64,000 bases of DNA. Source: Patescibacteria group bacterium. GTDB taxonomy: Bacteria > Patescibacteriota > Patescibacteriia > Veblenbacterales > UBA10138. Positions 1 to 64,000 of this stretch are shown in pieces. The stretch is taken from assembly GCA_041645215.1 (NCBI GenBank), contig JBAZQK010000005.1, positions 23,562-87,561 of the forward strand, given 5' to 3'. Positions within the stretch are counted from its first letter, which is position 1, and each line of letters opens with the position of its first letter. Position numbers and translations under genes: made by a program. Under the pieces are notes generated by a model that was not told the origin of the DNA, did not search any database, and saw only the letters and a program-made list of their open reading frames with translations.

Positions 1-549
1 ATCAGATTTAAAGAAAATAGTTTAGAATCAGAAAAGTCTCTTGAAAAGATGGTTGATGAAATGCTGGATAAAATGGTTTACTCAGGTGGCGTTCGTTTAT
101 ATATTAATAATAAGGGAAATCAAGGAGAAGAGCCCCTTGGTTATTATCCTCCTTCTGGGTTACATGGGAAATATGAGCCTATAGTTTCTGACTCAAAAGT
201 AGACTCTCTTATTTCCTATAAGGGAGATGCTGGAGATAATATGTTTGATTTTGATATGACACATTCTTCTTACGGTAAAAAAGGAGAAGACATTTTTCAA
301 ATACACGTTATTTGGCCTAGTAAAAGACAGGATCAAAATATTAAGATTAATTCAGATGATTTATTAGAAGGTTTAAAAAAACTTTTTGAGTCTGAATATA
401 AAAAAAAGTTTCCAGAAAGTGAGTTTCTAAAGAAATATAAAGAAGATATGGTATTTTGTTCTAAACTCGATGCGTTATTAGATACAATTGTGGTACGAAT
501 TGTTGCTTCACTTGAAAAATACCCAATAGTAAAAGTTAATCTAGGTTAA
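1..549 (+). CDS. Hypothetical protein, 5'-partial; the reading frame is open back to the window edge (first ATG at 49)
   Basis: ORF 49..549; frame has no stop between positions 1 and 48; AT-rich; no recognisable motif. Confidence 0.35.
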   Translation: MRFKENSLESEKSLEKMVDEMLDKMVYSGGVRLYINNKGNQGEEPLGYYPPSGLHGKYEPIVSDSKVDSLISYKGDAGDNMFDFDMTHSSYGKKGEDIFQIHVIWPSKRQDQNIKINSDDLLEGLKKLFESEYKKKFPESEFLKKYKEDMVFCSKLDALLDTIVVRIVASLEKYPIVKVNLG

Positions 550-712
550 TTTATGAAAATTTTTTAGATAGTTTAATAAATAAATTAACCCTCTCCATTA
601 CAGAAGAGGGTTTTTAATTGTAGTTAAAAAATTGTTTAGTCTTCGTCATCCTCAATTTCGTCTGCTAGAGATTTTTTAGGCTCTATTCCGCTGCCCTTGC
701 AATACGGGCAGG

Positions 713-1609
713 TTAATTTTTTACCGCTGTGAGGGTTAGTTGAGGTAAATCAAATAGTACTGTAGCCTTATCAATCTTGAAATACCAGCCAAGAATGTTA
801 ACTCTTTGATTAATTAATTCTTGGTTTAATTTTTGGACAAAGGTTCTTTTTTCGCTTTCGCTGGTACCCGAGAATAGGCTGTTTGTACAATAGATTTGTA
901 GAGATTCAATAACCTTTTTATAATCACAATTTAAACTCCGATCTAATTTATCAAATAAAATGTTAGCTTGAATTGTTAGGATTACGTCTCTTATCCCTCC
1001 CTCTAAACATTTAATATTGCCTATGGGCTGTAATTCAATTTTTTGTGATTCATGGAATAAGGTCGGCACATTAATTGGTATTATTTGGTTAAATTTGAAC
1101 TTATCGCCTTTCAGTAAAACTTGATTCCTTTTTATTATTACTTGATTTTCACCTACTATGAATGTGTTATTCAACACATTAAACTGTAATACTACACTTA
1201 TTGAAACAAGTATAAAGGCGAAGGCGTTAAAGTAATTAGAGAAGTTAGTATTATTGTTACTTAATATCAAGTAGCTTATTGGTAACATTAATACTGTGGC
1301 TATAGGCATGGCGGTTTTTCTCAAGGTTTTGGTCATTGCCGGATTTATTATTTTTAACGGTTGTGGATGGAGTGTGAAAGCTGTTTCAATTTTTCCAAAC
1401 ATCCAATGGTTAATAATAAGTCCCCAAATAAAACCAAAGAATGCAGAGGTAATGAAGAGTAGCGTGTTTTCATTTTGTGACAGCCGCAATATCACGCTAC
1501 AGAATAGTTGAACAATTAGCCAAATTACCATACCCATTAGGATACTGATTATTCCGGATAGGGTGTAGGGTTTGTAATAGTTTGTTAAGGAAATATTTTT
1601 GCTAAGCAT
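713..1609 (-). CDS. Hypothetical polytopic membrane protein
   Basis: 298-aa ORF with several hydrophobic helices (e.g. ILMGMVIWLIVQLF, FITSAFFGFIWGLII); no catalytic motif recognised. Confidence 0.4.
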   Translation of the reverse strand: MLSKNISLTNYYKPYTLSGIISILMGMVIWLIVQLFCSVILRLSQNENTLLFITSAFFGFIWGLIINHWMFGKIETAFTLHPQPLKIINPAMTKTLRKTAMPIATVLMLPISYLILSNNNTNFSNYFNAFAFILVSISVVLQFNVLNNTFIVGENQVIIKRNQVLLKGDKFKFNQIIPINVPTLFHESQKIELQPIGNIKCLEGGIRDVILTIQANILFDKLDRSLNCDYKKVIESLQIYCTNSLFSGTSESEKRTFVQKLNQELINQRVNILGWYFKIDKATVLFDLPQLTLTAVKN

Positions 1610-1722
1610 GGATTCCTCCTCGTTGATGTTTGTTTTATTTGGTTATACCTTAGTTTAATTTAGTTTATTTGTCAACCAGAACACTCCACCATTAATAATG
1701 GTGATTTTTTTTATCTTACTTC

Positions 1723-1772
1723 TATCTAGCAACTGCTTCGCTGCTCGCGAGCAGCGAAGCAGTTGCTAGATA
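1723..1772. repeat. Perfect 50-bp palindrome (25+25) in a divergent intergenic region
   Basis: tatctagcaactgcttcgctgctcg|cgagcagcgaagcagttgctagata read directly; the arm core caactgctt/aagcagttg recurs at 41727..41764. Confidence 0.9.
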
Positions 1773-1887
1773 AGTGATGACGGTTCTTGTACAAACCGTT
1801 GACAGTCCAGCTAAAGGGTGGTAAAAAGAAAGGTAAATAAACACTGAAGTTTAACAATAAATGTCAAATAAGCCATAGGAGGATAAA

Positions 1888-2556
1888 TTGGCCATACTAG
1901 AGAAGGACAAGTCGTTTGTATTAGTAGTACTTGGAAAAAATTGGGTGGAATATCCGTCTAAAAATCCACCAGCTGGTTGGAAGCTGGAATTAAGCCGAGA
2001 TTCAAAAGTTACGGCCCTGGCCGCCGGAGTATTGGCTGAAAAGTATCATGGAATAAAAAAGATAATTTTTGTCACTGGTCATACGGCCGGCAAAGATTGG
2101 CCAACCGGGGCTGAAGAAATGCACAAGTACGCTTCAGACTATTTCCCAGTATTAAGAGGCAATAAAGTTCTTTGTGAAACCGAAAGTATAGATACGGCGC
2201 AAGGGGCGGAAAAGGTAAGAACAATTTTGGCTGAACGTAATTTGTTGGATGAAGTGGTTGTACTTTTAACCGTGGGCTATCATTGTAAAAGAGCACTTAA
2301 GATTCATAAAAACTTCGGGTTTAAAAATATTATTTACTATAAATCCGAAAGTGTTTTGGCTGAAAGTTTTAACTCTGCGAATGCTAAACGTGTTTGTTGG
2401 AAAGCTTTGAAAGATTACAGGAATTATAGTCTGTTGCGCAAATTCAAAAAGTGGCTGGAGGAGGTAATATTAAGACTAGTCTTAATATTTGACCCTTACG
2501 GCCGCAAATTGCGGGGTGTAACAAATATAATTTGTCATCAAAAGGAGGTAAAATAA
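1888..2556 (+). CDS. DUF218/YdcF(ElyC)-like family protein
   Basis: TTG start 6 nt after AGGAGG; the segment VTGHTAG...ETESIDTAQGAEKV resembles the DUF218 core. Confidence 0.5.
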   Translation: MAILEKDKSFVLVVLGKNWVEYPSKNPPAGWKLELSRDSKVTALAAGVLAEKYHGIKKIIFVTGHTAGKDWPTGAEEMHKYASDYFPVLRGNKVLCETESIDTAQGAEKVRTILAERNLLDEVVVLLTVGYHCKRALKIHKNFGFKNIIYYKSESVLAESFNSANAKRVCWKALKDYRNYSLLRKFKKWLEEVILRLVLIFDPYGRKLRGVTNIICHQKEVK

Positions 2557-2557
2557 A

Positions 2558-2974
2558 ATGAAAATATCTAAGAAGTTTCTTGGTTGGATTATTGGCTTGG
2601 GGGTGTTAGTAATTGTTGTTGGTTTGTTTATTGAATATCACTATCGTAATTATTCTTATACGGTTAGTGTAGGAAGAATAGAAAATGTGAAATATATTCT
2701 TACGCACGAACGTGGCGATTATACCATATCAGCCCAAAAATCATTTTCTAGCGATGAATTAGTAGACATTAACGTCCATTCTTATAATATAAGAAAATTT
2801 ACAGACGTTCCGAGTTGGCAGCTGCGCTGGGTTGCTTATAAAAGAATTTATAAAGACCCCGGTGGCGTAGTAATGGATGAATATGAATTTCATCTTAATT
2901 ACGACGCTGATATTGGCGGAGCCGGTTGGAACCATGGTAAGCGGGGTCATGGGCGGACTGCAGTAATTTATTAA
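2558..2974 (+). CDS. Hypothetical membrane-anchored protein
   Basis: N-terminal TM helix (WIIGLGVLVIVVGLFI); AGGAGG RBS; immediately downstream of the previous gene, likely co-transcribed. Confidence 0.4.
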   Translation: MKISKKFLGWIIGLGVLVIVVGLFIEYHYRNYSYTVSVGRIENVKYILTHERGDYTISAQKSFSSDELVDINVHSYNIRKFTDVPSWQLRWVAYKRIYKDPGGVVMDEYEFHLNYDADIGGAGWNHGKRGHGRTAVIY

Positions 2975-3002
2975 AAGTTTAAATCAAAAAATTTTTACTC
3001 CG

Positions 3003-3037
3003 AGTGGATTCAAATTTGAATCCACTCTTTTTTATTT
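3003..3037 (+). terminator. Rho-independent terminator hairpin
   Basis: gagtggattcaaatttgaatccactc followed by a T-run; a second hairpin at 3042-3070 (gacctagacaactaggcc) can terminate efp on the opposite strand. Confidence 0.65.
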
Positions 3038-3095
3038 AAATAAAAAGACCTAGACAACTAGGCCTTTTTATAATTGTACGGTGTTTAATGCCTGT

Positions 3096-3662
3096 CTAGG
3101 CCCGTTCCACGTAGTCGCCGGTTTCGGTGTTCACGACTATCATCTCATCATTCTTTATGAACAGTGGCACGTTGATAGTAATGCCGGTTTCCAGCTTGGC
3201 CTGCTTAGAACCGCCGGTAGCGGTATCGCCTTTAACGCCGGGTGGAGTTTCCACTACCTTGAGTTTAACTTTTTTCGGCAATTCCACGTTAATCGGTATA
3301 TTATTAAAATTAAGAATATTAACCTCCACGCCGTCGGTCAGGTAACCAACCTGTTCACCGAGCGCCTCGCGGGTAAAATCAAATTGTTCAAATGTCGTCT
3401 GGTTCATAAAGTGACAGCCAGCTTCGTCCGCATAAAGAAAATCAGCCCGCACCCGGGCCATATCAGCCTCTTCTACTTTATCGCCTGGTTTAAAGGTTTG
3501 TTCCAATACTTTGCCGTTAAGCAGATTCCTCAACTTAGTCCGCATGACCGGTTTGCGCTGGGCGGTGCGCATAAACGACGCTTCCAGTATCTGGTAGGGA
3601 TCGTCGTTAACCAGAATATTAAGGCCAATTTTAATGGAGTTGAGCGATGGTAATACCGCCAT
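3096..3662 (-). CDS. efp: Elongation factor P
   Basis: Full-length similarity to EF-P (KPGKG-like loop, OB folds); start taken at the internal Met (MAVLPSLN) rather than the ORF-track start. Confidence 0.9.
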   Translation of the reverse strand: MAVLPSLNSIKIGLNILVNDDPYQILEASFMRTAQRKPVMRTKLRNLLNGKVLEQTFKPGDKVEEADMARVRADFLYADEAGCHFMNQTTFEQFDFTREALGEQVGYLTDGVEVNILNFNNIPINVELPKKVKLKVVETPPGVKGDTATGGSKQAKLETGITINVPLFIKNDEMIVVNTETGDYVERA

Positions 3663-3680
3663 AAATATTAGATGAAACAA

Positions 3681-3917
3681 TTATCTGGCGACAAACGGAA
3701 TTAAGGCCATCATGCGTGAACGCTTAATGGCTGTGGCCAATTTGCGTTGGTGCTTCATACAGCTGCCGGTGCGGCGGCGCGGCAGAATCTTGCCGTAGCC
3801 AGACAGGAATTTTTGCAAAATACGCGTATCTTTATAATCAACCTCGTTAAACCCGTTTACGCAAAAGTAGCATTCGCGGGTTTTCATAATAGGCTGTGAT
3901 TTTTTATTACTATTCAT
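3681..3917 (-). CDS. rpsR: 30S ribosomal protein S18
   Basis: RRRTGSCMKHQRKLATAIKRSRMMALIPF is the S18 signature; lies in an rpsF-ssb-rpsR operon. Confidence 0.9.
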   Translation of the reverse strand: MNSNKKSQPIMKTRECYFCVNGFNEVDYKDTRILQKFLSGYGKILPRRRTGSCMKHQRKLATAIKRSRMMALIPFVAR

Positions 3918-3963
3918 AGCAATCTTAAATAATTACCCTCTAGGCGTGATTATGGTTTAGTTA

Positions 3964-4392
3964 TTAAAAAGGTATTTCCTCAATGTTAGTCTCGGTTTCC
4001 GTGGCGTTGCCGTCGGCTACAATAGTTGTATCTTCAACCGGACTTTCTGCGGCTGGTGCGTTAGCCCGATCAAGCATAATCATATTGTCGGCAATAATTT
4101 CGGTGCGCCAATGTTTTTGGCCTTGAGCGTCGTCCCAGGAACGGGTTTGAATACGTCCTTCAATAAAAACTTTGGCGCCTTTTTTTAAATACTGGGCGCA
4201 GATTTCGCCTAATTTTCGCCAGGCGACAACATTGTGATATTCAGTTTTTTCCTGGCGTTCACCGGCCGCGTTTACCCAACGCAGATTAGTGGCTACGCTA
4301 AAAGTAGTTACATTGGTTCCCTGGGGGGTAGTGCGACTTTCGGGGTCGCGGGTAATGTTACCCAGTATCATGGCTTTGTTAAGATAGTTCAT
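3964..4392 (-). CDS. ssb: Single-stranded DNA-binding protein
   Basis: OB-fold SSB similarity (ILGNITRDPE...VAWRKLGE) and an acidic C-terminal tail ending EEIPF. Confidence 0.9.
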   Translation of the reverse strand: MNYLNKAMILGNITRDPESRTTPQGTNVTTFSVATNLRWVNAAGERQEKTEYHNVVAWRKLGEICAQYLKKGAKVFIEGRIQTRSWDDAQGQKHWRTEIIADNMIMLDRANAPAAESPVEDTTIVADGNATETETNIEEIPF

Positions 4393-4458
4393 AAATTAAT
4401 CCTTTGTCGCCGGCTGGCCTGTGTGACAGGTGCCGACGCTAAGCCAATAAGATTTAGT

Positions 4459-4953
4459 TTATTTGACAATTTCTTTTTTTAAAATTTCCTCCAGCCGTTT
4501 GTCCAGTTCATCAAGTTCAACTTTAGTCTTTTCAACCCTTACGGTCTTGGTTGTGGTTTTAGGGCGTTGGGGGGCGCTGGCCGCCAATTCATCAGCCTCA
4601 TTTTTAGCTTGTAGTCGGCCCAGTTTTTCCTGGAAAGCTTTTTCACGAGCAATTTGTTCCGGCGTTTTTTTCTGTTTGCTTAAAATTTGTGACCGCAGTA
4701 TTTCGCTGGATAAACGCAACCAATTAGTGATGCGGGCCAAATTCGTCGGCTCTAAATCAAATTCAATTACGACATGGGTTCCATGACGCAAATGATTAAT
4801 AGCATAAGCTAATTTGCGTTTACCCAAGTCCTCTTCCATGGTAATTTCAGCTTTGTTTTCCAACAACATAGCCCTGATTTTTTCTTGGATAGCGGCTTCG
4901 TCATTAACACCGACCTTTGCCGGAATAATGTACATTAGTTCGTAGTGCTTCAT
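4459..4953 (-). CDS. rpsF: 30S ribosomal protein S6 with C-terminal extension
   Basis: MKHYELMYII...GKRKLAYAI matches the S6 family; first gene of the rpsF-ssb-rpsR operon; structured leader at 4954-5170 (hairpins tccgccttcgggcgga and gcgcttatttgctaagcgc). Confidence 0.85.
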   Translation of the reverse strand: MKHYELMYIIPAKVGVNDEAAIQEKIRAMLLENKAEITMEEDLGKRKLAYAINHLRHGTHVVIEFDLEPTNLARITNWLRLSSEILRSQILSKQKKTPEQIAREKAFQEKLGRLQAKNEADELAASAPQRPKTTTKTVRVEKTKVELDELDKRLEEILKKEIVK

Positions 4954-5174
4954 AGGGTTAATTTAGGTAAATAAAAAACGCTTGTTTAATGTGCCCTTAA
5001 GAGTAAAACCCCTCTAACCCTCAAGGAATCCGCCTTCGGGCGGAATATGGCGCGCTTATTTGCTAAGCGCTTAATGTGCGGTTAGATTAGCACAGGTCGC
5101 ATATAAACGCAAGATTGGTTGAAGCTAAGGTTTATGTACTTTTACAAACAGTTTTTATGTGATAGCTTACTATT

Positions 5175-6377
5175 ATGGTTCAACCATATTTATTTATCTT
5201 AGGTCGCCAGCCAGCTCTTAGTGTCGCCGAGATAGCGGCGGTGGCCAAGCGGCGGCAAATTAATTTGACTTGGCGCAAGATAACCCCGCTTTATGCTATG
5301 GTGGAGGCTGATTTGCCTGGTGATTTTTTTAACGATCTGGCTGGTACGATAAAATTAGCCGAGGTGCTAGGCGAGGTTGATTATAAACCCGAGGCTATTA
5401 AGGCGGCCGTTTATAAACAATTATCAGGTTTTGTTGATGAGTGTTTGTTTGGCTTTAGTTGGTATGGTCGTCGTCCGCCTCGTTGGTTGCGCGGAATAGG
5501 CATGGAGCTGAAACGTCAACTTAAAGAGTCGGGCGGGCATGTTAGATTGGTTGAATCACGCGACAATGTTTTATCTTCGGTGGTAGTAAAGAAAAATCAT
5601 TTATTGCCGCCGCGTGGCAGCGACCTAATTTTGTTACCTTTGAGTGCGGACAAGGTATTGATGGCTTTGACCGTGCGCGTGCAAGAATTTGCCGACTGGG
5701 CCGAGCGCGATTACGGCCGGCCGGCTCGTGATGCACAGGTTGGTATGTTGCCGCCTAAGTTAGCTCATTTAATGGTTAATCTGGCCCAAAGCCAATTGAC
5801 TGATGCTTTGTTGGATCCGTTTTGCGGTTCGGGTACGGTTTTACAGGAAGCCGCCAGCCTTGGTTTTAAGGTTTTGTGGGGCGCTGATATTGACGATAAA
5901 GGCATTAAACGCACTGAAACCAATTTAAAATGGTTAAAACAAGCTCAACCGAAGTGGGAGTTTGATTGGCATTTGTTAGTGGCTGATGTGCGGCAATTAG
6001 CCAATCATATTAACGACATTAAGTTTGGCGCCGTGGTGACGGAGCCGTATCTGGGCCCGCCGCGACGGTTTAAAGATATGAACCAGTATCGTCAAGTTGA
6101 AAGCGAGTTGCTGAATTTGTATGGCGCGACTTTAAAAACCTTGTTTAATTTGGTAAAGCCAGGTGGCCGTTTAGTCATGATTTGGCCATTGTTTAATAGC
6201 GGTAGCCGTCAATATGCCTTGCCGTTAACAGGGGAGGCAAAAAAAATTGGTTGGATAATTGAAAATTGTTTGCCCGCGGCCGTGCCGGTGGAGTGGGTAA
6301 ATCTTCGTCATACGCTTATATACGAACGCCCGGACCAAAGAGTCGGGCGGGAAATAGTCGTCTTACGAAAGGTATAA
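5175..6377 (+). CDS. Class I SAM-dependent RNA methyltransferase (Trm11/RlmL-like N2-guanine or N6-adenine family)
   Basis: Motif I LDPFCGSGTVLQEA and motif IV-like VVTEPYLGPP. Confidence 0.55.
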   Translation: MVQPYLFILGRQPALSVAEIAAVAKRRQINLTWRKITPLYAMVEADLPGDFFNDLAGTIKLAEVLGEVDYKPEAIKAAVYKQLSGFVDECLFGFSWYGRRPPRWLRGIGMELKRQLKESGGHVRLVESRDNVLSSVVVKKNHLLPPRGSDLILLPLSADKVLMALTVRVQEFADWAERDYGRPARDAQVGMLPPKLAHLMVNLAQSQLTDALLDPFCGSGTVLQEAASLGFKVLWGADIDDKGIKRTETNLKWLKQAQPKWEFDWHLLVADVRQLANHINDIKFGAVVTEPYLGPPRRFKDMNQYRQVESELLNLYGATLKTLFNLVKPGGRLVMIWPLFNSGSRQYALPLTGEAKKIGWIIENCLPAAVPVEWVNLRHTLIYERPDQRVGREIVVLRKV

Positions 6378-6424
6378 TTTGGCAAAGTTGGAAATATTTG
6401 GTAGAGTAAGATATAATTAGAATT

Positions 6425-6552
6425 TAAAATGTAAATATCTCCGCCAAAGGCGGATCTGCCTCGGGCATGAAAAAATTAAAATGACAATGTAAAATAAAAA
6501 ATGGTTAGTCAAGTATTTCTATAATTTTGCATTTTGATTTTTCAATTTTGAA
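6425..6552. repeat. AT-rich palindromic intergenic element (same family as 27174, 28160, 29018, 60575)
   Basis: aatttaaaatgtaaatatc arm, a ccgccaaaggcgg core hairpin, and an attttgcattttgatttttcaattttgaatt arm. Confidence 0.6.
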
Positions 6553-6558
6553 TTAACT

Positions 6559-7569
6559 ATGATTCATTATCGCAATCGTTTAGGTATAGAACTTATAGAT
6601 TTGCATATCCATGTGGGTGGCGCTGTGGCGCCGCACATTATGTGGGAAATTGCGCATAAGCAAGGCTTAAAATTACCGGTAAAAAATTACTGGGATTTTT
6701 GGAAACTAATTACGGCCACGGATGAAACGGTTAATAGTTTGGAAGAGTATGTGGATATAATGCACCGTTGGACTGAGAAAATTCAATCCAGTCCCGAGGC
6801 GGTGGAGCGGTGTGTTTATTCGATTTTGGCCAAAGAGTACCGTTCGTCCAATGTTAACCAGATTGAAGTCCGTTTTAATCCCATGAAGCGTAATAAAGGT
6901 GGCGAGATGGATTTGGACCATATTATTCAAGCCGCTTTGCATGGTATGGATAAGGCTAGTTTGGATTATGGCGTGAAAGCTGGTTTGTTATTTTGCTTGG
7001 CGCGTGAATTCCCCTTTGAGCTGAATGAGATTATTGTGCGTAAAGCCATTAAGTATATGTCCTGGGGTGTGGTGGGTATAGATATTGCCGGTCCGGAAAA
7101 GCACACTTTTGAACAAGACCCGGATTTTGTTAGCTATCGAAAGTTATTTGCCGAAGCGCGAGCGGTTGGTTTAGGTTTAACCGTGCATACTGGCGAGACT
7201 AATGCCACGGGACCGGCGAGCGTGCGCCAAGTACTTAAAGATATTAAACCCGAGCGAATTGGCCACGGTATTCAGGCGGTCAAAGATGAGGCCTTGCTTA
7301 AAGAGCTGGCGGCGGCCGGAACCGTGCTGGAAATATGTCCATCTTCCAATTTGCAAACCAAAGCTGTAAAAGATGTGGCGGAATTGAAAGATATTATTTT
7401 TAAACTAAAAGAGTTTGGCGTTAAGTTCACCATTAATACCGATGGCCCTTACCTTTTAAACAGCAATATGAAAAAGGAGATTGAGTTGTTGTTGCAGAAC
7501 GAAATTATGACCGAAGCGGAACTTAAGGCTGCTTTTGACCTCGCCCGTCAAGTCAGCTTTATAAAGTAG
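6559..7569 (+). CDS. add: Adenosine/adenine deaminase family metal-dependent hydrolase
   Basis: Metal-binding motifs HIHVGG, HTGE and INTDGP match the adenosine deaminase family. Confidence 0.7.
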   Translation: MIHYRNRLGIELIDLHIHVGGAVAPHIMWEIAHKQGLKLPVKNYWDFWKLITATDETVNSLEEYVDIMHRWTEKIQSSPEAVERCVYSILAKEYRSSNVNQIEVRFNPMKRNKGGEMDLDHIIQAALHGMDKASLDYGVKAGLLFCLAREFPFELNEIIVRKAIKYMSWGVVGIDIAGPEKHTFEQDPDFVSYRKLFAEARAVGLGLTVHTGETNATGPASVRQVLKDIKPERIGHGIQAVKDEALLKELAAAGTVLEICPSSNLQTKAVKDVAELKDIIFKLKEFGVKFTINTDGPYLLNSNMKKEIELLLQNEIMTEAELKAAFDLARQVSFIK

Positions 7570-8016
7570 ATGGATATGCCGGCTAAAAAAATATACGAAG
7601 GCGCGGTAGTCATATTTTATCAAATAAAAAATGGCCAGCCGTTATTTTTGGTAGTGCAGAATACTAAAACCGGCAATACTGCTTTTGTAGCTGGCGCTAA
7701 AGAGGATTATGATAATTCCTTGCTCGCTACGGCGCAGCGGGAAATTAAAGAAGAATTGGGTTTTGATAAAAATCAATATCAGCTGATTTCAACTGAAATA
7801 AAGTACGAATTTATATTTGGGCCACAGAAAAAAGAACGAGCCGGGGCGACTGGCCATTATCAAGTATTTTTAGGCAAGTTTTACAATCCACTGGAAATTT
7901 CTTATACTCCGGAGTTAAAGACTGTTAAATGGCTGACCAGTGATCAAACACTGGAAGTTTTAACCTTTCAGGACTTAAAAGAGGTTTTTGGCAAAGTTAG
8001 AAATCTAATGCCATAA
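7570..8016 (+). CDS. Nudix hydrolase
   Basis: Nudix box GAKEDYDNSLLATAQREIKEELGF (Gx5Ex7REUxEExGU). Confidence 0.75.
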   Translation: MDMPAKKIYEGAVVIFYQIKNGQPLFLVVQNTKTGNTAFVAGAKEDYDNSLLATAQREIKEELGFDKNQYQLISTEIKYEFIFGPQKKERAGATGHYQVFLGKFYNPLEISYTPELKTVKWLTSDQTLEVLTFQDLKEVFGKVRNLMP

Positions 8017-8094
8017 GTCATCTGTGACCCGAGTGTACTTATTGTTTTTTCTTGTATCAGCGTGTTAACACATTAATACAAGACAAATAGTAAG

Positions 8095-8844
8095 TTATTT
8101 AAGGTTTGATAAGCCAATAACGGCGGCGAATCTTTTTTCCGGCAGGTTGGTTTGTTTAGCGCGATAGTGGGAAAAGAATTTATCGCTATGAGCCGTGCAG
8201 TCAGGACTAATGTGGAGTTTATTTTTAGTAACGCCGGAGGCTAGCAATTGTTGGGCGGCAAAACCAACCAAGTCAATATGAATTAAATTATTTTTGCTGG
8301 TTAAAAAATTTTGCCAAGTCGGGTTACCTATTTGTTCAATTTCGTTGTAAGCGTAGCAGCAGCTCTTGATAGCCGGTCCAATGCCCGCCACCAAATCACT
8401 TGGTTTAGTATTATAAAACTCGGTCATAGCTTTAATGGTTTTGCTGATTATTTGTAAATTGGCATTTTTCCTACCCACATGCACTAAAGCCGCCGCCTGA
8501 TTCATTGAGTCATACAACATTACTGATAAGCAGTCGGCGACTATGTGCCACAAATACAAACCCAATTCGTTGGTGATTAAACAGTCACTTTTGAGTTGGT
8601 AGTTGTCTTGCAGTACGCCACAGCCAGCATCAGCGGCCGTGACTTTAATAATTTTGTCGCTGTGCGCCAGTTCCGCGCTAACCACGCGGCTTGGGTGAAT
8701 ATTTAAGTCAGATAAAAATTTTTGCCGGTTTTGCCGCACTTCGCTGGCTTGCCCCCATTTAAACGACATATTGCCGTCAGTTGCTGTAGAAAAAGCGTGA
8801 AAAAGTTTGTTATATCTTGTTAGTTCAGAAATTTGGTAGAGCAT
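8095..8844 (-). CDS. pgeF: YfiH/PgeF family (DUF152) purine nucleoside phosphorylase / peptidoglycan editing factor
   Basis: AHSDKII, VADCLSVMLYD and HVGRKN match the conserved H-C-H motif regions of YfiH. Confidence 0.7.
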   Translation of the reverse strand: MLYQISELTRYNKLFHAFSTATDGNMSFKWGQASEVRQNRQKFLSDLNIHPSRVVSAELAHSDKIIKVTAADAGCGVLQDNYQLKSDCLITNELGLYLWHIVADCLSVMLYDSMNQAAALVHVGRKNANLQIISKTIKAMTEFYNTKPSDLVAGIGPAIKSCCYAYNEIEQIGNPTWQNFLTSKNNLIHIDLVGFAAQQLLASGVTKNKLHISPDCTAHSDKFFSHYRAKQTNLPEKRFAAVIGLSNLK

Positions 8845-9009
8845 AATGGAAAAATCCTAATTTCTAATATCTAATTTCTAAATAAATCCAAAATCGTAAT
8901 TTCCAAGCTAACTTAAGAACCGTTGATTTATTAGTTATGAAGAACTTTGATATTATTTAGGATTTATTTTTCTTATTCTTGATTCTTAATTCGTGATTCG
9001 TAATTCTTT
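8845..9009. repeat. AT-rich intergenic region with palindromic arms and a GAATNNN heptad array
   Basis: ggaaaaatcctaatttc ... tttaggatttatttttc inverted arms; on the minus strand, GAATTAC GAATCAC GAATTAA GAATCAA heptads (8975-9005); a related array lies at 23600-23692. Confidence 0.6.
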
Positions 9010-10077
9010 TTACACACTAAACCTAAAATGGCAGACATCGCCGTCTTGTATCACGTAATCTTTGCCCTCAAGGCGGAATTTGCCGGCAGTTTTGGCGCCA
9101 GCCTCGCCGCCCGTGGCCACAAAATCATCATAAGATATTACTTCAGCCCGAATAAAACCGCGTTCAAAATCCGTATGAATCACGCCGGCGGCTTGGGGCG
9201 CCTTAGTTCCGGCTGTGACAGTCCAGGCGCGTGATTCTTCCGGCCCGGAAGTGAGAAAAGTTATCAGGTTCAATAATTTGTAAGCGGCGTGGATTAATTT
9301 ATCAAGCCCGCTTTCTTGGAGGCCTAAATCTTTAAGCATGGTGCGGGCTTCTTCCACTGGCAAGTCAGCCAGTTCAGCCTCAAGTTTGGCGGAGATGGCA
9401 ATAGCGGGCGAAATGGCCATATCAGCCGTCACTTCAATCTTTTCCTCATCTACATTTAGCACATAAAGCAGTGGCTTAGCGGTAAGTAAGGGTAATTCGC
9501 GCAGTAATTCCAGTTCAGCCTCACCCAGCGTCATTACCCGTATGGGCTGGCCGCCAGCCAGGTGAGTTTGCATTTTTTCCAAAATCGCTATTTGTATAAC
9601 AGCCAGTTTATCCTGACCGGTTTTAAGTTTTGGCTTGAGGGCGGCTAATCTCTTTTCCACCGTTGCCAAGTCAGCCATTACCAATTCCAAATTTATAACC
9701 TCGGCGTCAGATTTTGGGTTAACCTCGCCTGATACGTGGATAATATTTTTATCAGAAAACGCCCGCACCACTTGCACGATAGCGTTCACCTCGCGGATAT
9801 TGGCTAAAAATTGATTGCCTAACCCCTCGCCTTGGTGAGCGTTTTTAACCAAGCCGGCAATATCCACGAACTCAATCGTGGTGGGAATGGTTTTGGCGGA
9901 TGAAGAAATTTGCGTTAATTTATTTAATCTCTCGTCCGGCACCGCAACTACGCCGACATTAGGATCAATGGTGGCGAAAGGGTAATTCTCAATATGAACT
10001 TGCTGACGGGTTAGGGCCTTGAATAAGGTTGATTTGCCGACATTAGGCAATCCCACAATACCGATTTGGAAAGACAC
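9010..10077 (-). CDS. ychF: Ribosome-binding ATPase YchF (Obg family)
   Basis: N-terminal GIVGLPNVGKSTLF G1 motif with ENYPFATIDPNVG; C-terminal TGS domain ending DGDVCHFRFSV. Confidence 0.9.
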   Translation of the reverse strand: MSFQIGIVGLPNVGKSTLFKALTRQQVHIENYPFATIDPNVGVVAVPDERLNKLTQISSSAKTIPTTIEFVDIAGLVKNAHQGEGLGNQFLANIREVNAIVQVVRAFSDKNIIHVSGEVNPKSDAEVINLELVMADLATVEKRLAALKPKLKTGQDKLAVIQIAILEKMQTHLAGGQPIRVMTLGEAELELLRELPLLTAKPLLYVLNVDEEKIEVTADMAISPAIAISAKLEAELADLPVEEARTMLKDLGLQESGLDKLIHAAYKLLNLITFLTSGPEESRAWTVTAGTKAPQAAGVIHTDFERGFIRAEVISYDDFVATGGEAGAKTAGKFRLEGKDYVIQDGDVCHFRFSV

Positions 10078-10300
10078 GTTAGTAAAGTTAAAAGTAAAAA
10101 ATCAAAAGTTAAAACTAGTGAAGGTTTTGCTTGCATCCCGCTCAGACGGAATAGTTACGATAAGCAACTAGCAGTTAAAATTTTTTAGTTTTGAGTTGTA
10201 GTTTTGACTTTTGCGATTTGAGTTTTGACCTGTTCTTTTATTTACTCTACCTTATTTTGACGGTTTGGCAAATTTGGTCTAACCGCCTTATACTGTATTT

Positions 10301-10756
10301 ATGATTAAAGTCGTGCTTGATACCAATGTGTTAATTAACGCCGACCGCGGCGAATTTAGTTACCCCAAACGGATTTTGGATTTGGTTTTGACTGGCCAGA
10401 TTAGGGCGATTATTACTCATCAAGTGCGACAAGAGAATCAATTGTTGGTTGAGCGGTTAATAAACGATGAACGACTTAAGCGGAGCATTATGAGTTATTT
10501 ATCTATGGCTACGGTAGTTAAGCCGGTTAAAGTTAAGGTTGAAATAGACGACCACGAAGATATTAAGTTATTGGCGGCGGTCATGGCAGGTGAGGCTGAT
10601 TGGCTGATTACTGATGACCGGCATTTGTTGGATGTTGGCCATATTAATAACAGTAAAATAGCAACTCCGGCTGATTTTTGGGCGTGGTGGCAAAATCAAG
10701 ATAGCCAGGCAGATAAAACTTGGCAAGAGTGGGCCAAAAATTTATTCCGCCATTAA
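10301..10756 (+). CDS. PIN-domain protein (putative ribonuclease / TA-toxin-like), orphan
   Basis: VLDTNVLI N-terminal acidic motif and a distal WLITDD motif typical of the PIN fold; no adjacent small antitoxin ORF seen. Confidence 0.6.
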   Translation: MIKVVLDTNVLINADRGEFSYPKRILDLVLTGQIRAIITHQVRQENQLLVERLINDERLKRSIMSYLSMATVVKPVKVKVEIDDHEDIKLLAAVMAGEADWLITDDRHLLDVGHINNSKIATPADFWAWWQNQDSQADKTWQEWAKNLFRH

Positions 10757-10773
10757 ACAAATCAGCGTTGTAG

Positions 10774-12585
10774 TTAGTTGGCTTCGTCCCGGGTCTGTCG
10801 GCGGGCGGCGGTTTCATCCAAAATAGTTTTGCGCAGGCGGATGTTTTGCGGCGTTACCTCTACCAATTCGTCGTCGCCGATATATTCCAAAGCGTCTTCC
10901 AAATCCATATCGCGAGGTTTGTCAAAATGTTCAGCCGAACCATCGCCTTTGGAGCGCATATTAGAAAGCTGTTTGGTTTTGCAAACGTTAACTCTTAAAT
11001 CGCCGCGTCGCGAGTGCTGGCCGACTATTTGACCTTGGTAGACTTTGAGGGCCGGTCCGACAAACAAAATACCTCGGTCCTGCACGTTTAACAGGCCATA
11101 GAGGTTAGTAATGCCGGCGGCGTAGGCTACCAGCGAGCCCTGTTCACGCTCGCGCCAGTTTCCCGGGTCAGGTTGAAAATCATAAAATAAACTATTCATA
11201 ATTCCCAAACCGCGAGTGTCAGTAATAAATTCGCTGCGGAATCCCAGCAGACCCTTAGTCGGAATAACAAATTCCAATGAGGCCAAGTTGTTGTCAATTT
11301 TCATTTCTTTCATTTCGCCCCGGCGAATGCCTAATTTTTGAATGACAATGCCGGCATAAGTTTCAGGAATCTCAATAAACACCTGTTCATAAGGCGTTAG
11401 AGTTACGCCATCAACGGTTTTGTTTATTACCTGGGGCCGTGAAACTTGCATTTCATAACCTTCGCGGCGGAGGCGTTCAATAAGAATCGCTAAATGTAAT
11501 TCGCCCCGACCCGATACCGTCCAGGCGGCCGCCTCAACTTCTTCCACGCGCAGGGCCACATCAGTTTCTAATTCCTTGAACAAGCGCTCCTTAATTTGTC
11601 GTGAAGTACAGTATTGGCCCTCTTGTCCGGCAAAGGGTGAATTGTTAACACTAACGGTAAGTTTTACGGTCGGTTCTTCAATTGTCAGTAACGGCAAGGC
11701 TTGAGGATTAGCCGGGTCGGCAATAGTTTCGCCAATAGTTATGTCTGGTATGCCGGCAATGGCCACAATATCGCCCGCCGTCGCCTCGGTGGTTTCAATT
11801 CGTTCCAGGCCGTTAAAAGTCATAAGCGAGAGCAGACGATAGGTGTCAAGTTCGCCGGCGCGATTAATATGGGCCACGGTTTGTCCGGCTTTTATAGTGC
11901 CGTGGAATATTCGGCCGGTCGCGATCCGTCCTTTAAAAGTATCAGCGCTTAGAGTGGTAACCAGCATTTGCAGCGGTTCGGCTGGATGGCCCGAGGGAGC
12001 CGGGACATTAGCCAGAATAGCTTCAAAAATCGGCGCGATGTCAGTCATTTTGCTTAAGTCGGCCGCGGTGCCGGCTAAGCCTTGCCGGGCCGAGGCGTAC
12101 ACCACCGGAAAGTCCAAGGAAGCGTCATCGGCTCCCAATTCAACAAATAAGTCAAAGGTTTTGTTAAGGGCTTCGTCTGGCCGGGCGTCGGCTTTGTCAA
12201 TTTTATTTATAACCACAATAATTTTAAGTTTCATTTCCAAGGCGCGGCGCAGGACAAAGCGGGTTTGCGGCATCGGCCCCTCTTTGGCGTCAATTAATAG
12301 TAAACAGCCATCGGCCAAAGTGAGCACTCGTTCCACCTCCCCGCCGAAGTCGGCATGTCCCGGCGTGTCAATAATATTAATTTTGGTGTCGTGCCATATA
12401 ACCGAGGCGTTTTTAGAAAAAATTGTAATACCACGTTCCTTTTCCAGTTCGTTGCTGTCCATAATTAAGTTGGTGTTCTGCAGTTCCTTGGTTAGTTTGG
12501 TGGCGGTTTGCCGCAACAAAGCATCCACTAGTGTGGTTTTGCCGTGGTCAACGTGCGCGATGATGGCTACATTCCGAATCTGCAT
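10774..12585 (-). CDS. typA: Translational GTPase TypA/BipA
   Basis: [24 protein letters not shown] ... DTPGHADFGGEVER; start taken at MQIRN (12585) rather than the longer ORF-track start. Confidence 0.9.
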   Translation of the reverse strand: MQIRNVAIIAHVDHGKTTLVDALLRQTATKLTKELQNTNLIMDSNELEKERGITIFSKNASVIWHDTKINIIDTPGHADFGGEVERVLTLADGCLLLIDAKEGPMPQTRFVLRRALEMKLKIIVVINKIDKADARPDEALNKTFDLFVELGADDASLDFPVVYASARQGLAGTAADLSKMTDIAPIFEAILANVPAPSGHPAEPLQMLVTTLSADTFKGRIATGRIFHGTIKAGQTVAHINRAGELDTYRLLSLMTFNGLERIETTEATAGDIVAIAGIPDITIGETIADPANPQALPLLTIEEPTVKLTVSVNNSPFAGQEGQYCTSRQIKERLFKELETDVALRVEEVEAAAWTVSGRGELHLAILIERLRREGYEMQVSRPQVINKTVDGVTLTPYEQVFIEIPETYAGIVIQKLGIRRGEMKEMKIDNNLASLEFVIPTKGLLGFRSEFITDTRGLGIMNSLFYDFQPDPGNWREREQGSLVAYAAGITNLYGLLNVQDRGILFVGPALKVYQGQIVGQHSRRGDLRVNVCKTKQLSNMRSKGDGSAEHFDKPRDMDLEDALEYIGDDELVEVTPQNIRLRKTILDETAARRQTRDEAN

Positions 12586-12931
12586 AATATTCTCTAGCTC
12601 CGAGTTACGCCATCCGCTGTGAGCGACTTGCCCCGCCAACGGCGGTGGCTTGCCCCGTGCCCTCCGACATTACGTCGGAGTGGTGCGGGGTGATGGCGAC
12701 GTTTGGGTATATTCATACGGAATATTTCTGAGCCTATTAGATGCTTTAATAAAAAATCCCCGTTGACGGGGTATTAAATTAATTAATACGATATGATAAT
12801 AGGCATTTTATAAGGTTTTGTCAATGGCAGTCAAGATAATTATGAAGATGAATCGAAGTTGATAATAATTTTTAGCAAATCAAAACCCCGTCCCGATGTA
12901 CATCGGGACGGGGTAGTTTAAAGTCTGTATT

Positions 12932-13291
12932 TTACCAACGACTGCCGCCGGAGTTACCGCCGCCAAAACCGCCGCGATTACCGCCGCCAAAACCGCCGCG
13001 TCCGCCGCCGCGATTAAACCCGCCGCTGCGCGGAGGCCGGTCGGCCAATGGTCGGGCCTCGGTGACCACGATAGTGCGACCTTCAAACTCTTTGCCATTG
13101 AACATTTCAACAGCCTTAGTCGCTTCGTCGTCGCTAGTCATTTCCACGAAACCAAAACCACGTGAACGGCCGGAAGCCCGGTCGATAACGATAGTGGCGG
13201 TTTCAACCGCGCCAGCTTGAGAAAAATAAGTCTTTAACGATTCATCGGTAGTGCCATAAGACAAGCCACCAACATATAACTTTTTCGCCAT
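12932..13291 (-). CDS. RRM-type glycine-rich RNA-binding protein
   Basis: RNP2 LYVGGL and RNP1 RGFGFVEM motifs; RGG/GGF-rich C-terminus; GC hairpin terminator at 12870-12905. Confidence 0.85.
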   Translation of the reverse strand: MAKKLYVGGLSYGTTDESLKTYFSQAGAVETATIVIDRASGRSRGFGFVEMTSDDEATKAVEMFNGKEFEGRTIVVTEARPLADRPPRSGGFNRGGGRGGFGGGNRGGFGGGNSGGSRW

Positions 13292-13569
13292 AGTATTTTC
13301 TTTCTAACCTAATAATAGTAGGTGTAAGGCGACCTTTTTCGCTTGACTTCTCTTTGCCTGCGGCCTTGTGGCAGCATTCACCTTGGGCACGGATTGACGT
13401 GATTGGGTTAGAAAGAAAACGGGCGAAGTTCACTTACATCTGGCTTTTATGCTACTTTATAAACCCGATTTTGTCAAGATAGCGATAATGATGCCATAAT
13501 TGAGCGTCAACGGGAAGTTAAAATGTTATTTGGAAATTTTATTTAGCCAAGATGCCATAATGGGTTTAA

Positions 13570-14967
13570 TTAGAATATTTTGGTTAGTAACAAGGACCAC
13601 AAAGTTATCGCGCTAAACACGCCAAAAAACAAAAATATCACCAGCATAATCAGGCGACGCCACCAGACCGGCTGGAGTACTTTTGGTAATAACTTACGGT
13701 TCATGAAATTAACCATGAAGATATGAACGAACATCGCCACGGCGTTAATAACCGCCCCGGTCACGATTAAAGTTTTTGGTTCATAAATATTAAGCAAGAA
13801 TAGAATGATACCAAAAGCGACTTGCGCCCACACAAAAGTAAAGTAAATTTTAGACAAATTAATTTCGCCGTGGCGGCCGATTTTTTTAAGCGCTAAATTT
13901 TCGGCCATAATCCGCGAGGTTGAATCCATAACTCCTAATTGGGTTTGCCACAGCATAATCGCCACCACTAGTAAAAACAAAACACCGATTAGCGGCAATA
14001 AAGTTTGGCCGATTATACGCCCCTCGTTAATGACAAAGTTAATACCTTGCGCGTTGCCGGGTAAGCCATAGGCGGTCGTGTAGCTAAGTACCATCAGCAA
14101 AAACATACCAACCAAACCTAAAAACCAAAAGACGAGCAAGTGTTCCAGATTGATTTTTTTCCACCAGGCTTTAAAGTTTTTTAGATTTTCTGCGGTCAGG
14201 TCAAAATCCTCGCCGCTTAGTTTAATAGTTTGTTTTTGTTTAAGGTTTTTAAACAGACCGGAAATTTTTTGGGCGTAATAACCCATGCCGTAGCCTTTTT
14301 CTTTAATATAAATTGATTGCGTAAGGTTAAGATTGCCGCCGGCGCCGGAGTAGGCGAAGGCCGCCAGGAAGGTGGCCAAGCTTAGGCCTTCCGGCAACCA
14401 GCGATAGCCTTGGCCAATCCCGATTAAGCCCTTGCCCAATTCCAGCCAATCAGTACCGCGACTTAAGATGACTGCTAATATAAAAATTAACGGCAAGCCG
14501 ATAAATATTATAGTGCGGGTTATTTTTTCCATTCGCTCATAAACCGTTTGCCCCGAACTAAGAATAAAGCCGATTAATATTAAGAATGTTATAGCTATCC
14601 ACTTAAAATTAGTGAGGCCCAGGAGACCGGCAAACACTTTGGCCGCCGCGGCAATGATTCCCGGCAAACCAAAACCTAAAAAAGTGGAAATTATAAACCA
14701 CCAGGCGGCCCACGGCCAGATTTTATTTAAACCTACAAACACGCTTTCACCCTTTACCAGCGCGTAGCGTTCAATTTCCATATTGATAAAGAATTGAAAG
14801 GTAATGCCCAATAGCGCCCCCCAGGCAATACCCAAACCAACATTGCTGGTTAAGTACGGCCACAGTATTACCTCACCCGAACCAAAACCCAGCGCCAGTA
14901 TGATAAAACTCGGGCCTAAGATTTTTTTAAGCGGTATGTTAGCCGGCGGAAAGGGTTTATTGGACAT
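13570..14967 (-). CDS. Polytopic membrane transporter, Nramp-like (divalent metal transporter family)
   Basis: About 11 TM segments; N-terminal GPSFIILALGFGSGEVILWP resembles the Nramp GPG/DPGN region; tentative. Confidence 0.45.
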   Translation of the reverse strand: MSNKPFPPANIPLKKILGPSFIILALGFGSGEVILWPYLTSNVGLGIAWGALLGITFQFFINMEIERYALVKGESVFVGLNKIWPWAAWWFIISTFLGFGLPGIIAAAAKVFAGLLGLTNFKWIAITFLILIGFILSSGQTVYERMEKITRTIIFIGLPLIFILAVILSRGTDWLELGKGLIGIGQGYRWLPEGLSLATFLAAFAYSGAGGNLNLTQSIYIKEKGYGMGYYAQKISGLFKNLKQKQTIKLSGEDFDLTAENLKNFKAWWKKINLEHLLVFWFLGLVGMFLLMVLSYTTAYGLPGNAQGINFVINEGRIIGQTLLPLIGVLFLLVVAIMLWQTQLGVMDSTSRIMAENLALKKIGRHGEINLSKIYFTFVWAQVAFGIILFLLNIYEPKTLIVTGAVINAVAMFVHIFMVNFMNRKLLPKVLQPVWWRRLIMLVIFLFFGVFSAITLWSLLLTKIF

Positions 14968-15197
14968 AAATTCGTAATTTAAATAAGAGTAGCCTGCTTT
15001 GTAGTAAATATGCTTTTTAAGTATATTAGCTAGATGCGACGGAGAACGTCGCGGGGGAAATATTACAAATAATCCCTTTGATTGGGGGTGATAGTGGAAT
15101 GATTTTTATGTAGTTTTTAAGCGTCACCCCGGCATTGGTGTATTCTTCGTCAGTATCAATTCGGGTGATTATTTCGTCAAAGTATAAATGATTCATA

Positions 15198-15593
15198 TTA
15201 CTTTGTTGGTCGCGGATATAACCACACCAGTACGCCGGTAAAAACAAATCCCAAAATTCCCTCAGTTACAGTTTGCACGGCTTTGTCCGGCGCGCCCAAG
15301 GCAGCAAAGTCAACTTTATAAATAATAAAAATACTAAACAGGCTGGCTATAAACGAGACGCCAATTATTACTTTTAAAATGTCTATATTTTTAACCGGGT
15401 CACGCGCCACAGTTAGGAGCAGGCTGGTTACAATAATAGCCGCTAGCGCAATAACCGAATCGTGGTAAGGGGTGTATAACCGGCCATCGTAAAAGGGGAA
15501 TATAGTTAACCCCCACCAGTGTGCCATGGCGCCGATTAAATAATACAGCGCCCCTAAGACTAAAACGATTTGCAGTAGTTTAAGTTTATTCAT
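15198..15593 (-). CDS. Small hypothetical membrane protein
   Basis: 131-aa ORF with four hydrophobic helices; no motif recognised. Confidence 0.35.
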   Translation of the reverse strand: MNKLKLLQIVLVLGALYYLIGAMAHWWGLTIFPFYDGRLYTPYHDSVIALAAIIVTSLLLTVARDPVKNIDILKVIIGVSFIASLFSIFIIYKVDFAALGAPDKAVQTVTEGILGFVFTGVLVWLYPRPTK

Positions 15594-15682
15594 ACAAGTA
15601 AGCTTATCACAAGATTGGTGATTATAAAAAAATCCCGCTGTGATTTAAGCGGGATTTTGTGGCCATGGGCCACAGGGGAAAA

Positions 15683-17293
15683 TTATTTTAGATAATAGTT
15701 TAACCGGCGCCAGAAGGCCGGATTTTTGTTGTAATCAATAGTACCGTGCATAAAATATTCAGTACCATCGGAAAATTTTAATTTGTTTTTTAACTTTATT
15801 AATTGGCCATTAGAAAATTCAACCATGAACAATGAATCAGGAAATTGTTTTAGCAATTTTACAGCCGGATTATCTTTTTCCAGGTTGATTTTCAATTTAC
15901 CGGTTGCGGTAACAAGATAAGTCGGATAAACACCGGCGGCTAACGTAGGGTAATCATCATTCGGCAGAATTGGTGTTTTGCTGGTTACACCGGCAATGGG
16001 ATAAGGCCCAATGTAAGAATCGTACCAGTAGGGTACTTGGCTTATGGGTAACGGCTTCCAGCCATTGGCCTGTAACATGTCAAAAGCTTTATTTAAGTAT
16101 TTGCCTTGACAGCTTTTGTCAGCCAATTCACCAATTTTTTTATTGAATTCTTTAAGCCAACAGATTATATCGTTGAACTCAATTTTTACCGGAAACGGTT
16201 TATTAATCAACTTTATTTGGAATAACCAACTAGTGAACAAATCTATGTTTAAACCATTTTCCTGTAAGAATAGCCAGAACATATAACCTTTGTTGTAAGC
16301 TGTTTCAAATTTACTATCGCAGAAAGGATTAAGACGCAGGTTATTGCAATTTTGAGCAAGTTTTGCTCGATAGGCCATTATTGACAGCCAGCCCGCAAAG
16401 TAATCTTGGGGTGTGTATTTCATAGCCAGAAAGGTCACCAATCCTTCAATTAAGGCGATAGAGTTAGAAGTATGAAAACGTCTGTCGCTCATGGCATATT
16501 CTTTGGCTCCAATTGAGCGTCCCCATAGACTGTGCATTACTTCGTGAAATACTCCTTGTTCCGCTAGGTTATGATAGTAAAAACTGGTTACTACATAAGG
16601 AGAGTTAAAATGTTCCAGCCCGAACATTGGTTCACTTATATAGTGAATCAGGCCGTATTTAGCTCCTCCGTAATTTTGCACTCTTTTATGCCAATAAGTT
16701 GGAGCTACTTGGCCAATGTTAGCTATGGCTTTATCAGTCGCCGCCATAACGTCGTTTAGTTTTGAATGGGTAAGACTGTCTTGCCAGCAATAAACCACGG
16801 TAATTGAATCCACTTTATTGAGTGCTGACGGTTTTATTTGGTATTTGTCTTTTTCCAAAAGATACATGGGAAATTCTCTGCCGGTATCATAATTGGGAAA
16901 GCATACCTTGGCTTGTTTACCCGTCCACATTTTTCCATACCAGAATAAATCAACCCCTTTTGGTATATTTACTGTTACCGAGAGTTTTTGGTTCATATTT
17001 TTGGGCACTGGTCCGGAGCTTATGTGAAAAATGATGGATTTTCCTATTTTGCCGGAACCTGATTCGCGTTTGAACGGAAATAACCTGGCTTGATATGTTT
17101 TGGACTTTACTTTTTTAAAAGTAAGAGATGTATCTATCCAATGGTTTCCGGTTGTGAATTGAGGAAACGCCACATTTTTTGTTGTCAATTTTACCGTAAC
17201 CGTATTATCAGTAAAACTGACAAGCATTCTGTTCTGACCGAAAATGTTTATTGCGGCCAAAACAATAAGACAAAACAATAATTTGCTTTTCAT
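15683..17293 (-). CDS. Secreted zinc metallopeptidase-like protein (HExxH)
   Basis: Signal-peptide-like N-terminus MKSKLLFCLIVLAAINIFG; HEVMHSLWG zincin motif. Confidence 0.5.
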   Translation of the reverse strand: MKSKLLFCLIVLAAINIFGQNRMLVSFTDNTVTVKLTTKNVAFPQFTTGNHWIDTSLTFKKVKSKTYQARLFPFKRESGSGKIGKSIIFHISSGPVPKNMNQKLSVTVNIPKGVDLFWYGKMWTGKQAKVCFPNYDTGREFPMYLLEKDKYQIKPSALNKVDSITVVYCWQDSLTHSKLNDVMAATDKAIANIGQVAPTYWHKRVQNYGGAKYGLIHYISEPMFGLEHFNSPYVVTSFYYHNLAEQGVFHEVMHSLWGRSIGAKEYAMSDRRFHTSNSIALIEGLVTFLAMKYTPQDYFAGWLSIMAYRAKLAQNCNNLRLNPFCDSKFETAYNKGYMFWLFLQENGLNIDLFTSWLFQIKLINKPFPVKIEFNDIICWLKEFNKKIGELADKSCQGKYLNKAFDMLQANGWKPLPISQVPYWYDSYIGPYPIAGVTSKTPILPNDDYPTLAAGVYPTYLVTATGKLKINLEKDNPAVKLLKQFPDSLFMVEFSNGQLIKLKNKLKFSDGTEYFMHGTIDYNKNPAFWRRLNYYLK

Positions 17294-17475
17294 TTTTTCT
17301 CCGAGTTTTTAAGGTTGTTTTTTGGTTTTAGTAACTGTGTATATTAATATTGATTTGTTTTGTTGTCAATACCGTGTCGCGGCATACCGGGCATTGACAT
17401 TTTGTATATATTGAACTATTATAACTTGCTAGTCTCAAATAAATAAATTCTAAAACAAAAATAAAGGGTGTTGTT

Positions 17476-17823
17476 ATGGCACAGATTACATTTAAAAACA
17501 AAAAAGGTATCTTTATATTGAAAATTGAGGGGGAGTTTACAGACTCAACTTCAACTAAAGAATTTAGTAATCAGGTGGAAAAATATGTTGAGGAGTGTAA
17601 AGATAAAAAAATCACTCCAAAAATAATTATTGATTTAGAAAAAGTTCATTTTATGAACGCCACTGGTTTAGGAGTGTTAATATGGGCTTTTACAAAAACT
17701 AAAAATTTGAATGGTAAAACAATTCTCGTAAATCCAAGTGAAAAAGTTGTTAGTTTGTTAACTATTACAAAACTGATTACCGTATTTACGGTTACCTCAA
17801 TGGAAGGGGCCTTAAAGATCTAA
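17476..17823 (+). CDS. STAS-domain protein (anti-sigma-factor antagonist family)
   Basis: HFMNATGLGVLI and KTILVNPSEKVVSLL match the SpoIIAA-like fold; TTGACA-17-TATTAT promoter at about 17394-17425. Confidence 0.65.
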   Translation: MAQITFKNKKGIFILKIEGEFTDSTSTKEFSNQVEKYVEECKDKKITPKIIIDLEKVHFMNATGLGVLIWAFTKTKNLNGKTILVNPSEKVVSLLTITKLITVFTVTSMEGALKI

Positions 17824-17988
17824 AAAAATAGTTTAAAATTTTCTCTGAATGTCCAGAAAGGGGTGATTAATTTGCCCCTTTTTAATTTGGTGAGCCTGTG
17901 TCTTTAGCGTAGCCGGGGGTGTTTAAAAAATTAAAACAATTTTGATTTTTATATAGAACAAGGATAAACTAAAGGCATTATAAGCAAT

Positions 17989-18996
17989 ATGAATCTTAAC
18001 CAAACAACGGGTTATTTGCCGGTGGTGGCCGCTTTGCTCGGAAATATTATAGTCATGGTGATAAAATTCCTGGCCGCCCTTTTTTCCGGTTCTGTGTCCA
18101 TGTTTTCCGAAGCGGTTCACAGCTTAGCCGATACTTTAAATCAGACTTTGCTGATAATAGGCTTGCGCCGTTCTTTAAAAAAGCCGGATGAAGTTTTTAC
18201 CTATGGCTATGGTTATGAACGTTTTTTCTGGGCTTTGATATCAGCCTGCGGCATTTTCTTTATTGGCGCCGGTATTACAATTTATCGCGGCGTAATGGCC
18301 TTGCTTGAGCCGAAAGAAATTATAGTTCAGCCTTTGGTATTTATAGTTTTGTTAATTGCTTTGGCGGTTGAATCCGTAACTTTTTTATTGGCGGCCCGGG
18401 AGTTAAAACGTCATTACCCCGATTTGTCTCGGTGGCAAAGATTGCGGGTAGGCGACCCCTCCACCTTGGCCGTTTTATTGGAAGATGGCTTGGCGATTTT
18501 GGGAGTTATGATCGCGACTACGGCCATCGGCCTGACCTATTTAACCGGCAGCTATGTTTGGGATGCCGTGGGTTCAATAATCATTGGTATATTCTTGGGA
18601 GTAGCGGCGGTTGTATTAATTATGAAAAACAAGGGTTACTTGATTGGTAAATCTATACCCGAATCTATGCAGGAGAAAATTATTGAATTGTTGGAAGCTG
18701 ATCCGGCGATTGAAAAAGTATTGAATTTTCAATCCAACGTGCTGGACGTGGGCATTTATCGCGTTAAGTGTGAAGTAGAATTTAACGGTTCAGTGTTATT
18801 GAAAGAGATTTATAAAAAAAGTTCTTTGCGCGCGCAGTATCAGGAAGTTAAAGACGATTATGAGGAGTTTAAAAGGTTTTGCGTGGATTATGCCGACCGC
18901 ATTCCGAGGTTAGTGGGCAAGAGAATTGATGATTTGGAAACCAAGTTAAAAAAAGATTATCCCGGTATAAAATATATTGATATTGAAATTAATTAA
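17989..18996 (+). CDS. Cation diffusion facilitator (CDF) family transporter
   Basis: FSEAVHSLADTLNQ signature with six TM helices and a C-terminal cytoplasmic domain. Confidence 0.8.
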   Translation: MNLNQTTGYLPVVAALLGNIIVMVIKFLAALFSGSVSMFSEAVHSLADTLNQTLLIIGLRRSLKKPDEVFTYGYGYERFFWALISACGIFFIGAGITIYRGVMALLEPKEIIVQPLVFIVLLIALAVESVTFLLAARELKRHYPDLSRWQRLRVGDPSTLAVLLEDGLAILGVMIATTAIGLTYLTGSYVWDAVGSIIIGIFLGVAAVVLIMKNKGYLIGKSIPESMQEKIIELLEADPAIEKVLNFQSNVLDVGIYRVKCEVEFNGSVLLKEIYKKSSLRAQYQEVKDDYEEFKRFCVDYADRIPRLVGKRIDDLETKLKKDYPGIKYIDIEIN

Positions 18997-19008
18997 AAAA
19001 TATTATTA

Positions 19009-19046
19009 ACAAACTCGTTCACCCGCAAAGGGTGAACGAGTTTGTT
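19009..19046. terminator. Bidirectional terminator hairpin between convergent genes
   Basis: aacaaactcgttcacccgcaaagggtgaacgagtttgtt perfect stem-loop. Confidence 0.6.
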
Positions 19047-19134
19047 ATGGCGGAAGGAGTGCCCACCTGCCGGTAGGCAGGGAATTCTTCCTCGCCCAGG
19101 CACATAGCCGGGGTGCGTCATTCCCAGCCGCGGT

Positions 19135-19635
19135 TTACTCTATTTTGATTATCTTACATTCAATGCTTTTGGCTGCTGACCGGTAGGTTAGGCTGTCGCC
19201 CACTTGGCACCCTATTAAGGCGGAACCAATAGGCGAGTGGTGAGAGATAACCCCCTGATTCGGATTGGTTTCGGCTGAACCGAGTATCAGGTAAGTTTTT
19301 TGTTTGTCGGCAATTTCAACAGTGACGTGGTGGCCAAGTTGCACCGTAGCGGCGTTCTTAGCTGGCGTAATTACCTTAGCGCTCTTTAACTGTTCTGCCA
19401 GCTCAATAATCCTTTGGTTTAGGTTACGCAAGCGCCCTTTGGCCAGGGCGTAGGCGGCATTTTCGGAAAAGTCGCCCATTTCCCCCAGCCGTTTCATTTC
19501 GGCGGCTACGCGCGGACGCTGGTATGTTTTTAGGCTTTCCAATTCGTGCTTAAGTTCAGCCAACTTTACCGCCGTCAGGTGCGGGTCGGGTTTAGCGTGA
19601 GTATACTTGCCTGACTTTCGTATGGGAATTTGCAT
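19135..19635 (-). CDS. greA: Transcription elongation factor GreA
   Basis: Coiled-coil N-terminal domain (LKHELESLKTYQRPRV...GDFSENAAY) and FKBP-like C-terminal domain. Confidence 0.85.
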   Translation of the reverse strand: MQIPIRKSGKYTHAKPDPHLTAVKLAELKHELESLKTYQRPRVAAEMKRLGEMGDFSENAAYALAKGRLRNLNQRIIELAEQLKSAKVITPAKNAATVQLGHHVTVEIADKQKTYLILGSAETNPNQGVISHHSPIGSALIGCQVGDSLTYRSAAKSIECKIIKIE

Positions 19636-19650
19636 TTGATTAGTCTGGAA

Positions 19651-20115
19651 TTATGAACCTAAGAGTTGTTGGTCCACCGGAGGATTGGAGAAATAGGCAC
19701 GAGCTGTACAATTCAACTCCATTAACTCAATCATCTCCATATCCGTTCGTGTGATCAGTTTAAATCCTGGGCGAGAAAGGCATTCCTTCTTAAAAGAGGG
19801 ATAGTCCGCGACAGTGAAATCAGCATCGCCTCGTTCTGGTTTTGTGGGGTCAGGAATACGAATTTTCAAAATTCGGAGTACACCCGCCACGGTTTCAAGG
19901 TCGGTTATGTGATACAATAGGCCAGAGTTCATCTCTTTCACAACCTTGCCAATAGTTTGGGTCGCTTCAATTAATTCTTTGTATTCGGTGTCTGACTGCG
20001 CGAAGATGCAAGCGTAGTTCACTGGGGCATTAGGTTCTAAGGTGTGCCTATCCTTTAGTGCTTTTGCCTGACTAACGATATCCTTCACGAGTTTCTTGAG
20101 TGTATTAGTATTCAT
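19651..20115 (-). CDS. Hypothetical protein
   Basis: 154-aa ORF; no motif recognised. Confidence 0.35.
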   Translation of the reverse strand: MNTNTLKKLVKDIVSQAKALKDRHTLEPNAPVNYACIFAQSDTEYKELIEATQTIGKVVKEMNSGLLYHITDLETVAGVLRILKIRIPDPTKPERGDADFTVADYPSFKKECLSRPGFKLITRTDMEMIELMELNCTARAYFSNPPVDQQLLGS

Positions 20116-20355
20116 ATTAAGGTAGGTGGGTTATGTCCGATAAAATTGTTATAGTGGTGTACTTGGGTTAAGTACTCAAAATATACAAATATTATAAAGC
20201 ATTTTAACGATTTGGTTAAACTGATTTTTCAAGCACTCAGATCGCTGTCTAATTTACAAAATGAGACAAGTGAGACACCACTTCAAAGAATTGGTTAAAA
20301 GTGATAGAATACAGAATATAAGAAGAAAAAAATTTGAAAATGATATCATAATTTT

Positions 20356-21141
20356 ATGAAAGAGTATTTAGAATTTGCAAAAAAACTTGCTAAAGAAGCC
20401 GAGGAAATAGCTTTAAAATATTTTAGTTTTGAAACGGAAAATACTTGGAAGGAAGACGATACGCCATTAACGAAAGCTGATACGGAAATTAATGATTTGG
20501 TTATAAAAATGATAAATGAAACTTATCCAAACCATAGTATTTTAGGAGAAGAAGAAAGCAATAAAAAAGAAGGGTCACAATGTGTTTGGGTTTGTGATCC
20601 GATTGATGGGACTATAGCTTTTTCTTGTGGCCTACCAATATTTGTTTTCTCAATTGCTCTTGTTGATCAATCAAATGGCCAGCCTATTTTAGGATTAATA
20701 AATGATCCAATAATGAAAAATATGTATTGGGCGTGTAAAGATGGCGGAGCATATAGAAATGGTCAAAAAATATTTGTATCAAAGGATACTACTTTAAAAA
20801 ATACATATTTAAATACCGGCGCTTCAGGAGAAGATGTTGGTTTTTCACCCCTACCACTTATAAAATCACTAAGTGAAAAGAAATGCACGCAAATGAAATT
20901 TCCTTCTTTTATTTATGGTGGCGTTCAAGTGGCTAACGGAAAGTTTGTTGGAGCTGTATATTATGGAAAATACGCTCATGATGTTGCTGCATTAAAAATT
21001 ATTACTGAAGAAGCTGGTGGAAAAGTTACAGATTTAAATGGAGATGAAAGAAGATACGACCAGGATGGAATTGGCTGTGTAGTTTCCAATGGGATTCTTC
21101 ATGATGAAATATTAGAATATGTTAAGTTGGGTAAATTGTGA
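20356..21141 (+). CDS. Inositol monophosphatase family protein (SuhB/HisN-like)
   Basis: WVCDPIDGT matches the IMPase W(x)DPIDGT signature; clearly more AT-rich than its neighbours. Confidence 0.8.
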   Translation: MKEYLEFAKKLAKEAEEIALKYFSFETENTWKEDDTPLTKADTEINDLVIKMINETYPNHSILGEEESNKKEGSQCVWVCDPIDGTIAFSCGLPIFVFSIALVDQSNGQPILGLINDPIMKNMYWACKDGGAYRNGQKIFVSKDTTLKNTYLNTGASGEDVGFSPLPLIKSLSEKKCTQMKFPSFIYGGVQVANGKFVGAVYYGKYAHDVAALKIITEEAGGKVTDLNGDERRYDQDGIGCVVSNGILHDEILEYVKLGKL

Positions 21142-21437
21142 TTCAAAACTAACTGATTAATACACAAAAACAGCGACCGCAAAAGTCGTTGTTTTTATTT
21201 ACAATTTTTTAGGCAGTCGGGTCACGCCGATAAGAAATTGTCTTGGCGGAGAGGGTGTTTTCGGCTTCGGCTCTCGTCGTCCTCCTTAGGAGGACTCCTC
21301 GGGTTAGCCACCGCCTATGGCGGGATCCCGCCTTCATTTAAATTTTAGATTAGCATAGTGGCGGGACAAACCGTTGCCTTAAACCGCCCACCGCTACGCG
21401 GGGCCCCGCCACAGGCGGTGGTCGGCCTAATTCTCAA

Positions 21438-21530
21438 TTGGCGGAAGGGATGGGATTCGAACCCATGAGGCGCTTTTCATGGCGCCACGGTTTAGCAAAC
21501 CGTTGCCTTAAACCACTCGGCCACCCTTCC
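21438..21530 (-). tRNA. tRNA-Ser (anticodon GCT), CCA encoded
   Basis: Cloverleaf built by hand: acceptor ggaaggg/cccttcc, anticodon arm acggt-ttGCTaa-accgt, long variable arm, T-arm atggg-ttcgaat-cccat; flanked by the inverted 11-mers aattctcaattg / caattgagaatt. Confidence 0.8.
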
Positions 21531-21935
21531 ACCAATTGAGAATTAACTAACCAGTTTTTTAAAAGATTCTTCTCTTTTATAACTTTTTATCTCAAATTCT
21601 CTCTTATAGGCTTACTGTTTGTTATTAAACTGTTCATTATAAATTAATATTCAAGGCGCTCCCCATTTTGTAGATTTATTACCTCCTTTGTTATGCCTTT
21701 TCAAACGAGTTGCTGTACTTGTAGTTGAACCTACATAATATCTGCTGGATATCAGACTCTTAATTATATAGATATAATACATAGCTCTTCCGAATTCTGA
21801 AAATTGGCGGAGGCGAGAGGCCCGGTAGTATTAAGCTGCGCTTAAACTACTGGGTAAAATTCTCACCTTAGTTTAGAATAGCAGTTTTTCCACCCAAGGT
21901 GGATATGCCTCTGGTGGACAAGATTCCTTACTAGT

Positions 21936-22004
21936 GCGGAGAGGGTGGGATTCGATCCCTCGGTACCTTGCGGCACAACGGTTTTTCGCGACCCCGTAAG
22001 AGAG
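21936..22004 (-). other. tRNA-derived 3' fragment (T-arm plus acceptor 3' strand) directly abutting tRNA-Ser(TGA)
   Basis: gagggatcgaatcccaccctctccgca resembles the 3' end of tRNA-Ser(GCT) (gggttcgaatcccatcccttccgcca); no matching 5' acceptor strand found. Confidence 0.4.
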
Positions 22005-22091
22005 CGGTGGGGGCGAGATTCGAACTCGCGGTCCGTTTTGGCGGACTCCGGTTTTCAAGACCGGTGCACTAAACCACTATGCGACCCCACC
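22005..22091 (-). tRNA. tRNA-Ser (anticodon TGA)
   Basis: Acceptor ggtgggg/ccccacc, anticodon arm ccggt-ctTGAaa-accgg, long variable arm, T-arm gcgag-ttcgaat-ctcgc; CCA not encoded. Confidence 0.8.
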
Positions 22092-22459
22092 ATAAGATTA
22101 TATTAGATTTATTGTGAAGTTTTTCCGCCTCCGCTATTAATGTTCAGCTTCGGCGGATTGCTGTTTGTTGCCAATCGCGTCGCTCTTGGACAAACAGGGA
22201 ACAAGACTGCCGCCTTCAACCGCTCGGCCACCCCACCGCTCTCTTACGGGGCAAGTTGTCCGATTAAACCCCCGCCCCGTGTCCCCGCTTAGCGGGGTAC
22301 TATCGGGGACTCTCGCACCTCTCTGTACTGATTTAGAATAATGTTGCTTTTGTCACTCCGGTTTATCCCGTCTTGTCTGCGGGTCACGCCTTCAAAAAGC
22401 TAACTTAGTATAGTAATTGACAGTTTAAGTGTCAACGCTACGAATTAACTAACCGTTAA

Positions 22460-23578
22460 TTAACTAACCCATTGCCAGTTAACAAATCGCGCTACGCTTA
22501 ATATTAACAGCGGTATGGAAATGGCCAAATACAAATACCACAGCCATTTATTTTTTAGCTGGCTAATTACTATAAATATGGGCAATATTGCCAATATAAA
22601 GCGGGGCAGGCTGCCGAGTGTGTCGGAGAAAAGCGAGGGTAATATAGTGAGAACAGCCAACAAAGCGTAGCTTTTATCTAACCGCCATAGTTTGGGCAAA
22701 CATATAAGTACCAATCCCAGCGCCGCCAGCTCGCTCAAATGAACTAGCCACCGGTCGCCCTGGGTTAAAACATTGTGAATCGTGCCGGCTAATAATTTAT
22801 GCGGCCAAACTAAGTGCCGCGCGGCCAAAGTTTGGCCGTGCAGCCAAGCCAATGGATCACCGACCAGGTAGTAAAGGTATACACTAAAAGCCACTAGTCC
22901 GAGCGGTGGAATTAAAAGCGGTATTAAAGTACGCCGGTTTAGTAACTTTTTATTAAGCCACTGTTTAGTTAGTAGGACTGGCCACAAAAATATTCCCACT
23001 GGCCGACTGGCGCTGGCCAGTCCAGCTGTTACACTTGAGCTAAACCAGTGATTTTGTTCAACCAGCTAAAATGTTAAAGCTGACAGCAGCAACAAAGTGG
23101 ATTCGCTATAGGCACTAACCATAAAAAATGATGTTGGAAACGCCAATAAAGTTATTAGGCTGTAGTTGGCTGTTAAGCGAGAGTATTTTTGATCAAGCCA
23201 GCGCCAAAATACTAAACTAAAAAGCAGAGCCATTGCGTTTGCTATTACCACTCCAGCTAACAAAGAGCGCAGGTTTGTAACCAGTTTAGTTATTTTCCAT
23301 AACAGCGGGTAAAGCGGGAAAAAAGTAACATTGGACATAGCATCGGTTTTAAACCAATAACTATGATCAACAATGCTGGCGTACCAGCCGCTGTCCCAGC
23401 GGGCAAGCAGCGGCGCTTGTTGTTCCCAAGGCCAAGGATTAATAGGCGGCGTTAAATAAAAATTCGCCAGCCGGGCGACAATTTCTATACTTATCCGCCA
23501 CAGTAAAAAAAATAACAGCGGCGTCAGCCACCAGTACTTATTAAGCAGGGATTTAAGTTTGTAGAAAAAGTTAACCAT
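22460..23578 (-). pseudogene. Polytopic membrane glycosyltransferase-like gene interrupted by one in-frame TAG (ORFs 23066..23578 and 22460..22999 share a frame)
   Basis: Upstream ORF ends ...LLLSALTF-TAG; the following 22 codons have no stop and lead in-frame to the GTG start of the next ORF; WDSGWYASIVDHSYW motif resembles PMT/PIG-V-type transferases. Confidence 0.5.
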
Positions 23579-23692
23579 GATTATTTAGTATTCAGTTTTT
23601 TTGTATTCTCAATTCCTAATTCATGATTCCTAATTCTAACTATTCTTAACTCGCTCTTCGGTATTCGTAATTCCATTTTCTATTTTGGTATA

Positions 23693-24418
23693 TTATCCTT
23701 TGGCCACGGTCAGTCCCCAGACTTCCATAGCGCCGGCCGCTTTAAGCAGTTTGGCGCATTCTTGCAAAGTGGCGCCGGAGGTGTAAACATCGTCAACCAA
23801 AATATAAACTTGGTTTTGGCAATCAATTCCCGCTTTTAATTTGAAGACGTTTTGCAGATTTTGTCGGCGTTTAGCCGGGTCGGTTATTTTACTCTGCGGC
23901 TGGGTGCCGCGCGTTCGTTCAATGATATCGGCTATTTGCAAATTAGCCGCCTCGCTAACCACCTGCGCCAACAGCGCGGCTTGGTTAAAACCGCGTTCGC
24001 GCGCTCGCCACTTGGCCAATGGTACGGGTACCAAAAACCAGTTGCTGCGCGGCGTTGCGTGCCAGGGCGGCGGTAAATTGTAGACGCGCAAGGTGGTAAT
24101 AAGTATTTGCCCCAAAATCGGCACCGCGGCCGTTAAGAATTGGTATTTTAAACCGGAGATTAATTTTTTTATTAAGCGGTTGCTGTAAGATTGGCTGCAC
24201 CACAGGCCGTTCAGCGATTGGTTGCTATTACAGTTTTCACAAAACTCACCAACCGGACTGTTGGCGCCGCAAGTCGGGCAAGTTAGTTGTCGGGGATAAG
24301 TTAGTTCAGCTAAGCAGAGCGGGCAGGCCCAGTCGTTAAATTGGCCGCAACCGGCACAACGTTGCGGGAACAAAGCTTCCACCAGCCAATTAAAAAATTG
24401 TTTTAAAGTTTGCCTCAT
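23693..24418 (-). CDS. comFC: ComF family protein (double zinc ribbon plus phosphoribosyltransferase domain)
   Basis: CxxC pairs (CAGCG...CPLC, CPTCG...CENC) and a PRTase motif ILVDDVYTSGAT. Confidence 0.8.
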   Translation of the reverse strand: MRQTLKQFFNWLVEALFPQRCAGCGQFNDWACPLCLAELTYPRQLTCPTCGANSPVGEFCENCNSNQSLNGLWCSQSYSNRLIKKLISGLKYQFLTAAVPILGQILITTLRVYNLPPPWHATPRSNWFLVPVPLAKWRARERGFNQAALLAQVVSEAANLQIADIIERTRGTQPQSKITDPAKRRQNLQNVFKLKAGIDCQNQVYILVDDVYTSGATLQECAKLLKAAGAMEVWGLTVAKG

Positions 24419-24644
24419 AACCTTCCAGTTAAAGATGGTGAGATGGTTTCAAAACTCATTTCTGCTGTAATTTCATCTTTTCGGCTGCGACTTCGTCAGG
24501 CTTCGCAAACAGGATTTCACCGTAGTTCTACTACGTTTCAATTCTTTTGGCCGCCTTCCTCGTCTCGTTCAATCCGCCCAAGTTTTCTTTCAGAAAATTT
24601 AGGCGGACGCCACGAAAGAGTTTTGGAACCATCTCGCGGTAAAA

Positions 24645-27173
24645 TTATTGAATTATAAGTTTACCGTCTTTAACTTTAATTTTAACTTGACCGGACAGTT
24701 TAATTGTCCCCGCAATCAGTTGGTTGGTTAAATTATCCTCCAATTCGCTTTGTAAAAGTCGTCTGATGCCGCGCGCCCCTTGTTCGGGCGAGAAGGTTAA
24801 ACGAGCAATGGCGCGGGCGGCCCCCGGCGCTAAACGCACGGTAAGTTTTATTTTTTGCCGCGTCAGGCGTTGGTTGAATTCGCTTATTTGCAGCTGAACG
24901 ATTTTAGCCAGGTCAGATTCGGACAGGGGATTGAATACCAGTACGCCGTCCAGTCGGTTTAAAAATTCAGGCCGGAAAAATTTTTTAACCTCGTCCAGCA
25001 ACTGGTTTTTGGTTTGTTGGAAATTGGCCTGAAAGTTTTCCAGGGTTGATTTGCCGCCGGCGTCAAAACCAAGCCGGGCTTGTTGGTTTAATTCATTCAA
25101 ACCCAAATTGGACGTCATTATTATAAGGGTGTTTTTAAAGTTGATTTGTTTGCCGGCGGCGTCGGTTAAATGGCCGTCTTCCAGAATTTGCAGCAGCAAG
25201 TTAAACACATCAGGATGGGCTTTTTCAATTTCATCAAACAATACCACACTGAATGGTTGCCGTTTAATAAGGTCGGTTAACTTATTACTGTCTTTGTAGC
25301 CAACATAGCCGGCCGGAGCGCCAATCAGTTTAGAAATGTTAAAGGCTTCGGAAAATTCCGACATATCCAAACGAATTAAGGCGTGGCGGTTTTTAAATAC
25401 TTGTTCGGCTATTACTTTGGCCAGTTCAGTTTTGCCCACGCCTGACGGTCCCAGAAAAATGAATGAGCCGATCGGGCGCAGTGGATTGCCCAAACCCAAC
25501 CGGGCGCGGCGGATAGCCTGCGTGATCGCTTGAATAGCTTCGCTCTGGCCAACTATATGCTGACCAATTAAGGCTTCCAGTTTATTGAGTTGCAAGCGTT
25601 CCTTGGCCACCAGTTCGGTTAGCGGCACGCCGGTGATTTGGGCCACGATTTCGGCCACTTGTTGGCGGGTAACTGTCAATTTGGGGTTGGCGGGGCGGGG
25701 GTCAAATTGACCAGCGAGCTGATCTAAACCAAGGGCTACTTTACCAGCCTCGGTTTTGTAGCTCATCGCCTGTGAGAAATTTTCCAGCTTGATGGCATTT
25801 TCCTTAGCTTGGTTTAACTCTTTTAGTTTAGTTTCCAGTTCGCGCCGAGTTATTAATTTGTTGTCAGTTGGTTGAGTAACTTTTAGTTTGGAGGCGGCTT
25901 CGTCCAGCAAGTCAATGGCCTTATCAGGTAAAAATTTTTCCGGCAGATAGCGCTCGGACAATTCCACCGCCGCCTCAATCGCCTCGTTGCTTATATTAAC
26001 ACCATGAAAAAGTTCATAATTATGGCGCAGGCCGTTGAGCACGCTAATGGTTTCCGCCGGCGTTGGTTCGGCGACTTTAACCACTTGAAAGCGGCGTTCC
26101 AGGGCCGCGTCGGATTCAATTGATTTTTTATAGTCTTCCGGCGTGGTGGCGCCAATGCAGCGGATTAACCCTTTGGCCAAAGCCGGCTTGATAAGGTTGG
26201 CCAGGTCAAGCGATCCCGGCGCCGCGCCCGCGCCGATAATGGTGTGAATTTCGTCAATGAATATTATTATTTCCTCGTGAACCTTAAGCTCGTCCAATAT
26301 TTGTTTAAGCCGGTTTTCAAATTCGCCCCGGTACATTGTGCCGGCAATAATTAGTCCCAAATCCAGCGCGTAGATTTTTTTGTCCATTAAGAATTCCGGC
26401 ACTTGGCCGTCCATAATTCGTTTGGCTAAACCTTCCACAATAGCGGTTTTACCCACTCCGGGGTCGCCGAGCAGCAGGGGATTGTTTTTGGTGCGCCGCG
26501 CCAGAATATTTATTAAGCGGTCAATTTCGCCGTGGCGGCCAATTACCGGGTCAACTTTACGTTGGATTTCGTCAGCGGTTAAGTCAGTACAAAAAAAATC
26601 AAGCGCCGGCGTTTCGGCGCCAGCCTGGTCGTCGGTTTTTTCTTCATTGTCAAGCAAGAGCTGTGCTAAGTCGGGAAAACGCGAAGCGCTTTTTAAAGCC
26701 GATACCACTTGCAATTTTAATACAGTGGGGGTTATGTCTAACTTTTTCCACAGGTCAGATATAGTTAAGTCGTCACTAATGGTAAAGGCATAGAGCAAGT
26801 GTTCACTGCCAATGTAGTGGTGATTAAATCGCCAGGCGGTGGCGATTGATTTTTCCACCAGCTTTTTAGCGGTAACCGTTAAATAATCGGTCAATATAAT
26901 CATCCAGTTTACCGGTTCGTAAGGCGCCGGCGCTAGTGGCGGCCGGGTAACAACATTGTCCGTCACCGAATTGTACAACCGTTGTCGGACAGTTACCGGT
27001 GTTAAAGTTTGTTTGTTTAAAAAATCATTAGCTAACGAGCCTTGTTCCAAAGTCAGGGCATAAAATAAATCAACCGCCGTTACCTGCGGCCGGCCAGATT
27101 CGGCCGCGACGCGATGGGCGATGGCTAAAATGCGTTGATAATGAGTGGTGAATTTGGAGAGAATGTCCGGCAT
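24645..27173 (-). CDS. Clp/Hsp100 family AAA+ chaperone (ClpB/ClpC-like), two nucleotide-binding domains
   Basis: Clp_N-like N-terminus; Walker A GDPGVGKT (NBD1) and GPSGVGKT (NBD2); RFQVVKV sensor region. Confidence 0.85.
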   Translation of the reverse strand: MPDILSKFTTHYQRILAIAHRVAAESGRPQVTAVDLFYALTLEQGSLANDFLNKQTLTPVTVRQRLYNSVTDNVVTRPPLAPAPYEPVNWMIILTDYLTVTAKKLVEKSIATAWRFNHHYIGSEHLLYAFTISDDLTISDLWKKLDITPTVLKLQVVSALKSASRFPDLAQLLLDNEEKTDDQAGAETPALDFFCTDLTADEIQRKVDPVIGRHGEIDRLINILARRTKNNPLLLGDPGVGKTAIVEGLAKRIMDGQVPEFLMDKKIYALDLGLIIAGTMYRGEFENRLKQILDELKVHEEIIIFIDEIHTIIGAGAAPGSLDLANLIKPALAKGLIRCIGATTPEDYKKSIESDAALERRFQVVKVAEPTPAETISVLNGLRHNYELFHGVNISNEAIEAAVELSERYLPEKFLPDKAIDLLDEAASKLKVTQPTDNKLITRRELETKLKELNQAKENAIKLENFSQAMSYKTEAGKVALGLDQLAGQFDPRPANPKLTVTRQQVAEIVAQITGVPLTELVAKERLQLNKLEALIGQHIVGQSEAIQAITQAIRRARLGLGNPLRPIGSFIFLGPSGVGKTELAKVIAEQVFKNRHALIRLDMSEFSEAFNISKLIGAPAGYVGYKDSNKLTDLIKRQPFSVVLFDEIEKAHPDVFNLLLQILEDGHLTDAAGKQINFKNTLIIMTSNLGLNELNQQARLGFDAGGKSTLENFQANFQQTKNQLLDEVKKFFRPEFLNRLDGVLVFNPLSESDLAKIVQLQISEFNQRLTRQKIKLTVRLAPGAARAIARLTFSPEQGARGIRRLLQSELEDNLTNQLIAGTIKLSGQVKIKVKDGKLIIQ

Positions 27174-27268
27174 GATAGGAAATTAAAAATTGAAAAATCA
27201 AAATGCAAAATAATAAGGTAAAATCCAGAAATTGAATTTTTATTTTTTATTTTTGAATTTTTAATTTC
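27174..27268. repeat. About 90-bp AT-rich palindromic hairpin element
   Basis: aggaaattaaaaattgaaaaatcaaaatgcaaaat ... atttttgaatttttaatttcct, near-perfect inverted arms. Confidence 0.8.
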
Positions 27269-28159
27269 CTATGCCATTTGCCGCAAAGCTTTTACCCGTT
27301 CGGCAAGGGGCGGATGAGTGGAGAGCAATTTAGTCATACGCTTGGCGCCGGCGCCAAACGGTGAGCTTATGTACAGATGAGCCGTCGCCTGCGAAGCCCG
27401 TTGCAACGGCTGGCCGTCGGCCGCGATTTTTTCCAAGGCCCGGGCCAAACCTTCGGGGTAGCGGGTAGCCAGCGCGCCGGCGGCGTCAGCCAAGTATTCG
27501 CGTTTGCGTGAAATCGCCAATTTAATAAGATTAGCGATTAGGGGGGACAGTATGGCTAAGATTAAGCCGACCATCATAATTACGCCACTGCCGTTGTTTT
27601 GATTGCCAAAGCGGCGGCCGGCGCCAAAAAATAATTGCGAACGTAAAAATATATCGGACAAAATTACTATCATGCCAACCAAAACAATCACCAGCGTGCC
27701 CAGACGAATGTCTAAGTTTTTAATGTGGGATAATTCATGGGCAATTACGCCTTCCAGTTCCTCGTTGGCCAGTTTGGCCACCAGGCCTTGGGTTAAGGCA
27801 ATGGACGAGTGTTGCGGGTCGCGACCGGTGGCAAAAGCGTTCATAGCCTGGTCCGGTATCAGGTAAACTTTTGGCATGGGCAAGCCTTGGCTAATGCATA
27901 AATTTTCTACCAAATTCCACACGTATGAATTATCCGTCTTGCTGATAGGGTAAGCTCCCGCCAGGCCAAGGGCGATTTTATCGCCGGCGTAGTAGCCGGT
28001 TAACGCCATTACAATCGCGATTAGGCCGGCGATAGTTAGCGGGCCATATAAAGAGCCGCTGGATAAACCCATTACATAGCCGAGCGCCAGTATAACCACC
28101 AAGAATATGGTTATTAAGGCCCAGGTTTTTTGCTTGTTAGCGGTAATTTGGGAGTACAT
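27269..28159 (-). CDS. htpX: Protease HtpX (M48 family)
   Basis: HELSHIKNLD HExxH motif; TM helices; paired with lemA as commonly seen. Confidence 0.85.
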   Translation of the reverse strand: MYSQITANKQKTWALITIFLVVILALGYVMGLSSGSLYGPLTIAGLIAIVMALTGYYAGDKIALGLAGAYPISKTDNSYVWNLVENLCISQGLPMPKVYLIPDQAMNAFATGRDPQHSSIALTQGLVAKLANEELEGVIAHELSHIKNLDIRLGTLVIVLVGMIVILSDIFLRSQLFFGAGRRFGNQNNGSGVIMMVGLILAILSPLIANLIKLAISRKREYLADAAGALATRYPEGLARALEKIAADGQPLQRASQATAHLYISSPFGAGAKRMTKLLSTHPPLAERVKALRQMA

Positions 28160-28384
28160 GATAGGAAATTTAAAATTGAAAAATCAAAAATTAAAATGAA
28201 GAAAAATAATTTTAAATTTTACATTGCCTGCCCGCCAGCGGCCTCGCTTAATTAAAAATAAGTTATTTAGTGTTATGTCTTTTTGTTTAACACTATCGTT
28301 GGCCTTAGGACAGGCTTTGGCGGGCATCGTTTAGCGGGGCAGGCGGGTTATTTTTCATTTTGATATTTACATTTTTAATTGTCT
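28160..28384. repeat. About 220-bp composite intergenic element (AT-rich arms plus GC-rich core), copy 1 flanking lemA
   Basis: ataggaaatttaaaattgaaaaatcaaaa ... ttttacattgcctgcccgcc ... ggcaggcgggttatttttcattttgatatttacatttttaatt; long-range complementarity between cattgcctgcccgcc and ggcgggcaggc.. Confidence 0.7.
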
Positions 28385-28942
28385 TTAAAATTTTACCTCC
28401 ACATTCGCCTTTTCCGCTTCATTATCCATTTCAAAAAATTCCCGCTTGGCAAAGTTAAAAGTCTGGCCGACCAAATTGGAGGGGAAGGTTTCCAAAGCGG
28501 TGTTAAGGTCGCGTACCAAGCCGTTGTAAAAGCGGCGAGCGGCCTGAATTTTATTTTCGGTATCAGCTAACTCGTCCTGCAGTTTGGCAAAATTGACATT
28601 GGCTTTTAGTTCCGGGTAAGCCTCGGCCACGGCGAACAAACTTTTTAAAGCGTCACTTAGCATGTTTTCGGTTTGTTGCTTGTCAGCCACGCCTTGGGCG
28701 TTAATCGCCCGACTGCGCGCTTCGGTTACGGCGGCAAAAACTTTAGCCTCGTGCGCGGCGTAACCCTTGACCGTGCTGACCAGGTTGGGTATTAGGTCGT
28801 GGCGGCGTTTAAGCTGCACGTCAATATCGCTCCAGCCCTCGGCGCTGCGATTTTTTAAGGTTATTAGCCGGTTAAAGGTGGCAACTAACCAGCCGAGCAA
28901 TATAGCCGCGCCGCCGATGATTAGCCAAGCAAGTGTGGACAT
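28385..28942 (-). CDS. lemA: LemA family protein
   Basis: N-terminal TM segment followed by the LemA domain (NRLITLKNRSAEGWSDIDVQLKRRHDLIPNLV). Confidence 0.85.
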   Translation of the reverse strand: MSTLAWLIIGGAAILLGWLVATFNRLITLKNRSAEGWSDIDVQLKRRHDLIPNLVSTVKGYAAHEAKVFAAVTEARSRAINAQGVADKQQTENMLSDALKSLFAVAEAYPELKANVNFAKLQDELADTENKIQAARRFYNGLVRDLNTALETFPSNLVGQTFNFAKREFFEMDNEAEKANVEVKF

Positions 28943-29017
28943 ATTATTTAGTAATTAATGATAAATTATTAATATTTAGCAAATTGTAGTTTAGCATTTT
29001 GACGATAAAAAATCAAC

Positions 29018-29240
29018 CATAGGAAATTTAAAATGTAAATATCAAAAATAAAAATTAAATTTCTGAATTTTACATTTTACATTGCCTGCCCGCCATCAGC
29101 TTCTTGCAATCAACGTACTTTAACTAAGGCGGTAAAGCGTTGATTTATAAAGCGGGTGTGTTTGGTATAGGCTTAGGCAGGTTGGTTATTTTACATTTTG
29201 ATTTTTAAATTTTGCATTAATTAAATAAAAATAGGCCCGT
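29018..29240. repeat. About 220-bp composite intergenic element, copy 2 flanking lemA
   Basis: ataggaaatttaaaatgtaaatatcaaaaataaaaatt ... ttttacattttacattgcctgcccgcc ... ggcaggttggttattttacattttgatttttaaattttgcatt; same architecture as 28160..28384. Confidence 0.7.
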
Positions 29241-29281
29241 TTTAGCGAACCCATTTTTAATCAGTTTGCTAAAATATTGCT

Positions 29282-29824
29282 TTACTTTATATTCAGCACT
29301 TCAATGCGTGAAGCCGTAAATTCTGTTTGGTCCTTAATGTTGGCGGCCGAGACCACTGTAACTTGGTCACCGGTTTTAATATCAGACAATTTTATATTCT
29401 CTTGTTTGAACAGGTTGGCGCCGCCTTCCTTGGGCAGTACCTTGGGAATGGTGCGGCTGATGATTTGGGTGTTATCGTCAGCTTTTACCTTAAGCGCAGT
29501 TTCGACTTTTAAGTAATTTACATTTGGTTTGGCTGAAACCGTAATCGTGTCGCCAGCGACGGCGGTAACTTCGCCAACATAGGAGTAAACCTCGCTGGGT
29601 ACTACCGGAGCCGGTGGTTGGTTAGGATTAGGCTGTTCATTGCCGTTGGCGGCCGCTTGTTCTTGGTTGGTTAGATTAGCCTTGTCGGATTTATCGCCCG
29701 CTGGCTTGTTAGACGATAAATAATAACCAATGGCGACTAAGACTATCGCCACCAAGGCAACTACCACTAAAATCGTGGTGGTGTTGCTACTGGGCTTTTG
29801 CGGGGACATTGGCGTGTCATTCAT
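29282..29824 (-). CDS. Hypothetical membrane-anchored protein with Pro/Asn/Gln-rich linker
   Basis: N-terminal TM helix ILVVVALVAIVLVAIGYYL followed by a low-complexity region. Confidence 0.4.
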   Translation of the reverse strand: MNDTPMSPQKPSSNTTTILVVVALVAIVLVAIGYYLSSNKPAGDKSDKANLTNQEQAAANGNEQPNPNQPPAPVVPSEVYSYVGEVTAVAGDTITVSAKPNVNYLKVETALKVKADDNTQIISRTIPKVLPKEGGANLFKQENIKLSDIKTGDQVTVVSAANIKDQTEFTASRIEVLNIK

Positions 29825-30213
29825 AGGTTTTATGTTAAGTGGCCGGTTTAACCGGCGAAATAAATTTCTAGATAAACTACCTTTATACTTTACTAGCTTT
29901 ACCCGTAAGTTGTCAAAATAATTACCAATGCCATATCTGTAGTAAGATTCGCTCGCTCATTAGGAATGGGTTTTTAATCATGTTTGCTTAGAAGCAGATA
30001 ATATGCTATAATAAACTTATATTACTGGTAATTAGAAATTTACGGCTGTTAGATTTAGGAATTAAAGGTTATAATAGTAGTTAAGGTAATCTACCATTAT
30101 GATTGTTATAGACACCGAGCGCGAATTCCATTTTGTCCTTCTTCGTCCACCTTTTCGGGGACTACGGCGGAGCAGGCTGGCTAATATGCTATAATAGCTT
30201 TATCTAAGAACTA

Positions 30214-33200
30214 TTGGTTAAGAATTTGGGTTTTATGCGCCAATCAAAATTTGTCCCGCCTACGGCTAAAAATAATAATAACCCATTATATCGCGCCCAA
30301 AGCTCCGTTCGTGTTTTAGCGAAAGCTGGAGTTTTTTTGTTTGGCTTAATAGTAATCGGTCTAATTATTCCACTGTTGCCGGTTAAGGCCGTCTCGTCTA
30401 CACCCAATGCGCCCAGCGGTTTATATAAATCCAGTTCTACCGCTACCAGCATTACTATAAATTGGACTGACAACTCAAGCAATGAAACCGGTTTTAGAAT
30501 ATACCGCAATGGCTCTCTGTATGATTTAGTCGGGGCTAATACTACTTCTTATACTGATACCGGTTTAGCCTGCGGCACTACTTATTCTTATTATGTAACG
30601 GCAATTAATAGTGTTAGTGCTCCACCGCCTCCTAGAAGCGGTTCCACCAGCTATAGCGCCAGCAACACCAATAGCTGCACGCAAAACTATTCTAGTTATA
30701 GTTTGAGTTTGGCCGCCGGAGAAACCCTAAATATTGGAACCTGCGGCGTGGCCGGTTCTTCAGGCAGTGGTGATACTTATTTACGGTTGTATTTGGGCGG
30801 CAGTGAGGTAGCTTCTAACGATGATGCTTGCGGGGTGTTGAGTAATATTAGTTATACGGCTTCTAGCGCCGGCACTTATGTGCTGCGCATGGGTTGTTAT
30901 AGCAGTGGCAGTTGCAGCGGCACCGTGGCCTATACAATCAACAGTTTGGCGCTAAAAACGCCGTGGTCGCCGGTCGCCAAAGTTTTTAATTGGTTTAATA
31001 GAGAACTCGGTTTAGTTAAAACAGCCGCGGCCCAGACGGTTTACGAATCTACTGCGTCTAACACTATTAGCGCTAGTACGGCCGCCTGTCCAGATACTAC
31101 TCCGCCCACTAACCCAACTTCTCTAAGCGCTTCTGGTTCACCTTGTTCAGGCAGTAATCCTTTGGCTTGTTCCAGTACCGCGCCGTCTTTAACTTATTCC
31201 TGGAATGCCGGGACTGATGCCGGCTCCGGCATTGCCGGCTATCAAGTAGTTTTGCAAGATTCCACCACTGCCGCTTGGGTAGCCTCGGCTACCGTGGGCA
31301 ATGTTTTAAGCGCTTCTCTTTTTCCCAGCGGTTTAGTTAATAATCGCACTTATTATACCTGGGTGCGGGCTTATGATAATGCCGGTAACTGGAACGGGGT
31401 ATTTTTAATGGGTAATAGCGTTGTGCCGCAAAATGAGACCACTCCGCCCACCGGCAGCGTCAATCCAGTCTCGGGCACTAGTTACAGTGCTTACAGCTAT
31501 AATGTTACAGCCTCTTATACTGATGCCAGTGGAGTGGCCTCTATAACATATTGTACTGTTGATGGCACTTCTAATTGTTCTCCTTCTATTACTTCTGCCA
31601 CTAGTTCTGTGGTTGTAACAATTGCTAGTCCAATAATTACTTTTTGCCACTTTGGTACGGATACGTTAGGCAATTCTAGCGCTGTAGCTTGCGGTACTTA
31701 TTATTTAAGGCCAACCCAACCGAATTCTATTGCGCTTTCTACCAATCAGAATAATGGTAACGTTACCATAGGCTGGTGGGATACTGCCACCAGTGAATCT
31801 AGTTTTGGAATTGCCAGAACCGGCCCAAGTAATACTATTTTTTCAGCTCCAGCTAAAAGTGGCACCGGTTGGACCAGTTATACTGATGTTTCTTGTCCGA
31901 CAGGCGGTACTTATACTTACGCGGTGTCGGCCTGTAACGCGGCTGGTTGTAGCAATGCTATTTCCGATTCAATTATTAAGCCGAGCTGTGACACCACGCC
32001 GCCCAGTGGTACTGTCAACTTTAATCCCAGCGTGAATTATACTTCAGCCAGCAGTTCCGGGGTAGATTTAGGTTGTAGTGATGTGGGTGGTAGTGGTTGT
32101 TCCACTTATAAACTATACGGCCCTAATGATTCTAGTTGCAGTAGCAGCTTAATTACGTCTGGCAGTTATTCTGGTCCAGTTTCAACTACAATAAATTTGG
32201 GCGGGCAGGGGGCTAAGGCTATTAGCGCTAAGTTTACCGATGTGGCGGGTAATAGCAGTTGTGTATCGCAAAGTATTTATGTTGATACTACTCCTCCTAC
32301 TGGCAGCGTATCCATAAACAATGATGCCACAACTACCAGTAGCGCCAATGTTACTTTAACTTTAACTTGTTCTGATAATACTGACCCTGATCTACGAGTC
32401 TTAGCTCCCCCTAGCAATAAATTCGCTTTTGTTTCAAAAATTCTGCATTGGTTAGGTTTGAATTGGATAGCCGAGGCTTTCATCGGCCCCACCGGCAAAG
32501 GCGGATGTCAGTCGTATAATGTTTACACTAGTGGTAATTGTTCTGGTTCGGCTGTTAGTAACGGTACGGCTCCGCAAAGTAGTAATTCCATCACTGCTTC
32601 GGCCACTTTGTCGTCGGGTAGCGGTACCAAGTACATCAGCGTGCAATATATGGACGGCGCTGGCAATACTTATTGCGCTTCCGATAGTATAGTTTTAGAT
32701 ACCACCCCGCCGACTTGTTCAGTAGCTGCTTCCGGCTCCACCTTAACCGCCACTTGCTCTGACACCGGCGGTTCCGGTTGCACCCAAGCCACCAAAACTC
32801 AAACCGCTACCACCACTGGCACTTATACTTTTAATTTCAGTGATAATGCCGGTAACAGCGGTTCTTGTTCGTATCCTTATACGGCTGTGCAGCTGCCGAC
32901 AGCTTGTACCAGCGTGGGAGTTACTTCGATTGTTAGCGGTAGTGGCGCTACCAATGTAACGCCAGTTACTTTCCAGTGTTATGGCTCGTCCGGCGGGTCG
33001 CCTAATGAATATTTGCATACTTATTATTTGAATGGTTCATCTCCGGTTGTGGTAGGTAATCAGCCTTCTTATTTGAACTTAACTTTAGGGCAAGGAACTT
33101 ATGCAGATTGTATTCAGGCTCATAATTCAGCCGGTTACAGCGGTACTACTTGCGGTTCTATGGTAGTAGATACTCAAGGGCCAATTCCGGACGCTGCCGT

Positions 33201-33609
33201 TACTGAAGTTGGTTCAAAAGAGTACAGCCTAACCCCAACTTCAATATTTACCAATATCAAAGGGTCTCGTTATGCAAAAGGTACCACTAGTACCAATGCT
33301 AATGACCCCGCTTTTAGTCTTACTTTGCCTGTAACGAGCCTTTCTGGATTAAAAACTGCAACCTGTGTTCTTAATAAGGGTGCAACTCAAGTAGGAGCGT
33401 CTGTTGGATGTAGAAATTCTAATAATCAAATAAGCGTGTCTTTTACTCCTTACAGTTATACGACAGGTACGAATAATAATGATAACAACGGAGATTATTC
33501 TATAGTAGTAAGTGCAGCGGATAATGCTGGTAATATAAAGAATAATTTTTATACAAGCAGTGTTTTAAATGTTAATAATTTGAAACCCAGTATTACTAAT
33601 GTTCGTTAA
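30214..33609 (+). CDS. Giant Ser/Thr-rich cell-surface protein with fibronectin type III-like and PPC (pre-peptidase C-terminal)-like domains
   Basis: N-terminal TM anchor; FN3-like segment PNAPSGLYKSSSTATSITINWTDNSSNETGFRIYRNG; PPC-like segment GDTYLRLYLGG...SAGTYVLRMGCYS; no T9SS tail. Confidence 0.6.
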   Translation: MVKNLGFMRQSKFVPPTAKNNNNPLYRAQSSVRVLAKAGVFLFGLIVIGLIIPLLPVKAVSSTPNAPSGLYKSSSTATSITINWTDNSSNETGFRIYRNGSLYDLVGANTTSYTDTGLACGTTYSYYVTAINSVSAPPPPRSGSTSYSASNTNSCTQNYSSYSLSLAAGETLNIGTCGVAGSSGSGDTYLRLYLGGSEVASNDDACGVLSNISYTASSAGTYVLRMGCYSSGSCSGTVAYTINSLALKTPWSPVAKVFNWFNRELGLVKTAAAQTVYESTASNTISASTAACPDTTPPTNPTSLSASGSPCSGSNPLACSSTAPSLTYSWNAGTDAGSGIAGYQVVLQDSTTAAWVASATVGNVLSASLFPSGLVNNRTYYTWVRAYDNAGNWNGVFLMGNSVVPQNETTPPTGSVNPVSGTSYSAYSYNVTASYTDASGVASITYCTVDGTSNCSPSITSATSSVVVTIASPIITFCHFGTDTLGNSSAVACGTYYLRPTQPNSIALSTNQNNGNVTIGWWDTATSESSFGIARTGPSNTIFSAPAKSGTGWTSYTDVSCPTGGTYTYAVSACNAAGCSNAISDSIIKPSCDTTPPSGTVNFNPSVNYTSASSSGVDLGCSDVGGSGCSTYKLYGPNDSSCSSSLITSGSYSGPVSTTINLGGQGAKAISAKFTDVAGNSSCVSQSIYVDTTPPTGSVSINNDATTTSSANVTLTLTCSDNTDPDLRVLAPPSNKFAFVSKILHWLGLNWIAEAFIGPTGKGGCQSYNVYTSGNCSGSAVSNGTAPQSSNSITASATLSSGSGTKYISVQYMDGAGNTYCASDSIVLDTTPPTCSVAASGSTLTATCSDTGGSGCTQATKTQTATTTGTYTFNFSDNAGNSGSCSYPYTAVQLPTACTSVGVTSIVSGSGATNVTPVTFQCYGSSGGSPNEYLHTYYLNGSSPVVVGNQPSYLNLTLGQGTYADCIQAHNSAGYSGTTCGSMVVDTQGPIPDAAVTEVGSKEYSLTPTSIFTNIKGSRYAKGTTSTNANDPAFSLTLPVTSLSGLKTATCVLNKGATQVGASVGCRNSNNQISVSFTPYSYTTGTNNNDNNGDYSIVVSAADNAGNIKNNFYTSSVLNVNNLKPSITNVR

Positions 33610-33696
33610 ACAATTATTTTATTGTTAAACTTTAAAAATCAACCTTAATTGGGTTGATTTTTTGCTTTATCTTAGCCAAGATATCCACTTATGCCC

Positions 33697-33725
33697 TTGA
33701 CAAAATAGTGTTTAGGGTGTATGAT
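33697..33725 (+). promoter_or_regulatory. Sigma70-like promoter TTGACA-17-TATGAT upstream of BNR paralog 1
   Basis: cccTTGACAaaatagtgtttagggtgTATGATg; the -10 segment and downstream sequence are conserved upstream of paralogs 2 and 3 (35690-35790, 37670-37760). Confidence 0.5.
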
Positions 33726-33857
33726 GAATTGTTAAATTAAAATAAACAGTGGATAATATAAATAGTCATTGCGAGCGGAGCGAGTGTGCTCAAAATGACA
33801 ATAACAAAGTTTTTTAAAAAAGTCATAATATTAAAAACTAAATATAAAGGTGCAATA

Positions 33858-35477
33858 ATGAAACGATTGTTAAACATATCGTTAGTGTTGCTCTTTGTAG
33901 CAACACTGTCTTACGGCCAGTGGCAGCAAGTTACCAACTGGGATCCTAAACAGCAACTTGAAGCTGTTTGTTCTGTGGATAATAATGTTTGGACAGTAGG
34001 CAATGGCCATCCTTCAATATATCACTCTACTGATTCAGGAAAAACCTGGTCAGCGCAACTAGAGCCAGGCACAGAGGCGGCCGCATACAACGCTGTTCAG
34101 TTTGTCAACAAGAACTTGGGTTATATAGCCGGTGGTCCTATCAGTGGTGAAGATTACGGTGTAATCTTAAAAACCACCACTGGTGGCAGCAGTTGGTTCC
34201 GGCTTAATAATCCTGTAGCCAGCGGTATCAGATGTATGTTTTGGGCCGATAGTTTAAATGGCTGGTTAGCCGGAGGTACTAGGCAGTTATACTATTATAA
34301 AGATACTACTGGTACTAATGGCGGCTTGGTCTGGCGAACTACTGATGGGGGTTTCACGTGGAATATTCAAAAATTTGGTAAGCCAAGATATGGATTTTGG
34401 CGTATTCAGATGTTGTCAAATGGTTTTGGTTGGCTGTTAAGCATGAACGAATTGTATACAACTTCTGACTTTGGTTCTACTTGGCGCAAATACAACAGCT
34501 TGCCACTGTCAGGCGATTATGAGTATTTTCAATTGGTTGCCAAAGCAAACAAAGTCTATATAGTCTTGCGTTCATTTTCATTGAACAAAACTCCAGTTTA
34601 TATGTCGCAGGATAATGGTTTGAACTGGCAGTTGCTTAGTGAATTGAATGGTTTGCCGCTTCGTCCCAATTCTTTGCTTGCTATTGATGAAAATGATTTG
34701 TATTTTGTTGGAAACGATTGGCAAATAAATAGTTATATTCTAAAATCTACTGATGGCGGAAAAACTTGGAAAGTTGATTTTCAGGTTGGTATGAATAGCG
34801 GTGAAATTTATTACACATTACAAATGAGTCCTGATATGAAAACCGGTTGGGCAGTTGGTTCACAAATCTGGCGCTATGTTGTTCCGCCCACGCTCAATGT
34901 TAATCCTGATAAGGTGGCTAGAGCTGGTACGCCGTTTGTAGCCCGGTATTCAACCTATAAGACCTACCCCGGTGATAATATGGCTACGGCAAAAGTTGAC
35001 TATCCTAGTTGGTTAAGCGTGGTATCAAGTACGGAGATTAAAGGCACAGTGCCAAATTCTCTGTTACACAAGAAATTCGTTTTCCAAGTTACGGCTACTA
35101 CAACCGAAGGCGGATTTAAGACTTTCAAGTCGGATTCCATTTATGTGGATGACGTGGTTTGGGTTGAGCCAAATGAAGTTCCAACTAAATTCTCGCTTAG
35201 CCAAAACTATCCTAATCCGTTCAATCCCAGCACCACTATTAGTTATACCATTCCAACTAGTACCGACGTAAAATTAGTGGTTGTTAATACTCTTGGCCAA
35301 GAAATTGTCACTTTGGTCAACGAATACAAAGTTGTTGGCACTTATGAAGTAGTTTTCTCCGCCCAAGGCGGATCCGCCTCTGGCGGAAATGCCAGCAATT
35401 TGCCCAGCGGTATCTACTTCTACCGCTTAACAGCTGGCAACTTCGTCAGCACTAAGAAAATGATGTATCTAAAATAA
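33858..35477 (+). CDS. Secreted BNR/Ycf48-like repeat protein with He_PIG-type Ig domain and T9SS C-terminal sorting domain (paralog 1)
   Basis: Signal peptide MKRLLNISLVLLFVA; repeated TTDGGKTW / STDSGKTW BNR motifs; C-terminal SLSQNYPNPFNPSTTISYTIP...LPSGIYFYRL...KKMMYLK (Por_Secre_tail type). Confidence 0.7.
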   Translation: MKRLLNISLVLLFVATLSYGQWQQVTNWDPKQQLEAVCSVDNNVWTVGNGHPSIYHSTDSGKTWSAQLEPGTEAAAYNAVQFVNKNLGYIAGGPISGEDYGVILKTTTGGSSWFRLNNPVASGIRCMFWADSLNGWLAGGTRQLYYYKDTTGTNGGLVWRTTDGGFTWNIQKFGKPRYGFWRIQMLSNGFGWLLSMNELYTTSDFGSTWRKYNSLPLSGDYEYFQLVAKANKVYIVLRSFSLNKTPVYMSQDNGLNWQLLSELNGLPLRPNSLLAIDENDLYFVGNDWQINSYILKSTDGGKTWKVDFQVGMNSGEIYYTLQMSPDMKTGWAVGSQIWRYVVPPTLNVNPDKVARAGTPFVARYSTYKTYPGDNMATAKVDYPSWLSVVSSTEIKGTVPNSLLHKKFVFQVTATTTEGGFKTFKSDSIYVDDVVWVEPNEVPTKFSLSQNYPNPFNPSTTISYTIPTSTDVKLVVVNTLGQEIVTLVNEYKVVGTYEVVFSAQGGSASGGNASNLPSGIYFYRLTAGNFVSTKKMMYLK

Positions 35478-35617
35478 AAATAATTCTGCCAAGCATCGCG
35501 CTTGGCAAGTCAAAAATAAAGGGTTCATTCAGGTGTTAATTCTCATACAGTTTTCTATAATTGATTACTGCGAGATTTAACACCTTATTTTTTTGTCTTT
35601 TTATCTTTTTTACATTT

Positions 35618-35700
35618 TTCCAATCAAGCAAATACTTCCATACTTCCCAGTATCAAAGTAATTGACGATTTTATAATTATTATGATTTATGCTAAGGTAA
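35618..35700. repeat. Dispersed hairpin element, copy without GC insert
   Basis: caaatacttccatacttcccagtatcaaagtaattgacgattttataattattatgatttatgct; stem aaatactt/aagtattt; related copies at 37590, 39598, 43200, 50362. Confidence 0.75.
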
Positions 35701-35824
35701 CTTGTTAAATAAGATAAAATAGCGTTTAGGGTGTATGATGGATTGTTAAATCAAAATAAACAGTGGATAATATAAATAGTTGAACCAAAAAAGTTTTTTA
35801 AAAACATATATAAGGAATCTAGTC

Positions 35825-37435
35825 ATGAGAACAATAGTTAAGTTGTTCCTAGTTTTGTTTGTATTATTTGTTGCCCCTGTAATGGCTCTTTACCAGCAGG
35901 GAGTTTCATTGCCAACGCAATGGACCAATGTCAGCTCGGAAATAGACTTGTATGCTATTGAAACACTGGACGGCGTGAATGTTTACGCTGCCGGCGGCGC
36001 TAAAATACTCTGCTCTCATAATGGTGGTCAAACCTGGACCAAGCCAGTAACTGATGATGTCTGGTTTAAAGGCATTAAAGTATTTGATAATAACAATGTT
36101 TTAGTTTACGGCGGCGCTTACGGCGACGGTGTTATTTATCAAACCACCGATGGCGGCCAAACCTGGACCATAAATCGTTTAACCGGCCTTAATCTTATAA
36201 TGTCCATGCATTTTTTGGACAGGTTAAATGGTTGGATAACGAGTTATGACGTTGTGGAAATTAATCTTATGGTCATTCGTATACACAAAACTACCGACGG
36301 CGGCCAAACCTGGACTCTAGCCCATTCTTTTATTAGTAGTTATAGACTGCGAAGTATTTGGGCAGTCAATCAAAATACTGTTATAGCCGCAGGCGATAGT
36401 GCTCGAGTTATTATAACTACCAATGCTGGTGTAACCTGGAATAAGATTACTATGCCTAGTGCTGGTCTTACTACTAGCTTTGAATCAATTGTGTTTACCA
36501 ATAATTCTACCGGCTTAATAGCAGGAAATCAGACATCAAGTCAGGGTAATTATGTATTTAAAACTACCGATGGCGGTAAAACTTGGACAATTGTTTTTGG
36601 TAATAAAGATTATTATATTTACCATTTGCAAATGCTGGATAGTAATAATGGTTACGCGGTTGGACAAGTAGGTAAATGGAACCCGGGTAGGATATATGGT
36701 GCCTTATTTAAAACTACTGATGGTGGAAACAATTGGCAGGAAATGTTAGCTAACGGCGATAATAATGCTTACTACGGTGTTAGTTTTATCAATCAGGAAA
36801 GTGGTTTTATCGCTGGTCTTGATGGCATCTATAAGTATCAAAATCATTGGCCTAAGTTTAATATTACCAGCCTAGCCACCGTGGCTTATGTAGATAGTAC
36901 TTATCGGCAAAAGTTGCAGGCGACTGACGTAGATGGCGATAGTCTGCGTTTCAGTTTGGTGAACAGTCCGGTATTCTTGCACATAGTTGATAGTACAATC
37001 ACTGGCAAGCCAACCACTGCTGATACAGGTAGTTATTTAATTACAGTGGTAGTTAGCGATGGCAAGGGTGGAACTGACACCTTAAAGTATAACCTTAAGG
37101 TAGATAAGCTAACTGGTATTGATGATAGTCAAACTGTTCCAGTTACTTATAGTTTGAGCCAAAACTATCCCAATCCGTTTAACCCAAGTACAACTATTGT
37201 TTATTCCATTCCAACCTCCTGCCAAGTTAAGCTTCAAGTTTTAGACATACTTGGCCGAGAAATCGTTGAGTTAGTCAACGAGCAAAAATTCGCTGGCAGT
37301 TACGAAGTAGTTTTTTCCGCCCAAGGCGGATCCGCCTCTGGCGGAAATGCCAGCAATTTGCCTAGCGGTATCTACTTCTATCGCTTGCAAGCTGGCAACT
37401 TCGTCAGCACTAAGAAAATGATGTATCTAAAATAA
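35825..37435 (+). CDS. Secreted BNR/Ycf48-like repeat protein with T9SS C-terminal sorting domain (paralog 2)
   Basis: Signal peptide MRTIVKLFLVLFVLFVAPVMA; TTDGGQTW repeats; He_PIG-like segment; C-terminal SLSQNYPNPFNPSTTIVYSIP...YFYRL...KKMMYLK. Confidence 0.7.
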   Translation: MRTIVKLFLVLFVLFVAPVMALYQQGVSLPTQWTNVSSEIDLYAIETLDGVNVYAAGGAKILCSHNGGQTWTKPVTDDVWFKGIKVFDNNNVLVYGGAYGDGVIYQTTDGGQTWTINRLTGLNLIMSMHFLDRLNGWITSYDVVEINLMVIRIHKTTDGGQTWTLAHSFISSYRLRSIWAVNQNTVIAAGDSARVIITTNAGVTWNKITMPSAGLTTSFESIVFTNNSTGLIAGNQTSSQGNYVFKTTDGGKTWTIVFGNKDYYIYHLQMLDSNNGYAVGQVGKWNPGRIYGALFKTTDGGNNWQEMLANGDNNAYYGVSFINQESGFIAGLDGIYKYQNHWPKFNITSLATVAYVDSTYRQKLQATDVDGDSLRFSLVNSPVFLHIVDSTITGKPTTADTGSYLITVVVSDGKGGTDTLKYNLKVDKLTGIDDSQTVPVTYSLSQNYPNPFNPSTTIVYSIPTSCQVKLQVLDILGREIVELVNEQKFAGSYEVVFSAQGGSASGGNASNLPSGIYFYRLQAGNFVSTKKMMYLK

Positions 37436-37589
37436 AAAAATCTGCCAAGCATCGCGCTTGGCAAGTCAAAAATAAAGGGTTCATTCAGGTGTTAATTCTC
37501 ATACAGTTTTCTATAATTGATTACTGCGAGATTTAACACCTTATTTTTTTATTATTCTTATCTTTTTTCATTTTTCCAATCAAGCAATT

Positions 37590-37672
37590 ACTTCCATACT
37601 TCCCAGTATCAAAGTAATTGACGATTTTATAATTATTATGATTTATGCTAAGGTAACTTGTTAAATAAGACA
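37590..37672. repeat. Dispersed hairpin element copy (no GC insert)
   Basis: Near-identical to 35618..35700. Confidence 0.75.
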
Positions 37673-37875
37673 AAATAGCGTTTAGGGTGTATGATGAATT
37701 GTTAAATTAAAATAGACAGTGGATAATATAAATAGTCATTCTGAAGCTGATGTTCATCGGCTGAAGAATCTAAAGCGAATAATCAAAATGTTACAGATTT
37801 TTCGCTTCGCTCAAAATGACAATAAAAAAGTTTTTTAAAAAAGTTAATAATATCAAATAAATAAAAGGTGACAAA

Positions 37876-39462
37876 ATGAAACGATTAATTATTTTAATCG
37901 TAATACTTGGTTTAGTTTTTTCTAAACCGGTAATTGGTCAATGGACCAAAGTAACTCAAGGCAATTACATGGGCCTTGAAGACATATCGTTTGCCGATGC
38001 TCAGAACGGCATTGCGGTATCTGACCTTGGTCTGCATTATACAACTGATGGTGGCAAAACCTGGCCTGATTATGCTGATTGGAATATGCTCTGGAAATCA
38101 TACACTTATGTGCATTTTCTAGACAATCAGACTGGTTGGATTTTAGGCTATGACGCGGGTGAGCCAGGATACTTTTTTAAAAGTATTGATGCTGGCAAAA
38201 CCTGGCAACAGGTGCAGAATCCGGTTAATGGGTTGATGTATAAAATGTTCTGGCTTAATTCCAATATTGGTTATGCTTTTGGCGGCACGCGCGGCCTCTT
38301 ATTCCGTGGCGACACTACCGGCACTAATGTTGGCTATATTTGGAAAACAACTAACGCTGGCACCACCTGGACCGCCGCCGCAGTTGGCAAGCCTTATGGC
38401 GGTTTTAACGATATGTGGATGCAGTCAAATGGCAAAGGCATACTGATTGGTCCGTATGTTATGTATTCAACGACTGACTTTGGTAATTCCTGGCAAAAGA
38501 AAAATTTTCTTCTTCAAACTAATGAAATATTAAAGAAAGTTTATTTCTTTAATGAGAATGATGGATTTATTTTTTCTTTTAAGTATAAAAATGGTTCATA
38601 TACCAGGTTATATAAAACCAAAGATGGCGGTGCAACTTGGCAATTATGGTCGGAAATTAGTAAGTTTGATATAGGTTTTATGAGTCCGGTTTGTGTGGTT
38701 AATGTTAATAATATTGTGTTATCAGGTAGTTATAGTAATTCGGTAGACACAGCCAATTATCAAGTCAAGCGTTCTATTGATGGCGGTAAAACTTGGCAAA
38801 CCGAATTAACGAATTTTGATAACAATGATTATATGCAGACCATCAAAAAGTTCGGTAACACCTATTGGGGTGTTGGCGCACAAATTTGGCGCTGCGATAA
38901 TGTACCTCCAATGTTTACTGTCAATATAGGCGATTCAATAGCCTATGTTGATTCGCAATATATCCAAGCCTTACAAGCTGTTGACGTGGAAGGTGACCCC
39001 TTAACGTTTAAATTATTAAACGCTCCCCAATTTCTGTCTGTGGCTGATAGCTATGTAAAAGGAATTCCCCGGTCTACCGATATTGGCAAATATGTCATAA
39101 GAGTTGAGGTGTCAGACGGCAAGGGTGGCAAGGATACATTGTCCTATAACCTGAAAGTTGATTTCGCCACCGGCGTTGAGGATGAATTAAGTATTCCAAC
39201 TGAATTCTCGCTTAGTCAAAACTATCCCAATCCGTTTAACCCCAGCACAACCATTAGTTACAGTATTCCAACTTCCTGCCAAGTTCGTTTAACAGTTTTA
39301 GACATACTTGGCCGAGAAATCGTCACATTGGTTGACGAGCATAAATTCGTTGGCAGTTACAATGTAACTTTCACCGCCAGCAATTTGCCCAGCGGTATCT
39401 ACTTCTACCGCTTAACCGCTGGTACTTTCACAAATACCAAAAAAATGACACTCGTTAAATAA
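37876..39462 (+). CDS. Secreted BNR/Ycf48-like repeat protein with T9SS C-terminal sorting domain (paralog 3)
   Basis: MKRLIILIVILGLVFS signal peptide; BNR motifs; VDVEGDPLTFKLLNAPQFLSV He_PIG-like segment; C-terminal NYPNPFNPSTTISYSIP...YFYRL. Confidence 0.7.
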   Translation: MKRLIILIVILGLVFSKPVIGQWTKVTQGNYMGLEDISFADAQNGIAVSDLGLHYTTDGGKTWPDYADWNMLWKSYTYVHFLDNQTGWILGYDAGEPGYFFKSIDAGKTWQQVQNPVNGLMYKMFWLNSNIGYAFGGTRGLLFRGDTTGTNVGYIWKTTNAGTTWTAAAVGKPYGGFNDMWMQSNGKGILIGPYVMYSTTDFGNSWQKKNFLLQTNEILKKVYFFNENDGFIFSFKYKNGSYTRLYKTKDGGATWQLWSEISKFDIGFMSPVCVVNVNNIVLSGSYSNSVDTANYQVKRSIDGGKTWQTELTNFDNNDYMQTIKKFGNTYWGVGAQIWRCDNVPPMFTVNIGDSIAYVDSQYIQALQAVDVEGDPLTFKLLNAPQFLSVADSYVKGIPRSTDIGKYVIRVEVSDGKGGKDTLSYNLKVDFATGVEDELSIPTEFSLSQNYPNPFNPSTTISYSIPTSCQVRLTVLDILGREIVTLVDEHKFVGSYNVTFTASNLPSGIYFYRLTAGTFTNTKKMTLVK

Positions 39463-39597
39463 AATTTTCTGGTGTCATTCTGAAGCCCTCCTTAAGAGGG
39501 CTGAAGAATCTAATAAAATAATGGTTTAGGTGTTAGAGATGCAGTACTCATAATCAGTATTCGCTCTAACACCTTATTTTTTATCGCGAACTCTTTT

Positions 39598-39700
39598 TGA
39601 CAAATACTTCCATACCCACGCACCAGCCCGACCAAGTCGGGGCGGTGCGGGACTTCGCTTCCCAGTATCAAAGTATTGGTCGATTTTATAATTATAGATC
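39598..39700. repeat. Dispersed hairpin element copy carrying a GC-rich hairpin insert
   Basis: aaatacttccataCCCACGCACCAGCCCGACCAAGTCGGGGCGGTGCGGGACTTCGCttcccagtatcaaagtattggtcgattttataatta. Confidence 0.75.
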
Positions 39701-39998
39701 CAATATGCCATTGACAAGGGTATATTTTAGAACTATAGTAAAGTGTTAAATCTATAAAAATAGTTCATACTATTAAATAGTCCCGTTGTTGTTTTGAGAA
39801 GTTAGTCATTGTGTAGTTCTTGTCTGTCATTGCGAGGAAGTCGATTCATATCGGCTGACGCGGCAATCTCATTCTTCTTAAACCAATAATAAAGTGTCAT
39901 CCTGCTTGCCCCGCCTTGGCGGAGGAACAAAGTGAAGGATCTAACAAAGTTTTTTAAAAAAGTTAATAATATTATAAACAAACTATAAAGGTGATAAG

Positions 39999-41588
39999 AT
40001 GAAACGATTAATTATTTTAATCGTAATACTTGGTTTAGTTTATTCTGAACCGGTAATTGGTCAATGGACCAAAGTAACTCAAGGCCAGTTTAAGGGCCTT
40101 CAAGATGTATCGTTTGCCGACGCCAACAACGGCACTGCTGTTGCTGACCTTAGTACATACCGCACCACTGATGGCGGCCATACTTGGTCAGTTTATCCAG
40201 ACTGGAATATGATTTGGAAATCATACACCTATGTTCATTTCTTGGATAATCAAGTCGGTTGGATACTAGGCTATGACGCGGGTGAGCCAGGCTACTTTTT
40301 CAAAAGTATTGATGCTGGCAAAACTTGGCAGCAAGTTGCCAATCCGGTTAATGGATTAATGTACAAAATGTTCTGGTTAAATGCCACTGTTGGTTATGCT
40401 TTTGGCGCCACGCGCGGCATCACTTTCCGTGGCGATACTACCGGCACTAATGTCGGCTATGTCTGGAAAACAACTAATGCTGGTACCACCTGGACCGCGG
40501 CCGCAGTCGGTAAGCCTCGTTGGGGTTTTAATGATATGTGGATGCAGCCAAGCGGAAAGGGTATATTAATTGGCGGGTATGTTATGTATTCAACTTCTGA
40601 TTTTGGTAATTCCTGGCAAAAGAAAAATTTCCTTCTTCAACCTAATGAGATATTAAAAAAAATATATTTCTTTAATGAGAAAGATGGATTGATTTTTTCT
40701 TTTAAGGCAGAAAATGATGGTTCATATACTAGGTTATATAAGACAAATAACGGTGGTATAACCTGGCAATTGTGGTCGGAAATTAGTAAGTTTTATATAG
40801 CTTTTATGAGTCCGGTTTGTGTGGTTAATGTTAATAATATTGTACTATCAGGTATTTATTATAACTCAATAGATACATTAGATTATCATATAAAACGTTC
40901 TATTGACGGCGGTAAAACCTGGCAAACTGAATTAAGGAATTTTGATAGCAACGATTATATGCAGACCATCAAAAAGTTCGGTAATACTTATTGGGGTGTT
41001 GGCGCGCAAATTTGGCGGTGCGATAACGTACCTCCAATATTCACCATTAACATTGGCGATTCAATAGCTTATGTTGATTCGCAGTATACTCAAGCTTTAA
41101 AAGCTGTGGATGTAGATGGTGACCAATTAACATTTAGGTTGCTAGGTGCTCCTCAATTTCTGTCTGTGGCTGATAGTTATGTAAAAGGAATTCCCCGGTC
41201 TACTGACATTGGCAAATATGTTATAAAAGTTGAAGTGTCAGACGGCAAGGGTGGAAAAGATACTTTGTCTTACAACCTGAAAGTTGATTTCGCCACAGGT
41301 GTTGAGGACGAATTAAGTATTCCAACTAAGTTCTCCTTAAGCCAAAACTATCCTAATCCATTCAATCCAAGTACAACTATTAGTTATTCAGTTCCAACTT
41401 CCTGCCAAGTTCGTCTAACGGTTTTAGACATACTTGGCCGAGAAATCGTTACACTAGTTAACGAGTATAAAGTTGTTGGCACTTATGAAGTTAATTTCTC
41501 CGCCAACAATTTACCTAGCGGTATCTACATCTACCGCTTAATCGCTGGTCAGTTCTCACAAACCAAAAAAATGACACTCATAAAATAA
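39999..41588 (+). CDS. Secreted BNR/Ycf48-like repeat protein with T9SS C-terminal sorting domain (paralog 4)
   Basis: About 85% identical to paralog 3 by eye; same signal peptide and C-terminal NYPNPFNPSTTISYSVP...YIYRL. Confidence 0.7.
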   Translation: MKRLIILIVILGLVYSEPVIGQWTKVTQGQFKGLQDVSFADANNGTAVADLSTYRTTDGGHTWSVYPDWNMIWKSYTYVHFLDNQVGWILGYDAGEPGYFFKSIDAGKTWQQVANPVNGLMYKMFWLNATVGYAFGATRGITFRGDTTGTNVGYVWKTTNAGTTWTAAAVGKPRWGFNDMWMQPSGKGILIGGYVMYSTSDFGNSWQKKNFLLQPNEILKKIYFFNEKDGLIFSFKAENDGSYTRLYKTNNGGITWQLWSEISKFYIAFMSPVCVVNVNNIVLSGIYYNSIDTLDYHIKRSIDGGKTWQTELRNFDSNDYMQTIKKFGNTYWGVGAQIWRCDNVPPIFTINIGDSIAYVDSQYTQALKAVDVDGDQLTFRLLGAPQFLSVADSYVKGIPRSTDIGKYVIKVEVSDGKGGKDTLSYNLKVDFATGVEDELSIPTKFSLSQNYPNPFNPSTTISYSVPTSCQVRLTVLDILGREIVTLVNEYKVVGTYEVNFSANNLPSGIYIYRLIAGQFSQTKKMTLIK

Positions 41589-42023
41589 ATTATTTTTAAT
41601 AGGTGTCATTCTGACCCCGTCAGACGAGGGAAGAATCTAATAAAATATCAATATATCTTCGAGGAGGTCATTCAGTACTCTATAATCCAGTACTCCGGCC
41701 ACCTCCTTTTAATTTAATTTTAAATCAGCAACTGCTTCAGTGCTTCGCAGCGCTAAAGCAGTTGATAGGTAGGAGATGATAATTATAACTCCAACATTGA
41801 CAGGGTTTAGACGAATCTATAATTGATTCCTCGTCTAAATCCTTTTTAATTTGGCTGTAATAAGCCATTTTTGTTAAATATGCACAATTTGAATTTGCCA
41901 GATTTGTTTTTTTATTATAAATTAAATATGTGCTTGTGGGCGCAAGCCCCGTTCAGCTAAGGATTTCCTAAGCTGAAGGCAAGCACATAACAACACCCCG
42001 CCTACGCGAGGTGTTTTTATTGT

Positions 42024-42491
42024 TCATTCATCGGCAATATTGTCAGTATATAGCTTTTGTGGCTCGCCGTGTTTAAGTTTTGAATAAGGCATTACACTCC
42101 AGAAAGTAATATTACCATCGCCAACCCGCCTCAATATGACTCGAATTTTAATTTGTTTTTGTCCGACTATTGCCACCAAAGCCCAATACTGAACTTCTTT
42201 GGTAAGGGATAGCCCGTCTCGTTTAGATTTTTTACCAATAATGATAAGGCTTTTTCGGTATTCTTGTACCGTACCGGATTTTTCTATTACTTTAAAAGCC
42301 AGCGGCAATAAACTGAATTTTAGCAGTTGTTCTTTTTTGTTTCTTTCCCGACGAGCGGAAAATTGTAAATGATGCAAACCGTCGGAATTAAGAATTATAT
42401 TAGTTTCAAAATAAGGATTATAAATACTATTTCGTGATTGAAAGAAGTTTTTAGCAATCGTTTTCTTTTCATTGAAATACGTGATGTCCAT
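42024..42491 (-). CDS. Hypothetical protein (island gene)
   Basis: 155-aa ORF, AT-rich, flanked by about 50-bp direct repeats at 41818-41870 and 42548-42595. Confidence 0.4.
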   Translation of the reverse strand: MDITYFNEKKTIAKNFFQSRNSIYNPYFETNIILNSDGLHHLQFSARRERNKKEQLLKFSLLPLAFKVIEKSGTVQEYRKSLIIIGKKSKRDGLSLTKEVQYWALVAIVGQKQIKIRVILRRVGDGNITFWSVMPYSKLKHGEPQKLYTDNIADE

Positions 42492-42590
42492 ATTTTTAGT
42501 TTATCAATTTTATAACAAAATGCAATCTGGCGGCGACCCTGAAGATCTATAATCGATTTCTCGTCTAAACCCTATTTAATTTGGTTGTTA

Positions 42591-43061
42591 TTAATGTTTA
42601 TCAGAAAGGACAGTTAGAGCGTGAGCTATCAAAATCTCAATGACCTTTTTGTCCGAATTATAGCAAGCTATAAAATCATCAACCCGCATAAGACTTCGTT
42701 CAAACGCGTCTTGGCTGGGTATGAAGTCGCTCAATCGGCAATCGCGGGAGGTATAAAACAACATTTGTTTATCATTCCCCTCAAACTGCAGAGTGGCGAA
42801 GGGAATCGCCTGACCATCTATTATAACGCCTGATTCTTCTTTTACCTCTCGCTGTAAGGCCGAGAGTAGGTTAGTATCCCCTGGCTCAACATGTCCGCCT
42901 GGTACATCCCAGCCTCGCTCATTCCGAGTTGCAATAATCTGACCATCTATAAAACCAAGCAAAAATACTGCGCTTACCGATTGTTTTTGAGGCAGGTGGT
43001 TCTCATCAATATACTGGATATGCAATTGGCCCAGTGTAATTTTTTCCAGTGGAGTAATCAT
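42591..43061 (-). CDS. Nudix hydrolase
   Basis: Nudix box GGHVEPGDTNLLSALQREVKEESG. Confidence 0.75.
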   Translation of the reverse strand: MITPLEKITLGQLHIQYIDENHLPQKQSVSAVFLLGFIDGQIIATRNERGWDVPGGHVEPGDTNLLSALQREVKEESGVIIDGQAIPFATLQFEGNDKQMLFYTSRDCRLSDFIPSQDAFERSLMRVDDFIACYNSDKKVIEILIAHALTVLSDKH

Positions 43062-43199
43062 TATTTCTTTCCCATTTGATTTAGTTGATTCAAGTCCTTA
43101 TCTTATTTATCTACGATCAACTGTTATTATATTATCATTTTACTTTTTATTCAAAACCAGTCTTTTTACCCTATAGGTGTTTTTTAATTTAAACGAATT

Positions 43200-43275
43200 A
43201 GTGCAAATACTTCCATACTTCCCAGTATCAAAGTATTTGTCGATTTTATAATTGTCATGATTTATGCTTAAGAAT
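43200..43275. repeat. Dispersed hairpin element copy overlapping the 3' end of the Nudix gene
   Basis: gtgcaaatacttccatacttcccagtatcaaagtatttgtcgattttataattgtcatgatttatgcttaagaatc; supplies the last 8 codons and the stop of the 43255..43785 gene. Confidence 0.75.
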
Positions 43276-43785
43276 CTCTTTATGCATTTCTGTGGTAATT
43301 GAGTTGCACCAATTATCAGGATTATCGTTTTTGTCAGCCAGGTATTCATCAAAACTAAGCCACCGCGTAGCTTCAATTTCGCCATCTTTAAAATTAAATT
43401 GAGTTGATGCTTGGTTTAAATAAAAAGCCAACATAACAGTTAGGTGTTTGTAATTTTCGCTCCTTTCTTTCCGCCAACAGGCTAGCCGACCATCATTAAG
43501 GTTTAGTCCCAGTTCTTCGTTTATTTCCCTGGCAACATTTTGTTCAAAGTTTTCCCCCTTAGCCACGTGCCCGCCAAAGTAAGTTTGCCATTTATTGGGA
43601 TTACCCTCGTTGTTAGTGGAGCGCTTGGAACAGAGAATTTTTCCATCAGGATTAATTACCCAAATATTGGTAACAGCATGCCAAATTCGGTATGGTTTTT
43701 GGTGTGCCTCGGCGCGGGTATGAGGTTCTACTGGGTTGCCGTTTTCGTCAAAGCAGGCTAGTAGTTCTGACGTATCTTTGGACAT
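43255..43785 (-). CDS. Nudix hydrolase
   Basis: Nudix box GGHVAKGENFEQNVAREINEELG. Confidence 0.75.
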   Translation of the reverse strand: MSKDTSELLACFDENGNPVEPHTRAEAHQKPYRIWHAVTNIWVINPDGKILCSKRSTNNEGNPNKWQTYFGGHVAKGENFEQNVAREINEELGLNLNDGRLACWRKERSENYKHLTVMLAFYLNQASTQFNFKDGEIEATRWLSFDEYLADKNDNPDNWCNSITTEMHKEILKHKS

Positions 43786-44072
43786 GATGTTCTATTAGTA
43801 ATCAGATACTATGAATTATAACATGAAAATTACAAACCCAAATTCTGCGAGATGGTCATACAGTACTCTTATTTAGTACTCCGACCACCTCTTTTTAATT
43901 TACCCTTGGCCTTGATTGTTTTGGTATTTATGCTAAAGTAACATGTTAAGTAAGGCAAAACCATTTTTTAGGAGTATAGTAAAGTTAAATTAAAAAAGAG
44001 TGGTTGAAATGTAATTATAAAGAAATAAATAAAGCTTTTTAAAAATTTGTAAACAATCTCAAGGGGTATGTC

Positions 44073-45710
44073 ATGGAAAATAATAAGAAAACAGTAGTAT
44101 TAGTTACCCCACCGTCGCATACTCACCGTACAGCCGAAGAAAACCTGGGAATTGGCTATTTAGCCTCAAGTTTGAGAGCTAAAGGTTTCCCAGTGGTAAT
44201 TATAGATGCTTGGTTATATAACTATCCAATAAATATTCTAGTGGAGAAAATATTGACGATAAAAAATATTCTTTTTGTCGGCATTTCTTGTTATCGGTCA
44301 TCTTTGGATGACGTTGGAAATGTTATAAAGCAACTTAGACCGCTTGGTTATAATGGTGTTGTTACAGTTGGTGGATTTGGTCCAACTTTTCATGATTCCG
44401 ATTTTCTTTCTGTTGGTGTGGATGTTGTGTTAAAAGGAGAAGCGGAAGATTCAATAGTTGAATTAGCTAACTTATTAAATAATCGCAATTATCAAAAAAA
44501 CAACTTATCTAAAATATCTGGAGCATCTTGGTTAGGCCAAGCTGGACAAATCAACCGCACTAATCCCATTAAGGCTGATCATTTAGATTCCTTGTTCTTT
44601 CCAGCGAGAGATACTATGGCAATGAATTTACAAATGAAAAATCCAGCTCATCTTGTTACCAGCCGTGGTTGCACTTCTAATTGCTTGTTTTGTTCCATAA
44701 TCTCGTTTGAGAGACTGACAAAAAATAGGGTTACCTGGCGACAGCGCAGTATAGGCAACATAATTGAAGAGATAAAATATCTTTTTAACGAATATGGCAT
44801 ATCTACCTTTAAAATCGTGGACGATAGCTTTATAGAAGAAGGTAGAGATGTGGTTTGGACGGAAACTTTCCTTAATGAGTTGCGCAAAAATAACCTTAAA
44901 ATTCGATTCCGCACTCAGGTAAAAGCGAACGTTCTAACCAGTGAGTTAGTTGTTTGCTTAAAAGAAGCCGGTTGGTTTTCGACCAGTGTCGGTATTGAAA
45001 ATTTTGCTGAGACGGCCTTGCGTCGGATGAATAAGTCTTCTAGTCTTGAGCAAAATTTAAACGCCTTGGCTATGCTAGAAGAAAACGGTATTTACGTAGT
45101 CATGAATCTGATCCTTTTTGATCACAGCACGACTTGGTCCGAGTTAAAAGAAAATCTCTTTTACTTAAACAAGTTTAGCTGGCCGGTCATTAAGGGTTTA
45201 TTTACGGAAATGTACGCAGCCGAAGGTACGGCTTATTCCAGATTGTTGAAAAAAAGGGGCGAGCTGCTACCCAATAGTAATTTCATGAATAGGCAGTATA
45301 ATTTAGTCAATCATGATGTGGGGGTGATTTATACTTGTTTAAAGAAATGGCATAAGTCCCATTCAGCCGTATATGATCACGCTATAAACGTAATTGCCGC
45401 GCCTAAAAACTTGCCAGATTATGGTTATCAGAAGTATTTCAGGGTTTATCGACCGCTTTATGATTTGGATTTGCAGTTTTTTGCCAAGTTAATTAGTTTA
45501 CTAGAACAGTCTGCTCATAAACAACTGCCGCAAGCCCTGGAGTTTACTAATAACTTTATAACAAATACAAAACAAATTTTCGCCACAGTGGAAGGGGAAG
45601 TAACAGATTTAGATTTAGACTTTGGTATTTCTTACCAAGCCGAGTCTAATCCTTTTTTACACATCCCAGGAGATAGAAATGGAAAATCTCATAGAAAAAA
45701 TACCTCCTAA
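44073..45710 (+). CDS. B12-binding domain radical SAM protein
   Basis: N-terminal Rossmann-like B12-binding region (VVLVTPPS...GISCY...VTVGGFGPT); CxxxCxxC cluster motif TSRGCTSNCLFCS. Confidence 0.75.
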   Translation: MENNKKTVVLVTPPSHTHRTAEENLGIGYLASSLRAKGFPVVIIDAWLYNYPINILVEKILTIKNILFVGISCYRSSLDDVGNVIKQLRPLGYNGVVTVGGFGPTFHDSDFLSVGVDVVLKGEAEDSIVELANLLNNRNYQKNNLSKISGASWLGQAGQINRTNPIKADHLDSLFFPARDTMAMNLQMKNPAHLVTSRGCTSNCLFCSIISFERLTKNRVTWRQRSIGNIIEEIKYLFNEYGISTFKIVDDSFIEEGRDVVWTETFLNELRKNNLKIRFRTQVKANVLTSELVVCLKEAGWFSTSVGIENFAETALRRMNKSSSLEQNLNALAMLEENGIYVVMNLILFDHSTTWSELKENLFYLNKFSWPVIKGLFTEMYAAEGTAYSRLLKKRGELLPNSNFMNRQYNLVNHDVGVIYTCLKKWHKSHSAVYDHAINVIAAPKNLPDYGYQKYFRVYRPLYDLDLQFFAKLISLLEQSAHKQLPQALEFTNNFITNTKQIFATVEGEVTDLDLDFGISYQAESNPFLHIPGDRNGKSHRKNTS

Positions 45711-46833
45711 TGAGAAATTAAGCATAGAAAATATCGGCTGGACATTAGGTAACGATTGTCCTTATAGATGCAATCAATGTTACAGTCTTACTGCCAGGTT
45801 AAAAGGTAAAGACTTGGAAAGCAAACACGTTGATAGAATAGTTGACCAATTAAGCATAAACAAGATAAAGACAGTTAATTTAGGTGGCAATGAGCCAATA
45901 TTCACTAACGGTTTGGATGTTAAAAAGACTAAATTGCCTTATATTATTAAGTCTTTAGTAGATAAGAACATCTTGGTCGGCTTAACCACGGCTGGTGTGA
46001 CACTTCAACACCTGATCAGGTATTATGGCGACTACTTTTTACTGCTTAATGATGTTGATGTAAGTATTGATAGTCCTTTTAAATGGGAACATGATAAAAA
46101 CAGGGGAGCTCAGTTGTTTGATTCGGCTATATGGGTCGCCAATATGTGTCAGGCTCAGGGGATTGAGCACACTTTGGTAATGTGCGGTATGAATTGGAAT
46201 CTCTCAGAAAGTCATTTGCAAGGCTTGATAAATTTAGCCAAAGCAACGGGTAGTAACTTGAGAATAAACTACTTGAAACCGATTGAAGAAAAACATTTGG
46301 ATATTTTTCCAAGTGCGCGACAATATTATGAATCGGCACAATACTTGATTGACAGATGTAGTATAGTTGATTTGGGTGAGCCATTACTGTCCTCGGTTTA
46401 TTCTGATTTGGAAAAAGGGTGTCCTTGCGGTACGAAATCTTTTAGAATTCATTCCATCACCCCTGATGGCAAGGTGCCGGTTAGCCCCTGCGTTTATATG
46501 CACGATTATCGGTATGGGGACTTACTTAAAGACGATTTGATAGATATCATCAACTCAAATCAATTTAAAGCCTTTCGTCAAAGACGAAGTAACCCAGCAA
46601 ACATTCCAGGATGTAATTGCTGTGAACACTTAAATAGTTGTCGTGGTGGTTGCGCTGCCCGTTCCAGTTTATTTCATAAAAATAAAAATATATTAGAAGT
46701 GAAAGATCCTTATTGTTTAAAGGATTATACTGAAACAATTGTGGGTTCGTCACTTATTTCTGATGTTAATTTTGGGCAAAAATCATTGGTACATAGAGAT
46801 TATTTGTGTACCCTTATCTTATCGCCTAAGTGA
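45679..46833 (+). CDS. Radical SAM protein with SPASM C-terminal domain (maturase-like)
   Basis: CPYRCNQC radical SAM motif; C-terminal Cys-rich SPASM-like region (CPCGTKSF...CVYMHD...GCNCCEHLNSCRGGCAARS); start 6 nt after GGAGA and overlapping the upstream gene by about 30 nt. Confidence 0.75.
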   Translation: MENLIEKIPPNEKLSIENIGWTLGNDCPYRCNQCYSLTARLKGKDLESKHVDRIVDQLSINKIKTVNLGGNEPIFTNGLDVKKTKLPYIIKSLVDKNILVGLTTAGVTLQHLIRYYGDYFLLLNDVDVSIDSPFKWEHDKNRGAQLFDSAIWVANMCQAQGIEHTLVMCGMNWNLSESHLQGLINLAKATGSNLRINYLKPIEEKHLDIFPSARQYYESAQYLIDRCSIVDLGEPLLSSVYSDLEKGCPCGTKSFRIHSITPDGKVPVSPCVYMHDYRYGDLLKDDLIDIINSNQFKAFRQRRSNPANIPGCNCCEHLNSCRGGCAARSSLFHKNKNILEVKDPYCLKDYTETIVGSSLISDVNFGQKSLVHRDYLCTLILSPK

Positions 46834-46899
46834 TAAAACAATGTTATAATTAAATGAGGAAGTTTAAGGCTTCCTCATTATTATTTTCTCATTAAATTT

Positions 46900-47244
46900 A
46901 TGGTAACCCAGGCCAAAAATTTTCTTAATAAAATTGTTAAAGTGAAGATTGATAGGCCATTAGGTGCCAAGCACCCTAAACATGATTTTATTTATGAAGT
47001 TAATTACGGGTTTGTGCCGGGTACTTTGAGTTCTGACCAAAAAGAATTGGATGCTTATGTTTTAGGAGTGGATGGGCCATTGGAAGATTTTGAGGGTAGA
47101 TGTATAGCAGTTATTCATCGTACCAACGATGATGATGATAAATTGGTAGTTATAGCGCCAAATTCTCCAAATATGTCAGACGAAGAAATAATGAAAAGGG
47201 TGAATTTTCAAGAGCAGTTTTTTAAGTCTCATATTATTAGGTAA
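46900..47244 (+). CDS. Short inorganic-pyrophosphatase-like protein
   Basis: NYGFVPGT and LDAYVLGVDGP resemble the family I PPase NYGFIPxT / DGDPLDVLV motifs; only 114 aa. Confidence 0.45.
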   Translation: MVTQAKNFLNKIVKVKIDRPLGAKHPKHDFIYEVNYGFVPGTLSSDQKELDAYVLGVDGPLEDFEGRCIAVIHRTNDDDDKLVVIAPNSPNMSDEEIMKRVNFQEQFFKSHIIR

Positions 47245-47307
47245 TTGTTCTTTGTAATAAAAATAAATGGCCTCCATTAAATGGCGGCCATTTTATTAAA
47301 TATGATT

Positions 47308-48204
47308 TTATTTAATCATGAAATCGGGTAGATATTCGAAGTGAGTACTTTTGTTAGTAACATGTTTCTTTTGTTCACGGCAGTTACATTTTATGCCTTT
47401 GATTTTAGAAAGTTTGGGTAGAGCGGCAAGAAATATATCAAACGTCTTTTTTCTGCCAGTAATGATGTTGTTATCAATACATGTGCGAGCCAAAGGATCT
47501 TGCGCTAAAAAACGTGCTCTAAGTTTTCTATCATCAATCGTAGCCGCTAATCCAACATAATGACATCCAGCTTCTCTGGCTAGTGTTGCCTCTATGTCAG
47601 CGGTTTGACCGACAACATCCCATCTGTTTTTTGCATAATAATTTAATTCAGCTTCTGTTTCAATGCGAGGATAACCATGAAAGCAGACGTATATACCTTT
47701 TTTGTGCACTTTAAAGGGTATAAGCTTTGTTGATTGTATTAAGACATCCGTGGCTTCAGCACAAAATGGTTTAAGCATATCAACGTTTCTAAAGCCAGTG
47801 TCCATGTTTCTTGTTTGATCATAACCACCCATGCCGACTAAATCGTTTAGGATGTATACATCGCCAGCCTGGCTGTTGGGCTTGATTGAACCACAAGTAA
47901 ACGTTCCAACAATCGTTTCTATACCCATACTTGAAAGTGTTTCTTGTGTAAGGAGGAAATTAATTTTTTGTGACGTAGATCTAATTCGATCAAATCTTCC
48001 ATATATGATAATAAATGGAATACCCGCATGTTTAGTTAAAAAACAGCGATTGTGGATGCCGATTTTTGTTTCTACTATGATGTGATTATACGGGTTCTTA
48101 TTTAAGAACCAGTCAGGTCTAGCAATAATAGCGACCTTAGTTTTGAATTCCTTGCTGGCTTGGGCAAGTGACTCAAAATTTACGTAAAGACTTTGACTTA
48201 TCAT
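47308..48204 (-). CDS. PNP/MTAP-family nucleoside phosphorylase with Cys-containing C-terminal extension
   Basis: GTFTCGS and VCFHGYPRIETEAE resemble MTAP/PNP phosphate- and ribose-binding regions; extra C-terminal tail ...KCNCREQKKH. Confidence 0.6.
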   Translation of the reverse strand: MISQSLYVNFESLAQASKEFKTKVAIIARPDWFLNKNPYNHIIVETKIGIHNRCFLTKHAGIPFIIIYGRFDRIRSTSQKINFLLTQETLSSMGIETIVGTFTCGSIKPNSQAGDVYILNDLVGMGGYDQTRNMDTGFRNVDMLKPFCAEATDVLIQSTKLIPFKVHKKGIYVCFHGYPRIETEAELNYYAKNRWDVVGQTADIEATLAREAGCHYVGLAATIDDRKLRARFLAQDPLARTCIDNNIITGRKKTFDIFLAALPKLSKIKGIKCNCREQKKHVTNKSTHFEYLPDFMIK

Positions 48205-48205
48205 A

Positions 48206-48832
48206 TTAACTCCTTTGTATAGGTATTACTTGAGAAATTATTGACAAGCATTCATTGATTGAGTTTTTTTCTGTATCCAGCATTAAGTAATTTCTATGCA
48301 ATCTAGTTACATGATAGATCAATCGTTCTTGCATAGTTGAAATCAAATCTGGTTTATTGAAAAACAAATGATCAATTTCAGTACTATTGCTGTTATCTTT
48401 AATTCTTTTGAGTATAATGTCTGGATTGGCTTGTAAAATAATAGTGAGATGAGGATTGATCAATAAGTTTCTTCGCAAATATTCATCAAGTAATAAAGAA
48501 TCAGCGTTTAGGTTGTGAATTTCTCTGAAGGTTGTTATTGATAAATCATATCTTTCTTGTACAACTGTTTCTCCTCTAGCAATACTCGGCAGAATAGAAT
48601 CACTTGTATCAAAAATGCAATCAGCCCAGTAGAAGGCAGTTGAATAACCAAGATCAGTTATTTCTTTTGATTTGACTTCGCTGGAAAAAGGGGAATTGCT
48701 CAAAGCGCCTCGTTTGTGTCGGATAATTTGTTTGCTATTGTTTCTTAATAGTTTAACTAACTCAATAGCCAGAGTCGTTTTTCCGCATTTAGGAGGAGAC
48801 TCAAAGACTATGAATAATCCTGGATTTTTCAT
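48206..48832 (-). CDS. Thymidylate-kinase-like P-loop (d)NMP kinase
   Basis: Walker A ESPPKCGKTT and DRY-like VVQERYDLS motif; 1-bp gap from the phosphorylase gene suggests an operon. Confidence 0.55.
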   Translation of the reverse strand: MKNPGLFIVFESPPKCGKTTLAIELVKLLRNNSKQIIRHKRGALSNSPFSSEVKSKEITDLGYSTAFYWADCIFDTSDSILPSIARGETVVQERYDLSITTFREIHNLNADSLLLDEYLRRNLLINPHLTIILQANPDIILKRIKDNSNSTEIDHLFFNKPDLISTMQERLIYHVTRLHRNYLMLDTEKNSINECLSIISQVIPIQRS

Positions 48833-49032
48833 GTCATTACCTCTTATTTAGTTTGTAATATACAATTTCAATTTAATTGATTTTGTTATTGTGTTTAGTT
48901 TTTGTTACTTTTTGTTTATCATATCTTAGTATTATTTGAGGTAAAGTCAAGCCTTGCTTTTTTTCTGTTAATTTGCTAGAATATTTTGAATAAATAAAAC
49001 TAAAAAAGAATATTAAAAATAGAGGTATAAAA

Positions 49033-50295
49033 ATGAAAGAAAAAATAACTTATGGTCTTGATTTTGGAACTTCCAATACGGCCATTGTGGCTAATTATAA
49101 GGGAATTCTTAGACCAATCCCCTTGTCTTCTGATGGCAGTTTGATAACTCCAACCGTATTGTATTTTCCGCCGGATGGCAGAGTGTACAAATTCGGAGAT
49201 GAGGCCGTTAAAGAATATCTCGCCCGAAAAATGAAAGGCAGATTTATGCAGTCGCTTAAATCGTTTTTACCAAGTGAGTCTTTTTCTGGAACTTATATCT
49301 CCGGTTTTGGGCACAGGTATCTGCATGACTTGATTGCCCTTATATTTTCCGAGGTTAAAAAAAGAGCCGACATTCTGATTGGTGAGAACATAAGATCGGT
49401 AGTTATCGGTATACCAGCTAAATTTGTTAATGAATTAGACAACTCTTCAAGAAATTTAGCAGAAGAAAGATTGCGCATGGCCGCTGATATGGTTGGTTTT
49501 AAAGAAGTTAATTTTATTTTAGAGCCAATAGCCGCGGCTTATTACTACGAAACTTTATTAAATTCATCGGAAACTGTTTTGGTTGGTGATTTTGGCGGCG
49601 GTACTACAGATTTCACTATTATGAATCTTTCTCCAAATGGTAATAAAAAAATTGACCGCAAGGACGATATTTTGGCAACCAGCGGTATACCCATAGCCGG
49701 GAATAACTTCACTTCGGACTTAATGCGCAACAAGTTGCTTAAATACTTTGGCCAAGGTAGCAAATTTAAGTCTTGGGACAAGTGGTTAGAAATGCCCGTT
49801 CATATTTTACAAATGATATGTAAATGGGAAAATTTAGCCTTTATGAGGACTCCGGAATACCGCAAGACCATAAATATGCTTCTCAATAAAACAGATGATT
49901 ACGATGGTATATCAAGATTGCACACTCTAATAGAAGATAATCTTGGTTATACATTGTTCCAATCTATAGAAAGAGCCAAAATTGAGTTGTCGGGAAATGT
50001 TGTATCAAAGATATTGTTTTCGGAAAGCAACATTAAAATTGACGAGGAGGTGTCTAGAGAGGAGTATGATTATTTGATAGGTTATATGTACGAAAAGATA
50101 GATGAGACTATACAAGAAATGTTAAAGGTCTCATCAAAAAATCCGAAAGATATCGATGCGGTATTCTTAACTGGCGGAACTTCTTTTACTCCACTGATAA
50201 AAGATTATTTTACTAAGAAGTTTGGTAAAAATAAGATTAAAAGTAAAGATAATTTTACCGATGTTGCCAACGGTTTGGCCGCTTCGATGGTATGA
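49033..50295 (+). CDS. Hsp70-family ATPase, nucleotide-binding domain only (YegD-like)
   Basis: Phosphate 1 GLDFGTSNTAIV, phosphate 2 VLVGDFGGGTTDFTI, and adenosine motif VFLTGGTSFTPLIKDYF; no substrate-binding domain. Confidence 0.7.
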   Translation: MKEKITYGLDFGTSNTAIVANYKGILRPIPLSSDGSLITPTVLYFPPDGRVYKFGDEAVKEYLARKMKGRFMQSLKSFLPSESFSGTYISGFGHRYLHDLIALIFSEVKKRADILIGENIRSVVIGIPAKFVNELDNSSRNLAEERLRMAADMVGFKEVNFILEPIAAAYYYETLLNSSETVLVGDFGGGTTDFTIMNLSPNGNKKIDRKDDILATSGIPIAGNNFTSDLMRNKLLKYFGQGSKFKSWDKWLEMPVHILQMICKWENLAFMRTPEYRKTINMLLNKTDDYDGISRLHTLIEDNLGYTLFQSIERAKIELSGNVVSKILFSESNIKIDEEVSREEYDYLIGYMYEKIDETIQEMLKVSSKNPKDIDAVFLTGGTSFTPLIKDYFTKKFGKNKIKSKDNFTDVANGLAASMV

Positions 50296-50361
50296 AATGA
50301 TTTCTAAAAATTGAACGGGACTTGAGAAATTGATTTTAATCAACTCAAGTCCCTATTTATT

Positions 50362-50525
50362 TGCCTGCGATTAGTGCAAATACTTCCATACCCACACACC
50401 AGTCCCGTCTGACGGGACCAGCCCGACCAAGTCGGAGCGGTGCGGCCTGCCCGCCTTGGGCGAGGACTTCGCTTCCCAATATCAAAGTATTGGTCGTTTT
50501 TAATTATCACAATTTATACTTAAGA
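50362..50525. repeat. Dispersed hairpin element copy with a longer nested GC-rich insert
   Basis: gtgcaaatacttccataCCCACACACCAGTCCCGTCTGACGGGACCAGCCCGACCAAGTCGGAGCGGTGCGGCCTGCCCGCCTTGGGCGAGGACTTCGCttcccaatatcaaagtattggtcg... Confidence 0.75.
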
Positions 50526-50639
50526 ATTTCCCTATATGTTTCCGCAGTAAAGGGTTGTCGCAGGACAACCCTTATTAATTGATTGCATGCATTTGACATA
50601 TTTTTTGTATTGTATTAGGATATAGAAAAATAGTTCTTT

Positions 50640-50970
50640 GTAAGAAATCTAAAAATCAGTGACCAGGAATAGTAGGCTATTTAAGTCTAGCCGAGAGAGG
50701 GGAGAATAGTGTGAACTCCCTCTAGACCAATAGTTCGAATGGCCCTGCGAGATGTAAGCCGAAATTGGCTGACTTTAGCCAAAAGTAGTCTTTACCGGGA
50801 TTTACCCGCCGTAACCATGGGTTAGAACGTGTTGCCCCAAGCAAAGCGTTCTGAAAGCGTTCTCCGCCTCGGCGGAGAGAATAAAGGTGGTACCGCGAAG
50901 GTTGATATGACCTCCGTCCTTTAAACAGCATAGCTTGACTATGTTGTTTGAGGGATGGGGGTTTTTTGTT
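50640..50970 (+). promoter_or_regulatory. Candidate T-box riboswitch leader (tRNA-sensing antitermination element)
   Basis: T-box signature AAAGGTGGTACCGCG at 50882-50896; terminator-like hairpin aaacagcatag..ctatgttgttt plus T-run at 50920-50966; Stem I-like distal region with CTAG..GAGAGA..AGTGTGA..CTAG at 50686-50724; TTGACA at 50593; GC hairpin 50553-50577 upstream. Confidence 0.5.
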
Positions 50971-51037
50971 TAGCTCTTTAACAACTATATAGAATGTAAA
51001 AACAAATTATAAAAATAAAATAATAAGAGGTGTAGTT

Positions 51038-53593
51038 ATGCAAGCAAAAACATTTGAAGTATTAACTGTGTCTTTAGACCAATGTTTAATTGAGGGCCCT
51101 AGTCGTGTTGGCATTAAGGCTTGGCGTCTAGCGCAGTTAGACAGTTATGGTTATAAGGTTCCACCAGCCTTGATTATCCCGGCTGATGAGGTTGTTCGTA
51201 TTTGGAAAGATGGGCAGCTTATAATATCTGACGAAATCGTAAGTGATTTGTGGCATTACAGTTGTAAAAGATTAGAGGCAGGTAGTTTAATTGTTCGTAG
51301 TAGTGGACAAGAGGACGGTGAAAAATTATCTTTCGCTGGGCAGTTTAAATCTATAACTGATGTAAATTCAGTGGAGGAATTTAAGGAAGCTCTGCGTAGT
51401 TGTATAGCTTCTTCAGAGTCTGGTTCAATACAGAATTATAGTAAGGTTATGAATGGCAAAAATTACAGCGAGGGATATTCAGTAATGATAATGCCCCAAA
51501 GAGATTGTGTTTTTTCAGGGATTTTATTTTCGGAGGTGCATGTCAATGGCAACGAATCTGATCTTATCGTTTTGCAAGTTACACATGGTAATAACTTTGG
51601 TTTAACTTCAGGTTCAGAGTCTGGAGATATTCTGTATATTGACAAGTTAGATGGTTCAATAATATGCAGTATACCGCAAAAAAGAAAAGTTGCCGGATTT
51701 GATTCCGTAACCGTTGAGAGACTGTATAATATGGCGTTGGCTCTTGAAACTAAGTTTGGTTTTTCAGTTGATTTAGAGTGGGGGGTAATGCTTGATGGAA
51801 CCATTGAACTTTTTCAAGTGCGGCCAATTACTACCCTTAATAGCCCAGATTCATCCAATGTTCGTTTAAGGAGCATAATACAGACAGATTCCTTAATGAA
51901 AGCATCTTTGCTTAGTTTAAAAGACAGGCATATATCATTGGATGTTAATTACTGGAGTGACCAGAATATCGCTGAATTGATTACAGACCAACCTTCACGT
52001 ATGGCATTTGGTATATTTACTTACATATTTGCTCACGGTGACGGTGCAATTAAAATTGGCCGTAATCAAATGGGGTATGATATAGGCGATGAATTGACAG
52101 ACGGTTTTTTTGAGCTTATAGGTGGCCGACCGCGTTGTAGTATCATACACGACGCTCTAACCTATAGGGTGAAAGGAATACCACTGGACGATTATGTTAG
52201 TGGATTTATATCTCGTTATTTAGATAAAATTAAAAATAACGTACAATACGCTAACTATCCAGAGGTGGTGTTATATGAACAAAATCCAGCGCAAGATTCG
52301 CTTATTGAAATGTTTGGTAGTGAAAAGGGAGAGCAGTATGCTAAATATTACCAAAATTTTTTCGATAGAGTTAATCAGCTTGAGAAAACAGTGGTAGAGG
52401 AATTTAAATTATCTTTTGAACCAAGTTTTATTAAGTATATTGAAGGTAAAAGAGATGATATCGCCGGATTAGACTCTTCAGATTTGGGAGAGCTAGTGAA
52501 CTATGCGCAATCAATACTGGATCATTTGAGAACAGTAAGTTGTGTAATGTTTGTAAAGATAGCAAGGCTAGGATTCTTTGCTTATGCCCGTTTACGGGAG
52601 CTACTCAATGGCGAATTTGGGGAAAACAAAGGCAGACATCTTCTCGATCAAATGACCGCCGGACTGGAAGACGACTCATCAATGTTATTTAACGTTAGAC
52701 TTGCCCAGTTAAGAGATGAAATTGTCGACATCGAGTCGGTACTGTTAGAATTCGGACATTTGGGACCAAACGAATTGGAGATAGCCAATCCTAGATATCA
52801 TAATCAAGTTGATATACTTAAGAAATTATCTCAAAGGATTCAAGGAAATCCAGCTAACGAATTACATAATCGTGCGGTCGAGGCCGATAAGGTAACTAAT
52901 GAGGTCGCAAGCTCGTTGGATGAGTCTTTGGCCGCTAAACTGCGCAAGGATGTTAAAATTGCTAGACGTTATCTTGCTCTTCGCGAACGTGCTAAATATT
53001 ACTTTCTCATGGAATATGATTGTTTGCGTCAGGCATTGGAAAAAATTTCTTCAGAACTAAAATTGGAGCATAGGTTAATATTCGAACTGGATCCGCGTGA
53101 GTTGTCTCTCTTGGTTAGTGATATTCCCCTGGCATTATTGCTGATGAGAAAGCGCTACCAAGAAAGGGATATCCTGGCTAATATTCATATACCTCCAGTG
53201 ATAACACTTAATAACTTGGGAGACATCGGCCAAGATTCTTATGATCCTACTGAGAAAATCATGATGGGTATAGGTATTACGCCAATAGTAACGACCGGTG
53301 AAGCCATAGTTGTTTTAGATCCTAACGATACGGAAGGCCTATCAAGATTAAAGCCAGGTATGGTGCTTGTTGCCAAGACTACCGACCCTACTTGGGCACC
53401 GATTATTGCTGCTGTAGGCGGTAATGGTGCTTTGGTGACTGAAATAGGCGGACCGTTGGCTCATGGGGCAATAGTGGCACGTGATCTCGGTATAGCTTGT
53501 GTACAAAATGTTCCCATGGTAACCAAAAGAATACAAAATGGAAATATTGTTAAAGTTGATGGTAAAAATGGAATAGTTACAGTTTTATCTTAA
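51038..53593 (+). CDS. PEP-utilising dikinase-like enzyme with rifampin-phosphotransferase-like domain order (N-terminal ATP-grasp/PPDK_N, C-terminal swivel phosphohistidine domain)
   Basis: N-terminal RVGIKAWRLAQL (PPDK_N VGGK-like); C-terminal PEP-utilising mobile domain GEAIVVLDPNDTEGL...GGPLAHGAIVARDLGIACV; no TIM-barrel PEP-binding domain. Confidence 0.7.
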   Translation: MQAKTFEVLTVSLDQCLIEGPSRVGIKAWRLAQLDSYGYKVPPALIIPADEVVRIWKDGQLIISDEIVSDLWHYSCKRLEAGSLIVRSSGQEDGEKLSFAGQFKSITDVNSVEEFKEALRSCIASSESGSIQNYSKVMNGKNYSEGYSVMIMPQRDCVFSGILFSEVHVNGNESDLIVLQVTHGNNFGLTSGSESGDILYIDKLDGSIICSIPQKRKVAGFDSVTVERLYNMALALETKFGFSVDLEWGVMLDGTIELFQVRPITTLNSPDSSNVRLRSIIQTDSLMKASLLSLKDRHISLDVNYWSDQNIAELITDQPSRMAFGIFTYIFAHGDGAIKIGRNQMGYDIGDELTDGFFELIGGRPRCSIIHDALTYRVKGIPLDDYVSGFISRYLDKIKNNVQYANYPEVVLYEQNPAQDSLIEMFGSEKGEQYAKYYQNFFDRVNQLEKTVVEEFKLSFEPSFIKYIEGKRDDIAGLDSSDLGELVNYAQSILDHLRTVSCVMFVKIARLGFFAYARLRELLNGEFGENKGRHLLDQMTAGLEDDSSMLFNVRLAQLRDEIVDIESVLLEFGHLGPNELEIANPRYHNQVDILKKLSQRIQGNPANELHNRAVEADKVTNEVASSLDESLAAKLRKDVKIARRYLALRERAKYYFLMEYDCLRQALEKISSELKLEHRLIFELDPRELSLLVSDIPLALLLMRKRYQERDILANIHIPPVITLNNLGDIGQDSYDPTEKIMMGIGITPIVTTGEAIVVLDPNDTEGLSRLKPGMVLVAKTTDPTWAPIIAAVGGNGALVTEIGGPLAHGAIVARDLGIACVQNVPMVTKRIQNGNIVKVDGKNGIVTVLS

Positions 53594-53687
53594 AAACTAA
53601 AATAATCTTGTAAAGGGAGTCTATTTATGGACTCCCTATTTTTATTTTCAATTATTTGTTAATATTACTTTATAATTAAAGTAGTTT

Positions 53688-54380
53688 ATGGATTCCAATA
53701 GCATACAATTTTTCTTTATTCGTCATGGTCAATTGGTTGAACCTTACTTGAATCATTTAGTTATGGATTATTCTACTTTAAGTGATTTAGCTACGAGCGC
53801 ACTTGACCCTGGTATTAATAAGAACGCCATTGATTTATTTAATAGACAAACGAGCGGGCTTGATTTTTCGGCTGTTTCACGAATCTATTATAATAATTCC
53901 GGTTTTCAATCACGCCGTTCATTGGAATCGGCTAAAATTATGGCCGAAGTTTTTTTAAGGCGCTATAAAAAAGAAATAACTCCGGTTGGTTTGTCGGAAC
54001 TTAAAGAGGTTCGTTTTGATGTTCGGCAGCTAGTGAGTAAAGATGATTTTAAAATCAATGGTATGCCAGCCATTAGGACAGCTTTGTATAGTTCTTTTGT
54101 TAACGGCGGTAGCGCCGAGTCAATAGTTGAGCTAGAAAAGCGAATTGGCGTTATTAACAGCGTCGCGGCCAGGCGTGCTCTTAAAAGAGAAAGCGTATTG
54201 TTTGTTACTCATGATTTTTTTATGCGGGTGTTGGAGGTTTATATAAATCGTGCCGATAGGTTGCAAGGAGTAACGATAAATGATTTTGAGAAAACCTCGC
54301 TTAATTCGTATTTTTCTGGTTTTTTAACCACTACTGAATTTAATAGTCTTACGCGCTGGGGTTCAGATATATTTAAATAA
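53688..54380 (+). CDS. Histidine phosphatase superfamily (PGAM-like) protein
   Basis: N-terminal FIRHGQ (RHG catalytic motif) and distal VTHDFFMRV. Confidence 0.55.
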   Translation: MDSNSIQFFFIRHGQLVEPYLNHLVMDYSTLSDLATSALDPGINKNAIDLFNRQTSGLDFSAVSRIYYNNSGFQSRRSLESAKIMAEVFLRRYKKEITPVGLSELKEVRFDVRQLVSKDDFKINGMPAIRTALYSSFVNGGSAESIVELEKRIGVINSVAARRALKRESVLFVTHDFFMRVLEVYINRADRLQGVTINDFEKTSLNSYFSGFLTTTEFNSLTRWGSDIFK

Positions 54381-54431
54381 ACAATATAAACCTGAAAAAT
54401 ACCAAGGCGGTATTTTTAACAGCGGAGCTAT

Positions 54432-54848
54432 ATGAGCACAAAATGTAAATATCAAATTACCGTTGGGGGCGTACTGTTAAAACAGAATAAGGTTTTATTG
54501 CTACAGCGGGCAGCCAGCGAAAGAGTGTTGCCAAATTTGTGGGAACTGCCGTCGGGCAAAAAAGAAACGACAGAAACTATATGGCAAGCATTGGTTAGAG
54601 AGTTTAAGGAAGAAACCGGCTTAAAGGTAAAAATAGTTAAACCGATTTCAGTTTTTGATTATCGGCTTATTAAAGATAGGCAAAAGGTTTATACTACGCA
54701 AATTAATTTTTTAGTTAAATACACTGGCCGTAGGTTAGAAATAAAACTAAGTCCGGAACACAGGGCTTATAAATGGGTAGGTAGGAAGGATTTGAAGAAA
54801 CTAAAAGTTTCCAGGGAAATAAGTAGGGTTGTAAATTCCGTTTTGTGA
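54432..54848 (+). CDS. Nudix hydrolase
   Basis: Nudix box SGKKETTETIWQALVREFKEETGL. Confidence 0.75.
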   Translation: MSTKCKYQITVGGVLLKQNKVLLLQRAASERVLPNLWELPSGKKETTETIWQALVREFKEETGLKVKIVKPISVFDYRLIKDRQKVYTTQINFLVKYTGRRLEIKLSPEHRAYKWVGRKDLKKLKVSREISRVVNSVL

Positions 54849-54939
54849 AAATTCTCCCCAATGTTTAGCCGGGGGAGTTTTTAGTTTAGCTTAACCAGCG
54901 CTATTTGATAAATTATGGTAAGCCATTTATAGTGTTAAT

Positions 54940-56019
54940 ATGAAAGGCGCTATAGTAATTAAGATCGGCAGCAACTCATTGCTCGACACGCAAGGTAATA
55001 TCGACCACGCGTTCCTCCGGAGGGTTGTGAGTGTGCTTAAGGAAATACAAAGTCGAGGGAAGTTTTCTTTATTGGTGTTGTCTGGAGCGGTATTAACCGG
55101 CAAGTCTGACACATCAGCGTTAGCCTCATATGCGGCCCGGGCCGCCCGTGGACAACTAATTATCACAGCCTTAATGCATCAACTTGGTGAATCAGCGGGT
55201 GTGAAATTTAGTCAGTTTCTTATTTCACGGCAAGATATTGTTGACCGCGGTCGCTACAATACTTTGCAAAAGACTTTTCAGGAAAGTCTTAATGCCGGCA
55301 TTATTCCGCTTATAAACGAAAACGATGCTACGGCGGCGGCCCAGACTCATGATTTTATAGATAATGATCAAGTGGCCACTATTGTTAGCATGGTAGTTGG
55401 TGCAGAGAGTTTATTTTTATTTACTAATGTGGCTGGCGTTTTTCGCGCCGCGCCAGACGATGAAATAAAAGAGGAGCAGGCTCCTATAGCTTGTATTACA
55501 GATGTGAATAAAGAATTGATGAGTATGTATATAGGCAAAAAAAGTCTAGTTGGCCGTGGCGGTATGGAATCAAAACTGAGCGCCGCTCGTTTGGCTAGTT
55601 TTGTCGGTATTACCACTTATATTCTGGATGGGAGAATAATTGAACATGCGCTTGAGATAGTTGATGGTAAACAGTGTCGTGGCACTGTTTGTTTACCATG
55701 GCCACAACCGATTTCACTGACTGATCGTAGCCGACGGTTGATTGTTTCACACACATCAAGCGCGAGTATTAAGGTTGATGTCGGTGCGGTGGCGGCTCTT
55801 CATCAGCGGAAAAGTCTATTGGCTGTTGGTGTAACACGTGTCTATGGTACTTTTGATGTTCAAGACTCGGTTGAAATAATTGATTACAACAATCACCCAA
55901 TCGCACTCGGTGTATCGTCTTTGTCCAGCGTTGAACTTAGTAAAATAATTACGGCTAAGGACCGTCCGTTTAATGTTGAGGTAATACATGCTGATAATTT
56001 AATCTTGTTTCCTTTATGA
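54940..56019 (+). CDS. proB: Glutamate 5-kinase with C-terminal PUA domain
   Basis: AAK-family N-terminus IVIKIGSNSLL; PUA-like C-terminus; overlaps proC start by 4 nt. Confidence 0.85.
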   Translation: MKGAIVIKIGSNSLLDTQGNIDHAFLRRVVSVLKEIQSRGKFSLLVLSGAVLTGKSDTSALASYAARAARGQLIITALMHQLGESAGVKFSQFLISRQDIVDRGRYNTLQKTFQESLNAGIIPLINENDATAAAQTHDFIDNDQVATIVSMVVGAESLFLFTNVAGVFRAAPDDEIKEEQAPIACITDVNKELMSMYIGKKSLVGRGGMESKLSAARLASFVGITTYILDGRIIEHALEIVDGKQCRGTVCLPWPQPISLTDRSRRLIVSHTSSASIKVDVGAVAALHQRKSLLAVGVTRVYGTFDVQDSVEIIDYNNHPIALGVSSLSSVELSKIITAKDRPFNVEVIHADNLILFPL

Positions 56020-56852
56020 AAAAAAATAATATCGTAGTTATTGGCGGGGGCAATATGGGCCAGGCCTTTATCCGGTGTTTATTACGGCTGCCTGGGGTTT
56101 TGCCCCGCGATATTACGGTGGTGGAACGCAATTCAACCAAGCGCCAAAAATTGGCTGCACGTTTTTTAATAAAATCTGCGCCGGATTTATCATCACGGCT
56201 GCTTAACCAGGCTACGGTGGTTTTAGTGGCAGTTAAACCGCAGGATTTTCCCGGCGTGGCCGTATTAATGCGCGGCCAGCTTCCCCAAACCGGTTTACTG
56301 ATATCAATTATGGCCGGGGTTAGATTGGCCACCGTGCAAACGGCGGTTGATTTTACACGGGTGATTAGAGTAATGCCGAATTTGCCAATGATTTTAGGCC
56401 AAGGTTTTTCGGCTTGGTGCGCGAGCCGCCGGGTAACTAGGGAACAAAAAACTTTTATACGCGCGCTGTTGTCGGCTGGTGGCCAGGAAACTGAAATTCG
56501 TGATGAAAGCCTGTTTGACGCCATTACGGCGGTCAGCGGTTCCGGACCGGCTTATATTTTTTCTATGGTGGACAATTTGATGGCCGCGGCGGTTCGTTTA
56601 GGTATAAAAACAGACGTGGCTAAGAAAATGGTAATGCAAACTATCAAGGGTAGTGTGGCTCTGCTGGAGCAATCAGCTGATTCACCGTCTGCCTGGCGCC
56701 GACGCGTAACTTCTAAAGGTGGAACAACCGCGGGCGCCTTTCGTATTTTAGACAAAGCTCATCTTGATAAGCTGTGGTTTAGGGCCTTAACAGCCGCGGT
56801 CCAGCGTTCATATTCACTGTCGGTTTTAATTGACAGACAGTTGCGAAAATAA
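56016..56852 (+). CDS. proC: Pyrroline-5-carboxylate reductase
   Basis: NADP-binding IVVIGGGNMGQAF; catalytic VTSKGGTTAGAF (SPGGTT-like). Confidence 0.85.
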   Translation: MKKNNIVVIGGGNMGQAFIRCLLRLPGVLPRDITVVERNSTKRQKLAARFLIKSAPDLSSRLLNQATVVLVAVKPQDFPGVAVLMRGQLPQTGLLISIMAGVRLATVQTAVDFTRVIRVMPNLPMILGQGFSAWCASRRVTREQKTFIRALLSAGGQETEIRDESLFDAITAVSGSGPAYIFSMVDNLMAAAVRLGIKTDVAKKMVMQTIKGSVALLEQSADSPSAWRRRVTSKGGTTAGAFRILDKAHLDKLWFRALTAAVQRSYSLSVLIDRQLRK

Positions 56853-56871
56853 TAAGGCAATTCGAAATTTT

Positions 56872-58131
56872 ATGACCAATTTTAATACTACTTTGCCAAG
56901 AGTTAAGCTGGCCGCCGGCGCAGTACAGCAGTTAAGTGGCCAAACCAAGAATGCCGTACTGCGGGATTTACGCCGCGGGCTGATAGCTTCAACTAAGGAA
57001 ATTCTACTGGCCAATGACAAAGATTTTTTGCGTTTGCCGGCCGCTTATCCTCATGCTGATAGGTTAAAATTAACGCCAACGCGTATTTTAGGAATGGCGA
57101 AAAGTTTGCAGGCAGTGGAACGCCTGGCTGACCCAACCAACCGTTTGCTTGACCGTCGCGTGCTAAAAAACGGATTAACGATTGAGCGGCGTACGGTTCC
57201 GCTGGGCGTGATTGGCATTATTTATGAAGCCCGGCCCAATGTGACGGTGGAAGTGTTTAGTTTAGCTTTTAAAGCCGGTAACGCCTTGCTGCTTAAAGGC
57301 GGCCGCGATGCTTACGAAACCAATAAAGTTTTGGTTGATTTGATTCACCGGGTTTTGCGTAAGCACAAAATTTCGCCCGACGCCGTAACCTTGATTAATG
57401 CTTTTAAACCCGCGGACACTGAACGCCTATTAAAGGCCAACCAATATATTGACGTTATAATTCCGCGCGGCAGCAATCGGTTAATTAATTATGTTCGCAG
57501 TCACTCTACGATACCGGTAATTGAAACCGGCGCCGGGGTGTGCCATATGTATGTGGAGCGGTCAGCCAATTTAACCTGGGCCGTCCGCCTAGTGTTTAAC
57601 GCTAAAACCAGGCGGGTTAGTGTGTGTAATGCTTTAGACACACTACTGGTTGATACTAGTATTGCGCCACGTCTTTTTAAAAAATTGGCGCCCGAGCTGG
57701 CTAAGGCGGGGGTGGTAATTTACGCTGACAAAAAAGGCTACCAAATTCTTAAAACCGGTTACCCGAATAACTTATTGCACCAGGCTAGACCAGCGCATTT
57801 TGGTAAAGAATTTCTCAGTTTAGCGATGAGTGTGAAAACGGTGCCTGATTGGCGCGCCGCCTTTCAGCATATTAGTCGCTATACCTCCAAACATTCCGAA
57901 GGTATAATTACCACTAATCAAAAATTAGCAGCTAAGTTTCAGCAAACTATTGATGCGGCGGCGGTCTATGTTAACACCTCAATTGGTTTTACCGACGGCT
58001 ATGAGTTTGGCTTGGGTGGCGAGATTGGCATCAGCACGCAAAAGTTGCAGGCCCGCGGCCCCCTGGGACTTTCAGAATTGGTTACTTACAAATGGTTGGT
58101 TACCAGCCGCGGCGTCACTCGGCCCGGATAG
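56872..58131 (+). CDS. proA: Gamma-glutamyl phosphate reductase
   Basis: ARPNVTVEVFSLAFKAGNALLLKGG and VSVCNALDTLLV (catalytic Cys region); start taken at MTNFNT (the ORF-track start 56830 is in the same frame); terminator hairpin 58168-58205. Confidence 0.85.
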   Translation: MTNFNTTLPRVKLAAGAVQQLSGQTKNAVLRDLRRGLIASTKEILLANDKDFLRLPAAYPHADRLKLTPTRILGMAKSLQAVERLADPTNRLLDRRVLKNGLTIERRTVPLGVIGIIYEARPNVTVEVFSLAFKAGNALLLKGGRDAYETNKVLVDLIHRVLRKHKISPDAVTLINAFKPADTERLLKANQYIDVIIPRGSNRLINYVRSHSTIPVIETGAGVCHMYVERSANLTWAVRLVFNAKTRRVSVCNALDTLLVDTSIAPRLFKKLAPELAKAGVVIYADKKGYQILKTGYPNNLLHQARPAHFGKEFLSLAMSVKTVPDWRAAFQHISRYTSKHSEGIITTNQKLAAKFQQTIDAAAVYVNTSIGFTDGYEFGLGGEIGISTQKLQARGPLGLSELVTYKWLVTSRGVTRPG

Positions 58132-58622
58132 TTTAATCGGTTTTTCACAGTTTGATAATCAAAAATCATTCCGCCTGACGGCGGAATGATTTTTGAATGC
58201 CAAGTTACTTAATCTTCTTAACCATCGTTTTTAAACAACTGGTGCACACTTTTAAACGTTTGCCATTAATCACTTTGCTTTGCAAATTAATATGCTGACG
58301 CCTAAGTGTCGGAATGTTGGAGTGACTGCGCGAAATCGCTTTCAGATATCCGCGGGCGCACATAGCACAGGTTCGGGCCATAAATTATTTTCCTTCGCCC
58401 TGATGTCTCTGGACGTTAGTTAAGGAATAAAAATTAAAATAACTTTTCGTAAGTTTATTTAGTAACCAATTGTTGGCTACGGCAGAATTTCACCTAGACA
58501 CCGCAATTATAAAACTGTGGAGTTCATTTGAACAGTTAGCTGAATTATTATAGTATAACTTGTAGGCCTAATAAGGCCACAAGCTTTGCCCAGTATAACA
58601 TAATCTATATCAGCGTCAAGCT

Positions 58623-59261
58623 ATGGACATACAATTGTTATTCTTCCTGATAATAATCATTCCCTCGGCCATCATGCATGAGTACGCTCATGCCTGGGCG
58701 GCCGACCGTTTGGGCGACCCCACGCCGCGTCTGGCCGGGCGGCTTACGATTAATCCGGTGCCGCATATGGATATGTGGGGAACGCTGATTTTGCCGTTTT
58801 CCTTATTTTTGTTAACCAGCGGCCAATTTTTGTTTGCTTATGCCAGGCCCGTGCCGTTTAACCCGCTGGCCTTGCGTTGGCAAAGATGGGGTTCGGCGGC
58901 AGTTGGTGTGGCCGGTCCGGGCATTAATTTAATCGTCGCTTTTATATTGGGGCAGTTAATCCGTTTTTTACCGCTTAATACCTTTAGTGATTTGTTGTCA
59001 GTTATAGTTTATGCCAACATTTTACTGGCCGTGTTTAACTTAATACCGATTCCGCCGCTGGACGGGTCTAAGTTGTTGTACGCGCTGTTGCCTGATCGTT
59101 GGTATGCCGCTAAAGTTTGGCTGGACCGTTACGGCATATTTTTACTGGTGATATTCATTTTATTCCTGTTTGATTGGGTGCGGCCGGTTATATTATTCCT
59201 ATTCAATTTGGCTACTGGTCCGGTTGGATTCATTAGTTTGTTCAATTTTTTTGGTTCTTGA
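58623..59261 (+). CDS. Small M50 (site-2-protease-like) membrane zinc metalloprotease
   Basis: HEYAHAW HExxH motif in the first TM helix plus a distal LDGS motif; polytopic. Confidence 0.6.
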   Translation: MDIQLLFFLIIIIPSAIMHEYAHAWAADRLGDPTPRLAGRLTINPVPHMDMWGTLILPFSLFLLTSGQFLFAYARPVPFNPLALRWQRWGSAAVGVAGPGINLIVAFILGQLIRFLPLNTFSDLLSVIVYANILLAVFNLIPIPPLDGSKLLYALLPDRWYAAKVWLDRYGIFLLVIFILFLFDWVRPVILFLFNLATGPVGFISLFNFFGS

Positions 59262-59286
59262 CAAGCCGTCGCGGTACTGTTATGAT
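59258..59286 (+). promoter_or_regulatory. Sigma70-like promoter TTGACA-17-TATGAT for the str operon, followed by an about 390-nt leader
   Basis: cTTGACAagccgtcgcggtactgtTATGATgg; leader 59296-59682 is GC-rich with several hairpins. Confidence 0.5.
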
Positions 59287-59682
59287 GGCTTATGAGTTGT
59301 AAGGTTACTAACTCATTTTTTTATCCGCCTTGGCTAATAAATACAGTCCAACAGACTGCTAATTAATTCGAAAAGGCTGGTTAAGGCTTCAGCGGGTTTC
59401 ACTGAAGGTCGAGCTTTTATTAAATTACCGCCGTATTTATCCTTTTTCGTCCCGATGTGGGCGGTACTTCGGTGGCTTCCGAGTTTCATACTTGTAGAAC
59501 TTACGCGCTTGCCGTTTTAGGGGCGGGCGCAGCCCGACCCCTCAAGCGGCTTTGGCCAATTTCTTTGTTAAAACCTTTGCTTTTCGCTCACCGTAGTTTT
59601 ACTACGGCTTGCTCAAATGCTCGGTTTTGCCTCGAACTTGGCCCAAACGCGTAAGTCCTAACTTGGCAAAAGTTAAGCAGTT

Positions 59683-60099
59683 ATGCCGACAATTAACCAA
59701 TTGATGCGCCAAGGGCGCAAGAGTTCAGTTCGCAAATCCAAGACTCCGGCGTTGGAGCCGGTTTTTAATACGCTTAAACGTAGTCGCACTATGTTGCCTA
59801 AAAGTAGCCCGTTTAAGCGAGGCGTTTGTATTAAAGTAACGACTACCACACCCAAAAAACCAAACTCGGCTTTGCGAAAAATTGCCCGTGTCCGATTATC
59901 TAATGGTATGGAAGTTACGGCTTATATCCCGGGTATCGGGCATAATTTGCAGGAACACTCCATTGTCATGATTCGCGGCGGACGGGTTAAAGATTTGCCG
60001 GGCGTGCGGTATCATATTGTGCGCGGTGTTTACGATACCTCTGGCGCGGACAAGCGCAAACAAGGCCGTTCTAAATATGGTGTTAAGAAAGGTAAGTAA
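59683..60099 (+). CDS. rpsL: 30S ribosomal protein S12 (with an about 14-aa insertion relative to the E. coli protein)
   Basis: PTINQL...[10 protein letters not shown]...[13 protein letters not shown] conserved; extra segment [20 protein letters not shown] after ALE. Confidence 0.95.
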
Positions 60100-60107
60100 T
60101 TTTTAAT

Positions 60108-60575
60108 ATGCGTGGAAAAAAGAAAACGCCGAAACGTAATATTTTGCCCGACCCCAAGTATAACAGCGTGGTGTTGTCTCGTTTTATTAATAAAATAATG
60201 GAGCGCGGCAAAAAAACCGTCGCCCGCAAGATAGTTTACCAGGCGCTGGCCGTGATTGCCGACACCACCAAGCAGGACCCGTTGGAAGTGTTTGATTTGG
60301 CAATGAAGACAGTCGCCCCGCAAGTTGAAGTTCGGGGGCGTCGGGTTGGCGGCGGTAATTATCAGGTGCCGGTGGAAGTTCGGGGCGAGCGGAAACAAAC
60401 CCTGGCGATGCGTTGGCTAATTCAAGCTTTTCGGGCCAAAACCGGCCGGGCGTCGCATTTAAAGCTGGCGGAAGAATTGATGTTAGCCGCCAAAGGCGAA
60501 GGTGACGCGATTAAGAAAAAACAGGATGTGCACCGCATGGCTGAGTCTAACCGCGCCTTCGCGCACTTCGCATAG
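60108..60575 (+). CDS. rpsG: 30S ribosomal protein S7
   Basis: Typical S7 sequence (VLSRFINKIMERGKK...MRWLIQAFR). Confidence 0.95.
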   Translation: MRGKKKTPKRNILPDPKYNSVVLSRFINKIMERGKKTVARKIVYQALAVIADTTKQDPLEVFDLAMKTVAPQVEVRGRRVGGGNYQVPVEVRGERKQTLAMRWLIQAFRAKTGRASHLKLAEELMLAAKGEGDAIKKKQDVHRMAESNRAFAHFA

Positions 60576-60675
60576 TTTAATGCAAAATTGAAAAATCAAA
60601 TATCAAAATGATAATGCAAAGCCCGAAATGATTAACTAATTTTTCATTTTGATTTTTCATTTTTGAATTTTTATT
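60575..60675. repeat. AT-rich palindromic intergenic element between rpsG and fusA
   Basis: aaaattgaaaaatcaaatatcaaaatgataatgcaaag ... tttttcattttgatttttcatttttgaatttttatt. Confidence 0.7.
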
Positions 60676-62757
60676 ATGCCTCGTGAATACAGTCAGGACA
60701 AAACCCGTAATTTTGGTGTAATCGCTCACATTGACGCCGGTAAGACCACAGTCTCAGAGCGGATTTTGTTTTATACCGGAAAGAAACACAAGATCGGCGA
60801 GGTGCACGAGGGCGAGGCGACGATGGATTGGATGGAGCAAGAAAAAGAGCGCGGTATTACTATAACCGCCGCCGCCACCACTTGTTTTTGGAAAGAGCAC
60901 CGGATGAATTTGATTGATACCCCCGGCCATATTGATTTTACCGTGGAGGTTAAACGCAGTTTGCGCGTTTTGGATGGTGGGGTGGTGGTATTTGACGGTG
61001 TGGCCGGAGTAGAACCGCAGTCGGAAACTAATTGGCGCTACGCTGATGATTATATGGTGCCGCGAATTTGTTTTATTAACAAAATGGACCGCATGGGGGC
61101 GGATTTTTACGCTGACTTAAAATCAATTTACGACCGTTTGACTAGGAACGCCTTCGCCCTGCAGTTACCAATCGGGGCGGCCGACACTTTTACCGGTTTG
61201 ATTGATTTATTAACGCGACGGGCCATTGTTTATACGGATGAGTTGGGTCAGAAATGGGAAGAGAGTGACGTGCCGGATGATATGAAAGATTTAGTGGAGG
61301 ATTATCGCCATCGGTTGGTGGAGGCGATTGCCGAGCATAATGATGATTTGTTGCAACTTTATTTGGAAGGCAAAGAAATTCCGCTGGCGGATTTAAAGCG
61401 CGGCTTGCGCCGGGCTTGTATTGCCAACGCCCTGGTGCCGGTGTTCTGCGGTTCAGCGCTTAAAAACAAAGGCGTGCAGTTTTTGTTGGACGCGATTGTG
61501 GATTATTTGCCATCGCCGTTGGATGTGCCGCCGATTAAGGCCACTGACCCTAAGACCGGAGCGGTGATTGAGCGCCAGCCGCTTGACAGTGAACCGTTTA
61601 CCGCCTTGGCCTTTAAAATCGCGACTGATCCGTTTGTCGGCAAACTGGCTTTTTTTAGGGTATATTCCGGCACGCTTAAATCAGGTTCATATGTGTTGAA
61701 TGCGTCCAATGGCGAAAAGGAAAGAATCAGTCGCATTGTTCGTTTGCATGCTAACTCGCGCGAGGAGGTTAATGAAGTTTATGCCGGTGAAATTGCCGCC
61801 GCCGTCGGCTTAAAAGCGACTACGACCGGTAACACTTTGTGCGACGTTGATCACCCGGTGTTGCTGGAATCAATTGTATTTCCCGAGCCGGTTATTTCAG
61901 TGGCGATTGAACCTAAAACCAAGGTGGATCAGGAAAAAATGGGTTTTGCTTTGCAAAAACTGGCCGAAGAAGATCCAACTTTCCGGGTGCGGAACAATGA
62001 GGAAACCGGCCAGCTTATTATTTGGGGTATGGGCGAGTTGCATTTGGAAATTATCGTTGATCGTTTAAAACGCGAGTTTAAAGTTGAAGCTAACATTGGT
62101 CGGCCGCAGGTGGCTTATAAAGAAACGATTACCAAAATCGCTCAAGCCGAGGGTAAATATATCCGTCAAACCGGCGGTCATGGCCAATATGGTCATTGTT
62201 GGGTCAGAGTTGAACCGCAGGCGACGGGTAAGGGCTTTGAATTTGTGGACGAGGTTAAGGGCGGATCGATTCCGCGCGAATTTATTCCGGCGGTGGGCAA
62301 GGGTATTAAAGAAGCCATCGAGAACGGTGTTTTGGCCGGTTATCCCATGGTTGATGTTAAGGCGGCGGTTTATGATGGTTCTTACCATGACGTTGACTCG
62401 TCCGAGGCGGCTTTTAAAATTGCCGGCTCATTAGCCTTTCAATCAGCTTGCCGACAAGCCAATCCGGTAATTTTGGAACCAATCATGAAAGTTGAGGCGG
62501 TGACGCCGGAAAATTATATGGGTGATGTGATTGGCGATTTAAATTCTAAGCGCGCGCAAATTCTGGAAATGCGCGACCGAATTGGGGTTAAGGCCATAGA
62601 CGCCATGGTGCCGTTGGCGGAAATGTTCGGTTATGCCACTGGTTTGCGCTCTATGACCCAAGGCCGTGGTTCTTATACCATGGAATTTGACCATTACGCT
62701 GAAGTGCCGCGTCATGTGACCGAGGAGATTATCGGTCAAAAAAATAAAGGCGCTTAA
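60676..62757 (+). CDS. fusA: Elongation factor G
   Basis: [17 protein letters not shown] and NKMDR GTPase motifs; full length 693 aa. Confidence 0.95.
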
Positions 62758-62760
62758 ACT

Positions 62761-63006
62761 ATGAAATTGGATTTAACCAGATTATTGCCGCTATTACAGC
62801 GGCGGGAGCGAATAATATTAGTTTTACCGGGCGAAGAACCGATCGTGCTGTTGTCGCTGGCTGATTACGAACGTTTGTCACCACTGTCCAGTTCGGCTAA
62901 ATCAGCCCGGACCGATGAATCAACTGTTCATCAGCTTGAAATTATTGACCCGCCCGCCAGTTCAGTGGAAGATGACGACCAATATTATCCCGAGCCGTTG
63001 GAATAA
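62761..63006 (+). CDS. Small Phd/YefM-like antitoxin-fold protein with acidic tail, orphan
   Basis: RERIILVLPGEEPIVLLSLADYERL resembles the Phd/YefM N-terminal region; no toxin partner adjacent; sits between fusA and tuf. Confidence 0.4.
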   Translation: MKLDLTRLLPLLQRRERIILVLPGEEPIVLLSLADYERLSPLSSSAKSARTDESTVHQLEIIDPPASSVEDDDQYYPEPLE

Positions 63007-63188
63007 CCGCCGCCACCGCTGCCCCTTGTCAAAGTTTTAAGATTATGCTAGAGTTATCAAAGTCTAAACTATTAATAAAATTCATATTTAACGACATTAA
63101 TTTTGGCTAGGCAATTAGCTTGATAACCCTTAAATATAAAGGTGATTAAGTTAAGCGAGCCTTAAGCCACAAAGGAGAAAGTAATTTT

Positions 63189-64000
63189 ATGGCCGAAAAA
63201 TTTGATCGTTCCAAACCGCACATCAATGTGGGCACGATTGGCCACGTTGATCACGGCAAAACCACGTTAACCGCTGCTATTTTGCAGGTTTTAAGGTTGG
63301 CTGGTTTTTCCTCGCAAGACAAGGGTGTGGACCAAATTGATAACGCGCCCGAGGAAAAAGCCCGTGGTATTACCATAAATACCGCGCACGTGGAGTATGA
63401 GACGGCCGCCCGCCACTACGCTCACGTTGACTGTCCCGGCCACGCTGATTACATCAAAAACATGATTACCGGCGCCGCCCAGATGGATGGCGCGATTTTG
63501 GTCGTGTCCGCGACTGACGGCCCAATGCCGCAGACGCGCGAGCACATTTTGCTGGCTCGTCAGGTGGGCGTACCTTACATTGTCGTATTTTTGAACAAGG
63601 TTGATATGGTGGATGACAAAGATTTGATTGATTTGGTTGAGGAAGAGATACGGGACTTATTAAAGAAATATGAATTTCCGGGCGACCAAACCCCGATTAT
63701 TCGCGGCAGCGCGCTTAAGGCTTTGGAAGCGGCCAAGGCCGGTAAATTAGATGACCCGTACGCGCAGGGGGTATTGAGTCTGCTTAAGTCTTTGGATGAG
63801 TATATTCCTCTTCCGCAGCGCGAAACCGACAAACCGTTCTTAATGCCGGTTGAGGACATTTTCTCCATTGAAGGCCGCGGCACGGTGGTTACCGGCCGGA
63901 TTGAACGCGGTATTTTAAAACTTAACGACGAAGTTGAAGTTATTGGTTTACGCGATACCCAAAAGACTGTTATTACCGGCATTGAAATGTTTAACAAGTC
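63189..64000 (+). CDS. tuf: Elongation factor Tu, 3'-partial (runs off the window end)
   Basis: AGGAGA RBS; [31 protein letters not shown]...DCPGHADY...NKVD. Confidence 0.95.

Follow-up and report, generated by a model that had tools for sequence, protein, structure and literature searches.

A dispersed palindrome family in Patescibacteria flanks a TrpR-family regulator gene and may be its operator-like site

The window analysed here is a 64,000 nucleotide stretch of a contig from a Patescibacteria group bacterium. It contains five copies of an AT-rich palindrome, ATACTTCCATAC|TTCCCA|GTATCAAAGTAT, at 35631, 37587, 39603, 43206 and 50379. A preliminary description had reported five copies in the same orientation, and all five were indeed located on the + strand, but the starts given there lie 3-17 nt 5′ of the true cores. 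Copies c1 (35629..35664; left arm ATACTTCCATAC, spacer TTCCCA, right arm GTATCAAAGTAA; arms at 35631-35643 and 35644-35662), c2 (37585..37620; 37587-37599 and 37600-37618) and c4 (43203..43240; 43206-43218 and 43219-43237) are short forms, scoring 65.9, 67.0 and 67.8 bits with a covariance model (CM). Copy c3 (39599..39683, 41.2 bits) is a long form, in which a 43-nt insert at 39616-39658 separates 39603-39615 from 39659-39677, and c5 (50376..50494) is a long composite form with an 81-nt insert at 50392-50472 between 50379-50391 and 50473-50491. The left half of the palindrome was matched six times, with 0.93 matches expected and none of 100 shuffles reaching that number, and the right half five times with 0.04 expected; these counts far exceed expectation and thus exclude a chance origin. 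RNA folding, proposed earlier as a check, gave −12.9 kcal/mol for the short form (z = −5.4). The tail motif described after the hairpin, tcgattttataatt, follows c1-c4, but c5 has tcgtttttaatt instead.

The palindrome is approximately 38-40 bp long and consists of four half-sites phased at 8 bp, [ATACTTnn][ATAC]-N6-[GTAT][nnAAGTAT]. In a set of 30 copies that covers all types, pairing holds at 83.5% of the positions and double changes occur in 12 of the 18 pairs; none of 500 shuffles matched this. The sequence of the 6-bp spacer varies between lineages. In the main clade the spacer TTCCCA and an asymmetric CC/CA mismatch are invariant in many genomes; the mismatch is kept by the commonest form and closed in two different ways in other lineages. 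Rfam contains no match even at E values up to 10, and no description of the palindrome was found in the searched literature. Copies are all-or-none; a covariance model scan of 188 kb revealed no diverged ones.

Copy c1 is located 5′ of BNR/Por_Secre_tail paralogue 2 and is followed by a −10-like TATAAT at 35672-35677. Its tandem-duplication twin c2 lies 5′ of BNR paralogue 3, and c3, 5′ of BNR paralogue 4, is paralogous to both but has its spacer filled. Copies c4 and c5 lie outside the tandem BNR duplication, as had been noted, and have a unit of ~100 nt including both flanks in common, although their contexts are unrelated. Copy c4 is found between two minus-strand Nudix genes, with TATAAT at 43247-43252. 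It was thought to supply the C-terminus of the Nudix gene (43255-43785, minus strand, 176 aa), but the hairpin ends 15 nt before the stop codon and only the shared 3′ tail covers the last ~5 codons. Copy c5 lies between the terminator of an Hsp70-like gene and the promoter and T-box of a PPDK_N/PEP-utilizer gene. The T-box reported there (50650-50924, + strand, specifier loop GAA-UGG-C), which belongs to the context of c5 and not to the repeat, is real (E = 1.6e-20); its 91.3 bits are below the gathering score of 93, and it is missed when the gathering threshold is applied. Copies usually follow an upstream terminator or stop codon and have the same orientation as the downstream gene. Of 31 copies, 13 (~40%) have a −10-like hexamer 3′ of the right arm, and 3 have one on the mirrored side; where the hexamer follows the right arm, it does so at 4-12 nt, with the dyad centre near −31 to −37.

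The first-order insert of c3 (CCACGCACCAGCCCGACCAAGTCGGGGCGGTGCGGGACTTCGC; 39616..39658, + strand) is GC-rich and located exactly after ATAC. It had been described as a 43-nt perfect hairpin; length and composition are correct, but the hairpin is imperfect (12 of 14 pairs, with a 2x2 mismatch AG vs GC). In the predicted fold its 3′ GGGA pairs with UCCC of the old spacer. The composite insert of c5 (50392..50472, + strand), likewise exactly after ATAC, consists of a c3-type insert plus n1 (19 nt, TCCCGTCTGACGGGACCAG, 50403-50421, + strand), which has ACCAG repeats on its flanks, and n2 (20 nt, GCCTGCCCGCCTTGGGCGAG, 50445-50464, + strand). The start of n2 is the left end of the MITE flanking lemA, and sequence comparison confirmed the proposed link to the lemA-flanking elements. 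One lemA flank carries a free-standing MITE-like element with inverted ends GCCTGCCCGCC...GGGCAGGCGGG (28226..28347, + strand), the other a second GCCTGCC-ended MITE (29084..29181, + strand) that is collinear with a 105-nt insert in locus L049 (689-881). The MITE at 28226-28347, the second-order insert of L049 and the remnant in c5 are one family.

The proposal that the loop is an insertion hot spot is supported by a comparison of L076 (41-89, short) with L077 (26-117, long), which have identical flanks and differ by exactly 43 nt; the paralogues c1/c2 and c3 also differ by exactly this insert. One locus is present in three states: short (L076), with the 43-nt insert (L077) and with the 43-nt insert plus the 105-nt MITE (L049). 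A search for target-site duplications around the GC-rich inserts had been suggested; none are present at the insertion point 3′ of ATAC. The 43-nt insert was not seen outside the palindrome spacer. The spacer is a true hot spot for small GC-rich hairpin elements.

Palindromes of the same architecture are located on both sides of yerC, a gene of the TrpR/HisR family, in eight independent loci (L016, L039, L074, L075, L076/77, L078-81, L082-84 and L085-87), all from Patescibacteria; six of the eight lineages were retrieved by protein homology alone. The host of the window is a Patescibacteria (CPR) MAG; the label "Bacteroidales" carried by one related contig is probably a binning error. The upstream palindrome is at most 239 nt away from the yerC start codon in 8/8 lineages, with the dyad centre 31-95 nt upstream in 7/8, and the downstream palindrome is at most 35 nt past the stop codon in 7/7 loci with sequence available. 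Both flanking copies are in direct orientation, and TATAAT is found immediately 3′ of the upstream copies in L039 and L076. The yerC-smpB synteny is conserved and the element is kept there across lineages with 52-70% protein identity. At such orthologous positions the core is retained while the flanks are fully diverged, as in the yerC-upstream copies of L016 and L039, which we read as probable purifying selection. No further copy was found in the remaining ~60 kb of loci L074, L075, L078, L083 and L085-87.

An AF2 model of the YerC-type protein (pLDDT 78) has an N-terminal domain with TrpR fold; its TM scores (target-length normalised) are ~0.8 against 3frw, 3kor and 3g1c and slightly lower, about 0.7-0.75, against 1tro and 1trr. 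No enzyme-like structural match was obtained for the C-terminal extension, which is helical, and the yerC product contains no HUH or DDE domain. Site and protein co-vary, with a single lineage switch observed: in the P0028 lineage all four half-sites are switched together (ATAC to CTGC and GTAT to GCAG), and the recognition helix SQTIAR(V/I)N is changed in two residues to SSTIAKIN, replacing an R whose conservation in the alignment is at least 90%. The window also contains a GC-type palindrome, CTGCTTCGCTGC|TCGCGA|GCAGCGAAGCAG (1723..1772), a perfect 50-bp palindrome with the same architecture as the AT type. Its core is the core of the pair that brackets yerC in a second paralogue lineage (L085-L087). 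The MAG of the window appears to encode both yerC paralogues, MFA4818993 and MFA4818573, assigned by accession numbering only (same run as MFA4818744-793 of the window). Two palindrome types in the window and both paralogues in the MAG were counted as a prediction of the site-protein pairing that held.

Recombinogenic behaviour had been suggested as well, and copies are found at the edges of strain-variable DNA. High identity between the strain contig L030 and the window ends inside the c4 core, where a different 2 kb follows. The 7.2 kb segment from c4 to c5 is replaced in this contig; the left junction falls precisely on ATAC|, the right junction at ~50650, in a diverged promoter away from any copy. 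A Logan contig breaks inside c4, and the number of BNR paralogues varies from 4 to 2. The AT-rich core has no target-site duplications. No transposase or recombinase is present among the annotated window ORFs of at least 150 aa (Pfam or NCBIfam), none recurs beside copies in other loci, and no protein family recurs adjacent to the copies.

Together, these data point to a conserved Patescibacteria family tied to a regulator gene rather than an anonymous mobile hairpin, a connection that the preliminary description had not foreseen. We regard it as somewhat better than an even chance (probability about 0.55) that the palindrome is the cognate, operator-like DNA site of the Patescibacterial YerC/HisR-type protein of the Trp-repressor family, dispersed as a small repeat family. 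This reading is based on the bracketing of a TrpR-family gene in 8/8 lineages and the co-variation with the protein; protein binding, repression and the insertion mechanism we infer from the sequences. One copy covers the promoter region of the regulator gene itself, another comes straight after its stop codon, and further copies are spread through intergenic DNA. A protein bound at the dyad (−31 to −37) would occlude the −35 region. In the window the genes that follow such putative sites are three BNR/T9SS-tail surface-protein paralogues, a Nudix gene and the T-box-controlled PEP-utilizing enzyme gene. The 43-nt GC-rich hairpin element would insert or excise exactly 3′ of ATAC without target duplication, and it in turn receives the dispersed GCCTGCC-ended MITE and its deletion remnants. 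Since the copies are near-identical, they also mark breakpoints of strain-level segment replacement and of tandem-duplication variation.

Several observations do not fit an operator well. The palindrome is extended by copy-specific sequence (CCTACACT/AGTGTAGG in L074, TTTCAT/ATGAAA in L085) and has 25-bp perfect arms at 1723-1772; such extensions exceed the needs of a protein footprint and hint that an intrastrand hairpin or cruciform was selected for or gave rise to them. At conserved positions, for example in the yerC-downstream copy of L076/L077, long forms are maintained whose inner half-sites lie 43-170 nt apart, and a dyad-bridging dimer could not bind them. The invariance of TTCCCA and CC/CA is more than an uncontacted spacer requires, and a copy right after a stop codon is unusual. 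About a third of the copies have no −10-like box, and a generic promoter scan revealed no enrichment.

A selfish, non-autonomous palindrome of the REP/MITE kind, mobilised in single-stranded form by an unseen transposase acting in trans (e.g., Y1/HUH) and spread in this way through intergenic DNA, would account for some of this, and we consider it unlikely, if worth keeping in mind. Here yerC would be flanked as RAYT genes are by REPs, and YerC would be a binding or taming factor instead of a classical regulator. The all-or-none copies, the palindromy reaching copy-specific ends, the position of copies at rearrangement breakpoints and the lineage-specific cognate palindromes, reminiscent of REP-RAYT pairs, are in line with such an element, as are the 35-60 nt of extra flank common to c1, c2, c4 and c5 in unrelated contexts and the tandem clusters in mosaic intergenic regions (three copies in 450 bp in L047, two in L049). 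However, no locus was found at which the entire short element is polymorphic for presence or absence, target-site duplications are absent, and the core is retained at the orthologous yerC-smpB positions despite diverged flanks; the flanking copies are direct and not inverted, the flanked gene encodes a TrpR fold, and neither a transposase among the annotated window ORFs nor a recurrent neighbouring protein family was seen.

A structured RNA hairpin, acting in transcripts as stabiliser, processing site or protein-binding stem-loop with the long forms as helices grafted onto its apical loop, is less probable still. Stem covariation includes the copy-specific outer pairs, but the concerted change of outer and inner tetramers (ATAC to CTGC) is required by repeated protein contact and not by base-pairing, and the commonest form keeps the CC/CA mismatch. 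G·U-type pairs, in stems read by eye, number four on the + strand and one on the − strand, 15 of 21 copies point the same way as the gene downstream, and some lie within operons (sufD-sufS and yerC-smpB), but many copies are preceded by an intrinsic terminator and followed by a promoter, in a stretch where no transcription is expected. Insertions are confined to the loop, the long form is predicted to fold into a three-way junction through GGGA and UCCC, and in the stem of the insert a C-G pair has been replaced by U-A in a compensatory manner, with U·G pairs as intermediates; against this stand the lack of an Rfam match and the DNA-binding fold of the associated protein. A role as an attC-, dif- or pdif-like site of site-specific recombination that bounds exchangeable gene cassettes, with the spacer as crossover region, is very improbable: the inverted arms around an asymmetric 6-bp spacer, the five direct copies, the left junction of the c4-c5 swap and the cassette-like position of yerC would agree with it, but the right junction in L030 is not at a copy, the "cassettes" are multigene segments that use both strands and carry promoters of their own, R''/R' GTTRRRY boxes are absent, no integrase or Xer gene is present in the annotated window ORFs or called genes of the fetched loci, and the conserved yerC-smpB synteny shows that yerC is not moving as a cassette.

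Among known systems, the Neisseria dRS3/NIME and Correia families are likewise small inverted-repeat units in mosaic intergenic regions that adjoin variable surface-protein genes and act as recombination breakpoints, some with promoter elements. To our knowledge, they have no sequence relation to the palindrome and no dedicated regulator gene attached. The 43-nt insert resembles IS200/IS605-derived PATEs in its position exactly 3′ of a fixed tetranucleotide (ATAC), its lack of target-site duplication, its imperfect hairpin body and its target in a potentially single-stranded hairpin loop; it differs in being only 43 nt long, with a single hairpin where PATEs have one at the left end and another at the right, and in being seen in this one target only, with no TnpA gene identified. 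With REP/RAYT systems the palindrome shares the many near-identical short intergenic copies, the single-copy gene flanked by its own cognate palindromes, the lineage-specific families tracking the protein and the BIME-like mosaic arrays. In contrast, the gene between the palindromes codes for a TrpR-fold protein with a helix-turn-helix where RAYT systems have a Y1/HUH transposase, its two neighbouring copies are direct rather than inverted, a GTAG-type 5′ tetranucleotide is missing and copies are only moderately dense (5 in the 64 kb of the window, 0 in ~60 kb of some relatives).

In B. subtilis, YerC is HisR. The operators of HisR and TrpR are palindromes of 20 bp whose halves are separated by a 6-bp spacer, cacTTTAnnnnnnTAAAgtg; TrpR half-sites (GNACT) are 8 bp apart, and about half of the hisR genes have an autoregulatory site (PMC9413887). 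The protein associated with the palindrome has the same fold (PF01371), its closest solved relatives being the YerC/HisR-type structures 3frw, 3kor and 3g1c. The inner half-sites also flank a 6-bp spacer as in cacTTTAnnnnnnTAAAgtg, the 8-bp half-site period is that of TrpR tandem binding (1trr), and a site is located in front of the regulator's own gene. Unlike these systems, the palindromes have no his or trp genes downstream, a second palindrome lies straight after the yerC stop codon (7/7 loci with sequence), and the Patescibacterial protein has a conserved C-terminal extension of ~75 aa that the Firmicutes proteins (~100 aa) do not have. The palindrome has a new consensus, ATACTTnnATAC-N6-GTATnnAAGTAT or its CTGC variant, comprises four half-sites over ~30 bp plus copy-specific extensions, and is a near-identical dispersed repeat that hosts nested insertions.

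The palindromic unit, with GCAAATACTTCCATAC as its left half and TTCCCAGTATCAAAGTATTTGTCGATTTTATAATT as its right half, was located by sequence reading and alignment on the plus strand at all five places where the preliminary description had put a hairpin copy. Three copies have the short form, in which the halves directly adjoin (c1, 35631-35662; c2, 37587-37618; c4, 43206-43237), and two have the long form with an insert in the spacer (c3, 39603-39677, 43-nt insert at 39616-39658; c5, 50379-50491, 81-nt insert at 50392-50472). The left half has 6 matches in the window where 0.93 are expected and the right half 5 where 0.04 are expected; neither count was reached by any shuffle. In the predicted fold of the short form (-12.9 kcal/mol, z = -5.4), an outer stem of 10 bp leads through a CC/CA internal loop to the inner stem AUAC(U)/(A)GUAU, which is capped by a small loop. 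The neighbourhood of the copies comprises, besides housekeeping genes, a tandem of four BNR/Por_Secre_tail paralogues, a gene for an Hsp70-like protein, and two genes each for Nudix and radical-SAM proteins. Por_Secre_tail type IX secretion sorting domains are unexpected in a Patescibacterium; a Por_Secre_tail protein also adjoins the gene for the regulator YerC on the related contig L074. Copies c4 and c5 have approximately 100 nt in common, both flanks included. On the minus strand the 3′ flank of c4 codes for the last residues of a 176-aa Nudix protein (...KEILKHKS-stop), and a dead reading frame after c5 resembles a Nudix C-terminal end. Nudix-family genes in the window or next to it number at least four (42591-43785, about 7600-8040, about 54430-54850), and on the unrelated contig L046 a Nudix homologue adjoins the element too.

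Pattern scans of genome and metagenome collections gave mostly chance matches. The true copies recovered all lie on Patescibacteria contigs (L010/L015, identical to L037; L016; L039; L046-L049; L053; L057; L059; L064; L065). Their inner 22 nt are constant, and the outer stem co-varies (GAC...GTC, GCC...GGC, AAATACTT...AAGTATTT, AAAAAACT...AGTTTTTT); over 17 copies 94% of positions pair, which was matched by 0 of 500 shuffles. Across 188 kb, a covariance model of these copies brought up no additional diverged ones, thus the copies are all-or-none; a weak match at 33228-33272 (22 bits), located in a coding region, was judged to be chance. In a context survey covering 14 sources (the window and 13 loci) all 21 copies were intergenic, and 15 had the same orientation as the downstream gene. 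A stop codon or an intrinsic terminator often directly precedes the copy. The downstream genes are varied (sufS, rnhA, recR and smpB among them), and an all-against-all BLASTP of the ORFs around the copies showed no recurrent protein family. Sample extension from the window ends gained only about 1 kb, and with the yerC-derived loci the number of distinct copies known is 31.

In two of the first loci, L016 and L039, the element precedes a gene of the TrpR family (PF01371, YerC/YecD type), and in L016 a second copy overlaps the yerC stop codon. Further loci were chosen by YerC homology alone, and every one of them has a palindrome of the same architecture on either side of the gene, in the same orientation. 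A copy is found upstream of yerC in all eight lineages, with the dyad centre 31-95 nt before the start codon in seven of them and 239 nt before it in L075. No copies beyond the two flanking yerC were found in approximately 60 kb of L074, L075, L078, L083 and L085-87. Arms and spacer are standard in L078-81 and L076/L077, whose YerC proteins are 63% and 62% identical to that of L016. In L074 (68% identity; ATACTTTGATAC / TTCCCA / GTATCAAAGTAT) the internal loop is closed by a change from CC to TG, and in L075 (62%; ATACTTCCATAC / TCGCAA / GTATGGAAGTAT) by a change from CA to GG, together with a new spacer. The site is ATACTTAAATAC / TTTACA / GTATTTAAGTA in the Doudnabacteria locus L083 (39%) and CTGCTTCGCTGC / TCGCGA / GCAGCGAAGCAG in L085-87 (52%). 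The consensus common to all aligned types is [xTxCTTxx][xTxC]-N6-[GxAx][xxAAGxAx], in which CTT/AAG, T18/A29 and C20-T21/A26-G27 are constant; the inner site is nnATAC-N6-GTATnn, with a spacer that differs by lineage (TTCCCA, TCGCAA, TTTACA, TCGCGA). With all types aligned, 83.5% of the dyad is paired and 12 of the 18 dyad pairs have double changes, which no shuffle out of 500 equalled.

All four tetramers are switched jointly from ATAC to CTGC in the L085 lineage. The recognition helix of its YerC is changed from SQTIAR(V/I)N to SSTIAKIN (Q to S, R to K), and the replaced R is at least 90% conserved elsewhere. This single lineage switch suggests that the site sequence co-varies with the recognition helix of YerC. 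The window itself contains a palindrome of this GC type at 1723-1772, a perfect 50-bp palindrome with 25-bp arms and the core CTGCTTCGCTGCTCGCGAGCAGCGAAGCAG. Its neighbouring genes are divergent, and a TTGACA-N17-TAAAAA promoter-like site follows 25 nt downstream. In L085-L087 a second yerC paralogue lineage is bracketed by this core as well. Since the window contains both GC-type and AT-type palindromes, two yerC paralogues were expected in the genome. The AT-type-flanked paralogue P0024 is MFA4818993, and MFA4818573 is a 90%-identity mate of the GC-type-flanked P0028; both share an accession run with the proteins of the window. From this numbering we infer that both paralogues belong to the MAG of the window.

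The YerC profile matches 3frw, 3kor and 3g1c, solved YerC/HisR-type TrpR-like proteins, with E = 1e-15 to 1e-18, and E. coli TrpR weakly. An AF2 model of YerC (pLDDT 78) has an N-terminal domain with TrpR fold, and its TM scores, normalised by target length, are about 0.8 for 3frw, 3kor and 3g1c; for 1tro and 1trr they lie at about 0.7-0.75. CPR YerC proteins have in addition a conserved four-helix C-terminal extension of ~75 aa, W..KRRYPMYFWPELL..EI...A..RQK..L (A5 columns about 150-200, P0024 residues about 120-177). No match to it was found in Pfam or PDB, nor any enzyme-like match.

A -10-like hexamer lies 2-16 nt past the right arm in 13 of the 31 unique copies and on the mirrored left side in 3, which would account for the conserved tail tcgattttataatt and the orientation bias. 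The dyad centre would then be at about -31 to -37, a repressor-type position. About a third of the copies are without a -10-like box, and a generic sigma-70 promoter scan showed no enrichment at the copies. That the element is itself a promoter was rejected for canonical sigma-70 (inside the core), ECF, sigma-54 and sigma-32, since spacings and hexamers were seen to misfit and the scan places no such promoter at the copies. An intrinsic terminator was likewise rejected on account of the AT-rich stem and the invariant loop, and because canonical terminators are often located just upstream of the element.

A better explanation of the element is a palindromic site for a TrpR-family YerC paralogue, its putative cognate protein, with the copies dispersed as members of a small repeat family. 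A plain operator leaves four features unexplained: the copy-specific extension of the palindrome, the persistence of long forms at conserved positions, the invariant asymmetric spacer in the main clade and the obligatory second copy past the stop codon. These keep a hairpin/cruciform-based or REP-like reading alive. Each extended-YerC paralogue would own private long hairpin-capable palindromes, which bracket its own gene and scatter through the genome; it would bind the extruded hairpin or cruciform, or single-stranded DNA, and not the flat operator, as a transposase-less system similar to REP-RAYT. This system would have a role in genome-wide regulation or chromosome organisation, and the loop of its repeats would be a landing site dedicated to nested GC-rich mini-elements. 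We regard this as rather improbable; such a partnership between protein and repeat may not have been described before.

All nine long copies have the same 43-nt unit immediately 3′ of ATAC, which starts with CCAC(G/A)CACCAG and ends with GGACTTCGC. A search allowing up to 4 mismatches did not find this unit outside the AT-type spacer, which argues against an independent repeat. Copies c1 and c2 on the one hand and c3 on the other are an empty/filled paralogous pair made by the tandem BNR duplication. The preliminary description had suggested looking for target-site duplications around the GC-rich inserts; there is none of the kind that flanks a MITE, as comparison of the empty site (CCATAC/TTCCCAG) with the filled one leaves at most a 1-nt ambiguity, and none is recognisable at the short element. 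One insert-stem pair is C-G, U·G, C·A or U-A in different copies, and in the predicted fold of the long form the 3′ GGGA of the insert pairs with UCCC of the old spacer.

The insert of c5 consists of a c3-type insert, a 19-nt piece flanked by ACCAG repeats and the 20-nt piece GCCTGCCCGCCTTGGGCGAG. An allelic series leads from a short copy (L076:41-89) to long copies with the same flanks (L077:26-117 and the copy at 790 of L047) and to a long copy with an additional 105-nt element (L049:689-881). This element (GCCTGCCCGCCATCGGCCTC...GGCTTAGGCAGGCGG) is collinear with free-standing MITE-like copies of about 100-120 nt on either flank of lemA in the window (28226-28347 and 29084-29181), which have the ends GCCTGCCCGCC / GGCAGGC(GGG) and an AT-rich interior. 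Both lemA-flanking copies have similar surroundings, tacatt...ttatttt(t/a)cattttga. Remnants of the 105-nt element are located at one internal insertion point, with 20 nt in c5 and 10 nt (GGGCAGGCGG) in L076:1035-1136; L077:936-1027 has no such remnant.

Related strains differ at the copies. Contig L030 is 99% identical to the window up to the ATAC of c4, followed by an insert, the right arm and a different 2-kb stretch with an unknown 208-aa gene and a ROK kinase; the window sequence resumes near 50650. A Logan contig matches the window at 100% identity and breaks off within c4. The BNR / He_PIG / Por_Secre_tail tandem paralogues number four in the window (33786-41588) versus two in the 99.6%-identical L035; the upstream region of the first BNR paralogue has no element. 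The earlier reading as an insertion hot spot or recombinogenic element is partly right: filled and empty alleles and breaks at copies agree with it, but the element itself is better explained as a putative YerC-cognate site. Pfam or NCBIfam annotation of most window ORFs of 150 aa or longer revealed neither a recombinase nor a transposase.

In the public record L030 (= L044, JBBAAT010000109.1 / Ga0265292_1003824), 99% identical to the window over 2.4 kb, belongs to a "Bacteroidales bacterium" MAG, which would make the element cross-phylum. We rejected this, as the public entries of the window proteins (MFA4818744-MFA4818793, on a 101-kb contig) belong to a Patescibacteria MAG. One cluster mate of theirs at 90% identity is from Candidatus Kerfeldbacteria, and thus L030 is probably mis-binned. 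Shine-Dalgarno use (start regions read by eye), TTGACA-type promoters and the T-box also argue against a cross-phylum element; the element is a Patescibacteria family. A known RNA family was ruled out, since Rfam returned no match to the element at the gathering threshold and, with E allowed up to 10, only chance-level matches not exceeding 16 bits; a tRNA or tmRNA fragment was ruled out likewise, since the only genes that ARAGORN located are two for tRNA-Ser, both elsewhere. Searches of the literature for the sequence string, CPR repeats or CPR regulons returned nothing relevant.

The T-box that the preliminary description placed after c5 is almost certainly genuine. The leader at 50650-50924 matches RF00230 over its full length (model 1-219; E = 1.6e-20), although its 91.3 bits are formally under the gathering cut-off of 93. 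Its specifier loop, GAA-UGG-C, is probably specific for Trp, and the putative TrpR-family site c5 is located another 100 nt or so upstream. The gene behind it codes not for an aminoacyl-tRNA synthetase but for an 851-aa PPDK_N/PEP-utilizer protein (PEP synthase or Rph-like), which is unusual for a gene under T-box control.

GC-rich hairpins also abound in other intergenic DNA (for example 19048-19134 and 21262-21430). The 5′ untranslated regions of BNR paralogues (33740-33790, 37735-37860, 39820-39930) contain differing GC-rich hairpin inserts, "gtcattgcgag..." and "attctgaagc...gctgaagaat", nested in a common gtcatt...ctcaaaatgac frame, another family of inserted small palindromes. After several copies in L047 (330-1100, minus strand) and L049 (1080-1160), fragments resemble the 3′ coding end of a neighbouring 2484-aa surface protein (...DWDAVRAIAYSGAKR-stop; GGDWDAAREL; GGDWGAVRAIA). 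These arrays also hold repeated aatattcagc(t/g)(g/a)cctcttt modules, and fragments and modules together resemble orphan cassettes of gene ends, set in a mosaic array between genes.

Genomes of Patescibacteria (CPR) are tiny, and to our knowledge almost none of their regulators has been characterised and no genetic system exists. A conserved pair of YerC and its site would be the first testable regulon of a near-universal CPR transcription factor, legible straight from sequence in eight lineages and with a lineage-specific switch in both site and recognition helix. The window sites precede paralogues of a variable surface protein with T9SS-type sorting tail, a Nudix gene and the gene of a T-box-controlled enzyme, so that the site may link regulation to variation of the surface at strain level. 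The clean filled and empty alleles, with miniature palindromic elements nested three levels deep at one nucleotide position, are a natural case for the study of hairpin-loop targeting; they also caution annotators that GC-rich islands here are insertions, not genes.

Integrons have R''/R' cores (RYYYAAC ... GTTRRRY), a neighbouring intI and promoterless single-ORF cassettes, whereas here the segments between copies contain 1-7 genes on both strands; an attC or Xer dif-like site was rejected, as the arms are without GTTRRRY and no integrase is found among the annotated window ORFs. The 43-nt insert resembles IS200/IS605-type single-strand transposition in its position 3′ of a fixed tetranucleotide and in the lack of a duplication; miniatures of that type have distinct left-end and right-end subterminal hairpins and a cognate TnpA in the genome; the insert has one imperfect hairpin, and no TnpA was found in the window and loci. 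Like REP sequences, the element consists of short imperfect palindromes dispersed in extragenic DNA. REP palindromes flank a Y1/HUH transposase, whereas the flanked gene here encodes a PF01371 protein with TrpR fold and helical extension, for which Pfam, a PDB sequence search and Foldseek gave no HUH-like match; a RAYT or transposase nearby was rejected, as Pfam/NCBIfam on most window ORFs of at least 150 aa and all-against-all BLASTP of the ORFs around the copies gave no recurrent or catalytic protein. The closest counterparts of the proposed YerC site are the HisR and TrpR operators. Firmicutes HisR/YerC proteins (about 100 aa) are without the C-terminal helical extension of CPR YerC. The YerC of B. 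subtilis is HisR, and an autoregulatory site is present at about half of hisR genes (PMC9413887). In HisR and TrpR sites a 6-bp spacer parts the halves of a 20-bp palindrome, and TrpR half-sites are spaced 8 bp (PMC9413887); the element shares this inner layout and has another pair of half-sites, each lying 8 bp outward.

Follow-up and report, generated by a model that had tools for sequence, protein, structure and literature searches.

The 64,000-nt window, the whole stretch of DNA analyzed here, appears to carry a conserved, horizontally mobile gene cassette that has no earlier description. This 6.2-kb module (44073-50295) encodes a B12-binding radical SAM enzyme, a radical SAM/SPASM enzyme, a truncated pyrophosphatase, an MTAP-like protein, a dTMP-kinase-like protein, and a YegD-like Hsp70 ATPase. 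Its most likely role, to which we assign a probability of about 0.48, is the conversion of an ordinary adenine (deoxy)nucleotide to a modified nucleotide or nucleoside that would act as an antimetabolite. The original prediction had taken the approximately 13 kb between 41.6 and 54.9 kb as one coherent, possibly horizontally acquired set; sequence comparison retains acquisition for the 6.2-kb cassette and instead divides the stretch into what appear to be three unrelated modules. The gene and domain calls that had been made for 42024-54848 were all borne out, and literature searches, within the literature accessible to them, agreed that no system of such composition has been described.

Genes of the cassette

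The cassette consists of the following genes.

44073-45710, plus strand: B12-binding radical SAM enzyme, 545 aa; Pfam B12-binding (PF02310) and Radical_SAM (PF04055)
45679-46833, plus strand: radical SAM/SPASM enzyme, 384 aa; Pfam Radical_SAM and SPASM
46900-47244, plus strand: truncated family-I pyrophosphatase-like protein (mini-PPase), 114 aa; Pfam Pyrophosphatase, 34.5 bits
47308-48204, minus strand: PNP/MTAP-like protein, 298 aa; Pfam PNP_UDP_1; NCBIfam MTAP, 80 bits (cutoff 275)
48206-48832, minus strand: dTMP-kinase-like P-loop kinase, 208 aa; Pfam Thymidylate_kin; TIGR00041, 54 bits (cutoff 83)
49033-50295, plus strand: YegD-like ATPase consisting of an Hsp70 nucleotide-binding domain only, 420 aa; PRK11678, 211 bits, 2.5e-62; Pfam HSP70

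The B12-binding enzyme, which anchors the cassette, has a cobalamin-binding Rossmann domain and, after it, a radical SAM core. The cysteines of its CxxxCxxC motif (C200, C204, and C207) are invariant across the enzyme family; 536 homologs were found at E < 1e-20. When the family profile was searched against the PDB, OxsB was retrieved first (128.6 bits; next best 65 bits), and OxsB was also the top Foldseek match of the AF2 model (pLDDT 86.5), with an E of 9e-23 and a TM of 0.69-0.73, with TsrM at 8.5e-18. By these comparisons, OxsB is the closest solved relative of the enzyme, and a distant one, with approximately 18% identity in the structural alignment and a single-sequence E of 1e-9. The alignment begins at OxsB residue 137, and family members are 520-545 aa in length versus 744 aa for OxsB; the family lacks the N-terminal domain of OxsB, and neither the four-domain architecture nor identity at the level of an orthologue was found.

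The start of the SPASM gene overlaps the end of the B12 enzyme gene by 32 nt, and the two enzymes are fused in P0036. For the SPASM enzyme, 687 homologs with 52-60% identity were retrieved at E < 1e-40. It contains nine invariant cysteines in addition to the three radical SAM cysteines and is predicted to adopt a generic SPASM fold.

The mini-PPase family is without both termini of the Escherichia coli PPase and keeps the equivalents of Y51, Y55, D65, D70, D102, and K104 of that enzyme, and the window protein has Lys at a family-conserved acidic metal-ligand position where the family has Glu. With 953 representatives at E < 1e-10, the domain is a promiscuous one, which in other proteins is joined to kinase, Nudix, nucleotidyltransferase, and various further domains. 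The best PDB matches of the PNP/MTAP-like protein are MTA phosphorylases. A Cys-rich tail had been claimed for this protein, of which a single C-x-C pair was found, whereas its pairing with the kinase held, as the kinase gene lies 1 nt upstream on the same strand. The gene for the Hsp70-like ATPase is divergent from the kinase gene.

Distribution of the cassette

Cassettes were found in Saccharibacteria, Parcubacteria, Paceibacterota, a Woesearchaeote, Streptomyces/Nocardia, Bradyrhizobium, Muribaculaceae, gut Bacilli/Mollicutes, Clostridia, and gut Alphaproteobacteria, as well as on plasmids. Co-occurrence was counted over 85 related loci (82 for some counts), the gene calls in high-GC loci being crude: the B12 enzyme is accompanied by an adjoining SPASM enzyme in 78 of the 85 loci, by the mini-PPase in 58, by the PNP-like protein in 28 (homologs at 1e-28 to 1e-78), by the kinase in 22-36, and by the Hsp70-like ATPase in 20. 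The kinase cluster itself occurs in 36 loci, some P-loop kinase is present in 59 of 82, and 13 of 82 encode the radical SAM pair alone. One, and never two, of the PNP-like protein, an amidohydrolase, or an adenosine-deaminase-like protein is encoded in 42 of 82 loci; in the closest relatives of the cassette the PNP slot is occupied by an amidohydrolase, and the amidohydrolases match best to models for 5'-deoxyadenosine, MTA/SAH, and aminofutalosine deaminases. The other recurrent neighbors all handle nucleotides or nucleosides, being guanylate-kinase-like, nucleoside-deoxyribosyltransferase-like, Nudix, His_Phos_1, and SAM methyltransferase proteins.

Genes for HelD-like RNA polymerase recycling ATPases directly adjoin the cassette in 31 Firmicute loci of two architectures; the protein scores 392 bits with HelD_BACSU (cutoff 419). 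This adjacency could reflect lineage synteny in Firmicutes. The Hsp70-like ATPase is encoded in 16-20 cassette loci, which come from CPR bacteria, Proteobacteria, and a Woesearchaeote; among the loci compared, it never occurs together with HelD-like neighbors. LysR regulators are near the cassette in 18 loci. On plasmids, the neighbors of the cassette are either an MFS transporter together with an NRPS-like adenylation protein or else ABC transporters, and one plasmid copy lies near DNA methyltransferases. These exporters and NRPS-like genes, along with the HelD neighbors, hint at a toxic or exported product.

The cassette is sporadic within every phylum and tracks habitat rather than phylogeny, and an archaeal cassette protein is 66% identical to one from Paceibacterota. 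Integrases or recombinases are encoded in 10 loci, and a transposase flanks a 70% identical relative whose PNP slot holds an amidohydrolase; the island in the window itself contains no mobility gene. Accessory genes swap between lineages. Of the marks of a horizontally acquired island, a scattered occurrence, incongruence with phylogeny, and mobility genes at related loci were all observed, for the 6.2-kb cassette only.

Proposed function

Two candidate roles had been put forward from the sequence, modified nucleoside or nucleotide biosynthesis and an antiviral nucleotide system, and these are the two that the evidence favors. For biosynthesis, the dTMP-kinase-like P-loop kinase would set the phosphorylation state of the substrate, on which the B12-binding enzyme, whose cofactor motifs are present and whose closest solved relative is OxsB, may perform a radical rearrangement or a C-methylation on the sugar or base. 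The SPASM enzyme could then carry out a second radical step, by analogy with AlsA acting after AlsB in albucidin synthesis; the coupling of the two genes is observed in their overlap here, their fusion elsewhere, and their co-occurrence. The mini-PPase might trim phosphates or remove pyrophosphate, a task that Nudix or histidine phosphatases may take over elsewhere. An adenine-nucleoside enzyme (MTAP-like here, an amidohydrolase or adenosine-deaminase-like protein in other lineages) would either remove the inhibitory by-product 5'-deoxyadenosine or process or detoxify an adenine-nucleoside product. An accessory or self-protection factor could be supplied by the Hsp70-like ATPase, in CPR bacteria and Proteobacteria, or by the HelD-like ATPase, in Firmicutes. 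Since the adenine-nucleoside enzymes may only recycle radical SAM by-products, no firm conclusion on the substrate can be drawn from them. The distant likeness to OxsB and the missing N-terminal domain, the failure to find an HD phosphohydrolase as partner, the promiscuity of the mini-PPase, the Lys at a metal-ligand position in the window copy, the possible lineage synteny behind the HelD adjacency, and the pair-only loci are points against the nucleotide model.

The same chemistry could serve anti-phage defense, with a chain-terminating or polymerase-poisoning nucleotide made in the infected cell, in a viperin-like manner with dedicated kinases; we regard this as unlikely. With PADLOC, the B12 enzymes of all four architecture classes match PDC-M51A, a model of the candidate defense system PDC-M51, at 50-77 bits, and the kinases, that of the window weakly included, match PDC-M51B (28-58 bits) and VakA (18-35 bits). 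The pairing of a radical SAM enzyme with an NMP kinase resembles pVip systems, and the cassette is patchy and transfer-prone, with copies near integrases and, on a plasmid, near DNA methyltransferases. However, the PADLOC scores are far below the 400-550 bits that real members of the family reach with the B12 enzyme of the window, and so indicate relatedness to PDC-M51 rather than membership, for which both M51A and M51B were considered and rejected across the four classes. Identity with pVip was likewise rejected (NF038283, 23 bits versus a cutoff of 180; PADLOC pVip, 30 bits, covering the N-terminal radical SAM core only). The LysR regulators, MFS and ABC exporters, and NRPS-like enzyme better fit a regulated, exported metabolite, and no recognizable infection sensor or effector is encoded in the cassette.

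A housekeeping or salvage function in reduced genomes, for instance making or repairing a cofactor or modified RNA base alongside ordinary nucleotide salvage, would agree with the frequency of the cassette in CPR bacteria, in the ultrasmall symbiotic archaea of the DPANN group, and in metabolically minimal gut Mollicutes, with the MTAP-like and deaminase proteins being classic enzymes of by-product salvage, and with the mini-PPase being a general accessory domain. We nevertheless consider it improbable, given the sporadic, habitat-linked occurrence within every phylum, the free swapping of accessory genes between lineages, and the copies that lie on plasmids, adjoin transposases or integrases, or belong to actinomycetes with large genomes. 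In addition, neither radical SAM enzyme of the cassette has a family-level model in NCBIfam or Pfam.

Flanking modules and base composition

Downstream of the cassette lies a second module (50593-54848).

50593-50968, plus strand: leader with promoter-like site, Trp-specific T-box, and terminator
50593-50621: promoter-like site preceding the T-box
50650-50924: T-box RF00230, full model 1-219, 91.3 bits (curated threshold 93), E 2.9e-19
50914-50958: terminator of 20 pairs, after the T-box
51038-53593, plus strand: Rph-like PEP/ATP dikinase, 851 aa; Pfam PPDK_N and C-terminal PEP-utilizers
53688-54380, plus strand: RHG-motif phosphatase-like protein, 230 aa; N-terminal RHG motif
54432-54848, plus strand: Nudix gene, 138 aa

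The T-box that had been predicted upstream of the dikinase is real. With the specifier GAA-UGG-C and the T-box sequence GGUGGUACCGCG, the leader appears to be a Trp-specific T-box with all of its parts, and orthologous leaders in L111, L113, and L118 score above the threshold (99.8-100.3 bits). In 15 of 24 loci, an orthologous dikinase gene is preceded by a T-box. The usual targets of T-box control are aminoacyl-tRNA synthetases and amino acid synthesis or transport, unlike the dikinase that follows the leader here. The dikinase shares the domain order of Rph (ATP-grasp, Rph_4th (PF27448) in homologs, and a C-terminal swivel His domain). Among PDB entries that match over its full architecture, those of Listeria Rph are the best. 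As it scores far below the cutoffs of the Rph models (NF041857, 121 bits, cutoff 999; NF000283, 78 bits, cutoff 1700), it is not an Rph orthologue. The 230-aa RHG protein has no Pfam match, and its counterpart in L109 weakly matches His_Phos_1. The dikinase and phosphatase are paired in L109 and L111 and fused in P0187, and the T-box, dikinase, and phosphatase appear to form a separate module that is conserved in, and typical of, CPR bacteria.

A third module (42024-43785) precedes the cassette.

42024-42491, minus strand: 155-aa gene, no match in any library searched
42591-43061, minus strand: Nudix gene; Pfam NUDIX
43255-43785, minus strand: Nudix gene; Pfam NUDIX

With the gene at the end of the second module, the expected three Nudix genes are all present. 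Genes of the third module are absent beside the cassette in its closest relatives (L002 and L112); the module is not part of the cassette and is conserved with neither of the other two.

The 12 island genes have an average GC3 of 0.333, versus 0.449 for the 35 other genes of the window (Mann-Whitney p = 1.4e-4), and that of the cassette is 0.32 versus 0.45 for other genes in the window. The AT-richness that had been noted was borne out in part. It is real relative to core genes, but the low-GC stretch spans approximately 33 to 55 kb, and 41.6 kb is not a compositional border because the four BNR paralogs to the left are also low in GC (GC3 0.373, nearly as low; p = 0.06). The right border, at proB, is sharp. 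Further low-GC3 genes were found elsewhere in the window. The following dispersed repeats were located (repeat families D10, D13, and D15; alignment A2).

35643, 37599, 39658, 43218, and 50472, plus strand: copies of a 22-mer repeat core
43203-43282 (plus strand), 35628-35707, 37584-37663, 39650-39688, and 50464-50502: dispersed intergenic repeat copies
43926-43977: piece related to the dispersed repeat

The five copies of the 22-mer core, all on the plus strand, compare with 0 expected by chance. The repeats had been read as brackets of the island; they are real, but BNR paralogs beyond the island are preceded by three of the five, and the repeats are a shared intergenic module, not island borders.

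It is very unlikely that 41.6-54.9 kb is one acquired island in which the Nudix, radical SAM, and T-box dikinase/phosphatase genes cooperate, even though GC3 is evenly low over 42-54.9 kb, one intergenic repeat has copies inside the stretch, and the cassette is accompanied in other lineages by Nudix and histidine phosphatase genes. Also in favor of one island, the gene list published for the albucidin region includes a thymidylate kinase gene and a gene for pyruvate,phosphate dikinase, both only a few genes away from the two radical SAM genes (PMC7074753, Table 1). Against a single island, the dikinase, the RHG protein, the 155-aa gene, and proB occur with the cassette in 0 of 85 loci, the dikinase module stands alone with its own T-box in many CPR genomes, the flanks differ in the closest cassette relatives, and the BNR genes share both the low GC and the preceding repeats.

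Peptide maturation as an unlikely role of the radical SAM pair

B12-dependent radical SAM C-methyltransferases and SPASM enzymes are typical tailoring enzymes of RiPPs. That the pair matures a ribosomally made peptide (RiPP) is nonetheless highly improbable: matches to TIGR03975 (RiPP C-methyltransferase, 79 bits) and to mycofactocin and sactipeptide maturase models are all far under the curated NCBIfam cutoffs; SuiB, CteB, and PqqE are among the top Foldseek matches of the SPASM model, but the matches to anSME and to BlsE, a nucleoside enzyme, are about as good; and what recurs beside the pair is nucleotide enzymes rather than proteases or precursor peptides. The radical SAM core of the SPASM enzyme starts at residue 18-27 (first strand at residue 18, cluster cysteines at 27-34), which leaves no space for an N-terminal peptide-recognition domain, and no RRE domain was present at its N-terminus. 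Clustering of 722 small intergenic ORFs yielded no conserved precursor peptide gene, with no cluster extending beyond 3-4 near-identical loci.

Comparison with known systems

As in the oxetanocin A system of a Bacillus megaterium plasmid (OxsB/OxsA), the proposed nucleotide-modifying cassette would combine a cobalamin-dependent radical SAM enzyme as the key catalyst with a phosphohydrolase, encoded on mobile or plasmid genes. The phosphohydrolase OxsA has an HD domain, and no such cluster was found among the recurrent cassette neighbors; the cassette instead encodes a mini-pyrophosphatase along with a kinase, another radical SAM enzyme, and an enzyme for adenine nucleosides. The substrates of OxsB and AlsB are 2'-dATP and 2'-dAMP, and AlsB is paired with a second radical SAM enzyme (PMC13331322, PMC7074753). 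In albucidin synthesis, AlsB acts on 2'-dAMP, followed by AlsA and then by non-specific dephosphorylation (PMC13331322, PMC7074753). When compared by published description, the two-enzyme logic of AlsB/AlsA (albB/albA, from Streptomyces albus subsp. chlorinus) is like that of the cassette pair, but AlsB is reported to have the four domains of OxsB whereas the window family has three, and AlsA is annotated as biotin-synthase-like whereas the partner in the window is a full SPASM enzyme.

The pVip/VakA systems and the PADLOC candidate PDC-M51 pair a radical SAM enzyme with a dTMP/CMP-kinase-like protein and involve a modified nucleotide. The cassette pairing is similar, although its matches are remote (18-77 bits) and it adds a second radical SAM enzyme (one of the two being B12-dependent) and pyrophosphatase-like and nucleoside-enzyme genes. 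The RNA polymerase recycling ATPases HelD and HelR serve self-protection, as in rifamycin resistance. HelD-like genes lie beside the cassette in Firmicutes, whereas the window has the Hsp70-like ATPase and no HelD. If the cassette product stalls RNA polymerase, adjacency to HelD is the arrangement that would be expected.

Gene content and composition of the 41.6-54.9 kb stretch

Domain and HMM searches of the ORFs recovered every gene and domain that the original prediction had named in this stretch:

44073-45710: B12-binding radical SAM gene
45679-46833: radical SAM/SPASM gene, overlapping the B12 gene by 32 nt
46900-47244: pyrophosphatase-like gene (mini-PPase), 114 aa
47308-48204, minus strand: PNP/MTAP-like gene, 1 nt downstream of the dTMP-kinase-like gene
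48206-48832, minus strand: dTMP-kinase-like gene
49033-50295: Hsp70 nucleotide-binding-domain-only gene, YegD-like (PRK11678, 2.5e-62)
51038-53593: PPDK_N/PEP-utilizers dikinase gene
53688-54380: gene for a 230-aa protein with an RHG motif at its start
Three Nudix genes: two upstream of the radical-SAM genes and one in the dikinase module

The stretch had been described as an AT-rich island bracketed and punctuated by dispersed repeats. Its genes do have a low GC3 (mean 0.333, compared with 0.449 for the 35 other genes of the window, p = 1.4e-4), but the low-GC tract begins at about 33 kb and runs up to a sharp rise at proB, and GC3 is nearly at island level in the four BNR/T9SS-tail paralogs on its left side (0.373, p = 0.06). 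GC3 is lower still far from the island (0.198 and 0.191 in genes 49-549 and 20356-21141), so compositional patchiness is a general property of the contig. The four paralogs stand in tandem at 33786-41588. Their products are about 530-560 aa long, and all combine BNR/sortilin repeats with an Ig-like domain and a C-terminal T9SS sorting tail; at the DNA level the genes are 69-94% identical in parts, and their GC3 is low (0.35-0.39). T9SS tails are unexpected in a genome labelled as Patescibacteria, and a Por_Secre_tail protein is also found near the cassette in another locus, L002. Elsewhere in the window, two minus-strand tRNA-Ser genes (21439-21530 and 22004-22091, anticodons GCU and UGA) lie about 470 nt apart.

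The dispersed repeats exist, but they neither delimit nor bracket anything. A 22-mer core is present in five copies (none expected), all in the same direction on the plus strand, and three of the five are outside the island, upstream of BNR paralogs. The copies belong to a common intergenic module of about 110 nt, which carries a GC-rich insertion in two cases (39.6 kb and 50.4 kb). The pieces of this module, all on the plus strand, are:

35628-35736
37584-37692
39650-39688
43203-43282
43926-43977
50380-50502

BNR paralogs 2-4 and the T-box each have such a piece upstream, and so does the B12 operon, where only the second half is present; within the island the Nudix gene at 43255-43785 splits the two halves. 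The module may serve as a common promoter or regulatory element; island borders and a transposon-like miniature element were rejected given the uniform direction and the location mostly upstream of BNR paralogs.

Conservation and mobility of the radical-SAM cassette

Searches identified 536 homologs of the B12 enzyme (E<1e-20), mostly 36-52% identical across their whole length, and 687 of the SPASM enzyme. The surroundings of the B12 gene, 10 kb to either side, were then searched for all island proteins in 85 loci, comprising 80 fetched genome loci and contigs of close and distant relatives.

Homologs of island proteins within ±10 kb of the B12 gene (85 loci)
SPASM enzyme: 78
Mini-PPase: 58
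PNP-like protein: 28
Kinase: 22 by phmmer, 36 by clustering
Hsp70-like protein: 20
Dikinase, RHG protein, 155-aa unknown protein, proB: 0 each

These counts define 44073-50295 as the functional unit, and the proposed single 13-kb unit falls apart into separate modules. Neither the two upstream Nudix genes nor the 155-aa gene has a conserved partner. The B12-radical-SAM and SPASM-radical-SAM enzymes are a tightly linked pair, and in one homolog (P0036) they are fused into a single protein. In the two nearest relatives, whose B12 enzymes are 70% and 52% identical to that of the window, the gene order B12, SPASM, mini-PPase / X, kinase / Hsp70-like is preserved, with an amidohydrolase in slot X instead of the PNP-like protein. 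The flanking genes of both are unrelated to those of the window, and one has a transposase directly upstream.

In Streptomyces albus subsp. chlorinus, a thymidylate kinase and a pyruvate,phosphate dikinase are encoded four to five genes from the albucidin genes albA/albB (PMC7074753, Table 1), which prompted us to consider the dikinase as a cassette member. This was contradicted by its absence from all 85 loci, and the echo of the window's kinase/dikinase pair may be a coincidence.

Horizontal acquisition, suggested for the whole stretch, is supported for the 6-kb core only. Nearest-neighbour identities track habitat and cut across taxonomy (Woesearchaeote and Paceibacterota, 66%; Muribaculaceae and Mollicutes, 59%; Bradyrhizobium and Streptomyces, 56%), and a linear plasmid of Streptomyces clavuligerus and a conjugative plasmid of Enterococcus both carry cassette members. 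In two Bradyrhizobium loci (L005 and L012), the B12/SPASM pair stands alone amid transposases, LRR/NEL effector-like genes, and nitrogenase-like genes, a setting that looks like a symbiosis island. Searches of 50,697 phage records and of IMG/VR turned up no cassette family member, the matches being partial and at most 33% identical, and a PHROG search returned nothing specific; a phage origin or a phage DNA-hypermodification pathway was rejected on these grounds.

Cassette layouts and accessory genes

Clustering of all neighbouring genes revealed five layouts:

CPR bacteria and a Woesearchaeote: Hsp70-like / B12, SPASM, mini-PPase / (PNP or amidohydrolase), kinase
Gut Alphaproteobacteria: Nudix, B12, SPASM, adenosine-deaminase-like / kinase / Hsp70-like
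Gut Bacilli/Mollicutes: LysR, SPASM-type enzyme, PNP, (deoxyribosyltransferase-like), P-loop protein, B12, mini-PPase, HelD-like
Gut Clostridia: His-phosphatase, SPASM, B12, methyltransferase, unknown, kinase, unknown / guanylate-kinase-like, mini-PPase / HelD-like or recombinase, often with an integrase at the left end
Actinomycetes and plasmids: B12/SPASM pair with phosphotransferases, AMP-binding/NRPS-like enzymes, and exporters

Among the 82 non-duplicate loci, 59 encode a P-loop kinase of some kind, and 42 encode exactly one PNP-like, amidohydrolase, or adenosine-deaminase-like protein, with two such proteins in none. The amidohydrolases scored best against models of 5'-deoxyadenosine deaminase, MTA/SAH deaminase, and aminofutalosine deaminase. 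Neighbours annotated as 'UvrD' are HelD-like motors that recycle RNA polymerase (392 bits, with a cutoff of 419). Their genes directly adjoin the cassette in 31 loci from gut Bacilli and Clostridia (L015-L085) in two distinct gene orders (for example, L015 11992-14166 and L041 15819-17987), and they are mutually exclusive with the Hsp70-like neighbours of 16 loci across the 82. Three loci (L028, L035, and L046) have a second HelD-like ORF on the other side of the cassette.

Enzymes of the cassette

A profile of the B12 enzyme family scored 128.6 bits against OxsB from oxetanocin A biosynthesis and 65 bits or less against other solved proteins. Foldseek with an AF2 model of the window enzyme (pLDDT 86.5) likewise placed OxsB first (E 9e-23, TM 0.69-0.73), followed by TsrM, MgmA, TokK, and CysS. 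The SPASM enzyme has the three radical-SAM cysteines and nine further invariant ones, and its fold is that of a generic SPASM protein, with SuiB, anSME, CteB, the nucleoside enzyme BlsE, and PqqE matching about equally well.

The mini-PPase retains the central metal-binding residues of family-I pyrophosphatases and lacks both ends. With 953 representatives at E<1e-10, the domain is common, and it is often fused to diverse enzymes (P0195-P0287), including P-loop kinase, Nudix (three cases), Pol-beta nucleotidyltransferase, APH, GT2, GNAT, and aminotransferase domains, suggesting that it is a general helper module. Residues 45-50 read SDQKELD in the window protein versus DGEELD in 43 of 45 family members, and the window protein alone has a lysine in place of the family's glutamate, a conserved acidic metal-ligand position; judged from these residues, it may be catalytically altered.

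Cassette-linked PNP/MTAP-like proteins form their own clade, matching one another at 1e-28 to 1e-78 and the MTAP model at 1e-22. Comparison with an approximate human MTAP sequence, which can serve as a hint only, indicated that the adenine-binding Asp is retained and the phosphate-site residues have diverged, and these proteins may not be phosphorylases. Actin/Hsp70-fold proteins serve as reductive activators in other systems. The Hsp70-like ATPase of the cassette has one cysteine and no Fe-S motif, and a role as reductive corrinoid activator was set aside as bare speculation.

The T-box/dikinase module

The predicted T-box upstream of the dikinase was confirmed by a match to the whole RF00230 model at 50650-50924, with 91.3 bits against a curated threshold of 93 (E 2.9e-19). 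A TTGACA-17-TAGGAT site stands in front of it and a 20-pair terminator behind it. We found 74 dikinase homologs at E<1e-30, which share the Rph domain order including Rph_4th, and every named one is from CPR bacteria. A phosphatase (weak His_Phos_1 or LMWPc) follows the homologs or, in P0187, is fused. Where enough upstream sequence was available, a T-box lies directly upstream of the dikinase in 15 of 24 loci, namely the window (50593-54380), L109-L111, and 11 of 20 further metagenomic loci (L113, L117, L118, L120-L122, L127, L130, L134, L139, and L141). The leaders are of two types, one with a canonical Stem I (91-100 bits) and one with a short Stem I (36-55 bits), and by eye both have a UGG specifier (GAA-UGG-A/C and AGUGG(A/C)). 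Two loci also have, a few kb upstream, a gene for a TrpRS/TyrRS-class synthetase. At L121 528-763, about 1 kb upstream of the dikinase-linked T-box, a second strong T-box (112 bits) precedes another gene and apparently has a different specifier (GAA-CGA-G, by eye).

Taken together, this is a conserved module in which a Trp T-box is predicted to control a small-molecule dikinase, separate from the radical-SAM cassette. A proline-sensing T-box controlling proBCA was rejected in view of the UGG specifier, the terminator-like site after the dikinase, and the promoter-like site of proB itself. Because uncharged tRNA-Trp is predicted to induce the module, one could speculate that it serves Trp supply or the inactivation of a TrpRS inhibitor. 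No T-box regulon with a PEP-utilising dikinase among its genes is known to us, and a full-text literature search, with most subscription journals outside its coverage, found no description of a T-box-controlled one. Trp-T-box control of an Rph-like dikinase and phosphatase would widen the T-box regulon past amino-acid supply genes and offers a direct handle on an uncharacterised CPR-specific dikinase family.

Proposed function of the cassette

The cassette is a transferable module amid nucleotide kinases, phosphohydrolases, and adenine-nucleoside enzymes, and OxsB is the nearest characterised relative of the B12 enzyme. In the most likely mechanism, which we propose tentatively at a probability of about 0.48, the kinase would prepare an adenine (deoxy)nucleotide, two successive radical transformations and then phosphate trimming would follow, and an interchangeable phosphorylase or deaminase would clear 5'-deoxyadenosine or an adenine-nucleoside product. 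The end product would be an antimetabolite, as suggested by the HelD-like RNA-polymerase rescue factors, exporters, and LysR regulators in various lineages. A bolder version, which we consider doubtful, is a hitherto unrecognised inter-domain-mobile pathway in which the radical-SAM pair makes a new polymerase-poisoning nucleotide or nucleoside from an adenine (deoxy)nucleotide, of a natural analogue class beyond the oxetanocin, albucidin, and viperin products, for use by ultrasmall CPR/DPANN symbionts and gut bacteria against hosts, competitors, or phages, with the HelD-like or Hsp70-like ATPases as immunity factors.

The main rival, which we hold to be unlikely, invokes the same chemistry for intracellular anti-phage defence of the viperin type; PADLOC returned remote matches only, to the candidate defence system PDC-M51 (radical SAM and kinase) and to viperin-associated kinases. 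Housekeeping or cofactor functions fit less well and are quite improbable. That the whole 13 kb is one island, despite the low GC3 of its genes, is very improbable given the co-occurrence counts. RiPP maturation, for which a SPASM enzyme might be expected, can be given hardly any weight, as there is no conserved small ORF near the cassette and the SPASM enzyme model has no N-terminal peptide-recognition domain.

If the antimetabolite model is true, the cassette represents a large, so far unexploited family of radical enzymes that modify nucleotides, with hundreds of protein clusters. Nucleoside analogues from nature have a proven record of yielding antiviral, anticancer, and herbicidal leads. 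CPR bacteria and Woesearchaeote episymbionts would gain a concrete chemical weapon or shield, and the recurrent HelD-like neighbour suggests RNA polymerase as a target.

Comparison with known systems

NCBIfam and Pfam contain no family-level model naming either radical SAM enzyme. The literature search found no description of the cassette, although the limited coverage of subscription journals makes an earlier one possible; two modules of the island are conserved and apparently undescribed. To our knowledge, OxsB and AlsB are the only B12-radical-SAM nucleotide enzymes studied. En route to oxetanocin A, OxsB carries out a ring contraction on the sugar of 2'-dATP, dADP, or dAMP, and its homolog AlsB does so on 2'-dAMP before a second radical SAM enzyme, AlsA, leads to albucidin (PMC13331322, PMC7074753). 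The window B12 enzyme differs from OxsB in sharing only about 18% identity (single-sequence E 1e-9) and in belonging to a family from which the N-terminal domain of OxsB is absent, and this distant likeness is a lead to the substrate class, not to membership. By analogy with the oxetanocin and albucidin pathways, the cassette would be a variant within the tailoring of nucleotides by B12-radical-SAM enzymes.

Follow-up and report, generated by a model that had tools for sequence, protein, structure and literature searches.

The window, a stretch of 64,000 nucleotides from a Patescibacteria group bacterium (contig JBAZQK010000005.1), carries a pair of overlapping radical SAM genes, A and B, flanked by genes resembling those for nucleotide-processing enzymes. 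The features around the pair were as follows:

42591..43061, minus strand: second Nudix hydrolase, 156 aa (PF00293)
43255..43785, minus strand: Nudix hydrolase, 176 aa, divergent from A (PF00293)
44073..45710, plus strand: gene A, B12-binding radical SAM enzyme, 545 aa (Pfam, profile, AF2 model)
45679..46833, plus strand: gene B, radical SAM/SPASM enzyme, 384 aa (Pfam, NCBIfam, alignment, AF2 model)
46853..46879, plus strand: terminator-like hairpin, aatgaggaag..cttcctcatt, with a T-run (U-run) (folding z-score -3.6)
46900..47244, plus strand: mini pyrophosphatase-like protein (PP), 114 aa, truncated family I PPase fold (PF00719)
47308..48204, minus strand: MTAP/purine-nucleoside-phosphorylase-like protein, 298 aa (PF01048, 68 bits versus 25)
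48206..48832, minus strand: divergent thymidylate-kinase (TMK)-like P-loop NMP kinase, 208 aa (PF02223, 45 bits versus 27)
49033..50295, plus strand: YegD-like Hsp70 nucleotide-binding-domain protein, 420 aa (PF00012)

An earlier, sequence-only reading had described A as a 545-aa B12-binding radical SAM enzyme. Pfam confirmed this, with a B12-binding domain (PF02310) at residues 23–131, a Radical_SAM domain (PF04055) at residues 195–360, and the motif CTSNCLFC at residues 200–207, in which C200, C204 and C207 form the CX3CX2C set. The AF2 model (pLDDT 92) placed a cobalamin (Cbl)-binding Rossmann domain before the radical SAM barrel, the arrangement of class B (cobalamin-dependent) radical SAM enzymes, followed by a C-terminal four-helix bundle (helices 414–517). 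Homologues were 40–50% identical to A across their full length. OxsB is the closest solved relative: it was the top PDB match of the A family profile (127 bits, 9e-36), ahead of MgmA (69 bits), CysS (52 bits) and TokK (42 bits), and it ranked first in Foldseek with a TM-score of 0.73, the next matches having 0.56–0.60. The predicted fold also matched TsrM, MgmA, CysS and TokK, but by both profile and fold, and with its C-terminal helix bundle, A was nearer to OxsB than to the methyltransferase branches. The match to OxsB spanned the Cbl-binding domain, the barrel and the helical bundle at about 18% identity; A lacks N-terminal domain I, its residue 21 aligning to OxsB residue 137 with no counterpart of OxsB residues 1–136, so that the four-domain OxsB/AlsB architecture is not found in A. 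OxsB N186, which lies below the cobalt, aligned to an invariant tyrosine (Y74) of the A family. Comparison with NCBIfam B12 radical SAM equivalogs (BchE, HpnR, HpnJ, BzaD, the RiPP C-methyltransferase TIGR03975, PhpK, ArsL and others) gave 21 matches to A, all far under cut-off, the best being BchE at 93 bits against 481.

The start of B is likely the ATG at 45679, since an AGGAG 8 nt upstream, the public gene call and the N-termini of homologues agree on it, although a TTG at 45622 is possible. The earlier proposal of translational coupling between A and B was borne out: from the ATG the two ORFs overlap by 32 nt, close to the overlap of about 30 nt first given, and B is 384 aa long. The accompanying length of 403 aa belongs to the TTG start, from which the overlap would be 89 nt. 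Radical_SAM and SPASM domains were both found in B (PF13186, 36.6 bits versus a cut-off of 21.5; TIGR04085, 36.9 versus 27), with CX3CX2C at residues 27–34. The SPASM pattern, taken as CX3CX2C plus a C-terminal CX9-15GX4C...CX2CX5CX3C...C and a domain-model match, was complete on alignment (C248, C250, C271, C312, C315, C321, C325 and C346, invariant in 44 sequences), in agreement with the SPASM-like domain first proposed. Two further cysteines were invariant, C227 and C377, the latter within an LVHxDYLCT tail. The B family counted 138 representatives at E<=1e-30; a B' type, found in about 30% of related loci, lacks four of the SPASM cysteines. The AF2 model of B (pLDDT 89) had a generic SPASM fold (SuiB, anSME, PqqE) and no close solved relative.

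The hairpin between B and the PP gene had been noticed previously as a terminator and was found in place with its T-run. The two closest relatives had an identical stem sequence at this junction (z-scores of -5.1 and -5.9), and a third relative had a different hairpin and U-run there. The pair had also been thought to have no adjacent ORF of 60 aa or more, which does not hold: PP begins at 46900, 66 nt 3' of B on the same strand, and a gap of 287 nt separates A from the 176-aa Nudix gene upstream of it, which extends to 43785 on the opposite strand. PP is strongly conserved (60–70% identity among homologues) and its family is short, at 110–137 aa versus about 175 aa for family I PPases. From the full family I residue set (E20, K29, E31, R43, Y55, D65, D67, D70, D97, D102, K104, Y141 and K142, E. 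coli numbering), residue mapping showed equivalents of Y55, D65, D70, D102 and K104 in PP and none of E20, Y141 and K142; D67 is replaced by Glu across the family and by Lys in the window protein, and D97 mostly by Asn in the family. PP reached about 21 bits with NCBIfam PPase models, whose cut-off is 200, and does not qualify as a family I inorganic pyrophosphatase. The neighbouring phosphorylase and kinase were similarly divergent. The top PDB matches of the former were MTAPs (about 61 bits), but it reached 80 bits against a cut-off of 275 for the MTAP model TIGR01694; the latter matched TMKs in the PDB at no more than 26 bits, and the dTMP kinase model TIGR00041 at 54 bits against a cut-off of 83.

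Comparative analysis was carried out on 77 species-level loci containing A, from CPR, DPANN, Actinomycetota, Bacillota, Proteobacteria and Bacteroidota. B adjoined A in 70 of the 77, indicating that the pairing is not due to chance. PP adjoined A in 52 loci, and PP or a Nudix hydrolase was near A in 60; a P-loop kinase of some type was present in 58, the TMK-like gene in 35, and B, a pyrophosphohydrolase and a kinase occurred together in 51. An MTAP-like phosphorylase or adenosine-type deaminase (PNP, amidohydrolase or ADA-like) was found in 40 loci, the MTAP/PNP-like gene itself in 21. The window locus holds B, PP, Nudix, kinase and MTAP-like genes around A. Individual positions were filled by interchangeable enzymes. 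PP and Nudix alternate, as in Enterousia-type loci, where PP is absent and A overlaps at its start with a Nudix gene; the MTAP-like gene alternates with an A_deaminase-like protein or with an amidohydrolase that best matches 5'-deoxyadenosine deaminase, the latter occupying this slot in the closest relatives. Fusions linked the same functions: one core B-family member (P0363) is fused in frame to a mini-PPase and a divergent B'-type protein (P0473) to a Nudix domain, while B-like proteins at a greater distance carry an NAD epimerase/dehydratase (P0492) or a SAM methyltransferase (P0459 and P0463) as fusion partner. Some extras were lineage-specific, namely ThyA-like, nucleoside-2-deoxyribosyltransferase-like, APH kinase and AMP-binding ligase genes in Nocardia, histidine phosphatase, SAM methyltransferase and guanylate-kinase-like genes in Clostridia, and an MFS exporter with an NRPS-like protein on an Enterococcus plasmid. 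A and B form the centre of a gene cassette that is widespread and uncharacterised, and that none of the curated families or the searchable literature covers.

The sequence-only reading had favoured RiPP maturation, in which A would methylate and B cross-link a precursor peptide. The gene for such a peptide would have to lie elsewhere, or be too short or too divergent to be recognised. RiPP clusters (proteusins, sactipeptides, MftC/PqqE systems) do contain pairs of B12 radical SAM and SPASM enzymes, both domain types being shared with A and B; the fold of B resembles SuiB, CteB and PqqE, and HprK-like kinases, present in 23 loci, occur in presumed peptide systems too. The peptide-maturase models, however, all scored well under their cut-offs for B (MftC, 80 bits versus 265; GeoRSP, 61 versus 400; ScmE, 44 versus 400). 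A search for families of 18–80-aa intergenic ORFs within 2 kb of the pair, as the earlier reading had advised, found none that recurred in 75 loci once hits from repeated copies of a single genome, and AT-rich ORFs of close relatives, were set aside. The short candidate peptides it had pointed to in 43786–44072, MLSKAKPFFRSIVKLN among them, were conserved in no relative, and the ORFs of this interval had no counterpart in other loci. No PqqD/RRE, protease or peptide-transporter gene was detected among the window proteins tested with Pfam and NCBIfam; nor is there room for an N-terminal RRE in B, whose CX3CX2C motif begins as early as residue 27. RiPP clusters thus differ from this cassette in having a precursor, an RRE or PqqD, a protease or an ABC exporter, where the conserved neighbours and fusion partners here are nucleotide enzymes. 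A peptide-modifying role for the pair is not supported by these results, and RiPP maturation is very improbable. The genomic context instead favours what had been a secondary suggestion, the modification of a cofactor or nucleoside.

The best explanation, to which we assign a probability of about 55%, is that A and B are central to a conserved small-molecule cassette, in which a (deoxy)nucleoside phosphate is remodelled into an unusual nucleoside or nucleotide. This is suggested by the nucleotide enzymes co-occurring across the 77 loci, by the interchangeable enzymes that fill the PP/Nudix and MTAP-like/deaminase slots, by the fusions of B-family proteins to mini-PPase and Nudix domains, by lineage-specific extras belonging to nucleoside pathways (Nocardia, Clostridia, Enterococcus), by the proximity of A to OxsB in profile and fold, and by precedents in the oxetanocin A, albucidin and 4'-thiothymidine systems.

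OxsB, encoded on a Bacillus megaterium plasmid, is a B12 radical SAM enzyme that carries out the ring contraction of dATP, and its partner OxsA is an HD phosphohydrolase. Enzymes of the OxsB/AlsB class contract the ring of 2'-deoxyadenosine phosphates and form 5'-dA but no SAH. In both the oxetanocin A pathway and the cassette the B12 radical SAM enzyme has a dedicated phosphohydrolase as partner; the two systems differ in the fold of this partner, an HD domain in OxsA versus a truncated PPase fold or a Nudix domain here, and in the second radical SAM enzyme, B, which is almost always present in the cassette. OxsB accepts dAMP, dADP and dATP (PMC13331322), and acts with OxsA on dATP (PMC13331322, PMC7074753). 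In albucidin biosynthesis the OxsB homologue AlsB and a second radical SAM enzyme, AlsA, act on the nucleotide dAMP, are sufficient for albucidin formation in vitro and release two 5'-dA per turnover (PMC13331322, PMC7074753). The albucidin locus of Streptomyces albus subsp. chlorinus (AlsB/AlbB and AlsA/AlbA) resembles the A–B locus in having two radical SAM genes side by side, of which one is OxsB-like, and it too has a thymidylate-kinase gene nearby (PMC7074753, Table 1). As judged from published descriptions of AlsA and AlsB, the gene order differs, AlsB has all four OxsB domains (PMC13331322) compared with three in A, and AlbA is biotin-synthase-like whereas B is a SPASM enzyme. In Photorhabdus, 4'-thiothymidine is made by thmABC, in which a radical SAM enzyme is joined by a nucleoside kinase and by a nucleoside triphosphatase that confers self-resistance (PMC12691670). 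Compared by description, thmABC has the same minimal logic of radical SAM enzyme, kinase and nucleotide hydrolase as the cassette, but its families differ, and no B12 domain is reported for its single radical SAM enzyme.

By analogy, the TMK-like kinase, mini-PPase and Nudix hydrolase would set the phosphorylation state of the nucleotide. With cobalamin and a [4Fe-4S]/SAM site, A would then abstract hydrogen from it, most likely from the sugar, and either rearrange the sugar through a cobalt-held intermediate, as in OxsB/AlsB, or methylate it. B, with three predicted Fe-S clusters, may carry out a second radical step on the product of A, like AlsA in albucidin synthesis, and the translational coupling of the two genes fits direct hand-over of an unstable intermediate. 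The MTAP-like phosphorylase could clear inhibitory 5'-deoxyadenosine formed by A and B, or swap the base, a role that the DadD-like or ADA-like deaminase would take in relatives. The mini-PPase and Nudix hydrolase may in addition cleave the triphosphate of the analogue, which would protect the producer in the way that the NTPase ThmC protects against 4'-thiothymidine; the putative end product would be an unusual nucleoside or nucleotide acting as an antimetabolite. Several points weigh against nucleotide remodelling. A shares only about 18% identity with OxsB and is without its N-terminal domain, fold likeness does not fix the substrate of B12 radical SAM enzymes, HprK-like kinases are known from presumed peptide systems as well, and the predicted fold of B is as similar to peptide-modifying as to small-molecule SPASM enzymes. 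Salvage genes in reduced genomes could cluster with A and B for reasons besides a common pathway, and the phosphorylase or deaminase could serve by-product disposal alone, in which case it would be uninformative on the substrate.

The recurrence of an adenosine-type phosphorylase or deaminase beside the pair bears also on C-adenosylation, in which, following the logic of MqnE and HpnH, one radical SAM enzyme would attach the 5'-deoxyadenosyl radical to a substrate other than a nucleotide. Adenine would then be trimmed off by the MTAP-like, deaminase or ADA-like enzyme, as in futalosine and adenosylhopane processing, to give a cofactor or lipid-like product. The amidohydrolase of relatives also matched aminofutalosine-deaminase-family models (93–114 bits), and A matched HpnR and HpnJ, two hopanoid enzymes, weakly. 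We consider this quite unlikely: OxsB is clearly the nearest solved relative of A, the cassettes contain no lipid or quinone genes, and neither the fusions of B to PPase and Nudix nor the NMP kinase, Nudix, PPase, histidine phosphatase, ThyA-like and deoxyribosyltransferase-like partners would be explained.

Carriers of the cassette include Patescibacteria, DPANN, Mollicutes-like Bacilli, Enterousia and Rickettsiales, many of them with small, symbiotic genomes. Their frequency would be explained if the pair served primary metabolism in reduced genomes, as an O2-independent, B12-dependent way to make or salvage a standard (deoxy)nucleotide, for example by C-methylation or sugar reduction. The strong conservation of the mini-PPase and the adjoining relatives of classic salvage enzymes (TMK-like, PNP/MTAP-like, Nudix, deoxyribosyltransferase-like) are consistent with such a role, which nevertheless appears unlikely. 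Other carriers are Streptomyces, Nocardia, Bradyrhizobium and Paenibacillus, which have large genomes and, in all likelihood, complete nucleotide pathways; the kinase and phosphorylase are too divergent for the TMK or MTAP equivalog cut-offs; and two radical SAM enzymes are a high cost for a housekeeping step with simpler solutions. Clear orthology to a known primary-metabolism pathway, which would have spoken against the earlier reading, was not found either, no NCBIfam equivalog being reached at cut-off.

The distribution of the cassette is patchy, including plasmids and one site beside transposases, and looks like the result of horizontal transfer. This argues further against a housekeeping role and suits anti-phage defence, in which the same chemistry would yield a modified nucleotide that stays in the cell and terminates chains or poisons a polymerase. 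As with prokaryotic viperin and its kinase, the kinase here would activate the analogue and the pyrophosphohydrolases would limit self-harm. A kinase suits activation more than export, a UvrD-like helicase adjoined the cassette in 28 Bacillota loci, and pVip/VakA and PDC-M51 (B12 radical SAM plus TMK-like kinase) likewise join a radical SAM enzyme with an NMP kinase. In PADLOC, A matched the candidate system component PDC-M51A (57 bits, 3e-16), the TMK-like protein matched PDC-M51B (30 bits, 9e-8) and the viperin-associated kinase VakA (7e-4), and the N-terminal part of B matched pVip (1e-7). The library has no cut-offs, however, and these matches are at the level of generic superfamilies, no better than to unrelated B12 radical SAM families, A scoring higher against BchE; the viperin model NF038283 covered only residues 19–134 of B, at 23 bits against a cut-off of 180. 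About 2.5 kb separates A from the TMK-like gene, which is on the opposite strand. PDC-M51 is itself a candidate, on which a literature search yielded no paper, none of the cassette accessory genes tested had a specific match to a known defence protein, and the MFS exporters and AMP-binding or NRPS-like genes of some loci suggest a secreted product. Defence is thus possible but doubtful.

Cytosine-nucleoside antibiotic pathways provide a further comparison for the proposed nucleotide-remodelling cassette. The ThyA-like and nucleoside-2-deoxyribosyltransferase-like proteins of the Nocardia cassettes presumably belong to the same families as MilA and MilB of mildiomycin biosynthesis, the likeness being in two families by name. 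These two genes are absent from the window, and no CGA-synthase-like gene was seen; BlsE, of the blasticidin system (BlsM/BlsE), was among the fold matches of B, at rank 11. At the edges of the window locus, membership of the 156-aa Nudix hydrolase in the cassette is uncertain, with weak matches only in other loci. The YegD-like protein scored 211 bits against PRK11678, under the cut-off of 331, and its gene adjoined A in 16 of the 77 loci, from Patescibacteria, Woesearchaeota, Alpha- and Gammaproteobacteria and Magnetococcales.

The B12-binding radical SAM gene (A) and the radical SAM/SPASM gene that overlaps it (B) were located within the following run of genes, with positions in the window.

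42591-43061, minus strand: Nudix gene
43255-43785, minus strand: Nudix gene, 176 aa, 287 nt upstream of A on the opposite strand
44073-45710, plus strand: A, 545 aa, with Pfam B12-binding (residues 23-131) and Radical_SAM (residues 195-360) domains and CTSNCLFC at residues 200-207
45679-46833, plus strand: B, 384 aa, with Radical_SAM, Fer4_12 and SPASM domains
46900-47244, plus strand: mini pyrophosphatase-like gene (PP), 114 aa, 66 nt 3' of B on the same strand
47308-48204, minus strand: MTAP/PNP-like gene
48206-48832, minus strand: thymidylate-kinase-like (TMK-like) gene
49033-50295, plus strand: gene for a YegD-like Hsp70 ATPase domain

The Pfam domains and the cluster motif confirmed A as a B12-binding radical SAM ORF. 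B had been listed as a 403-aa ORF, which starts at TTG 45622 on the plus strand; ATG 45679 is the better start, making B 384 aa long and its overlap with A 32 nt, and was preferred because an AGGAG motif lies 8 nt upstream and because both the public gene call of the same contig and the N-termini of homologues agree with it. The overlap arises because A carries a lineage-specific tail of 16 residues past the conserved ...NPFL end of its family. The proposed terminator stem-loop was recovered as a hairpin with a T-run at 46853-46879 (folding z = -3.6). The sequence-only reading had found no adjacent ORF of 60 aa or more, which was incorrect, the pair being flanked by the 114-aa PP gene and the 176-aa Nudix gene. 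In a profile search, none of the genes around the pair reached NCBIfam equivalog cut-offs, and no curated NCBIfam equivalog applied to the A, B, PP, MTAP-like or TMK-like protein.

The hairpin at the B/PP junction had an identical stem sequence (AAUGAGGAAG..CUUCCUCAUU) followed by a U-run in the two closest relatives of the window, L089 (~10147-10175) and L090 (~12666-12693), with proteins only 52-70% identical to those of the window. A more distant relative, L004, had a different, GC-rich hairpin with a U-run at the same junction (~5192-5227). These observations suggest a conserved terminator or attenuator within the cassette.

The best PDB match of A was the oxetanocin B12 radical SAM enzyme OxsB, to which the family profile aligned across the Cbl and radical SAM domains with 127 bits (9e-36), followed by MgmA (69 bits), CysS (52 bits), TokK (42 bits) and TsrM (32 bits). 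A structure search with the AlphaFold model of A (pLDDT 92) also returned OxsB first (E 1e-24, TM 0.73 over the query), the match taking in the C-terminal four-helix bundle of A, compared with TM values of 0.56-0.60 for methyltransferases. The N-terminal domain I of OxsB was absent, residue 21 of A aligning to residue 137 of OxsB, and where OxsB has its lower-axial Asn186 the A family has an invariant Tyr, Y74, a residue from which no conclusion was drawn. A had the features of a class B radical SAM enzyme, and many full-length homologues were found at 40-50% identity. It was not filed as a member of OxsB/AlsB because it is without their defining four-domain architecture; OxsB/AlsB is the nearest family, and A probably has a related working mode.

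An alignment of 44 sequences revealed that the cysteines of B were invariant in the CX3CX2C motif (27, 31, 34) and at C248, C250, C271, C312, C315, C321, C325 and C346, with SPASM features present, and that two more were invariant, C227 and C377, the latter in a C-terminal LVHxDYLCT motif. The B model (pLDDT 89) matched SuiB, anSME, PqqE, CteB, BlsE, MoaA and viperin about equally, the structure search giving generic SPASM neighbours only, and the sequence had no match above 29 bits in the PDB. Without a preferential structural or PDB sequence relative, B forms a distinct SPASM subfamily. Homologues were 52-60% identical, and an exhaustive profile search at E ≤ 1e-30 yielded 138 representatives (50% identity clusters). 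A pathway of MqnE/HpnH-style adenosylation was considered highly improbable.

The pairing of A and B had been read as RiPP maturation, or cofactor or nucleoside modification, with no obvious precursor gene. ORFs of 20 aa or longer were listed for 43700-44100, and 439 intergenic ORFs (18-80 aa) from 75 loci were clustered; nothing conserved emerged that could be a hidden RiPP precursor. No RRE was found, peptide-maturase models all scored far below cut-off, and the neighbours and fusions of the pair were nucleotide-related, which leaves RiPP maturation scarcely credible. A B12 radical SAM gene next to a SPASM gene, taken alone, is no RiPP signature, a caution for genome-mining work.

One genome per species was scanned for A, giving 80 loci, of which the 77 with a full A were counted for neighbours within 6 kb of A, using our own ORF calls, searches with the window proteins and BLAST clustering. 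The carriers were Patescibacteria and one Woesearchaeote; the actinomycetes Nocardia, Streptomyces, Lentzea, Streptoalloteichus and Pseudonocardia; Bradyrhizobium, Hoeflea, Rickettsiales, Enterousia, one gammaproteobacterium and Magnetococcales; and many gut Bacilli, Mollicutes and Clostridia, along with Paenibacillus and one member of the Muribaculaceae. Raw co-occurrence among the 77 loci, to be read as lower bounds because the crude ORF filter fails on high-GC DNA, placed B near A at 70 loci, PP at 52, Nudix at 12 and either PP or Nudix at 60; a TMK-like gene at 35 and any P-loop kinase at 58; an MTAP-like gene at 21 and an MTAP-like, amidohydrolase or ADA-like gene at 40; a YegD-like gene at 16; and B together with a pyrophosphohydrolase and a kinase at 51. 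The same roles recurred around A-B, the core of a conserved cassette, despite a lineage-dependent gene order.

Gene order around A by lineage (B', divergent B type lacking four of the SPASM cysteines)
Patescibacteria and Woesearchaeota: YegD< A> B> PP> (amidohydrolase<) TMK<
Enterousia: Nudix> A> B> ADA-like> TMK< YegD> (Nudix overlaps the A start; PP absent)
Gut Bacilli: LysR> B'> PNP> deoxyribosyltransferase-like> HprK-like> A> PP> UvrD-like>
Gut Clostridia: His-phosphatase> B> A> SAM-MTase> unknown> TMK> kinase> GMK-like< PP<
Nocardia: AMP-ligase< A> B> PP> APH-kinase> HprK-like> PNP> ThyA-like> deoxyribosyltransferase-like>

At 70% and 52% identity, the window's two closest relatives had the order A B PP amidohydrolase< TMK<, the best model for their amidohydrolase being 5'-deoxyadenosine deaminase (146 bits, below cut-off); an MTAP-like gene fills this slot in the window. 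Plasmid copies were found in S. clavuligerus (pF1D35B, with A, B, an APH kinase and an HprK-like protein) and in Enterococcus (pM190262, with A, B, PP, a 961-aa adenylation-PCP protein and an MFS transporter). Over window positions 36000-56000, about 20 kb including the cassette, GC content was 0.34-0.39 vs 0.45-0.48 on either side, consistent with a horizontally acquired island. The A family had no match in 50,697 phage records or IMG/VR that would point to a phage origin.

Several loci had further neighbours. A UvrD/HelD-like helicase (725 aa; 10319-12496 in L037) adjoined the cassette in 28 Bacillota loci, L037 among them, under the Bacilli as well as the Clostridia gene order; its PADLOC matches were generic, at GajB level only, and it could be a self-protection or defence partner. 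In two Nocardia loci (L046 and L040, 15901-17476 in each), the cassette was extended by a thymidylate-synthase-family and then a nucleoside-2-deoxyribosyltransferase-family gene; MilA/MilB, a pair from the same families, makes and releases the modified cytosine in mildiomycin biosynthesis. In Bradyrhizobium sp. I1.7.5 (L002), A and B alone stood between transposases/integrase, near NEL/LRR effector-like and nitrogenase genes, in what looks like a mobile symbiosis island. A Rickettsiales MAG (L005, 1-9000) carried the cassette beside phage-like head-tail connector, terminase, DnaB and lysozyme genes.

Fusions were drawn from the representatives in the B-family profile search. P0363, a core B-family member, was an in-frame fusion to a mini-PPase, as inspection of its sequence showed, and in the more divergent, B'-type P0473 the fusion partner was a Nudix domain whose Nudix box is intact. 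Among lower-scoring B-like proteins, P0459 and P0463 carried a fused SAM methyltransferase, and P0492 an NAD-dependent sugar-nucleotide epimerase/dehydratase domain. These fusions connect B with the hydrolysis of phosphoanhydrides and with chemistry on nucleotides or sugar nucleotides, and agree with PP and Nudix serving one shared role. Two other cases were set aside: an apparent B-Nudix fusion in Enterousia, where the Nudix gene actually lies upstream and overlaps the A start, and P0036 (719 aa), an apparent A-B fusion that joins the C-terminal region of A to the second half of B without the B radical SAM core and is probably an internal deletion or assembly artefact.

The mini-PPase, a truncated family I PPase fold, retained the equivalents of E. 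coli Y55, D65, D70, D102 and K104 and was without E20, Y141 and K142. The position of D67, a metal ligand in E. coli PPase, was Glu in 42 of 48 family members and Lys (residue 48) in the window copy, the sole Lys at that site in the alignment. The protein is probably a phosphohydrolase, not a standard inorganic pyrophosphatase.

The reading we favor, at a probability of roughly 55%, makes the A-B cassette a small-molecule pathway with a (deoxy)nucleoside phosphate as substrate; we infer all of its catalytic steps. The kinase and pyrophosphohydrolases would control the phosphorylation state, A would perform an OxsB-type cobalt-assisted nucleotide rearrangement, or a methylation, and B a second radical step; the tight translational coupling of A and B is in keeping with an unstable intermediate being passed on. 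The MTAP-like enzyme (a deaminase in relatives) would clear 5'-deoxyadenosine released by A and B, or exchange the base, and PP or Nudix may also detoxify an analogue triphosphate. At some loci, exporters and adenylation enzymes suggest that the nucleoside is secreted and in some cases acylated.

The same chemistry could instead serve anti-phage defence, a rather unlikely reading for which the kinase and weak matches to the PADLOC models PDC-M51A/B, VakA and pVip leave room as an intracellular antiviral role. A literature search on 'PDC-M51' and the cassette found nothing relevant, and Ophion, a radical SAM defence system, was rejected since its partners differ from those of the cassette. Methylation of dUMP by A, as an alternative thymidylate synthase, was attractive given the TMK-like gene, the pyrophosphatase and the deaminases; it did not fit the large-genome carriers and was merged into the view of the cassette as a primary nucleotide route in reduced genomes, itself improbable given the large-genome carriers, the plasmids and the transposase-flanked copies.

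For the favored nucleoside-phosphate pathway, only two natural OxsB-type precedents are known to us, oxetanocin and albucidin, the products being antiviral or herbicidal nucleosides. OxsB, with the phosphohydrolase OxsA as a required partner, carries out ring contraction on the sugar of dAMP, dADP and dATP, while its homologue AlsB (AlbB) and a second radical SAM enzyme, AlsA (AlbA), are necessary and sufficient for albucidin; OxsB and AlsB use two SAM per turnover, releasing 5'-deoxyadenosine and no SAH (PMC13331322 section 7; PMC7074753). The thmABC genes for 4'-thiothymidine combine a radical SAM enzyme, a nucleoside kinase and an NTPase conferring self-resistance (PMC12691670). The partner radical SAM enzyme, mini-PPase and accessory set of the cassette differ from every described nucleoside pathway, AlsA/AlsB being compared by description only. 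No paper on the A-B cassette was found in the literature, and RefSeq labels its genes only 'radical SAM protein'.

More tentatively, the A-B-mini-PPase core may represent a large unstudied B12 radical SAM pathway family whose product is a new nucleoside with a remodelled sugar or base, either oxetane-like or with a different type of ring. The family would have spread horizontally among Patescibacteria, DPANN archaea, gut Bacillota, Alphaproteobacteria and actinomycetes. For ultra-small symbionts the product might be a chemical weapon or nucleotide-analogue antiviral, and the pathway would be the first of this B12-dependent radical type assigned to Patescibacteria. If so, an OxsB-related family with hundreds of members, a different radical SAM partner and a new kind of phosphohydrolase would widen this chemistry and possibly yield new nucleoside analogues; a cassette found commonly across CPR, DPANN and gut bacteria would gain a function, and genome-reduced CPR/DPANN organisms and gut bacteria would be seen to invest in cobalamin-dependent radical nucleotide chemistry.

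Downstream of the cassette, an ORF at 51038-53593 (851 aa) had PPDK_N and PEP-utilizers swivel domains. This dikinase-like gene was considered as a cassette member, the albucidin locus also having a 'pyruvate, phosphate dikinase' beside its TMK gene, and was rejected because it had no homologue in any other locus and has its own T-box leader. The leader (Rfam RF00230; 50650-50924, plus strand) scored 91.3 bits against a gathering score of 93 (E 1.7e-20), with the T-box sequence intact and UGG (Trp) at the specifier position, followed by C instead of the usual A. It lies immediately upstream of the ORF, with a terminator-like hairpin at ~50896-50956. Such a T-box before a dikinase-like gene is unusual in a Patescibacteria MAG. 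Between the dikinase-like gene and proB/proC lay a 230-aa protein without a Pfam match (53688-54380) and a third Nudix hydrolase (138 aa, 54432-54848), so that the window had three Nudix genes within 12 kb.

Four tandem paralogous genes at 33786-41588 encoded BNR/Sortilin-like, He_PIG and Por_Secre_tail domains, the last two copies (37876-39462 and 39999-41588) being near-identical; Por_Secre_tail is a T9SS sorting signal and would not be expected in a genome with a Patescibacteria label. On the minus strand, 21439-22091 contained two tRNA-Ser genes, with GCU and UGA anticodons, about 500 nt apart.
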